Of a DNA stretch of 24,000 nucleotides, positions 1-24,000 are shown one piece after another. This DNA is from Nevskiaceae bacterium (GTDB lineage Bacteria > Patescibacteriota > Saccharimonadia > Saccharimonadales > UBA4665), in NCBI GenBank assembly GCA_035526505.1, contig DATLCF010000001.1, positions 133,144 through 157,143 of the forward strand, in the 5' to 3' direction. The position numbers were made by a program, and so were the translations under genes. How positions within the stretch are numbered: the first letter of the stretch is position 1; each line of letters starts with the position of its first letter. The notes beneath the pieces are model-generated. The model was not told the DNA's origin and made no database searches. It saw only the letters and a program-made list of their open reading frames with translations.

Positions 1-22
1 TCAACGCGACGACGACCTGCTG

Positions 23-478
23 ATGGAAGAGGACGAACTGACTGCCGCCTTTTTGGGCGACGACGATCAAGCAGTTCCTGCCGATCCCGTAGCAGCAGCC
101 GGCCCGCAACAACCAGCAGTCGCTTCCGATGAGTGGGACGAGAGCGAAGACCTACCAGGCCAACTGGCCGTAGACGTATACGAGACTCGCGAAAAATTGG
201 TGGTAAAAGCGCGTACCGCAGGGGTCAACAAGGGCGACCTAGACGTTAGTATTTCTGACAACACACTGAGTATCCGTGGAACCTTGTCCGCCGGTAACGA
301 AGACGACGTCGAAAACTACTTTGTACAAGAATGCTATTGGGGGGAGTTCTCGCGTAGCATTGCATTGCCAGTCCCGGTCAAAGAAGAAGAAATCGAAGCA
401 GTCCTGAAGGATGGGGTACTAACCATCAGCTTTGCCAAGGTCAAGCAAGACACAGTCAAAAAGATTCAAGTACTGTAG
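23..478 (+). CDS. Hsp20/alpha-crystallin family small heat-shock protein. The frame stays open back to base 2, so the true start may lie upstream of the window.
   Basis: 151-aa ORF. The C-terminal ~95 aa show the alpha-crystallin domain pattern (LAVDVYETREKLVVKARTAGVNKGDLDVSISDNTLSIRG ... GEFSRSIALPVPVKEEEIEAVLKDGVLTISFAKV). Two hairpin/T-run terminators follow. Confidence 0.85.
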   Translation: MEEDELTAAFLGDDDQAVPADPVAAAGPQQPAVASDEWDESEDLPGQLAVDVYETREKLVVKARTAGVNKGDLDVSISDNTLSIRGTLSAGNEDDVENYFVQECYWGEFSRSIALPVPVKEEEIEAVLKDGVLTISFAKVKQDTVKKIQVL

Positions 479-491
479 TACTTATCTACAA

Positions 492-530
492 AAAGACACT
501 GCGCCATTTTGCCGGTGTCTTTTGTTTTTC
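492..530 (+). terminator. Rho-independent terminator downstream of hsp20
   Basis: AAAGACAC (492-499) pairs with GTGTCTTT (515-522), followed by the T-rich run TTGTTTTT. Confidence 0.6.
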
Positions 531-552
531 ATATAGCGCCGCTGGAAGGCAA

Positions 553-584
553 CAAAAAACCGCTCATATTAGAGCGGTTTTTTG
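553..584. terminator. Bidirectional rho-independent terminator between hsp20 and the pilin array
   Basis: A-run, then CCGCTC (560-565), a 6-nt loop, GAGCGG (572-577), then a T-run. It reads as a hairpin plus U-tract on both strands and lies 16 nt past the stop of the minus-strand gene 600..1019. Confidence 0.65.
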
Positions 585-599
585 CATTAATCCTAGTGT

Positions 600-1019
600 T
601 TAGGCGGTCGTTTCGACTGCTTTGTCCAGAACAAATCGGACGATAAACTGGGCAAGCGCCACAATAATCAACCCGACAACCGCAAAGATAATGGTATTCT
701 TGGCTGCCGATACGTTACCGGAGTCACCACCGGAAGTAATGTATTTAAAACCACCGTAGATGATCATAATTACGGCCACAATACCCACGATGGCCGAAAA
801 AATGTTAACGATAAATGTAATGAGCTTGGTTATGCCACTGGTGCCTGAACTTGTTTGAGCACACCCGTCGCTCGTCAACTTAAGCTCGGTACCTCCACAC
901 AAGTTACCTTGGAGTTCTGTTGCTGCGGCGAATGCCGTCACTGGTACCAGTACGGGAACCGCCACCAATCCTAAACTTACCGCGACAACTGCTAATTTTT
1001 TGCGCAATGACTGCAACAT
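600..1019 (-). CDS. T4SS pilin-like protein, VirB2/TrbC-type, paralog 1
   Basis: 139 aa. Signal peptide (KKLAVVAVSLGLVAVPVLVPVTAFA|AATE) and a two-Cys ectodomain (CGG-x9-C). Then TM1, loop GGFKYITSGGDSGNVSAAKNT, and TM2 (IIFAVVGLIIVALAQFIVRFVL). SD-like AAGGAAAG lies upstream. Confidence 0.8.
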   Translation of the reverse strand: MLQSLRKKLAVVAVSLGLVAVPVLVPVTAFAAATELQGNLCGGTELKLTSDGCAQTSSGTSGITKLITFIVNIFSAIVGIVAVIMIIYGGFKYITSGGDSGNVSAAKNTIIFAVVGLIIVALAQFIVRFVLDKAVETTA

Positions 1020-1053
1020 TTTTAACTTTCCTTTCTTAACGATACTGCTTACT

Positions 1054-1082
1054 TTTATAGCACTCTGAAACTTTATTTACAA
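1054..1082 (-). promoter_or_regulatory. Candidate sigma70-type promoter for pilin paralog 1
   Basis: On the minus strand: TTGTAA (1082-1077), 17-nt spacer, TATAAA (1059-1054), about 35 nt upstream of the ATG at 1019. Confidence 0.35.
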
Positions 1083-1113
1083 TACCTGAAATACAACGGG
1101 CGGACGTGCCGCT

Positions 1114-1563
1114 TTAGCCAGTGGCCCCTGATTTTGCCAACACAAAGCGGACAATAAACTGGGCCATAGCCACGACAACCAGCCCGACCACGGCATACAC
1201 CAATGTGTTGCGGGCAGTATGGACGGCATTGCCGTCGCCCTGGGAGGTTATGTATTTAAAGCCGGAAACAATGATCATAACAATGGCGGCTATTCCTACG
1301 ATGGCCGAAAACAGGTTAATAAGATTTTTTATCGTGGTTTGCAGCGACGATTGCCCGCCACAGCCAACCCCGCCTAATTGGCCAATGCCAGCACATGCAT
1401 CGGCATGCGAAGTACTGCTGCCAATAACTACAGGACCAGGAACATACACGGACGCAGCCGACGCCGCAGGCGTTATCCCTGCAACAAATACGCCGGCAGC
1501 CAGGGCCAGGGCAAAAAAGGTGTGTTTATTTTTTTGTACAAATTGTGCAAGCATAGAAACCAT
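1114..1563 (-). CDS. T4SS pilin-like protein, VirB2/TrbC-type, paralog 2 (alternative start at 1554)
   Basis: 149 aa. Signal peptide ending AASA|ASVY and a Cys pair (CAG-x8-C). Core is IVMIIVSGFKYITSQGDGNAVHTARNTLVYAVVGLVVVAMAQFIVRFVL, nearly identical to paralog 1. AAAGG sits better spaced for the second ATG (MLAQF). Confidence 0.8.
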   Translation of the reverse strand: MVSMLAQFVQKNKHTFFALALAAGVFVAGITPAASAASVYVPGPVVIGSSTSHADACAGIGQLGGVGCGGQSSLQTTIKNLINLFSAIVGIAAIVMIIVSGFKYITSQGDGNAVHTARNTLVYAVVGLVVVAMAQFIVRFVLAKSGATG

Positions 1564-1578
1564 ACCTTTTAATATACA

Positions 1579-1965
1579 CTATGCAATTCTATTCAGAACA
1601 AGTACGACAATTGCCTGCGACAAGGCTGTAACTGCCAAACCGATAGCCGCATATATAACACCTTGACGCCCTTTGCTAAAGTTGCCCGGGTCGCCGCTTG
1701 CCGTTATCATGCGCAAGCCGCCCACAATCACCATAATTACCGCGGCTATGCCGGTAATAACCGAGAGCACGTTCAACACAACCTTCATGGTGGCAATAAT
1801 AGGATTGGTGCTGGTTGGCCTGGCATCCCTACATACATCGGTATTGGCTGCCGCGCCGCTGCAAGTGTCGGTAAAAATGTTTACTGCCCCTGCAGTGCCG
1901 GGCAGGGCCATAACTGGGAACAACAGGGAAGCGGCCATACATAGGGCGACCAGCTTTTTACGCAT
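1579..1965 (-). CDS. T4SS pilin-like protein, VirB2/TrbC-type, paralog 3
   Basis: 128 aa. Signal peptide MRKKLVALCMAASLLFPVMALPGTAGA and a Cys pair CSG-x7-C. Core is VIMVIVGGLRMITASGDPGNFSKGRQGVIYAAIGLAV. Confidence 0.8.
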   Translation of the reverse strand: MRKKLVALCMAASLLFPVMALPGTAGAVNIFTDTCSGAAANTDVCRDARPTSTNPIIATMKVVLNVLSVITGIAAVIMVIVGGLRMITASGDPGNFSKGRQGVIYAAIGLAVTALSQAIVVLVLNRIA

Positions 1966-2294
1966 TATAATATCCCCCGAATGGCAAACGTTACGATAGC
2001 TTCGGCACTTAACGCAATTGCCAACCCGACCAGCGCATACACAATAGTTTGGCGTGCTTTGGCGATTTCCTGCGGGTCACCATCTGCCGTAATAAAGCGC
2101 AGACCAGCCAAGACAATTAAGATAACCGCCAGCACCCCAATAATCCCGAATACAAGCTGCAAAATAACCTGCAGGTTGGCTGTATTGGCACTTACTTTTG
2201 GCAACCCGGTGTCACACTGGCTGCCGCTACCACAGCGAGCCTGGGCAGTGGCAACAAGCTGCAGGGCTGTAGTGATTAGGCCGCCCGCTATCAT
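1965..2294 (-). CDS. T4SS pilin-like protein, VirB2/TrbC-type, paralog 4
   Basis: 109 aa. Short hydrophobic leader and a Cys pair CGSGSQC. Core is VILIVLAGLRFITADGDPQEIAKARQTIVYALVGLAI. Its stop overlaps the start of paralog 3 (TAATG, 1963-1967). Confidence 0.75.
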   Translation of the reverse strand: MIAGGLITTALQLVATAQARCGSGSQCDTGLPKVSANTANLQVILQLVFGIIGVLAVILIVLAGLRFITADGDPQEIAKARQTIVYALVGLAIALSAEAIVTFAIRGIL

Positions 2295-2656
2295 TTGAAT
2301 CTCCCGGCTATAAAGGCAACAACCGTGGCAGCCAATATGGCAATAACCAGGCCGATAATGGCGTTGAGTATCGTCTGGCGAGCCTTAGTGGTTGCCCCCG
2401 GATCACCCTGGCTGGAGATGAATTGAATACCGCCCCATATAACTAAAGCTACCGCAAATAGGGCAACCAGGCGGAGTAAATCTTCGATAATTGCAGCCAG
2501 GATCAGCCAAAGGTCGCTAAGGCCGGAAAGTTGGGGTGTACACAAATGGGTGTTGGGATCGGGGGTACCATTCAAGTACTTGTACCATTTTGGGAAGCCT
2601 AAAAAATCGCCGCCGGGGCACGCCGCGCCAAAGCGCGTCAAGAGTTCGGTTATCAT
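2291..2656 (-). CDS. T4SS pilin-like protein, paralog 5; atypical, with no recognisable signal peptide
   Basis: 121 aa. The N-terminus MITELLTRFGAACPGGDFLGFPKWYKYLNGTPDPNTHLC is not hydrophobic. The same core is present (ALVIWGGIQFISSQGDPGATTKARQTILNAIIGLVI). ATGA overlaps occur with both neighbours. Confidence 0.7.
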   Translation of the reverse strand: MITELLTRFGAACPGGDFLGFPKWYKYLNGTPDPNTHLCTPQLSGLSDLWLILAAIIEDLLRLVALFAVALVIWGGIQFISSQGDPGATTKARQTILNAIIGLVIAILAATVVAFIAGRFK

Positions 2657-3027
2657 GTAAAGAATCCTCCGGGGATAACAAAGTTAAGCAGTGCAAAGCC
2701 AAATATATACACTAACAAAGCAACCACGGTGTTAACAATTCTGTCAACTGCCTTAGCTGTGGCCCCGGGGTCGCCGCGCGACAGCGTGTATTGGATGCCG
2801 GCCCATATTAATGAGGCGATTATGACCAGCCCCACACCCAGCGACAGAAAACGGATGACCCCAAACAGCATATCGGTCAACGGATTGCCAGTGCCAGTAC
2901 ATCCTATATTAATACTGGTGGTTACCCGTTGATTAGCGCCACCGCACTGGGCTGCATAGACCGACAGGGGGACAACCGTAATAGCAAGCGCGACCATAGC
3001 GGACAGTATATGTAGTCGTTGTTTCAT
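2653..3027 (-). CDS. T4SS pilin-like protein, VirB2/TrbC-type, paralog 6; start trimmed to the internal ATG at 3027
   Basis: Starting at 3027 gives the canonical signal peptide MKQRLHILSAMVALAITVVPLSVYA|AQCGG. Cys pair is CGG-x12-C. Core is SLIWAGIQYTLSRGDPGATAKAVDRIVNTVVALLV. The extension to 3087 in the ORF track adds a non-signal-like 20 aa and would overlap the predicted promoter. Confidence 0.75.
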   Translation of the reverse strand: MKQRLHILSAMVALAITVVPLSVYAAQCGGANQRVTTSINIGCTGTGNPLTDMLFGVIRFLSLGVGLVIIASLIWAGIQYTLSRGDPGATAKAVDRIVNTVVALLVYIFGFALLNFVIPGGFFT

Positions 3028-3037
3028 GCTGAGTCTA

Positions 3038-3066
3038 ACTATAGTATCGATTGCACGATGCCACAA
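3038..3066 (-). promoter_or_regulatory. Candidate promoter for pilin operon paralogs 6 to 2 (possibly through paralog 1)
   Basis: On the minus strand: TTGTGG (3066-3061), 17-nt spacer, TATAGT (3043-3038). Only 10 nt separate the -10 element from the ATG at 3027. Confidence 0.35.
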
Positions 3067-3092
3067 GCTGCTCGTGCACAGCCACATTCATG

Positions 3093-3121
3093 TTGTGCCA
3101 AGTATGTAGACGCACTATACT
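3093..3121 (+). promoter_or_regulatory. Candidate promoter for the plus-strand T4SS operon
   Basis: TTGTGC (3093-3098), 17-nt spacer, TATACT (3116-3121), 25 nt upstream of the ATG at 3147. It is divergent from, and similar in sequence to, the pilin-operon promoter. Confidence 0.35.
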
Positions 3122-3146
3122 AGGATGCGTAAGCTAGACGTTTTAT

Positions 3147-4499
3147 ATGGTAATAAAAAGACTCTCGCAAAAGCACCGTACACGTATATTTACGCTTCTG
3201 TTTGGTGCGTTGCTTGTTTTCCCCTTGGCCGCTGGCACTCAAAAAGCCCTTGCAGCCGTGCCCGGCGTTACAAGTTTGTCGCGCTCCGATGCCAATACCA
3301 TCGGCGTAACCACAAGTGTTAATAATGTACCGGCGCCAGGCAATGTTTTAAAGGCTAGCGACGGTAAATCATTTAGTGGCAATATTGTGGTATTTCGTGA
3401 ACCTCTTTCGGTTACCGAATCGTTTTGTTTTGTACCAGTAAAGGCAGCACTTACCGAATCGACTAACCTGGCCGGTCAAAAATCACTGAGCGCCAAACTA
3501 ACGGCGGATACCGCGTCTGCCACTACAACCATACAAGGACCGCCCAGCAATACGGGCGTAGGCTTTGTTATTGTAAACAAATGTTCCGGTGCCCAAATAA
3601 ATCAATACAACAACCAGACAGTGAATGTGCTTGATGCCTGTCTGAATGGTTGTGTGGGCGGCGGCACAAGCGACAGGGAAGGCGACGAGCACGAAACCAA
3701 TCCCACCTGCGAAACGTCGCCGGGCGCCGGCCCGCTCAGCTGGATTTTGTGCGGGATCTACAATACTGTTGCCGATTCTACCGACTGGATCTATAGCAAC
3801 GGCATCCAACCCTTGCTGCGCATGAAGCCCATCCCCATCAGTGATACCGGCAGCAACAAAGTGGTGTTCGAGCTATGGTCCGCCTTCCGCCTATATGGCG
3901 ATATCTTTTTGGTCATTGCCCTGCTGGTTATTGTGTTCGGCCAAGCCATTGGCGGCGGGGTGGTGGAAGCCTATACCGCGCGCAAGGCCTTGCCCCGTTT
4001 ACTCATGGCAGCCATTCTTATTAACATATCTATCTATATTGTAGCGTTTGCCGTGGATGCCACTAACGTTGTTGGCGGCGGCTTGGGACAAATAATGACC
4101 GCACCCCTTACCGATACGGGCAAATTTAATATCCGGCTCGATCTTAGCGAACAGGCCACCTCGCTGGGTGTAGGTGGCGCGGCCCTTATCGGTGCCGGAC
4201 TGGCGGGTGTTATATCATTAGGTAGCTTGGCTTCCGCACTGCCGTTCCTACTACTGTTTGCGGTATTGCCGTTATTCCTGGGGTTACTGGCCATACTTAT
4301 TACCCTGATCGTGCGCCAAGCATTAATTATTTTGCTGGTTATTGTATCGCCCGTGGCCTTTGCCCTGTGGTGTTTACCTAATACCGAAAAATACTTTGGC
4401 CAATGGTGGGAGCTATTATTTCGGGCCTTACTGATATATCCTATGATTGTAGCCTTGTTCGCTATTGCAGATTTAATGTCGGTAATTTTTGGGAGCTAA
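3147..4499 (+). CDS. VirB6/TrbL-like polytopic T4SS membrane protein with an N-terminal Cys-rich extracytoplasmic domain
   Basis: 450 aa. Signal peptide (RIFTLLFGALLVFPLAAGTQKALA), then a ~200-aa hydrophilic Cys-containing region, then about six TM helices. The segment SPVAFALWCLPNTEKYFGQWWELLFRALLIYP resembles the conserved VirB6/TrbL core. Confidence 0.65.
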   Translation: MVIKRLSQKHRTRIFTLLFGALLVFPLAAGTQKALAAVPGVTSLSRSDANTIGVTTSVNNVPAPGNVLKASDGKSFSGNIVVFREPLSVTESFCFVPVKAALTESTNLAGQKSLSAKLTADTASATTTIQGPPSNTGVGFVIVNKCSGAQINQYNNQTVNVLDACLNGCVGGGTSDREGDEHETNPTCETSPGAGPLSWILCGIYNTVADSTDWIYSNGIQPLLRMKPIPISDTGSNKVVFELWSAFRLYGDIFLVIALLVIVFGQAIGGGVVEAYTARKALPRLLMAAILINISIYIVAFAVDATNVVGGGLGQIMTAPLTDTGKFNIRLDLSEQATSLGVGGAALIGAGLAGVISLGSLASALPFLLLFAVLPLFLGLLAILITLIVRQALIILLVIVSPVAFALWCLPNTEKYFGQWWELLFRALLIYPMIVALFAIADLMSVIFGS

Positions 4500-4503
4500 T
4501 GCT

Positions 4504-5724
4504 ATGGCATTGTGGGAAAACTTAGAACCAGTACTTGAGCTTGCAGCCCCTGGGTTTGTATTGCTGTACGGTACTAAATATGCCATCGAAAGAGCCCGCG
4601 GACCGTTAGGCTTTACCTTTGGAAAAACAAGTGAAGTGGGCGAACGGGGACGCAAATTGGCCATGGGCTCGGAACATGACCCCAAAAGCTGGCAAAACAT
4701 GGCCCGTACGAACTTCCGGCGCGGCCGGTTGCGCAGGCGCGAGGCGGTCATTGGCACCATGAATAAACGAGAGCTAGAAATTGGTAAAGGCCAGGAGGGC
4801 AAACTAAGCCTTAAGCAAAGGGCCCAGCGCAGGGTATACTCCACTGCCGCGCGCGCCGTGGGGTACGGGGACTACGAAGGCGCCATATCGGAAGCCAACA
4901 AATCCGAGGCCGAACGTATTGCCACCCACCAAACCTATGGCCCGGACAGCACGGTTCGCGCCCAATGGGCCTACGAAAAAGACGGGCGTTACTATAACTA
5001 TGCCACAGGCCAAGAAATGGCCACGGCAGATGTCAAGATGGCCCGCCGCGTATCTGGTAAAAACCTGTCCGCCCTGCAAGAATCTTTGTCATACGAAATG
5101 ACCAAGGCCGACAACGACGAAACATACGGCAAGCTTATGTCCCGGTACATGGACCGCGCCCAAGAACTTGGCTTATCCGAAGACGAAGCGAATGGCGTAT
5201 GGATTGGTCCAGCCTTTAAAAACAAAACGATGCGCCTGGAACAAAAAGCCCGCAAATTCAAAAAAGGTGCCGATGGCAAGTTCTATGACGCTGGCATTAA
5301 TTACGATTCGTTCTCGTCCGAAGCAGCTAATAAGTTCAAACAATACGACTACAGCGGCATTCAATCTTCTACCTTCGGAGCCATGGGGGATGACATTAAA
5401 GTACTTGCCCAAAAGAACCCTGCGCAGCTGAACGCCAAAGAACTTACCAGAATGCAGCACTACTACCATGCCCTAACAAACCTGGAAGCCCCGACCATGA
5501 TGCCTGGCGGCGATGGCGGTACGCCCGGCGGTGTGCCGGCTGGTGCGCGAGCTGCAAGCTTTGGGGGTAGCGGTGTAAGCAGTGCCCAGGCCAAAGAAGC
5601 TATGTCACTTATTAAGGACGCCGCCCAATACGACAGCCGCATTACACAGTTGCCTTCGTATGCCGGTATGAGCGGCCCTGTAGCTTACCAGGAAGCTCGC
5701 AGCGACTACGGTAAAGCGGCCTAG
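4504..5724 (+). CDS. Hypothetical hydrophilic, basic protein coupled to the VirB6-like gene (T4SS-associated, no family recognised)
   Basis: GGGAG (4491-4495) lies 8 nt before the ATG at 4504. The ORF-track start at 4489 is a TTG inside the upstream gene. No TM segments; charged/helical composition with a G/P-rich stretch near the C-terminus. Confidence 0.55.
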   Translation: MALWENLEPVLELAAPGFVLLYGTKYAIERARGPLGFTFGKTSEVGERGRKLAMGSEHDPKSWQNMARTNFRRGRLRRREAVIGTMNKRELEIGKGQEGKLSLKQRAQRRVYSTAARAVGYGDYEGAISEANKSEAERIATHQTYGPDSTVRAQWAYEKDGRYYNYATGQEMATADVKMARRVSGKNLSALQESLSYEMTKADNDETYGKLMSRYMDRAQELGLSEDEANGVWIGPAFKNKTMRLEQKARKFKKGADGKFYDAGINYDSFSSEAANKFKQYDYSGIQSSTFGAMGDDIKVLAQKNPAQLNAKELTRMQHYYHALTNLEAPTMMPGGDGGTPGGVPAGARAASFGGSGVSSAQAKEAMSLIKDAAQYDSRITQLPSYAGMSGPVAYQEARSDYGKAA

Positions 5725-5736
5725 CCTATACGCTAT

Positions 5737-5765
5737 TTGACACTGACAAAAAATTTGGCTATAAG
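5737..5765 (+). promoter_or_regulatory. Candidate internal promoter with consensus -35
   Basis: TTGACA (5737-5742), 17-nt spacer, TATAAG (5760-5765), with the ATG at 5773 exactly 7 nt after the -10 element (leaderless geometry). Confidence 0.4.
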
Positions 5766-5772
5766 AATCTGT

Positions 5773-6480
5773 ATGGTTGATCCCGGTCTATTTTTGGTCC
5801 AAAGAAGTCATGAGCTTGCAGCAGAAGCACACCGACGCGCCCATATCCCGGTCCTGCCGGCAGCGCAGGCAATAGCCGAGCGTGAGGACAATATACTCAA
5901 ACTTACCGCATATATTGCCGAACAGTTGCGGAAAAAGCGCATAGATCCCGGCATAGTAGTGCACACCCAGGTGCGGTACGAGCACATGTCGGCAACAGGC
6001 ATCACGGAAGCGACAGCTATGATACATGATGAAAAGCCTGGCGATGCGGTAATTGGTAGTGCATGGGAAATAGCGCGCATAGGTGATTCGGCACCGGGCC
6101 AAAGCCCTTACCGCAGGCCCCCTTTGTTACAGCGCGGCATTGGCATTTTAGCAACCGCCGGAGCCGAAGATCTTGTACGCTATAAACGGGCGCGTAACGG
6201 TACGTATTATATAAGTGACGAGGATGGCAGTCCGGATGGCAGGTTCGACCCCGACCGGGCCCAAGGGCCGACATGCATCGATACAGAGCTCCCGGACCGA
6301 AAAAACCCCGAGCTCGTAACGCAGGCCCACCAGGAACTGGGGCTTGTCATACCACCTACTGATTCAGAAAGTGCGCTGGGTATATTCCGACGGTTTTCTA
6401 AAGTCTTAACGATAGAAAACTTGCTTACAGAATACGCCGGTCGCATGGGACTTATACCAAACGATCAAACCCAGGCCTAA
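5773..6480 (+). CDS. Hypothetical soluble protein (T4SS-locus orphan); start placed at the first ATG
   Basis: The ORF is open from 5737 (TTG), and that TTG is part of the TTGACA promoter-like hexamer. First ATG is at 5773. 235 aa with no TM, signal or nucleotide-binding motif recognised. Confidence 0.5.
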   Translation: MVDPGLFLVQRSHELAAEAHRRAHIPVLPAAQAIAEREDNILKLTAYIAEQLRKKRIDPGIVVHTQVRYEHMSATGITEATAMIHDEKPGDAVIGSAWEIARIGDSAPGQSPYRRPPLLQRGIGILATAGAEDLVRYKRARNGTYYISDEDGSPDGRFDPDRAQGPTCIDTELPDRKNPELVTQAHQELGLVIPPTDSESALGIFRRFSKVLTIENLLTEYAGRMGLIPNDQTQA

Positions 6481-6543
6481 ATTAGGGACTAAACGCGTGC
6501 TTGGTATTCAGCACGCACGCCTATTCGGGTATACTAAAATCAG

Positions 6544-7701
6544 ATGGCAACATACAAGGTTATCCAGGATATTGAGGCCGAGGACAAACTGATTGGGCCT
6601 TTGAGCTTCCGGCAGTTTGTATATGCCGGCATTTGCGCGCTGTGTTTATACCTAAGCTTTTTGCTCATTAGCAAAGGCGCGGCATTCGTAGCAGTGGTAT
6701 TTTTGCCCGTTATATTACTGAGCGGCTTTTTTGCTTTCCCATGGGGCAGGGACCAACCAACCGAAGTTTGGGCACTAGCGCGTATTCGTTTTATGTTAAA
6801 ACCCCGGCGGCGTATTTGGAACCAAAGTGGCGTCAAAGAGTTGGTAACTATTACCGCACCCAAGCAGTTGGGAACAAATTATACGAATGGCTTAACCCAA
6901 ACCGAGGTACAAAGCCGCCTGCGCGCCCTGGCCGATACCATTGACAGCCGCGGCTGGGTAGTCAAAAATGCCAATCTAAACCTGTACGGCCAACCTGAAT
7001 TAGTTATGGGCGAACCGGCTTCCGATCGTCTGGTTGCTGTCGAAAGCCTGCCGCGGGGTGTATCCAATGTAGAGGTACTGCCATCCGACGACATGATGGA
7101 CGAACACAACAGTCCGGTCGCCCGGCAGTTTGATTCCATGATACAGACCTCGGCCAAAAATCATCGCCAACAAATCTTAGACCGTCTGCAGGGCAAACAA
7201 CTAAGCCCGTCGCCAGCCCAGCAGCAACAGCCGACGCCGGCGTCTAACAACACTGCCCCGGCCAATAATTACTGGTTCCTGAACCCGCCATCGCGCAGCG
7301 CAACCAGCGCACCGCAAGATGCCGTAACATTCAATGCGCAGGTTGTGGCACCTGGCGCGCAGGTCACAGGCCTGCCGGCGCCCATGCCGGGCACCCCCAC
7401 CAGCGACGAAGAAGCGCTGCTGCAGCAGCTTGGTACACAACCGCAGCTGCAGGCGAATCCCTATGGCCATTTACACACTGTTTTGCCCCTTTCGGCACAG
7501 CAGGCTAGGGCCGCCCAACAGCCGGTTGCGCCCCCGGTACAACCCACACTACCACCAGCCATACCTCCAGTGACACAGTCTCCGGCGCCTGCTATACTGG
7601 ATCTTGCAAACAACGACGACCTTAACGTGGCGACCATCGCGCGCGAAGCACAAAAGCGCACCGAGCCGCCCCAAGACGAAGTGGTCATTTCACTACACTA
7701 A
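6544..7701 (+). CDS. PrgI family / VirB3-like T4SS membrane protein with a long P/Q-rich C-terminal tail
   Basis: The N-terminus MATYKVIQDIEAEDKLIGPLSFRQFVYAGICALCLYLSFLLI plus a second TM (AAFVAVVFLPVILLSGFFAF) matches the PrgI-type hairpin. From about aa 219-355 the sequence is low-complexity Q/P/A-rich. Confidence 0.7.
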   Translation: MATYKVIQDIEAEDKLIGPLSFRQFVYAGICALCLYLSFLLISKGAAFVAVVFLPVILLSGFFAFPWGRDQPTEVWALARIRFMLKPRRRIWNQSGVKELVTITAPKQLGTNYTNGLTQTEVQSRLRALADTIDSRGWVVKNANLNLYGQPELVMGEPASDRLVAVESLPRGVSNVEVLPSDDMMDEHNSPVARQFDSMIQTSAKNHRQQILDRLQGKQLSPSPAQQQQPTPASNNTAPANNYWFLNPPSRSATSAPQDAVTFNAQVVAPGAQVTGLPAPMPGTPTSDEEALLQQLGTQPQLQANPYGHLHTVLPLSAQQARAAQQPVAPPVQPTLPPAIPPVTQSPAPAILDLANNDDLNVATIAREAQKRTEPPQDEVVISLH

Positions 7702-7723
7702 TTACTTGCGTATATATAAGTTT

Positions 7724-8752
7724 ATGGAACCTTCTTCACCAAACCAACCGTACGCAGCCCCGGGGGCAGCACCGCCGCCCGGACAACCCCAGCCCGGCGC
7801 TGCCGGACCGGCTTTTGACCCCACAACTGTGGATGGGCACCAGTTTGCAACACCCGGCTATGCACCAGCCGCGGCTCCTTCTATGAATGCCGCACAAATG
7901 CAAGGGCAGGCCATGCCCGCCCAGCCAGGTGTCCCGCCGCAGCCGCAACAAGCCCCTGCCGGGGTAGGAGCACCCGTTACCGGCGGGGGTCCGGCACAAC
8001 CAACCACCAGGCCGGTGCGTGCTGCCAATCCCAACAGCACTCAAAACAGCTTGCTGATTGCCGAGATCCGCGATGGCATTGTTATTATGAGCGACGGTTC
8101 GTTCCGTTCGGTCATAATGGTTAAGTCAATTAACTTCGATCTTATGAGCCAAGCCGAACAAGAAGCGGTTGAATACAGTTATCAGGGCTTCTTAAATTCG
8201 TTGTATTTCCCAATCCAAATATTCGTGCGCTCCCAAAAGGTCGACCTCCAACCCTATGTCGAACGATTGGACAAAATCCGCACCGAGCACGAAAATATGC
8301 TGCTAGCCTTGTTAATGGAAGACTACATTGCCTACATCGACGCCCTGGCCCAACAAACCAATATTATGGACAAAATGTTCTACATTATTATTCCGTACTT
8401 CCCGCACGTTGCTGTGCAAAAGGCTCTTACCCAAAGCAAAACTTTCTTTACCGGCATCATGGGGCTGCTCAATAACAAAGATCAGCACGTGGTTATTAAC
8501 GAAGCAGATCTGGAAACTGCCAAAAATGAGCTGCGCAACCGCGTACAGGTAATTTTAAGCGGCTTATTGCAATGCGGCGTGCAAGCGCTGCCGCTGGATA
8601 CCCAGGAACTTATCGAACTGTACTACGACACCTACAATCCCGACACGGCTACCCGCCAACAGCTCAAAAACTTTAACGACCTAAACGCCGACGTTATCCG
8701 CAAAGGCGCAGGGCGGGTACCGCAAGCTCACTTGCAAAGGGAGTTAGGGTAA
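7724..8752 (+). CDS. T4SS-associated protein: P/Q/A-rich N-terminal region plus a C-terminal domain resembling the non-catalytic N-domain of VirB4-type ATPases
   Basis: Start moved to the ATG at 7724; the 7604 start would overlap the upstream gene by 98 nt. No Walker motifs. The segment IRDGIVIMSDGSFRSVIMVKSINFDLMSQAEQEAVEYSYQGFLNSLYFPIQIFVRS ... MFYIIIPYF parallels the N-terminal part of the downstream VirB4. Its stop overlaps the VirB4 start (TAATG, 8750-8754). Confidence 0.5.
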   Translation: MEPSSPNQPYAAPGAAPPPGQPQPGAAGPAFDPTTVDGHQFATPGYAPAAAPSMNAAQMQGQAMPAQPGVPPQPQQAPAGVGAPVTGGGPAQPTTRPVRAANPNSTQNSLLIAEIRDGIVIMSDGSFRSVIMVKSINFDLMSQAEQEAVEYSYQGFLNSLYFPIQIFVRSQKVDLQPYVERLDKIRTEHENMLLALLMEDYIAYIDALAQQTNIMDKMFYIIIPYFPHVAVQKALTQSKTFFTGIMGLLNNKDQHVVINEADLETAKNELRNRVQVILSGLLQCGVQALPLDTQELIELYYDTYNPDTATRQQLKNFNDLNADVIRKGAGRVPQAHLQRELG

Positions 8753-10647
8753 TGGCACGCAAACAAAAGATGGATGCAGTGGGATTGGCACAGGCCCAAC
8801 AGCAACGTGAGCAGCAAGAAGTTAGTGCGGCGTTCCAAAAAGGCATTACGGCGCTGCGCGACTTTATCGCCCCCAGCTCGCTGGAATTCAACAGCGCATT
8901 TTTCCAGCTGGGCACCCGGCTAGCGCGCACCTATTATGTCTACGGATACCCCCGGCAGTTATACACCGGCTGGCTCAGCCCTGTGATTAACCTGGACGAG
9001 GTCATGGACGTTTCGATGTTTATCTATCCGGTCGAAAGCCAGGTAGTGCTGGAAAACCTGCGCAAAAAAGTTACCCAGCTAGAAGCTGGTATTCAGATAG
9101 ACAGCGAAAAGGGGCGGGTACGCGACCCGCAAAAACAAGCCGCTATTTTGGACGCCGAAGAAATGCGCGACAAACTGCAGGTGGGCGAAGAGCGCTTCTT
9201 CCGTTTTGGTTTTTACTTTACCTTGTATGCCAACAGTCAGGACGAGCTGGAATTTGTTAGTCACAAAGTAGAATCACTGCTGGGCCAACAACTTATTTAC
9301 TCCAAACCAGCCAGCTCACAGCAAGAGCAAGGGTTCAATAGTACGGTGCCGCAGCTTATGGACCAGCTGCAAATCCGCCGCAATATGTCCACTGGCGCCA
9401 TTAGCACCAGTTTTCCATTCACTAGCGCCGACCTCAGCCAGGATAACGGCATTTTGTATGGTATTAACATGCACAACTCCGGCCTGGTTATTTTTGACCG
9501 CTTTAGTTTGGAAAACGGCAACTCGGTGGTGTTTGCCAAGTCCGGTGCGGGCAAGTCGTTTGCCGTTAAGCTAGAAGCCCTGCGTTCCATGATGATGGGT
9601 ACCGAGATATTCATTATCGACCCCGAAAACGAATACGAGCGTATGTGCGATGCCGTAGCCGGTGCCTATGTTCGCTTGAGCCTTAATTCGCCCACCCGCA
9701 TTAATCCGTTCGACTTGCCGCGCGTGGTAGATAACGAAGAGGCCGACAACGCGCTGCGCAGTAACCTTATTACCCTACACGGTCTGTTCCGCCTCATGAT
9801 GGGCGGCGCCCAGGCACAGGTGCAGGGCCTTAGCGCAGCCCCGGCACTCAGCCCGGTGGAAGAAGCCGACCTGGATGCGGCATTAATCGAAACCTATGCC
9901 AAAGCCGGCATTACCAACGACCCGCTGACGCACACCGGCGTCCCGCCCACCATTGCCGACCTGTACGACACACTGCTGCACATGGGCGGTACCGGCCCGC
10001 AGCTGGCCCAGCGCCTGCGCAAATACACGAGCGGCACGTTCGCCGGCATCTTTAGCCAGCAAAGTAATATTAATATCAACAACCCATTAGTGGTGTTTAA
10101 CATCCGCGACCTGGAAGACGAACTGCGCCCGGTAGCCATGTATATCGTACTGAACTATATCTGGAACAAGACCAAAACCGACCGACGGCGGCGCCTGCTG
10201 ATTATTGACGAGGCCTGGCAGCTTATGAAATACGAGGACTCGGCCAACTTTATGTTCAGCCTTGCCAAGCGAGCGCGCAAATACAACCTGGGCATTACCA
10301 CTATCACCCAGGACGTTGAAGACTTTATGGGCAGTCGCATGGGCCGGGCCATTGTAGCCAACGCCAGCATGCAATTCCTGCTCAAGCAAAGCCCCTCAGC
10401 TGTCGATGTTTTGAGTGACGTATTCAAGCTAACCAGCGAAGAGAAAAAACGCCTCAGTCAATTTCCGGTGGGGCAGGGCCTGTTCTTTGCCGGTCAAAGC
10501 CACGTGCATGTACAAGTAGTGGCCAGCCCGACCGAAACCGGCCTGATCACCACCAACCCCCAACAAGTCCAACAGATGCAGCAGGGCGATATGACCCAAC
10601 CCCAAGGTACAATCGACCTTTCCAACCAACTACGTCCGGGAGTATAG
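8752..10647 (+). CDS. virB4: VirB4-family T4SS ATPase (Gram-positive PrgJ/TcpF/TraE type)
   Basis: 631 aa. Walker A is FAKSGAGKSF (GAGKS at 9544-9558) and Walker B is LLIIDEAW (DE at 10207-10212). The N-domain has RTYYVYGYPRQLYTGWLSPVI, and downstream ITTITQDVEDF is typical of VirB4/AAA_10 ATPases. Confidence 0.9.
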   Translation: MARKQKMDAVGLAQAQQQREQQEVSAAFQKGITALRDFIAPSSLEFNSAFFQLGTRLARTYYVYGYPRQLYTGWLSPVINLDEVMDVSMFIYPVESQVVLENLRKKVTQLEAGIQIDSEKGRVRDPQKQAAILDAEEMRDKLQVGEERFFRFGFYFTLYANSQDELEFVSHKVESLLGQQLIYSKPASSQQEQGFNSTVPQLMDQLQIRRNMSTGAISTSFPFTSADLSQDNGILYGINMHNSGLVIFDRFSLENGNSVVFAKSGAGKSFAVKLEALRSMMMGTEIFIIDPENEYERMCDAVAGAYVRLSLNSPTRINPFDLPRVVDNEEADNALRSNLITLHGLFRLMMGGAQAQVQGLSAAPALSPVEEADLDAALIETYAKAGITNDPLTHTGVPPTIADLYDTLLHMGGTGPQLAQRLRKYTSGTFAGIFSQQSNININNPLVVFNIRDLEDELRPVAMYIVLNYIWNKTKTDRRRRLLIIDEAWQLMKYEDSANFMFSLAKRARKYNLGITTITQDVEDFMGSRMGRAIVANASMQFLLKQSPSAVDVLSDVFKLTSEEKKRLSQFPVGQGLFFAGQSHVHVQVVASPTETGLITTNPQQVQQMQQGDMTQPQGTIDLSNQLRPGV

Positions 10648-10665
10648 TAGGGTCAAAGGTAAACC

Positions 10666-13600
10666 ATGGCGACATACGACGACGAGCAAACAGACGACAC
10701 CGACCAGCCGCAACACACTCCTGGTAGCAATCCTGCGGAGAAACACAATAAAAAAACGACTACAGAAAATCTGAGACAAGCAGAAGATAGTGGTGGAGCA
10801 GCGGACGATGGCGACAACGATGCCGCCGCCCCGGAATCGAACGGCCTTTTTACACCGGATGAGCCAACCGCTCGCGGGACTTCTAAAAGACTCGTTAGCG
10901 TTTTTCGGGGTGCCAGCAAGCGCGATAAAGCTCTTTTTCTGGCTGGCAGTGGCGCAAGTATTGGGCTAGCTGCTGTTTTACTGATAGGGCTGGGCGGCTT
11001 CCTTAAGTTCTTCCAGCTGGACCACCTGATGAGCAATATCGAAAAAAAAGCCTTTATCCGCTATCAGGTAGACATGAACGGCCGTTCGTCCAAATGGATC
11101 AACGCCTATCTAAAACTACGTTTGGGCGAAATTGAAGACCCCAATCTCGCACCAAAAGACCGTGATAACATTTTGTTTCGTTCCAATCGAGTTGACAACA
11201 ACAACCTATTGACCGACTGGTACAAAACCCTGCGTGCCACCAAGTTCGAAAATGAAGTATTCGAAAAAGAGGGTATTAAGTTTACCAGTGTTGCGCATCG
11301 GGTTAATGGTGCTGTGGTATTCCGGCCGGCCGTAATTACTATTAATGACAAACCTATAAAACTCAATCTTACTACGGCTGAGATAAACGCCATTGATAAT
11401 GGCGATGTTAATGGCTTTAATGGCCGGCTAAACGATTTTATCGATGTAACAGCCTTTAAAAACGACAAAGAAGGCCGGGCCGCCATTGCCTCGGTTACCA
11501 AACGCTGGTATCCGCATTGGTACCAAGCCCACAAACGATATATGCTGCGTAAATCAATCCAAAATATGACCGGTATTCGCAGTTGGCGCTTCTTTGAAAA
11601 AACGCGCGATAAAGCCCACGAAGGCTTTGTGGCCACGCGAAATAAGATTCTTATAAAAGCCTTGCCAGAGGATACAAAGAGCGGCAAATGGGTACAATGC
11701 CTGCTAGGTATTGCCGATTGCCGCAATGTTACCAAAGACCCGAACAACCCGGTCAACCGGTCGTCCAGTGCTGTGTTGTCCGAAAATTGTGACGCTCAAT
11801 CTACGAATCCGGCTTGTAAAACCGGCAAAACCGATGCGAACGGCCTGGACGTTAATAACGACGGAAGCGCCGAAGCGGGGGTAGCAGACGGTGTAGCCAG
11901 TGCAGGGGCAGAGGAGGATCTTACCAAAAGCCTTACCAACAAAATATTAAGCCAGGTGCTTAAAAAGCTCAATGCAGCCACAGGCGTACTTTCTGTACTG
12001 GACACCCTGAACAAGATTAACGAAAATATCAAAAAAGGCGCCCTAAGCAATATGGTTTATATAGCCAGAGCCACACAGGCTATGGGGGTATATACCGTGT
12101 ACAACATAATGCGCGATCAAATACGCACCGGCGATCAAGTAACCTCGGCCGAGGTTAATGACGCCATGGAGTCGGTTAATAATGCCGGCAGCAGCCAGGC
12201 CTTCCGCGATGTTATCAACCCAGCCAAAACTACGGCCGCTACCGGCGCCACGGCTTCGGCCGCCGATTTTGCCCCAGCCAAAAATCGCGCCGAATATTGC
12301 AGCTCGCTCCATCAGGAAGCTATGCTATTGCCGCAAAACAAGGATAAAGCCGAGCATGAGTTCCATTTCTTGTGCGCCTCGGAAAAAATAGGTGATGCAC
12401 AGCTGGCAACCAACATCGAAAACGGATGGAAACAGTCCATAGGCGCTGTCTTGTTCCCCATATTAGAAGTCTATAACCGATCGGGTCTAGGCATCGTAAA
12501 CAGCTGGTTCAATGCCGTGGTGGATGCAACTTTCGGCAAAGCCATGTCTGCCATAACCAATAGCATTCTGTCCGGACTTGGTCTGCAGGATAATGTAAAA
12601 GATCTTATGGCATGGTTGATGACCAAGGCCGCGGCCATATTGGGTGCGGGTCCACAGCTGCCTACCAGGGCGCCGGGGGGAATGATTGTCAATCATATTC
12701 TAATGGGGGCCTCCGCCAGTTCTGAGTTTGGGCTTCGCGCCCTGGGCGCAGCCGCTACCAACCCCCAGACGGCCGCAATGGCTAACCAGAATGTCATAGC
12801 CTATCAGACCCAGCAAAACGCCTCTATGAGTTTTAGCGAAAAATACCTGTCGCTATCCAACCCGGAGTCTTCCGCAAGCCAAAGTCTATTTGCCTTTACT
12901 GATGGCAGCAATAACTTTACCGTGGCTTCCATGTTTGGCAAAATGTTGTCCATGCCAGGCACCTTACTGCACAGCAATGCCAAGGCTGCAACCACCGAAG
13001 ATCCGTATGCCGCAGCCAAATTTGGCGGGGTCGACACCTATGACTTCCCCGGTGAATGCCTTAATGTCGACCCATTAACTATGACTCCGGAATCCAGCAC
13101 GAATGCCGACGATTTGGGCCTTATACCAGCTAGTGAACTCACCTGGGATCTGATAAGCAATGGTGATACCTTTAACGACCGGTTATTCCAAAATAATCCT
13201 GACCCGGAAAAAACCAACAAAGTATGGAACTGTGCCATTCTGGATTCCGCGGTGCGGGGCTCTATGGCTGCACCATTCACCAGCGATCTATTAGGTCCTA
13301 ATGCACTTACTAATGGTGGCACCAGCACCGGCTCGACTCCGGCGGAGACGCCGGACGCCACTGGTTGGGCATGGCCAATTAACAAAAACGATTACAAAGG
13401 CATTAGCCAATGCTGGAATGCAGCGCGTAGCGGCGGGCATCACGCCGGTATTGACATCCCCGTTTCCAATAAGCCAGTCTATGCTGCAAACAGCGGTACC
13501 GTAGCAGTAACGGGCTATGACGGTGCGGCTGGCAATTACATGATCATTCGCCACCCTGGTGCAGGCGGCGGTTCGGACCTGTGGTCGACATATGAACACT

Positions 13601-13806
13601 TAAGTTCTATGCGTGTCAAAAAAGGTGACAGCGTTACTGCCGGCCAGCAGATAGGAGTATCTGGCAATACCGGCAACAGTACCGGCCCACACTTGCACTT
13701 TGGGGTTGCCGTGCGGGAAACGTTGGGCAGTTATAGTGACAACTCCCAAACACGCAATCCGCTAAGCTACTTGCCTAAAGACGGAAGGGACACCAGCGGA
13801 TGCTAA
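10666..13806 (+). CDS. Large membrane-anchored protein with a C-terminal M23 (LytM-type) metallopeptidase domain; candidate T4SS cell-wall hydrolase
   Basis: 1046 aa. Acidic N-terminal tail, a single TM (ALFLAGSGASIGLAAVLLIGLGGFLKFF) and a ~800-aa region of unknown type. The C-terminus carries HHAGIDIP (HxxxD) and GNTGNSTGPHLHFGV (HxH), the M23 signatures (about 13370-13790). Confidence 0.8.
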   Translation: MATYDDEQTDDTDQPQHTPGSNPAEKHNKKTTTENLRQAEDSGGAADDGDNDAAAPESNGLFTPDEPTARGTSKRLVSVFRGASKRDKALFLAGSGASIGLAAVLLIGLGGFLKFFQLDHLMSNIEKKAFIRYQVDMNGRSSKWINAYLKLRLGEIEDPNLAPKDRDNILFRSNRVDNNNLLTDWYKTLRATKFENEVFEKEGIKFTSVAHRVNGAVVFRPAVITINDKPIKLNLTTAEINAIDNGDVNGFNGRLNDFIDVTAFKNDKEGRAAIASVTKRWYPHWYQAHKRYMLRKSIQNMTGIRSWRFFEKTRDKAHEGFVATRNKILIKALPEDTKSGKWVQCLLGIADCRNVTKDPNNPVNRSSSAVLSENCDAQSTNPACKTGKTDANGLDVNNDGSAEAGVADGVASAGAEEDLTKSLTNKILSQVLKKLNAATGVLSVLDTLNKINENIKKGALSNMVYIARATQAMGVYTVYNIMRDQIRTGDQVTSAEVNDAMESVNNAGSSQAFRDVINPAKTTAATGATASAADFAPAKNRAEYCSSLHQEAMLLPQNKDKAEHEFHFLCASEKIGDAQLATNIENGWKQSIGAVLFPILEVYNRSGLGIVNSWFNAVVDATFGKAMSAITNSILSGLGLQDNVKDLMAWLMTKAAAILGAGPQLPTRAPGGMIVNHILMGASASSEFGLRALGAAATNPQTAAMANQNVIAYQTQQNASMSFSEKYLSLSNPESSASQSLFAFTDGSNNFTVASMFGKMLSMPGTLLHSNAKAATTEDPYAAAKFGGVDTYDFPGECLNVDPLTMTPESSTNADDLGLIPASELTWDLISNGDTFNDRLFQNNPDPEKTNKVWNCAILDSAVRGSMAAPFTSDLLGPNALTNGGTSTGSTPAETPDATGWAWPINKNDYKGISQCWNAARSGGHHAGIDIPVSNKPVYAANSGTVAVTGYDGAAGNYMIIRHPGAGGGSDLWSTYEHLSSMRVKKGDSVTAGQQIGVSGNTGNSTGPHLHFGVAVRETLGSYSDNSQTRNPLSYLPKDGRDTSGC

Positions 13807-15176
13807 GTATGCACACGATAACCAGATATATCCGGCGCACACTGCTGTTATCTGTTGCAAGTTTATTCGTACTAACACCGGTAGCCAGCGCAGCAACACC
13901 GGCTACCGATTACGATAAGAAGGCCATCTATGGTGCTTCGCCTTTTTATGATCCCAATTACTGTGGGCCTTCCGGCAATAGCACTAATACAGGCGGCAAC
14001 AGCTCCATACCATACAAGCTGCCAGCCAGCACAGGCGAAACCGGCCGCGAAGAATCTATAGATGCCAGTGGCCGGGTACCAAGCACGGGCGAAAAGGTCT
14101 CGTTTGCCAAATATGCCTCGCTTGGCCAGGCCTACCGCGACTACTACATTACTATGCGCTGGACATTTGCATCGTGGAGTTGGGATGGCCACAGCAAAAT
14201 CGTTGACAGCAAGCAACTGGATTGGTTTACCAGCGGTTCCAAGCCGCGCCTGGTACTGGTAACAAACCCTCGCACCCATAAGAGTATTGTTGCTGCTGCC
14301 CTAGAAAGCGGCCCGGGACCATCGGTAGGCACCCAATGGCGAGCCGATCACGGTAATAAGTCATCACCCGCACCCCCTTACTGGCAGGGATATCAAGTGG
14401 GTACACCCAATGGATATGACGGTTTGGTAAGTGGTTTTCCGCCTACCGCCCTGGACGCATTAGGGGCAACAACTGGTTATAGTAGCGATAAAAATCCCGA
14501 CAAGCTTACCTATCAATGGGCTTCTGACCAAGACGCCATGCCAGGGCCAACCAACGAAGTGGCTGCGGCCCAAGCAGATGGCAGTACCTGCGGCACGAGC
14601 GGCACCAATGCGGGAGCAAACGGCTGGGATCTTACCGGTACCCACGCCATGGTTACATACGAGCAATACGATCCTAAATATGCCACCCATCCCTTTGGCA
14701 ACGGTAATATTAAGGACTGTGGCTGTGGCCCTACGTCTATGGCTATGGCCATTGCCACCCTTACGGGCGATAAAAGCGTCACCCCGTCAACCGTGGCAGA
14801 CTACTATGACACACATGGAGGTAGTACCGGCTGTGGCAGCACCTGGAACTGGGCAGTCCTCGGCAATAAATGGGATATCCACGTTGAAAATATTGGCACC
14901 AACCTGGAACAAGCCCGGCAAACAATAAAGGGCGGCGGCCTAGTGTTGGTTTCCTATACAGGACCTCCGTTCCAAGGAAGTAATGGTGGTCATATTTTTC
15001 TTATCCGTGCCGTAACAACGGATGGTAACTTCTATATCGCCAACCCGTTGGGCCATTATGCCGGAGCACGTTGGGCGGACCAAAACACTACCGTGTGGGA
15101 TGCAAAATATTTCTCTACCCAACAGAACGACAAGGGTGGTTTCTTGAAAAATATGTGGGCTATTACTAAAAAGTAG
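13800..15176 (+). CDS. Secreted two-domain putative peptidoglycan hydrolase: C-terminal papain-like (peptidase C39-like) domain and a possible N-terminal RlpA/DPBB-like domain
   Basis: 458 aa. Signal peptide (LLLSVASLFVLTPVASA). DCGCGPTSMAMAIATL plus downstream GGHIFLIRAV ... IANP fits a Cys/His/Asn papain-fold triad. PRLVLVTNPRTHKSIVAAALESGPGP is reminiscent of RlpA-like barrels (weak). There is a 7-nt overlap with the upstream gene. Confidence 0.6.
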   Translation: MLSMHTITRYIRRTLLLSVASLFVLTPVASAATPATDYDKKAIYGASPFYDPNYCGPSGNSTNTGGNSSIPYKLPASTGETGREESIDASGRVPSTGEKVSFAKYASLGQAYRDYYITMRWTFASWSWDGHSKIVDSKQLDWFTSGSKPRLVLVTNPRTHKSIVAAALESGPGPSVGTQWRADHGNKSSPAPPYWQGYQVGTPNGYDGLVSGFPPTALDALGATTGYSSDKNPDKLTYQWASDQDAMPGPTNEVAAAQADGSTCGTSGTNAGANGWDLTGTHAMVTYEQYDPKYATHPFGNGNIKDCGCGPTSMAMAIATLTGDKSVTPSTVADYYDTHGGSTGCGSTWNWAVLGNKWDIHVENIGTNLEQARQTIKGGGLVLVSYTGPPFQGSNGGHIFLIRAVTTDGNFYIANPLGHYAGARWADQNTTVWDAKYFSTQQNDKGGFLKNMWAITKK

Positions 15177-15186
15177 GGGGCAGGCA

Positions 15187-15615
15187 ATGGATCTGAAATC
15201 AAAAAAGAAGCTGCTTATCATCCTAGCTATCGTTGTGGTGGCGCTTATAGCATCTTTGCTTTTTATAAAGCACCAAGACAACCAAAAAGGAAAGGCCACC
15301 CAAACTGGCGGCGACTATAGCCCGGTTAAAACCCAGGTGGTATTCCACGACTCCAATAAGCTGTACGAGGCCCTGCGTAGCGACGAAATCGACACTTTGC
15401 GAGCCAAACTAGCCGATCAACTCCAAAATAAGTACGGCGAGGGTACCTACGATGTCCAGGTGGTTGATGACAAATTAAACTATACACCGAGCGAAAGCGG
15501 TATACCCCCCTCGTTCAGTCTCACTATTACCGTAGATGACAAGCCGACAAAGTTCCAGGTTGACGTTGACATGTCTAGTGGCAAACCGGTATTTACTATC
15601 AAGTCAGAGACGTAG
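15187..15615 (+). CDS. Small N-terminally membrane-anchored protein, last gene of the T4SS operon (function unknown)
   Basis: 142 aa. TM is KKLLIILAIVVVALIASLLFI, followed by a ~100-aa beta-rich-looking domain. SD-like GGGGGCAGG lies upstream. Confidence 0.55.
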   Translation: MDLKSKKKLLIILAIVVVALIASLLFIKHQDNQKGKATQTGGDYSPVKTQVVFHDSNKLYEALRSDEIDTLRAKLADQLQNKYGEGTYDVQVVDDKLNYTPSESGIPPSFSLTITVDDKPTKFQVDVDMSSGKPVFTIKSET

Positions 15616-16662
15616 CTAACGGGAAACCGAAATACTATTGCTGGTGCTAAAATGCTGGGCTACAACGTCGGCATCCGTGGTGGTAATGAATGTTTGGTAT
15701 GGCTGCACAAAACGGGTAAGGGCTTGGCGGCGCTTGCTATCCAACTCGCTAAATACATCATCCAGCAGCAGCATAGGCTTGGCACCACGCACGGTTTCTA
15801 GCTGGCGCAGTTCCAGTAATTTGAGTGCCAGTACCAGTGTGCGGGTTTCGCCGCGCGAGGCAGCCTCCTGAGCCGGATGGCCGTCTATATATACCGCAAG
15901 ATCGTCGCGGTGCGGGCCATAGGCGGTAAAACCGCGCAATACATCCAGATCGGTGCTGTGCTCCAGCTTGCGTAGCAGTTCGCTTTCGTAGTTATCGGGG
16001 CTAAAGCGCGAGACATACTGCAGATCGATACTGTTGGCCTGGTTGGCAATATTGCCATAAAGCTCGCTTATTTGCTGGTTAAACTGCGTAACCAAATCGT
16101 GCCGCAGCCGGGCAATTCGACCACCCAGTTCGCTTAAACGCACATTCCATACAAATAGCTGCTCGTGCAAGTCGCGCGGATTTTTTTTGAGCAGACTATT
16201 GCGTTGGGACACCACCCGTCGGTAGTGGCGACGGGTAGCACCAAAGGTGGGTTCAGTTTGTTCAATTAAGTCATCCAAAAAATTCCGGCGTAGTTCCGGC
16301 GAGCTGCTTAACAGCAGCAAGTGGTTTGGTTCAAACAATACCACTGGCAGTATTTTGGACTGATGCAGGCGGGCCAGCGGCTGCCCATCAATCTCAAATG
16401 ACTTGCTGCCCGCCTGCAGCTTTACTACGCGGCTGTGCGTGGGCGTATGTACGTCCAGGCGGGCCCACGATGCCCCAAACCGCACCAGCTCTGCATCTTT
16501 CGCACGATACGAACCACCCCGGCTGGCGACCAACACTGCTTCCAATAAATTCGTCTTGCCGCTAGCATTGGGGCCCACAATAATATTCACACCGGGCGCA
16601 AATTCAAATAACGAATCATCATACGATCGAAAGTGTTGTAGTCTAATATCGGTAATAGCCAT
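15616..16662 (-). CDS. recF: DNA replication and repair protein RecF
   Basis: 348 aa. ITDIRLQHFRSY ... IVGPNASGKTNLLEA (Walker A) and C-terminal LLLDDVFSELD (Walker B/D-loop). Canonical position downstream of dnaN. Confidence 0.92.
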   Translation of the reverse strand: MAITDIRLQHFRSYDDSLFEFAPGVNIIVGPNASGKTNLLEAVLVASRGGSYRAKDAELVRFGASWARLDVHTPTHSRVVKLQAGSKSFEIDGQPLARLHQSKILPVVLFEPNHLLLLSSSPELRRNFLDDLIEQTEPTFGATRRHYRRVVSQRNSLLKKNPRDLHEQLFVWNVRLSELGGRIARLRHDLVTQFNQQISELYGNIANQANSIDLQYVSRFSPDNYESELLRKLEHSTDLDVLRGFTAYGPHRDDLAVYIDGHPAQEAASRGETRTLVLALKLLELRQLETVRGAKPMLLLDDVFSELDSKRRQALTRFVQPYQTFITTTDADVVAQHFSTSNSISVSR

Positions 16663-16665
16663 TAG

Positions 16666-17025
16666 CTAGTAGTCCTTAGCTGATAGCTTAGCTACAAAAC
16701 CGCTAAGAAGCCGGCCAACCTCCTCGGTTTTAGCAATAAGCACCACTTGCTTATCGGCATGTACGTAAGAAAGCCTTTCGGCGATAATGAGCATCGATTC
16801 AACCTCGGCTGTTGATCCTTTTGCAATGAGTAGAAATTGACGGAACGCCTTATCGCTTCTCCTTGCATAGCCCTCAGCAATATTGTTCATTATTGAAATG
16901 CTGGCACGCTGTATTTGATCTCTAAAACCAAAGTCCCTTATATTACCAAACGTTCCATAAATATCAACCGTAAGTTCGCTGGCTTTCTGCCACACCACCA
17001 GGTCTTTAAACGACTTTGTACTCAT
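16666..17025 (-). CDS. Four-helix-bundle protein of the 23S rRNA intervening-sequence (S23 ribosomal / Avd-like) family
   Basis: 119 aa. FKDLVVWQKASELTVDIY ... RDQIQRASISIMNNIAEGYARRSDKAFRQFLLIAKGSTAEVESML matches the family hallmark pattern. Confidence 0.85.
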   Translation of the reverse strand: MSTKSFKDLVVWQKASELTVDIYGTFGNIRDFGFRDQIQRASISIMNNIAEGYARRSDKAFRQFLLIAKGSTAEVESMLIIAERLSYVHADKQVVLIAKTEEVGRLLSGFVAKLSAKDY

Positions 17026-17052
17026 GGCTCTAATTCTATCAGCTACGAGCTA

Positions 17053-18144
17053 TCAGCTTTTTAGCGGCATAATAATGTGGGTGTAATCGCTGGCGGCCGG
17101 GTCTTTAATAACTGTTGGTTCCAGCTTACCGTTAAAACAGAAAGCAACTTCGTCGCCACCCAGGGCATGCAAAGCATCTAGTAAATAGCGTGAATTAAGC
17201 GTGATGTCGCCGGTGCCGGTTACTTTGGCAGTGGCTTTGGCAGTGTTTTCACCCAACTGCGAGGCTACCGAGCGAATACTGACCTCCTGGGTTTCTTCGT
17301 CCACATGGATAGTAATACTACCGGCGCTTTCGCGGGCAAACAGGCTGGAAACTTTGGTTACATTTAGCAAATCCGCCCGTTTTAGTGTGGCATTCGTAGC
17401 AAAACTGGCCGGGATTAGTTTGCGGTAATCCGGGTATTTGCCTTCGATCAGGCGGGCAACCAGATCAACATCGCCAACCCGGAATAACACTTGCTGGTCA
17501 TCGCTGGTTACTTCTACGTCATCTTCAAAATCGTTCACAATACGCAGCACATCCTGCATAGCCGATACCGGTACCAACAGCTCTACAGCTTCGGCAACCT
17601 TGGCTAGTTCTTTTTCGGCCAAGCGGTAGCTGTCGGTGGCAGCAATGTATAGTTTGCCGTCGGTAGTGTGCATATATATACCGGTCAATACCGGGCGGGC
17701 CTCGTCACCGGAAGCCGCCATAACAACCTGTTGCAGAGATTTCTTAAGCAGTGGCCCAGATACTTTCCATGTTTTGCCATCGGTAATTGCCGGCATTACC
17801 GGAAACTCCTCGGCCGACACACCATTAATAACCGACTGGTATTGGTCGGTGGTAATATCCAGTTTGTAATCATCCAGCTTGAGGTCAATCACGCCGGACG
17901 GCAAACTACCCACAAAATCTTGCATCAGGCGGGCAGGGACGGTGATCGAGCCCTCGTCGGCCACCTTGGCGCCAATATAGTGGGTAATGGCAATATCCAA
18001 ATTAGTTGCTGCTACACACAGGCGGTTGTTAACGGTTTTAATAAGCACGTTAGCTAGTACGGGCAGGGTACCGCGGGCATTAGCTACGCGGCCGACAGTG
18101 CCGAGTGCTTTGTTAAGATTTTCCTGGGTGACCTGTAATTTCAT
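17053..18144 (-). CDS. dnaN: DNA polymerase III beta sliding clamp
   Basis: 363 aa. MKLQVTQENLNKAL ... PVLANVLIK ... C-terminal PLKS tail. AGGAG SD lies upstream. Located between dnaA and recF. Confidence 0.93.
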   Translation of the reverse strand: MKLQVTQENLNKALGTVGRVANARGTLPVLANVLIKTVNNRLCVAATNLDIAITHYIGAKVADEGSITVPARLMQDFVGSLPSGVIDLKLDDYKLDITTDQYQSVINGVSAEEFPVMPAITDGKTWKVSGPLLKKSLQQVVMAASGDEARPVLTGIYMHTTDGKLYIAATDSYRLAEKELAKVAEAVELLVPVSAMQDVLRIVNDFEDDVEVTSDDQQVLFRVGDVDLVARLIEGKYPDYRKLIPASFATNATLKRADLLNVTKVSSLFARESAGSITIHVDEETQEVSIRSVASQLGENTAKATAKVTGTGDITLNSRYLLDALHALGGDEVAFCFNGKLEPTVIKDPAASDYTHIIMPLKS

Positions 18145-18408
18145 AATATAAGAGCTCCTAATAATTACTTATTAATATATGTAGTAGTCATAGTTATAGG
18201 CCATGTGGACAGCGGGGATAACTGGCCAGATAACAGATGGAAAAAGCTGTTTTTGGACGTGGGATAACTGGTGGTTTTGGGGTGCATGCAAAGCGGTATA
18301 AGCGGGCGATTGTACCCAATGATTGTCCGCCCGACACGTCCGGTTGCGCACAAATAGTGTTCGGGCACACAGGCCGCCAACAGTATATTCACTGCTTTTG
18401 CACAGTTT
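18145..18408. other. Candidate oriC segment, dnaA-dnaN spacer: AT-rich stretch plus DnaA-box-like motifs
   Basis: Unusually long (264 nt) spacer for this genome. AT-rich at 18145-18200. Motifs: TGTGGACAG (18204-18212), CGGGGATAA (18213-18221), GGGATAACTGG repeated at 18215-18225 and 18261-18271, and TTTTGCACA (18396-18404). Confidence 0.5.
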
Positions 18409-19776
18409 TTACGCATACAATTTTTCCTTTATTTCCGAAATAGCGCCTTTAATATCGCTGTCCAGCCGCGATTCTTTGGCGATTTTTTCAACCGAATGGA
18501 TGGCAGTGGTGTGGTCTTTGCGCCCCAGCTCGCGGGCAATTTTAGGAAAGCTAAGGTGCAGCTCGTTCCTGAGCATATACATGGCGATTTGTCGCGGCAC
18601 TACAATGTCTTTGTCACGCTTGGGGCCCAAAATATCTTCCATGGGTATTTGAAAATGCCGGGCTGTGCGTTCGATGATTTGCTTGGCGCTAATGTGCTTG
18701 GGCCGGGCTTGCGACGCTCCCAACAGGCTGGTGGCTATACCCATATTGGGCTCCAGGCCGCGCATTTCGCAAAAGGCCAGCAGTTGGTTAAGCGCGCCTT
18801 CCAGTTCGCGAATATTGGTTTGCACATTGGTGGCCAAATATTCGACCACATCGTTTGGTAGTTCGGTGCCGTGGGTATGGGCTTTGGTTTGCAAAATGGC
18901 ACAGCGGGTTTCTAGGTCTGGGTTTTGCATATCAATGCTCATGCCCCAAACAAAGCGCGAACGCAGGCGTTCTTCCAATGTGGGGATATCGCGCGGCGGC
19001 TTATCGCTGCTGATAATAATTTGCTTGCTTGCCTGGTGTAGGGCGTTAAAGGTATGAAAGAATTCTTCTTGCACCTTTTCTTTGCCGGCAATAAACTGCA
19101 CGTCGTCCACAATAAGCACATCGGCGCCGCGGTAAAAGTCGGCAAAGTCGGTATTTTTTTTGTAGCGCAAAGCATCGACAAATTCTTGTAGGAATTGTTC
19201 GCTGGACACATACACGACGCGGGCGCTTGGTTTGTTAGTCAGCACCGTGTTGCCAACAGCCTGGATAAGATGTGTCTTACCAATACCCACACCGCCGTAC
19301 AGGAATAGGGGATTATACTTGGTGCCCGGCTGGACAGCCACCGCCTGGCAAGCAGCATAGGCTAGTTCGTTGCCAGAGCCAACAATAAAGTTTTCGAATG
19401 TATAGCGGTCGTTCAGGCCCTGGCGGTAGGTGTGGGCCAGAGTGTTAGGCTGAGCTTTGGGGCTGGCAGTCGCCTTGGCGCCTGGTGTCGGCCGCAGCAT
19501 GGCAGGCTCATCATCGTTTTTGGCATGGGCCAGCGCAGAGTGGATTTTGTATTCGACGCGCACAGGCACGGTACCGTTCTTTTTAAGTGTTTCAACAATA
19601 AGGTCGTTATACTTGCGTTCCAGCTGTTGCTTAATAAAGACATTGGGTACGCCAATAATGACCAAATCGTCTGTCGAGCGTAGCAGGCTGGTGTTTTTAA
19701 ACCAGGTCACGTAATTGCCACGCGATACAGAAAGTTCAATCTCCCCCAAAACTGCTTGCCACAAGCTGTGCTGCAT
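18409..19776 (-). CDS. dnaA: Chromosomal replication initiator DnaA; start placed at the ATG at 19776
   Basis: AAA+ motifs NPLFLYGGVGIGKTHL and LIVDDVQF, plus the C-terminal DNA-binding helix DHTTAIHSVEKI. The ORF-track start at 19797 is a GTG. GAGAGGG precedes the ATG (MQHSLWQAVL). Confidence 0.93.
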   Translation of the reverse strand: MQHSLWQAVLGEIELSVSRGNYVTWFKNTSLLRSTDDLVIIGVPNVFIKQQLERKYNDLIVETLKKNGTVPVRVEYKIHSALAHAKNDDEPAMLRPTPGAKATASPKAQPNTLAHTYRQGLNDRYTFENFIVGSGNELAYAACQAVAVQPGTKYNPLFLYGGVGIGKTHLIQAVGNTVLTNKPSARVVYVSSEQFLQEFVDALRYKKNTDFADFYRGADVLIVDDVQFIAGKEKVQEEFFHTFNALHQASKQIIISSDKPPRDIPTLEERLRSRFVWGMSIDMQNPDLETRCAILQTKAHTHGTELPNDVVEYLATNVQTNIRELEGALNQLLAFCEMRGLEPNMGIATSLLGASQARPKHISAKQIIERTARHFQIPMEDILGPKRDKDIVVPRQIAMYMLRNELHLSFPKIARELGRKDHTTAIHSVEKIAKESRLDSDIKGAISEIKEKLYA

Positions 19777-20094
19777 TGCTGCTGCGCCCTCTCTCACTAC
19801 TCAGGTTATAGCCCTAATATAGTGGAATGTTTCAGACTTTTCCACACATTTTAGAAGGCTACACATAAACTTTGCCAACCACGCAATAGCTGGGTTAAGT
19901 TATGCACAGTAAGCAATCCAATCTGTTAATCTGTGGAAAATACTTGGCGAAACGTGGAAAACTTGCTAGGATTAGTGGGTTAAATATTGTTATTTTCACT
20001 AAAAATAACATCGATTAATACAACAAGCACCATTGTGTGCGGCCAGTGCGTGCATTTGCCCGCCACTACCGTATGCTGTAAAGTGAGAACAGTT
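19777..20094. other. Candidate oriC segment / divergent dnaA-rpmH control region with a DnaA-box cluster
   Basis: Boxes: TTTTCCACA (19838-19846), TTATGCACA (19900-19908), TGTGGAAAA (19932-19940) and CGTGGAAAA (19953-19961). An AT-rich block at 19981-20030 contains a 9-bp inverted repeat. Confidence 0.55.
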
Positions 20095-20232
20095 ATGCCA
20101 AAACGAACCTACCAACCCAAAAAACGCCATCGCGCCCGCGAGCATGGTTTTATGAAGCGCATGGCCAGTCGTGCCGGCCGCGCGGTATTACAGCGCCGCC
20201 GCCAAAAAGGCCGCCAGCGCTTAACACACTAG
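20095..20232 (+). CDS. rpmH: 50S ribosomal protein L34
   Basis: [45 protein letters not shown], 45 aa. The upstream extension in the ORF track is rejected. Confidence 0.95.
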
Positions 20233-20268
20233 ATAGCCCCCTAAAGATATAGTGGGCGAGGGCTACGA

Positions 20269-20673
20269 ATGATCCATCAAACACATAGGTTTCACGGCAG
20301 GGGCAGCTTCCGGTTTGTGTATCAGCACGGACAGACAGTACGTGGACCGCTGTGTACGCTCAAATTTATCCGCAATAGTCGTCGGGACACCTACCGTGTG
20401 GCAGTGGTGGTTAGCCGCAAGGTACACAAATCTGCCGTGGTGCGTAACCGCATTCGCCGCCGCATGTACGAGGCGGTACGCAAACAGGAACCAGCCATTA
20501 CCAGGCCCTATGACCTGGTATTTACGGTATTTAGCGACCAACTGGCTACTATGGAGGGCCTGGACCTGCAACAGATGGTGTGTCGGCAGCTGCAGGACGC
20601 CAAGGTTATAGATACCAAAAGCGCCCTGCCAGATGCGGCCAGCCATGCTATAGTAAAACCCAAGGAGCGCTGA
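20269..20673 (+). CDS. rnpA: Ribonuclease P protein component
   Basis: 134 aa, basic. Contains VSRKVHKSAVVRNRIRRRMYEAVR (the RNR-box region). Canonical rpmH-rnpA-yidC order. Confidence 0.88.
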   Translation: MIHQTHRFHGRGSFRFVYQHGQTVRGPLCTLKFIRNSRRDTYRVAVVVSRKVHKSAVVRNRIRRRMYEAVRKQEPAITRPYDLVFTVFSDQLATMEGLDLQQMVCRQLQDAKVIDTKSALPDAASHAIVKPKER

Positions 20674-20674
20674 T

Positions 20675-21628
20675 ATGTTTACGACCCTCATTGTCCAGCC
20701 CATCTTTAATTTGCTGGTACTTATTTATGCAGTATTGCCCGGGCACAATTTTGGCCTGGCAATTATTATTTTCACCATCATTGTACGCCTGTTGATGTGG
20801 CCGCTCGTTAAAAAGCAGCTGCACCAAACCAAAGCTATGCGCAAGGTCCAGCCAGAGCTAAAGCGCATCAAGGCAGCAGCCAAAGGCGATAAGCGCAAAG
20901 AACAGCAAATGATGATGGAACTGTATAAAGAGCGGGGGATTAACCCGTTCGGTTCTATTGGGGTGCTGATTTTGCAAATCCCCATTTTGATCGGCTTGTA
21001 TATTGGGTTAACCAAAGTGGTGCATGATCCGCATGCGCTGATCAGCTTCTCGTACCCGGCACTACAGGATTTGGGCTGGATGAAAGAGCTGGCCAGCAAT
21101 ATCCACCGTTTTGACAGCACCCTGTTTGGTGTAGTTGACCTGACCCGGCCGGCCTTGGGGCCAAAGGGCACCTACATGCCGGCCTTGCTGATCGTGATCG
21201 GCAGTGCGGTTATTCAGTATTACCAAAGCAAGCAGCTGATGCCCAACGACAAGAACGCCCGCGGCCTGCGTACTATCCTTAAGGACGCCGGCGGGGGCAA
21301 ACAGGCCGACCAAGCCGAAGTTAATGCAGCCGTAGGGCGCAGTACCCGGTACTTGCTGCCGGCCATGATCTTTATTTTTACCGTAAACATTGCCTCGGCT
21401 CTGAGCCTGTACTGGCTAGTGAGCGGCCTGGTGGCCTATATTCAGCAAAGCATTGTACTGCGCGAAGACACCGAAGAAATGGAGGCCGCTGCCGATAAGC
21501 CAACCCCCGCAGACCGCGAAAAAAATGCAGTCGAAGCCGAAGTAATCACCCAACCAAAACCCAAGAAAAAGGCAGTCGCCAAATCCAAATCTTCCCGAAG
21601 CACCACTAAGAAACGGAGGAAAAAATAG
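20675..21628 (+). CDS. yidC: Membrane protein insertase YidC/Oxa1, short Gram-positive-type, with a Lys-rich C-terminal tail
   Basis: 317 aa. GLAIIIFTIIVRLLMWPLVKKQ ... PELKRIKAA ... INPFGS ... SLYWLVSGLV. The C-terminus is KPKKKAVAKSKSSRSTTKKRRKK. AAGGAG SD upstream. Confidence 0.9.
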   Translation: MFTTLIVQPIFNLLVLIYAVLPGHNFGLAIIIFTIIVRLLMWPLVKKQLHQTKAMRKVQPELKRIKAAAKGDKRKEQQMMMELYKERGINPFGSIGVLILQIPILIGLYIGLTKVVHDPHALISFSYPALQDLGWMKELASNIHRFDSTLFGVVDLTRPALGPKGTYMPALLIVIGSAVIQYYQSKQLMPNDKNARGLRTILKDAGGGKQADQAEVNAAVGRSTRYLLPAMIFIFTVNIASALSLYWLVSGLVAYIQQSIVLREDTEEMEAAADKPTPADREKNAVEAEVITQPKPKKKAVAKSKSSRSTTKKRRKK

Positions 21629-22077
21629 TGGAAGACGCAATCCGATTTGCAAAGAAATACCTGGAAGATTTGCTGTCGTTTTTTGGCCTGAACACCGACG
21701 TGCATGCCACGAGCGAAGATGACGTTATCGAGCTGGAGGTGCCCAGCACCCATCTGAACGGCTTCTTAATTGGCCAGCGCGGCGACAACATGCGCGCCAT
21801 GCAGTTTCTAACCAGTAATGCGCTTAAAAACAACGGCTTCGAATATACCCGCGTGAATGTGGACATTGCCGAATATAAAAAGCAGCGCGCCGACCGTTTG
21901 GCCAAACGCGCAGAAGACTGGATGAAACAGGTAAAAGAAAGCGGTGAACCCATGGACCTGCAACCCATGAACGCTGCCGACCGCCGCACTGTACACAAAC
22001 TGGCCCAAGAATACGGCGTTACCAGCGAATCGGTCGGTGATGGCCGCGACCGCCATATTGTGCTTAAAACAGCCTAA
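21628..22077 (+). CDS. jag: Jag/KhpB-type RNA-binding protein (KH + R3H domains); GTG start
   Basis: 149 aa. KH-like LIGQRGDNMRAMQFL and R3H MNAADRRTVHKLAQEYGVTSESVGDGRDRHIVL. GGAGGA SD. TAGTG overlap with the yidC stop. Confidence 0.85.
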   Translation: MEDAIRFAKKYLEDLLSFFGLNTDVHATSEDDVIELEVPSTHLNGFLIGQRGDNMRAMQFLTSNALKNNGFEYTRVNVDIAEYKKQRADRLAKRAEDWMKQVKESGEPMDLQPMNAADRRTVHKLAQEYGVTSESVGDGRDRHIVLKTA

Positions 22078-22088
22078 CTCAATAGAGC

Positions 22089-23225
22089 CTATTCTTCGTC
22101 AAGGGCTGCTTTGTAAACAATAAGGGTTTCTTCGGCCATCTTGTGCCAGGAGTATTTTTTTAGTTGTTGCTGGCCGTTTTTGATGAGTTTTTCGCGCAGG
22201 TTTTTATCGTCCAATACCTGGGCGATTTTTTTTGCCATGTCGGCAGGGTCTTCGGCGTTAAAATAGTGGGCTGCCGGGCCGTACACCTCTGGCAAGCAGC
22301 TGGCGTTGCTGCTGGCAACGGGTGCGCCGTGGGCCATGGCTTCCATGGCGGGCAGACCAAAACCCTCGCTTAAGCTGGGGAATACATAACACAGTGTGTG
22401 CTGGTACAGCCACTTGGCCTCGTCGTCGGGCAAAAAGCCGGTAATGATGATGTTTTTGGCTCCCGCGTGGTTTTGTTTGATTTGCTGTTCCAGCTCAATA
22501 TAGTGTTTTTCCTTTTTGCCCACTAACACCAGCTTGAGATCCGGCCGCTGTGCGTGTAATATGTCGAACGCTTCGATCAGTTTGAGTAAATTTTTGTGCG
22601 GGAAGGCATTGCCCAAGTACATGATGAATTGGTCGTGTTCGCCAACCAGCTTGGGCCGTTTAGCAGCTGTTTTTAGCGGCGGTTCGCTGGATTCATAGGT
22701 AACCACCAGCTTGTTTTTGATACTTGGCTGGTAGGCGGCCACATCCGTGGCCACGAACTTGGTAGGCACAATGATGCGCTTGGATTTAAAGTGGCTCCAG
22801 CGTACCAGGAACCGATACAGTCCCATCTTGAACCAATACACCGGCAAGGGCGTGGTACCCCGGCGCACAAAGTGGAACATGGTAAGGTCGTGGGTGGTGG
22901 TAACAATACGGCCAAAGTAGGGAACTGGTTGTTGGGTCATTAAGAAGTGTACGAGATCCGGCTTAAGCGATGTAAGCAGTAGAGTGAATTGTATTTGGTG
23001 TAGGGGATTGAGCGAAAATTGAGGGAAGGGGCAGGGGAGGGCATGGAAATTGGCAGAGCGGGGGAGCCATGGATCGTCCGGGGCCACCAAAATAGTGTAG
23101 CGGTGCACGTGGTCGATGTTTTGCAAATGTTCAACCAACCGGTCGCCGTAGCGCCCGGTACTGGCGCGCCGAAAACGGTTGTCGATAACAATATGGTTCT
23201 GGCGTGGCGTGTGGGTTTTGGGCAT
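22089..23225 (-). CDS. Family 1 (GT4-type) glycosyltransferase
   Basis: 378 aa. The C-terminal half has FPSLSEGFGLPAMEAMAHGAPV (E-x7-E region), typical of GT-B glycosyltransferases. Confidence 0.85.
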   Translation of the reverse strand: MPKTHTPRQNHIVIDNRFRRASTGRYGDRLVEHLQNIDHVHRYTILVAPDDPWLPRSANFHALPCPFPQFSLNPLHQIQFTLLLTSLKPDLVHFLMTQQPVPYFGRIVTTTHDLTMFHFVRRGTTPLPVYWFKMGLYRFLVRWSHFKSKRIIVPTKFVATDVAAYQPSIKNKLVVTYESSEPPLKTAAKRPKLVGEHDQFIMYLGNAFPHKNLLKLIEAFDILHAQRPDLKLVLVGKKEKHYIELEQQIKQNHAGAKNIIITGFLPDDEAKWLYQHTLCYVFPSLSEGFGLPAMEAMAHGAPVASSNASCLPEVYGPAAHYFNAEDPADMAKKIAQVLDDKNLREKLIKNGQQQLKKYSWHKMAEETLIVYKAALDEE

Positions 23226-23238
23226 GCGATTTCTCTGT

Positions 23239-23259
23239 TAACAGGGGTCACCCCTGTTA
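23239..23259. promoter_or_regulatory. Perfect 9-bp inverted repeat in the divergent GT / O-antigen-ligase-like intergenic region
   Basis: TAACAGGGG-TCA-CCCCTGTTA, 14 nt upstream of the GT start codon (minus strand). Confidence 0.4.
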
Positions 23260-23345
23260 TTTCGATACTCTCATTGTAGCATGGCCATCTGCCCGGTTCG
23301 CCGCCCCGCCCCCTGCCGCGGCTGATATACTAGGGGGTAACGACC

Positions 23346-24000
23346 ATGGACATCCAAACTTTTCGACAGATCCCATACAAGCTTAGCCTGACTTTTTTGG
23401 CATACATGCCGTTCCACGTATTTTTGGTGCAATCGCTGAGCCTTGCAACCGGCGGCTTGGATATATGGAAAGCCAGCAAAGACGTGGCCTTGGGTTTAGC
23501 AACCGTGTTCGTAGTTTGTTTGGTTTATCAGCAGCGCAAGGCAAGCAGGTTATTTGGTTTACTGGTGGGGTTAGCCCTTTTGTATGGGGGGCTACATCTG
23601 TTATTGTGGGCGCTTCATCCTGACCTTTACCGCCCCACCGCGATTTTGGGTTTTGTTTACAACACACGGGTGCTGTGTTTTGCCGTATTGGGTATGGGCG
23701 CATCCCTGTTGTTATCTAATGGTCCATATATGCGAGCGGTATTACGCTGGACGCTGGCAGTTAGTACGCTGGTAGCAATCTTGGGTGTCATCCAATATTT
23801 TTTGCCAAAAGATTTTTTGACGCACTTGGGGTATAGCCTGGAGCGCGGTGTACGCCCTGCGTTTTTTATCGATGACCAACCGGATTTACCGCGTATTATG
23901 TCTACCCTGCGTGATCCTAACTCGCTGGGTGCCTACCTGGTGCTGCCCATAACTGCCCTGTCGGTTTTGCTGCTGCATGCCAAAGATATATATAAGCGGC
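23346..24000 (+). CDS. Polytopic membrane protein, O-antigen ligase/polymerase-like (partial; runs off the window)
   Basis: Not in the ORF track because no stop is reached. My own translation from the ATG at 23346 is open to the window end: MDIQTFRQIPYKLSLTFLAYMPFHVFLVQS ... LRDPNSLGAYLVLPITALSVLLL. It has multiple TM helices and a RDPNSLG motif like Wzy_C/O-antigen ligase proteins. Confidence 0.55.
   Translation, partial: MDIQTFRQIPYKLSLTFLAYMPFHVFLVQSLSLATGGLDIWKASKDVALGLATVFVVCLVYQQRKASRLFGLLVGLALLYGGLHLLLWALHPDLYRPTAILGFVYNTRVLCFAVLGMGASLLLSNGPYMRAVLRWTLAVSTLVAILGVIQYFLPKDFLTHLGYSLERGVRPAFFIDDQPDLPRIMSTLRDPNSLGAYLVLPITALSVLLLHAKDIYKR

Follow-up and report, generated by a model that had tools for sequence, protein, structure and literature searches.

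The 24,000-nt stretch of Saccharimonadales DNA analysed here (the window) carries a type IV secretion (T4SS) locus at positions 600-15615. It is very probably the Saccharimonadia version of the Patescibacteria T4SS, vertically inherited beside oriC and orthologous to SEML1_0004-0019 of Southlakia epibionticum. The locus is not new. In the account of Wang et al. 2023 (Cell; PMC10633639), the S. epibionticum locus was annotated by structure and proved essential by Tn-seq, and Quinonero-Coronel et al. 2025 (Microb Genom; PMC12102498) surveyed the system, covering its distribution, VirB4 phylogeny and missing relaxase; a review includes the Saccharibacteria system (PMC12857230). A sequence-only reading of the window had called the mechanism of such loci essentially undescribed and had suggested Tn-seq in an epibiont-host pair. 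As these two papers already cover the system, the premise is out of date, and the suggested experiment is in print for the orthologous locus.

Layout and chromosomal setting

The locus consists of two divergent operons, with the pilins on the minus strand and the remaining machinery on the plus strand, in the order extended VirB6 (split), ORFan, PrgI/VirB3, TrsD-like g11, VirB4 (g12), two enzymes and a small membrane protein. It had been placed between hsp20 and recF-dnaN-dnaA; we confirmed both borders, the second of which extends through rpmH, rnpA, yidC and jag:

23..478, plus strand: hsp20, left border of the locus (PF00011, 66.9 bits)
15616..19797, minus strand: recF, a 23S_rRNA_IVP gene, dnaN, orf83 and dnaA, the conserved right border

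The dnaA-rpmH spacer (19798-19986), which holds three DnaA-box-like sites within 19838-19940, is the probable oriC.

Comparison with 80 species-level Saccharimonadales loci—synteny being judged where the flank sufficed—revealed the order hsp20, pilin array, VirB6, PrgI, TrsD, VirB4, hydrolases, recF, dnaN, dnaA in essentially all of them, without patchiness. The left neighbour was hsp20 in 34 loci and in S. epibionticum (SEML1_0020); the synteny set includes the complete genome CP025011.1, in which about 8 kb separate VirB4 from the end of the record. Across relatives, VirB4 identity is 84-90% (median 86%), above that of DnaA (75.5%) and DnaN (71%), and the best plasmid-borne VirB4 reached 38%. 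Because gene order is shared and VirB4 identity so exceeds that seen on plasmids, comparative sequence evidence supports a vertically inherited chromosomal core apparatus beside oriC, rather than a conjugative element, in line with the domesticated core-genome machine that had been proposed.

Profile searches (Pfam/NCBIfam) returned no relaxase, coupling protein (T4CP), VirB11 or integrase among the window ORFs, and the window contained neither tRNA genes nor Rfam families, nor att-like repeats flanking the locus. The absences listed by the sequence-only reading thus hold, for the window itself. Likewise, no VirB8-like component was demonstrated in the window.

Components of the machine

Six VirB2-like, Sec-type pilins form the minus-strand operon:

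600..1019, minus strand: pil1, 139 aa, last gene of the pilin operon (PF18895 50.4 bits; TrbC 26.5 bits)
1114..1563, minus strand: pil2, a pil1-like paralogue (PF18895 52.5 bits)
1579..1965, minus strand: pil3, 128 aa (PF18895 34.3 bits)
1965..2294, minus strand: pil4, 109 aa, a position-conserved orthologue class (PF18895 48.3 bits)
2291..2656, minus strand: pil5, 121 aa, a position-conserved class (PF18895 37.4 bits)
2653..3087, minus strand: pil6, the most divergent, first gene of the operon (PF18895 25.9 bits)

Five of the six exceed the gathering score of the T4SS_pilin family PF18895 (34-52 bits versus 26.6). The sixth, pil6, falls just below it and its match is marked 'weak' in the precomputed record, but positional orthologues in 52 of the 80 loci uphold the count of six. 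The source annotation calls two of these genes shorter, pil6 at 2653-2997 (114 aa) and pil2 at 1114-1554 (146 aa). A signal peptide, two hydrophobic helices and two cysteines characterise pil1, which scored 34.6 bits against the Mbov_0395 mycoplasma-ICE pilin-like model (cut-off 40) and shares 45-52% identity with pil2; pil5 has no clear N-terminal signal peptide. Among relatives, pilins are 38-51% identical, the order pil4-pil5-pil6 is kept, and orthology holds at three pilin positions, the number of pil1-like copies being variable.

The plus-strand operon opens with three genes:

3147..4499, plus strand: g7, 450 aa, membrane half of an extended VirB6-like protein
4504..5724, plus strand: g8, basic and TM-free, cytoplasmic (C-terminal) half of the same extended VirB6
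5773..6480, plus strand: g9, 235 aa without TM segments, a species-specific ORFan between VirB6 and PrgI

With a signal/TM segment, a Cys-rich outer domain and five TM segments, g7 on its own matched no Pfam or NCBIfam family. A profile of its family (49 members) nevertheless had a single match in the whole PDB, TrwI/VirB6 (7o3v_F; E 0.0024 over ~120 positions), and 16 of the 49 members weakly matched TrbL. These weak profile matches point to a VirB6-like protein, as had been read from the sequence, less firmly than for the other components. Since g7 and g8 align collinearly with single ORFs of 936-1073 aa (loci L006, L041, L045, L047 and L030), g8 is the other half of a split extended VirB6; the protein is one ORF in most relatives, is split in the same way in L036, and is 31% identical among relatives. 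Searched against 5.8 billion proteins, g9 matched only itself; its GC1>GC2 pattern looks coding. The slot it occupies is hypervariable: from species to species it is filled by ORFs unrelated to one another, and those of the relatives are nearly all singletons.

There follow the PrgI/VirB3-like gene and the two VirB4-related genes:

6544..7701, plus strand: g10, PrgI/VirB3-like, 385 aa (PF12666 45.8 bits, residues 5-91)
7913..8752, plus strand: g11, TrsD/TraC-like, a relative of the VirB4 N-terminal region
8752..10647, plus strand: g12, VirB4 ATPase, 631 aa (P-loop_TraG 98.8 bits, AAA_10 47 bits)

The PrgI/VirB3 assignment of g10, which carries a long Pro/Gln-rich tail, was borne out, with PrgI found in 74 of the 80 loci. 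So was that of g12, whose Walker A (AKSGAGKS, 262-269) and Walker B (LLIIDE, 482-487) are both intact, which passes the NCBIfam VirB4-like CD1110 family (360, cut-off 325) and which matches structure 4ag5 (E 2.5e-47). Profile searches thereby back all three core assignments, that of VirB6 weakly. Where g11 starts is ambiguous, since its reading frame extends back to 7604 and there is an ATG at 7724. The protein matched NCBIfam TrsD (9.6e-7), is PF26593 TraC-like in the precomputed record, and has homologues in 78 of the 80 loci (73% median identity). Because the CD1110 model spans both proteins—positions 11-100 in g11 and 172-732 in g12—and the g11 stop overlaps the g12 ATG (TAATG), the pair reads as a two-piece VirB4 motor. 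Two of the four proteins previously held to be unassignable, g8 and g11, thus find a place.

The operon closes with two enzyme genes and a small membrane protein:

10666..13806, plus strand: g13 (D1), spans the membrane once and has a C-terminal Peptidase_M23 domain (90.9 bits)
13800..15176, plus strand: g14 (D2), exported, with a papain-like Peptidase_C39_2 domain (PF13529 45.7 bits), the second enzyme slot after VirB4
15187..15615, plus strand: g15, 142 aa, small single-pass membrane protein, last gene before the convergent recF

In g13, a ~770-residue, mostly helical outer core is joined by a linker to an M23 endopeptidase module with intact HAGID and HLH motifs; the AF2 model (pLDDT 62.5) found no match in the PDB. 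Across D1 homologues (n=43), this core is conserved and the C-terminal enzyme modules are swapped, the enzyme slots of different species holding VanY, M23, CHAP, amidase, lysozyme, NlpC/P60, SLT, GDSL, GDPD and Exo_endo_phos domains. Of the two cell-wall hydrolases read from the sequence, both domains were confirmed, and for the C39_2 protein genomic context predicts the hydrolase role. The outer domain of g15 is alpha+beta (AF2 pLDDT 70.5); the protein matched no Pfam or NCBIfam family, its best Foldseek hit (E 0.08) was not significant, and it has only four close homologues. Because D1, D2 and g15 each begin with a TM or signal segment, they are probably Sec-exported, and the hydrolases need therefore not be T4SS substrates.

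Relation to described systems

From dnaA-dnaN-recF through to hsp20, the locus of S. epibionticum ML1 has the gene order of the window in mirror image, as annotated in PMC10633639. It comprises small exported beta-sandwich proteins, a lysozyme/cysteine-peptidase protein and a ~1100-aa protein with a C-terminal peptidase at the enzyme end, followed by VirB4, a ~290-aa TrsD-like protein, PrgI, large VirB6-like protein(s) and six pilins. No recognisable coupling protein or relaxase is described for it there, an absence shared with the window locus. The two loci differ in several parts. VirB6 is a single 1088-aa ORF in S. epibionticum versus two ORFs (450 and 406 aa) in the window; the VirB6-PrgI interval holds a second ~1000-aa protein (0011) and an NTF2-like one (0012) versus the 235-aa ORFan; D1 ends in a DD-peptidase (Hedgehog/VanY-like) versus M23; D2 has two lysozyme domains and a cysteine peptidase versus C39_2; and there are two small downstream proteins (PEGA and prealbumin-like) versus one (142 aa).

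The published survey (PMC12102498) describes an MPF-FATA-related VirB4 adjoining a TrsD homologue, a PrgI-type VirB3, a VirB6 that searches pick up weakly, and VirB2 genes in arrays of 2-11, abundant in Saccharimonadia, with dnaA, dnaN, rpmH and rnpA nearby and the relaxase absent. It also finds that many Patescibacteria genomes have VirD4-like genes at other sites; such a gene may likewise lie at a distance from the locus analysed here. The window contradicts nothing set out in this account, in which the downstream hydrolases are treated briefly.

With Gram-positive MPF-FATA systems (pGO1 TrsD/TrsE, pCF10 PrgI/PrgJ/PrgH/PrgK, C. difficile CTn CD1110), the locus shares a CD1110-family VirB4, PrgI and a polytopic VirB6-like protein. 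Like pGO1 it has a separate TrsD-like N-terminal protein, and g13, which follows the ATPase as a large multi-domain cell-wall hydrolase anchored in the membrane, recalls PrgK or TraG. Unlike them, it is chromosomal and vertically conserved beside oriC, without relaxase, T4CP or oriT context, and it has VirB2-like pilins, which are generally absent there, the nearest pilin-like model being that of mycoplasma ICEs; a PrgB-type surface adhesin is missing. With diderm MPF-T systems (R388, A. tumefaciens), the likeness lies in the pilins, which hit the TrbC/VirB2 Pfam families, and in the g7 family, which weakly matches R388 TrwI, but the window lacks the outer-membrane core (VirB7/9/10), VirB5, VirB11 and VirD4.

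Proposed mechanism and cargo

In the A. tumefaciens T4SS, VirB4 is the VirB2 pilin dislocase, and the T-pilus forms without VirD4. Judging by the parts lists and by analogy with diderm systems, VirB4/TrsD, docked at the membrane via PrgI and VirB6, would pull pilins out of the membrane and polymerise them into a tube crossing the epibiont wall as far as the host cell. D1, anchored in the membrane, and the D2 enzyme would open peptidoglycan locally, either the epibiont's own or the host's; by analogy with VirB1/PrgK, the hydrolases could act on the epibiont's wall alone. Because a coupling ATPase and a relaxase are absent from the locus, the machine probably works as a pilus and contact conduit rather than in relaxase-guided DNA export. 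Its cargo may be effectors moving outward or host macromolecules moving inward.

A somewhat unlikely but viable alternative is a T4SS-derived uptake machine akin to H. pylori ComB or archaeal Ced, bringing host nucleic acids or other macromolecules into the auxotrophic epibiont through the pilus and VirB6 channel. ComB, too, lacks a coupling protein and relaxase; Saccharibacteria lack nucleotide synthesis (PMC10633639, PMC12857230); in some D1 proteins the tail is an Exo_endo_phos or GDPD phosphodiesterase; and a 2026 preprint (bioRxiv 10.64898/2026.06.21.733656) presents a Patescibacterium that feeds on the RNA of its host and suggests that tubular structures at the Patescibacteria-host interface are T4SS pili. 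VirB4 resembles the DNA-import ATPases CedB and CedD (53 and 23 bits), but weakly and far below the family cut-offs (53 versus 700), nothing in the locus was recognised as binding nucleic acids, and import by a VirB4-only T4SS is not known from any monoderm. In S. epibionticum, ComEC-dependent competence is dispensable whereas the T4SS is essential (PMC12857230), so transformation-type DNA uptake is not the essential role, a result that bears on this route alone and leaves room for RNA or other cargo.

Slightly less likely still is a translocator of protein effectors into the host bacterium, protein export being one option raised in PMC10633639. Its candidate substrates would be the slot ORFan, since g9 and the ORFs at its position in relatives are cytoplasmic, differ between species and are encoded inside the operon, or the polymorphic enzymes D1 and D2. 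The architecture of D1, in which exchangeable enzymatic tails follow a conserved core, is typical of polymorphic interbacterial toxins. However, the locus has no substrate-recruiting coupling protein, D1, D2 and g15 have their probable Sec route, no immunity-like partner gene was identified, and the slot ORFans may be fast-evolving structural parts.

That the locus is instead a Gram-positive-type integrated conjugative element or remnant near the origin, its relaxase, coupling protein and integrase lying just outside the window, is highly improbable: VirB4 passes a conjugative-element family cut-off (CD1110), PrgI and TrsD are parts of Gram-positive conjugation systems and the nearest VirB4 relatives outside Patescibacteria sit on conjugative plasmids, but this reading is largely refuted by housekeeping borders recurring in dozens of species genomes and S. 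epibionticum, by a phosphoribosyltransferase gene rather than an integrase adjoining hsp20 in the Logan assembly of the same sequence, by the absent tRNA and att-like repeats, and by VirB4 conservation exceeding that of DnaA.

Three features apparently go beyond what PMC10633639 and PMC12102498 set out: the ~770-residue D1 core with its swapped C-terminal enzyme modules, the VirB6-PrgI slot with an unrelated ORF per species, and the three orthologous pilin positions alongside a variable pil1-like copy number. Searches of relatives by tblastn mostly miss D1, D2 and D3, and the divergence gradient over pilins, VirB6 and D1-D3, together with the range of enzymes in the slots, is consistent with surface exposure and host interaction. 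The interchangeable catalytic modules of D1 and D2 would be matched to the host envelope.

Gene content and borders of the locus

The T4SS locus is wedged between hsp20 and recF, and combining an ORF listing with profile searches yielded the following map.

Genes of the locus and its borders, from ORF listing and profile searches
23-478 (+): hsp20
600-1019, 1114-1563, 1579-1965, 1965-2294, 2291-2656, 2653-3087 (-): six small genes, the pilins pil1 to pil6
3147-15615 (+): main T4SS operon, comprising the next nine entries
3147-4499 (+): g7, VirB6-like
4504-5724 (+): g8, VirB6-like
5773-6480 (+): g9, ORFan
6544-7701 (+): g10, PrgI/VirB3-like
7913-8752 (+): g11, TrsD-like
8752-10647 (+): g12, VirB4
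10666-13806 (+): g13, enzyme D1
13800-15176 (+): g14, enzyme D2
15187-15615 (+): g15, small membrane protein
15616-16662 (-): recF
Beyond recF, in this order (-): 23S_rRNA_IVP gene, dnaN, dnaA
Past dnaA: rpmH, rnpA, yidC, jag and a GT4 glycosyltransferase gene

The locus is chromosomal, its end lying 2.8 kb from dnaA. Profile scans across all ORFs of the 24 kb window found neither a relaxase nor a VirD4/TcpA-type coupling ATPase, a tRNA search found no tRNA, and a repeat search returned no repeat pair bracketing the locus, pilin paralogy being the sole notable repeat. These absences had all been remarked upon in the sequence-only reading. An Rfam scan of the window likewise returned no family, and the 0.9 kb visible upstream contains a phosphoribosyltransferase gene and no integrase. 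A terminator-like hairpin follows hsp20 (501-518); the promoter and terminator scan of the window as a whole remained at chance level.

Two small genes deserve mention at the recF-dnaA border. The 23S_rRNA_IVP gene (16666-17025, minus strand; 112 bits), encoding a four-helix bundle between recF and dnaN, has homologues by tblastn in three of 80 related loci, at the recF-dnaN position in two, and looks like an accessory insertion within an otherwise fixed gene order. An 83-aa ORF (18165-18416, minus strand), which overlaps the dnaA stop codon by 8 nt and is a gene in the source's own annotation, matched no family and recurred in just one of the 80 loci.

Three one-mismatch DnaA-box-like sites fall within ~100 bp (19838-19940) of the low-GC dnaA-rpmH spacer, which is the probable oriC on this motif evidence; over the whole window, the DnaA-box count was at chance. 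GC skew mostly tracked the coding strand and so was not used for origin placement. Relative to this presumed origin (~19.8-20.0 kb), the 12.5-kb main operon is transcribed head-on to replication, and the pilin operon and dnaA-dnaN-recF are co-directional with it. All related loci and Southlakia epibionticum have these same orientations, which is unusual for a locus reported to be essential.

Components of the secretion apparatus

Profile searches upheld the component assignments made from sequence inspection, namely pilins, VirB6- and PrgI/VirB3-like proteins, VirB4 and hydrolases, with VirB6 being the weakest. The ATPase g12 matched P-loop_TraG (98.8 bits) and the Gram-positive conjugation family NF045971 conju_CD1110 (360.2 bits versus a cut-off of 325), and its nearest solved structure is the C-terminal domain of Thermoanaerobacter VirB4 (4ag5, E 2.5e-47). 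Walker A (AKSGAGKS) and Walker B (LLIIDE) are intact, as previously stated. Membership in the ATPase families of DNA-uptake T4SSs (ComB4 or archaeal CedB/CedD) found no support, CedB and CedD scoring far under their cut-offs (53 versus 700 bits and 23 versus 600 bits, respectively).

Immediately upstream of virB4 stand g10, a PrgI/VirB3-like protein (45.8 bits), and g11, which in the source's own gene call (7913-8752) matched the TrsD/TraD model NF041427 (9.6e-7) and is listed under PF26593 TraC-like. Positions 11-100 of the CD1110 VirB4 model are matched by g11 and positions 172-732 by g12, and the stop codon of the former overlaps the start of the latter (TAATG, 8750-8754), an overlap that suggests translational coupling. 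The VirB4 motor is thus divided between two genes, one for a TrsD-like N-terminal protein and one for the ATPase, which is the arrangement of pGO1. GC content within the window peaks at 7001-8000 (0.61), a stretch encoding Pro/Gln/Ala-rich low-complexity sequence at the C-terminus of g10 (6544-7701) and an open frame upstream of g11 (7604-7912); the start of g11 is uncertain, with candidates at 7604 (TTG), 7724 (ATG) and 7913 (ATG).

Five of the six minus-strand genes exceeded the Pfam gathering score for T4SS_pilin (PF18895; 34-52 bits versus 26.6). The sixth, pil6, scored 25.9, but 52 of the 80 related loci have an orthologue at its position. The six are mutually 22-52% identical, and each contains two or three cysteines. 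In a simple hydropathy scan, pil1, pil2, pil3 and pil6 displayed the VirB2 pattern of a hydrophobic N-terminus and two hydrophobic helices, and pil4 and pil5 the two helices only. Across relatives, the positions of pil4, pil5 and pil6 beside VirB6 are conserved, and pil1-like genes range from one to six copies. On the NCBIfam Mbov_0395 model of a mycoplasma-ICE pilin-like protein, pil1 came close to the cut-off (34.6 versus 40), and g12 reached 252 bits on the corresponding Mbov_0397 model; by these matches, Patescibacteria are not alone in having VirB2-like pilins in a wall-less or monoderm T4SS.

The VirB6-like assignment holds at the family level only. While g7 alone matched nothing in Pfam or NCBIfam, a profile of its 49-member family (A1) matched one PDB sequence only, R388 TrwI/VirB6 (E 0.0024). 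Weak matches to Pfam TrbL came from 16 of the 49 members. The adjacent g8 (4504-5724) encodes a basic protein that lacks TM segments. Both genes are collinear with single ORFs of 936-1073 aa in five relatives (L006, L041, L045, L047 and L030), and by this alignment g7 is the membrane half, and g8 the cytoplasmic half, of one extended VirB6. As the split recurs in a further relative, L036 (422 + 453 aa), real gene fission is more probable than an assembly error.

Relationship to described systems

We scanned genomes at one per species and found at least 581 with a relative; almost all of the best 80 loci carry the label Saccharibacteria, Saccharimonadales or Patescibacteria. One of the 80 is from the complete genome CP025011.1, in which VirB4 lies ~8 kb from the record end. 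Thousands of homologues of g12 exist, the best 120 of which are 87-100% identical, and those of the 120 with source names are mostly labelled Saccharimonadales or Patescibacteria. Judged by identity and by the labels of relatives, g12 belongs to the Patescibacteria VirB4 clade. At NCBI, the exact proteins encoded at 8752-10647, 5773-6480 and 10666-13806 are entered as ‘MAG TPA: Nevskiaceae bacterium’, Nevskiaceae being gammaproteobacteria. Nearly all close relatives are labelled Saccharimonadales or Patescibacteria, so that a taxonomic mislabelling or mis-binning of the source MAG, or of its 562,602-bp contig, seems likely.

Searching every window protein by tblastn against relatives with a long enough contig revealed one order: hsp20, minus-strand pilins, VirB6, PrgI, TrsD, VirB4, 5-9 kb of variable genes, recF, dnaN, dnaA, rpmH, rnpA and yidC. 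Median identities over the 80 loci were 86% for VirB4, 75.5% for DnaA, 74% for YidC, 73% for TrsD, 71% for DnaN and 57% for RecF, a contrast somewhat inflated by the choice of loci on VirB4 similarity. On these identities, the secretion ATPase is at least as constrained as the adjoining replication proteins. An ICE or conjugative MPF-FATA element would share the VirB4 family, but the window contains neither relaxase nor coupling ATPase, mobile-element carriage finds no support, and this reading was rejected because of synteny and conservation: the borders are housekeeping genes, the gene order is kept in dozens of species with neither tRNA nor flanking repeats, presence is not patchy, and the best plasmid-borne VirB4 is 38% identical to g12. 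The proposal of a core-genome apparatus, as opposed to a conjugative element, is thus borne out.

The sequence-only reading had also called the mechanism and substrates of such loci essentially undescribed, a premise that is out of date: the system has been published (PMC10633639, PMC12102498), and the Tn-seq test which that reading proposed has been carried out (PMC10633639). The S. epibionticum T4SS locus (SEML1_0006-0019) is given in a supplementary table in the order dnaA, dnaN, recF, two small exported beta-sandwich proteins, a lysozyme/cysteine-peptidase protein, a 1113-aa protein ending in a DD-peptidase, VirB4, a 293-aa protein, PrgI, a 998-aa protein, an NTF2-like protein, a 1088-aa TrbL/VirB6-like protein, six pilins and hsp20 (PMC10633639). 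Almost all of the listed genes were essential by Tn-seq, and it is for these S. epibionticum orthologues only that a requirement for epibiotic growth has been shown; the same account notes the pilins and the missing recognisable coupling and relaxase proteins (PMC10633639). At a broader scale, Patescibacteria VirB4 was reported to form a monophyletic clade related to MPF-FATA, with TrsD as the commonest virB4 neighbour, a PrgI-type VirB3, a weakly detectable VirB6, 441 VirB2 arrays of 2-11 genes (mean identity 25%), near-absent relaxases, T4CP homologues mostly far from virB4, and a location close to dnaA, dnaN, rpmH and rnpA (PMC12102498). A 2025 review treats the Patescibacteria systems as a distinct T4SS type (PMC12857230), and a 2026 preprint proposes tubular structures at the Patescibacteria-host interface to be T4SS pili (bioRxiv 10.64898/2026.06.21.733656). 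The window shares with this chromosomal T4SS clade VirB4, the upstream TrsD and PrgI, the pilin array, a VirB6-like protein and dnaA proximity, as well as a cluster devoid of relaxase and coupling protein. The locus is therefore a member of an already described, genetically tested system.

Variable slots and a proposed mode of action

Three slots follow VirB4. The first protein, D1 (g13), was present in all 64 loci reaching recF, at 790-1706 aa. Its residues 110-880 form a core common to 43 database homologues (29-55% identical); the alignment contains 32 invariant residues, mostly inside the core, and a conserved NCALLD..VRG motif lies near residue 860-880. Past this motif, tails among the 43 homologues measured 3-731 residues, with ten homologues having no tail, and carried M23, VanY, CHAP, GDSL lipase/esterase, GDPD, Exo_endo_phos, C39_2 or other domains; in g13 itself the C-terminal domain is M23, its HxxxD and HxH motifs being intact. 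D1 thus appears built like a polymorphic toxin, with a conserved N-terminal core and interchangeable C-terminal catalytic domains, and the gene directly 3′ of the variable tail (g14) encodes another secreted enzyme. Structure prediction gave a largely helical core (AF2 pLDDT 62.5, pTM 0.66), for which neither fold nor sequence-profile searches returned a PDB match.

That second slot, D2, carries a C39_2 domain in g14. Among its 65 members, Phage_lysozyme2 prevailed (33), followed by NlpC/P60 and GDSL (9 each), Amidase_3 and CHAP (8 each), C39_2 (7) and M23 (6), along with SLT, GH3, glucosaminidase and other families. The third slot mostly encodes small exported PEGA, Ig-like or prealbumin-like proteins. 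Here, g15 (15187-15615) is a single-pass membrane protein with an N-terminal TM helix, modelled from its single sequence (AF2 pLDDT 70.5) as one long helix packed on a curved five-strand sheet. NTF2/cystatin-like folds, including NTF2-like designs, were among the non-significant Foldseek matches (best E 0.08), and the VirB8-like (NTF2-like) label was not applied.

Between VirB6 and PrgI lies another variable slot. The ORFan g9 (5773-6480) matched only itself among 5.8 billion proteins, its positional counterparts had no detectable mutual similarity, and the slot ORFs of relatives were almost all mutually unrelated (phmmer, E < 1e-3). In one relative, riboflavin-pathway genes (Lum_binding, DMRL_synthase, Flavokinase) occupy the slot (L069:5507-6937), indicating that it accepts foreign insertions inside the T4SS operon. 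Four proteins had originally defied assignment; g11 and g8 have now been placed as TrsD-like protein and VirB6 half, and g9 and g15 still lack a placement.

Conservation across the locus followed a gradient, with a highly conserved cytoplasmic motor and the predicted extracytoplasmic pilins, D1 and D2 among the least conserved. In A. tumefaciens, VirB4 pulls VirB2 pilin out of the membrane, and the coupling protein is not needed for pilus assembly. By analogy, VirB4/TrsD with PrgI and VirB6 would build a tube of pilins, enzymes D1 and D2 would open a wall, plausibly that of the host given the enzyme turnover in these slots, and the pilin structure would serve as attachment and transfer conduit. 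Large membrane-anchored hydrolases are used by Gram-positive T4SSs to cross the wall (PMC12102498, PMC12857230). Export of effectors or import of host RNA, DNA or nutrients are both compatible with this pilus model; as the principal function, each is rather unlikely.

We tentatively consider a more specific possibility. D1 (a ~770-residue core with tails predicted to cleave peptidoglycan, lipid or phosphodiester), the D2 slot and the VirB6-PrgI ORFan slot might constitute a host-range and attack module, making the locus a polymorphic-effector system on a T4SS chassis, with tails and ORFans exchanged or diversified per host envelope; pil4-6 might then fill distinct structural roles and pil1-like copies provide surface variation. 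No description of the D1 core with swapped tails, the VirB6-PrgI ORFan slot or the pilin position classes was found in the consulted text of PMC10633639 or PMC12102498.

This system counts among the few molecular machines for which an essential role in the epibiotic life of Patescibacteria is known; for a monoderm T4SS, it is unusual in having pilins. Its biological significance has already been recognised and published, genetic test included. What the window adds is one more orthologue and comparative detail, namely a split VirB6, a split VirB4, modular enzyme tails on a conserved core of unknown fold and a hypervariable ORFan slot, which are leads for host-specificity work in cultured Saccharibacteria.

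Follow-up and report, generated by a model that had tools for sequence, protein, structure and literature searches.

The six consecutive minus-strand genes at positions 600-3027 of the 24,000-nucleotide stretch of DNA analysed here (the window) encode T4SS pilin-family proteins and, judged by their cross-genome matches, are ancient, position-specific orthologues kept in a fixed order across Saccharimonadia. The array is the window genome's copy of the already described Saccharibacterial six-pilin T4SS cluster, and the T4SS carrying this cluster is needed for life on host bacteria. Papers from 2023-2025 reported that Southlakia epibionticum has six VirB2-like pilins, divergent in sequence and essential (PMC12102498, PMC12857230, PMC10633639), with the pilin series essential by Tn-seq (PMC10633639), counted 441 VirB2 arrays in Patescibacteria, each with 2-11 pilin genes (PMC12102498, PMC12857230), and presented the Saccharibacterial T4SS as the first one shown to be essential for the bacterium that encodes it (PMC12857230). 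Together with the Bartonella and Anaplasma precedents, these reports make outdated the statement, in an earlier note on this DNA, that such an array is unusual and largely unexplored (PMC12102498, PMC12857230). The system in the window is of a known kind; our comparative results rather sharpen an open question. Within the Saccharibacterial T4SS the pilin array stands out as the oddest component, since it is of pilus type and the system is a monoderm one. New here are the positional orthology and gene order, the even cysteine counts, the lack of a signal peptide in P4 and P5, the P1 promoter and the absence of gene conversion in the window; fixed class order, cysteine parity and the P1 promoter go unmentioned in the accessible text of PMC12102498, PMC12857230 and PMC10633639.

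Pilin-family hairpins in a T4SS locus

In each of the six proteins, a two-helix membrane hairpin follows a short two-cysteine segment at the N-terminus (the ectodomain; 20-50 residues, predicted to lie outside the cytoplasm). The C-terminal core of ~70 residues (TM1, loop, TM2) is alignable in all six, confirming the shared architecture claimed earlier, with four invariant residues (G90, G98, D99 and L117 in P1 numbering) and a conserved loop, G-x(7)-GD...K/R, between TM1 and TM2. The more detailed loop motif in the earlier note was approximately right, except that P3 and P4 carry A where S had been claimed, and its K/R-A-R/K-Q/N-T-I motif is exact in P4 and P5 but not in the other four. Identity of the other members to P1 is 25-44%. 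A Sec-type signal peptide is present in P1, P2, P3 and P6 (4/6), and no cleavable one was found in P4 (none clear) or P5. The AF2 model of P1 showed a hairpin of residues 54-95 and 100-138 (pLDDT 81-91); that of P5 (overall pLDDT 86, pTM 0.70) comprised a hairpin of residues 47-81 and 86-119 (pLDDT 87-98) and a small beta-hairpin at 30-41.

P1 to P5 scored above the 26.6-bit gathering cut-off of PF18895 (T4SS_pilin), at 50.4, 52.5, 34.3, 48.3 and 37.4 bits, respectively; P6, at 25.9 bits, fell 0.7 bit short and owes its place in the family to a match to the core HMM and to its orthologues at the same array position. Two hydrophobic helices with a short polar loop were found by AF2 for P1 and P5 and by core alignment for all six, and T4SS machinery genes adjoin the array. 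Against the TrbC/VirB2 family (PF04956; cut-off 27.9 bits), P1, P2 and P4 remained below threshold (26.5, 27.3 and 22.6 bits) and P3, P5 and P6 gave no match, with the probable VirB2 link resting on the Pfam family assignment and these sub-threshold scores. All six also matched NCBIfam NF045849 (Mbov_0395) below its cut-off of 40 (24-35 bits), the alignment covering a ~80-residue hairpin over all six cores (E 1e-8 to 2e-5), and P3 and P5 gave sub-threshold matches to DUF6112. When the PDB was searched by structure and by sequence, the matches were generic helical hairpins only, with no solved T4SS pilin among them. These findings support the view that the six genes encode T4SS pilin-family hairpin proteins within a T4SS locus, as the earlier note had proposed.

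The array is read from P6 (2653-3027; 124 aa from MKQRL, the longest ORF starting at 3087 and the gene caller's at 2997) through P5 (2291-2656; 121 aa), P4 (1965-2294; 109 aa), P3 (1579-1965; 128 aa) and P2 (1114-1563, or 1554 by the gene caller; 146-149 aa) to P1 (600-1019; 139 aa). From P6 to P2 the junctions are overlaps of 4, 4 (P5 stop on P4 start) and 1 nt, then a gap of 15-24 nt, so that four of the five junctions in the array are overlaps or gaps of at most 24 nt, a layout that fits co-expression. The promoter of P6-P2 presumably lies in the divergent intergenic region (3028-3146) between the array and a VirB6-like gene; no conserved extended -10 was found upstream of P6, with TGnTA[TG]AA in only 5/48 related arrays.

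The rest of the T4SS locus occupies 3147-15176 on the plus strand, as assigned by Pfam matches and synteny with six related loci (L001-L006), the syntenic products of which match TrbL_3, PrgI, TraC-like and P-loop_TraG families. It comprises a VirB6/TrbL_3-like gene split into two ORFs (3147-4499 and 4489-5724; the split was seen by tblastn), an ORF with no match among the relatives' proteins (5737-6480), a PrgI/VirB3-like gene (6544-7701), a TraC-like VirB4 N-terminal part (7604-8752), the VirB4 ATPase (8752-10647), a 1046-aa M23 peptidase (10666-13806) and a C39-like peptidase (13800-15176). The VirB6/TrbL_3-like, PrgI and VirB4 genes are all within 8 kb of the array (VirB4 at 5.7 kb), and dnaA (18409-19797), adjoined by dnaN and recF, is ~15 kb away. 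No relaxase or VirD4 family was detected among 25 window proteins scanned, which outside the array were of at least 100 aa. The locus has two features of published arrays: 1) at least two tandem VirB2-like/PF18895 genes of low mutual identity near virB4; 2) a dnaA-proximal chromosomal position with, in the scanned set of 25, neither a relaxase nor a coupling protein. The S. epibionticum ML1 cluster (within SEML1_0006-0019) is alike in its six genes and its relaxase-less, MPF-FATA-related, dnaA-proximal T4SS, and this cluster and other Patescibacteria arrays share the tandem, divergent PF18895/VirB2-like hairpin genes; within-array identity averages 25% (maximum 54%) in published arrays, vs. 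25-44% to P1 in the window (PMC12102498, PMC12857230, PMC10633639 for the published clusters).

By its relatives, the host of this locus is a Saccharibacterium (class Saccharimonadia, Patescibacteria), since the named homologues, which are Saccharimonadales pilins, and the 80 syntenic loci listed come almost all from Saccharibacteria/Saccharimonadales MAGs. The array itself is from an uncultured environmental genome, and its proteins stand in identical form in an NCBI record that bears the label Nevskiaceae, in conflict with the Saccharimonadia placement.

Six positional classes and their cysteines

Related loci were picked by similarity to P1, and the sample represents one clade. Among 50 six-gene arrays, the best cross-genome BLASTP match, a model-free measure, fell at the same array position in 296/300 cases, and each of the six window genes had its best match at its own position. 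Six genes were present in 46 of 66 complete arrays and the class order 6-5-4-3-2-1 in 45; noncanonical order, in 20/66, was mostly due to one more P1-class gene or to a member that escaped the HMM, and L001-L006 share the same six-gene synteny. Core identity was 0.54 between orthologues vs. 0.35 between paralogues within a genome and 0.34 between paralogues of different genomes. As within-genome paralogues are no closer than between-genome ones, there is no concerted evolution, and the marks of an amplified family (copies that resemble one another more than their orthologues, and a copy number that varies) were not seen. The N-termini, described earlier as unalignable, indeed do not align between paralogues but do so over 96-100% of length between orthologues. 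On these comparisons the six genes are six ancient subunit classes and not interchangeable copies.

Cysteines are confined to the ectodomains of the window proteins, with 12 in ~190 ectodomain residues and none in the cores; two per mature region, at spacings of 11, 10, 9, 5, 25 and 14 residues, had been claimed before, and the translations bear out every value. Exactly two cysteines occur beyond residue 25 in 120/120 P1 homologues, and among array members of related genomes the ectodomain count is even in 468/485 and odd in 17. Among P4 orthologues, 53/77 have none and 21/77 have two, cysteines in this class being gained or lost as pairs. To judge by these counts the pattern is not due to chance, and we surmise that the N-terminal segment is usually stapled by one predicted disulfide. 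Cysteine parity offers a simple biochemical handle on the array proteins.

With regard to individual members, P2 (signal peptide, two-Cys ectodomain and hairpin) is the closest paralogue of P1, with a core identity of 60%, and P3 shares this layout, its two-Cys ectodomain bearing a conserved NPI motif. The cores of P1, P2 and P3 are similar (0.42-0.66 identity), and given this similarity the three could be partly redundant. P4 is a short protein with a conserved LPKVSA motif; it lacks the cysteine pair in most orthologues and has a signal-peptide-like segment in only 14/77. P5, with 74 homologues at a full-length identity of 40-69%, has its cysteines ~25 residues apart and a conserved N-terminal motif, F-G-A-x-C...F-x-G-x-P-x-W-Y-K-Y-L, in which P22 and W24 are invariant and C13, F18, Y27 and L28 at least 90% conserved. 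P6, which has a signal peptide, is the most divergent member, its orthologues carrying 2 to 12 ectodomain cysteines, mostly 2, 4, 6 or 8.

P1 promoter and proposed assembly

P1 (Sec-type signal peptide, two-Cys ectodomain, TM hairpin) has 6292 homologues, the best of which are 54-66% identical across 96-100% of its length; the nearest is 66% identical in the protein collection and at most 64% among the 80 related loci listed, which are from species-representative genomes. Its core, with a mean identity of 0.78 among orthologues, is the most conserved of the six classes. On the minus strand, the P2-P1 spacer (1020-1113) reads as a -35 of TTGTAA (1082-1077), a 17-nt spacer, an extended -10 of TGcTATAAA (1062-1054) and a Shine-Dalgarno site, AAGAAAGGA (1037-1029). 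Among 44 orthologous spacers, a -10-like element is found in 43, the TG extension in 36, TTG at -35 in 39 and a GAAAGG Shine-Dalgarno in 43, with the promoter consensus TTGAAA-N17-TGtGCTATAAA; the median spacer is 73 nt vs. 0-10 nt at the other four junctions of orthologous arrays. Downstream of P1, an intrinsic-terminator hairpin (554-583, minus strand; AAAAAACCGCTC-TAATAT-GAGCGGTTTTTT) is common to P1 and a convergent hsp20 gene; the 90 nt 3' of P1 fold at -28.9 kcal/mol, and a stable hairpin with a T-run occupies the same site in 43/48 related arrays. With a promoter, a Shine-Dalgarno site and a terminator to itself, all of them conserved, and with the core under the tightest constraint, P1 is likely the major subunit; the split into major and minor subunits is a suggestion from promoter motif and conservation.

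We consider it fairly probable that the six are the VirB2-like pilin set of an oriC-proximal T4SS, co-assembled into one hetero-oligomeric structure, pilus-like or a conduit, and the heteropolymeric assembly raised in the earlier note is the reading that the new evidence favors. The VirB4/VirB6 machine would co-assemble P1-P6, with P1 making up the bulk and P2-P6 entering in few copies as specialists for initiation, base, tip or adaptor, much as major and minor pilins do in type IV pili and type II secretion. If VirB2/TraA pili are a guide, the disulfide loops at the N-terminus would lie on the outside, and the lumen would be lined by the conserved loop. From a set of six fixed classes, one of which has a promoter to itself, we expect a defined heteromeric structure that includes a major subunit. 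More tentatively, and with real doubt, we speculate that this may be the first T4SS pilus that is hetero-polymeric, and also the first from a monoderm; P1 (and P2) would form the shaft, the variable disulfide-stapled N-terminal loop of P1 would decide to which host bacteria the epibiont attaches or from which it feeds, P3-P6 would serve in initiation, tip or anchor, and the major/minor logic would have evolved independently of type IV pili.

An unlikely but serious alternative is that the six are structural parts of the translocon channel that remain in the cytoplasmic membrane, or only a short stalk across the wall, comparable to the small pilin-like proteins of conjugation in monoderms. The Saccharibacterial T4SS belongs to the monoderm MPF-FATA lineage, generally pilus-less (PMC12102498, PMC10633639), a pilus is treated as a possibility only (PMC12857230), and no filament is reported in the papers cited on the system; the sub-threshold Mbov_0395 matches of all six, the DUF6112 matches of P3 and P5 and the lack of a cleavable signal peptide in P4 and P5 also favor channel parts. 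On the other hand, a dedicated strong promoter on one subunit better fits a polymerising bulk component, the Cys-paired segments, conserved and predicted to be extracytoplasmic, point to exposure on the outer face of the cell, and the closest Pfam families are pilin families.

Ectodomain variation and likeness to known systems

Bartonella Trw trwL and Anaplasma phagocytophilum virB2 likewise have several VirB2-family genes per T4SS with surface regions that vary more than the core, and these families, arising by tandem amplification and variation, are linked to antigenic variation or host-cell range (PMC12102498). The switchable or antigenic variation put forward in the earlier note follows this model, with alternative or mixable surface variants serving host range, adhesion or evasion, and adaptation to different host strains has been floated for pilin arrays (PMC12102498). 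Entropy in every class is indeed higher in the ectodomain (1.8-2.9 bits) than in the core (0.8-1.7), ectodomain dN is 2-6x core dN in P1 and P2 (2.3-5.6 across window comparisons), and extra P1-class copies in 11 other genomes diverge mostly in the ectodomain (25-63% identity vs. 67-86% in the core). However, the ectodomains are about as variable as the signal peptides while keeping the Cys pair and class-specific motifs among orthologues, so that relaxed constraint would explain their variability, and the label hypervariable was overstated; in comparisons of the window with L001 and L002, dN in P3-P6 is much the same for ectodomain and core, and only P1 and P2 show a clear excess in the ectodomain. 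As dS is saturated in every available pair, dN/dS is unusable as a gauge of positive or diversifying selection on the exposed regions.

The long near-identical P1/P2 runs noted earlier amount to a 14-nt exact run within a 49-nt stretch of 80% identity. P1 and P2 from different genomes share runs averaging 11.5 nt at their longest (maximum 23), and P1/P2 core nucleotide identity is 63% both within the window and across genomes; the run, being no longer than cross-genome ones, is therefore a shared motif and not a recent exchange. The proposed check for gene conversion among the pilin paralogues gave no signal in the window. L006 has a 96-nt identical P1/P2 tract, a point in favor of variation, so exchange does happen in the family. 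Given a fixed number and order of six ancient classes that are not homogenised, the opposite of lineage-specific amplification, together with gene overlaps that imply co-expression and the reported essentiality of the pilin series in S. epibionticum (PMC10633639), we regard a variation repertoire as quite improbable, and these results argue against importing the antigenic-variation model from Bartonella and Anaplasma.

The equivalent cluster of TM7x (Nanosynbacter lyticus), six small secreted or membrane proteins beside T4SS genes, reportedly maintained across Saccharibacteria (bioRxiv 10.1101/2022.03.25.485537; PMC12592800), was originally read as "six putative effector genes", or else as a "Sec secreted array" (bioRxiv 10.1101/2022.03.25.485537; PMC12102498, PMC12592800), and Sec-type signal peptides in four of the six window proteins agree with Sec-secreted effectors, but this is a very remote prospect, as two long hydrophobic helices per member would keep the proteins in the membrane, all match the pilin HMM (P6 just below cut-off), and the cluster was later re-annotated as pilins (PMC10633639, PMC12102498), a reading that the window's two TM helices and HMM matches back.

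Returning to a co-assembled pilin set, its members resemble the diderm VirB2/TrbC/TraA pilins in being small two-helix hairpins with a short polar loop, encoded in a T4SS locus and with a leader (in 4/6 here), but differ in the N-terminal Cys-paired extension, in forming six classes instead of one, and in having a monoderm host. With type IV pili and type II secretion pseudopili the likeness is a functional analogy from gene organisation, in that an abundant subunit with its own promoter would go with a co-transcribed, conserved, divergent low-copy set, and disulfide-bonded loops would lie on exposed parts; fold and machinery are unrelated. The mycoplasma ICE family NF045849 has a core hairpin alignable with all six proteins, yet all score below its cut-off, and one close P1 homologue is named Mbov_0395 family at NCBI.

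Gene content and family membership of the array

Six consecutive open reading frames occupy the minus strand of the window at 600-3087, and we number them in reverse of transcription order: P6 (2653-3027), the first gene, with a longest frame that extends to 3087 and a gene-caller start at 2997; P5 (2291-2656); P4 (1965-2294); P3 (1579-1965); P2 (1114-1563, start at 1554 according to the gene caller); and P1 (600-1019), the last. Reading of these frames and alignment of the six proteins bore out the tandem array with a common core described in an earlier note, made from the sequence alone. The C-terminal core of about 70 residues (two transmembrane segments and the loop joining them) is alignable in all six, with G90, G98, D99 and L117 invariant (P1 numbering); the cysteine spacings quoted there for the N-terminal ectodomains (11, 10, 9, 5, 25 and 14 residues) are exact in the translations, and the proposed loop motif holds overall, with single-residue departures in P3, P4 and P6. 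Antisense frames at 1121-1666, 1673-1999, 1981-2298 and 2729-2932 matched no Pfam family and were rejected as genes: we take them for shadows cast by the hydrophobic genes. No RNA genes came up when the window was scanned with Rfam and for tRNAs.

In a Pfam search, five of the six proteins exceeded the cut-off of PF18895 (T4SS_pilin), with P6 scoring 25.9 vs. 26.6 bits, and the TrbC/VirB2 cut-off was narrowly missed by P1, P2 and P4. All six also gave sub-threshold matches to the NCBIfam family NF045849, the 'pilin-like conjugal transfer protein' of mycoplasma ICE, as did P3 and P5 to DUF6112. Monoderm T4SS are usually said to lack VirB2-like hairpins; contrary to this, these sub-threshold matches suggest that such hairpins occur in other monoderm conjugation systems as well.

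AlphaFold2 modeled P1 as an alpha-helical hairpin (core pLDDT 81-91, ectodomain <50) and P5 as a similar hairpin with a small N-terminal beta-hairpin (pLDDT 86, pTM 0.70). Foldseek comparison of both models with the PDB returned generic hairpins only (such as ATP synthase subunit c, ESCRT-III and chemoreceptors), and the sole matches in a profile search of PDB sequences were MacB and cytochrome bd, both with E >0.3; a structural tie to the solved VirB2/TraA pilins is compatible with these models but unproven. Sec-type leaders are predicted on P1, P2, P3 and P6; P5 has no signal peptide in any genome and P4 usually has none.

Fixed pilin classes and divergent ectodomains

We identify the array as the copy, in this genome, of the known Saccharibacterial six-pilin set. 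Across 383 Patescibacteria assemblies, Quinonero-Coronel et al. 2025 counted 441 VirB2 arrays, each with 2-11 genes and with a mean identity of 25%; they note that the locus lies near dnaA and draw a comparison with Bartonella and Anaplasma (PMC12102498), and the description of such arrays as largely unexplored is thus outdated. Earlier work on TM7x (Nanosynbacter lyticus) had described the same cluster as 'six putative effector genes' that are kept throughout Saccharibacteria (bioRxiv 10.1101/2022.03.25.485537).

The VirB6-like protein, used first to look for close relatives among species-representative genomes, yielded 106 pattern matches, none of them confirmed, and related loci were found instead via alignment of P1 homologues. 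Contigs with close P1 homologues share an identical layout, hsp20 followed by six pilin genes and a VirB6-like gene. When one HMM per array position, trained on the window and five relatives, was applied to the pilin frames of species-representative loci, 46 of 66 complete arrays not used in training had six genes and 45 kept the class order 6-5-4-3-2-1; a second P1-class gene marked the most frequent variant (9 arrays). A comparison that used no model agreed: among 50 six-gene arrays, the best BLASTP match in another genome lay at the same array position for 296 of 300 genes, all six of the window among them. Orthologues share a core identity of 0.54, against 0.35 for paralogues of one genome and 0.34 for paralogues of different genomes; since the last two values are nearly equal, we conclude that concerted evolution is absent. 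Within the set, P1, P2 and P3 group more closely together, with P4, P5 and P6 each distinct.

The N-terminal regions, which the earlier note had called unalignable, are so only between paralogues, because these are old; orthologous ectodomains align with 96-100% coverage. Column entropy of the ectodomain exceeds that of the core in all six classes (2.26 vs. 0.78 bits for P1, 1.82 vs. 1.35 for P2, 2.32 vs. 1.74 for P3, 2.08 vs. 1.72 for P4, 2.56 vs. 1.40 for P5 and 2.91 vs. 1.58 for P6) and is about as high as in the signal peptides. Islands are kept within the ectodomains, namely the two cysteines with the glycine that follows, NPI in P3, LPKVSA in P4 and F-x-G-x-P-x-W-Y-K-Y-L in P5. In a Nei-Gojobori analysis by region on codon alignments of the six orthologue sets, nearly all pairs had a saturated or infinite dS, which makes the dN/dS ratios unusable as evidence; ectodomain dN clearly exceeded core dN in P1 and P2 only.

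All 120 P1 homologues carry exactly two cysteines, 9-15 residues apart and mostly in C-G-[STGA]. Ectodomains of P1, P2, P3 and P5 mostly have two, those of P4 mostly none or else two, and those of P6 from 2 to 12, with an odd count in just 17 of 485 array members. This paired gain and loss, along with the cysteine-free cores in the window, points to extracytoplasmic disulfide bonds.

A heteropolymeric or switchable pilus with loops that diversify for host range, adhesion or antigenic variation had been suggested from the sequence, with conversion tracts between paralogues as one check; a switchable or antigenic repertoire is not supported at this locus. An exact match of 14 nt, within 49 nt at 80% identity, is common to P1 and P2 of the window, and since identity and run lengths equal those of P1/P2 pairs between genomes, we see no sign of recent exchange here and reject gene conversion between the two. 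One related locus (L006, about 8539-9423) has a 96-nt identical run in the P1/P2 core, with identical codons at 73% of conserved residues, that is absent from the window; it looks like a gene-conversion tract, and conversion would therefore be possible in the family.

P1 as a candidate major subunit

Within the window array, genes overlap or lie close together at four of the five junctions (-4, -4, -1 and 15-24 nt). The spacer between P2 and P1 (1020-1113, minus strand) measures 94 nt, against a median of 73 nt among relatives, and reads TTGTAA-17 nt-TGcTATAAA, then a AAGAAAGGA ribosome-binding site, then ATG; the consensus in related loci is TTGAAA-N17-TGnTATAAA (n=44). Of these spacers from 44 species, 43 have the -10 element, 36 its TG extension, 39 the -35 TTG and 43 the Shine-Dalgarno. 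A comparable box 5' of P6, the first gene, occurs in only 5 of 48 arrays and is not conserved. A strong hairpin terminator lies 3' of P1 in the window and in 43 of 48 relatives. Both signals were identified by sequence reading and cross-species conservation; a generic scan of the window missed the promoter, as its rule demands T at position 6 of the -10 element, and the terminator, as the T-run falls inside the stem. With its own promoter, Shine-Dalgarno and terminator, P1 is predicted to be transcribed singly in addition to transcription with the operon. Its core is the most constrained of the six, and together with the predicted promoter we read this as marking P1 as a candidate major subunit.

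Best supported is a mechanism in which the six non-redundant subunit classes would co-assemble into a single structure, pilus-like or a conduit, of which P1 would be the bulk subunit. Given their faster change, the loops of P1 and P2 could have a part in host specificity.

In some Saccharimonadia genomes, one or two further P1-class genes stand at the array end (loci L013, L042, L043, L044, L045, L054, L059, L063, L070, L084 and others). Duplicated P1 copies in other genomes have cores that are 67-86% identical vs. 25-63% for their ectodomains, and the promoter box is usually on one copy only.

T4SS neighborhood and taxonomic label

Divergent from the array are genes for VirB6/TrbL_3-like and PrgI/VirB3-like proteins, a two-part VirB4, a 1046-residue M23 peptidase and a C39-like peptidase, with recF, dnaN, dnaA, yidC and jag beyond; the window proteins scanned included no relaxase or coupling protein. 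The VirB6/TrbL_3-like protein, a single product of 928-1200 residues in relatives, is split in the window into frames at 3147-4499 and 4489-5724, followed by a third frame at 5737-6480. The first (frame 3) resembles residues 300-574 and the second (frame 1) residues 602-818 of the L001 protein; the third, in the same frame as the second past a stop, had no match to the relatives' proteins (E <= 1e-3), including a separate 229-residue product of L006. A frameshift or an assembly error could account for the split, which could also be genuine. VirB4 is encoded by two adjoining genes, a TraC-like/TrsD-like N-terminal part (7604-8752) and a P-loop ATPase part (8752-10647), an arrangement common to relatives. 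Located 3' of these are the 1046-residue protein, whose end is an M23 peptidase domain (10666-13806), and one of 458 residues that has a C39-like peptidase domain (13800-15176), possible T4SS cell-wall hydrolases that would act in the VirB1 role. A member of the '23S rRNA intervening sequence protein' family is encoded between recF and dnaN (16666-17025; PF05635, 112 bits).

The window matches a Logan contig from SRR8554898, and identical proteins in NCBI (HUS25861.1 and HUS25879.1), on a MAG contig of 562,602 bp, bear the name 'Nevskiaceae bacterium', after a family of Gammaproteobacteria. The close homologues that are named, without exception, and nearly all of the 80 related loci listed belong to Saccharibacteria/Saccharimonadales; with homologues, gene content and synteny all of Saccharimonadales, the Nevskiaceae label is probably wrong.
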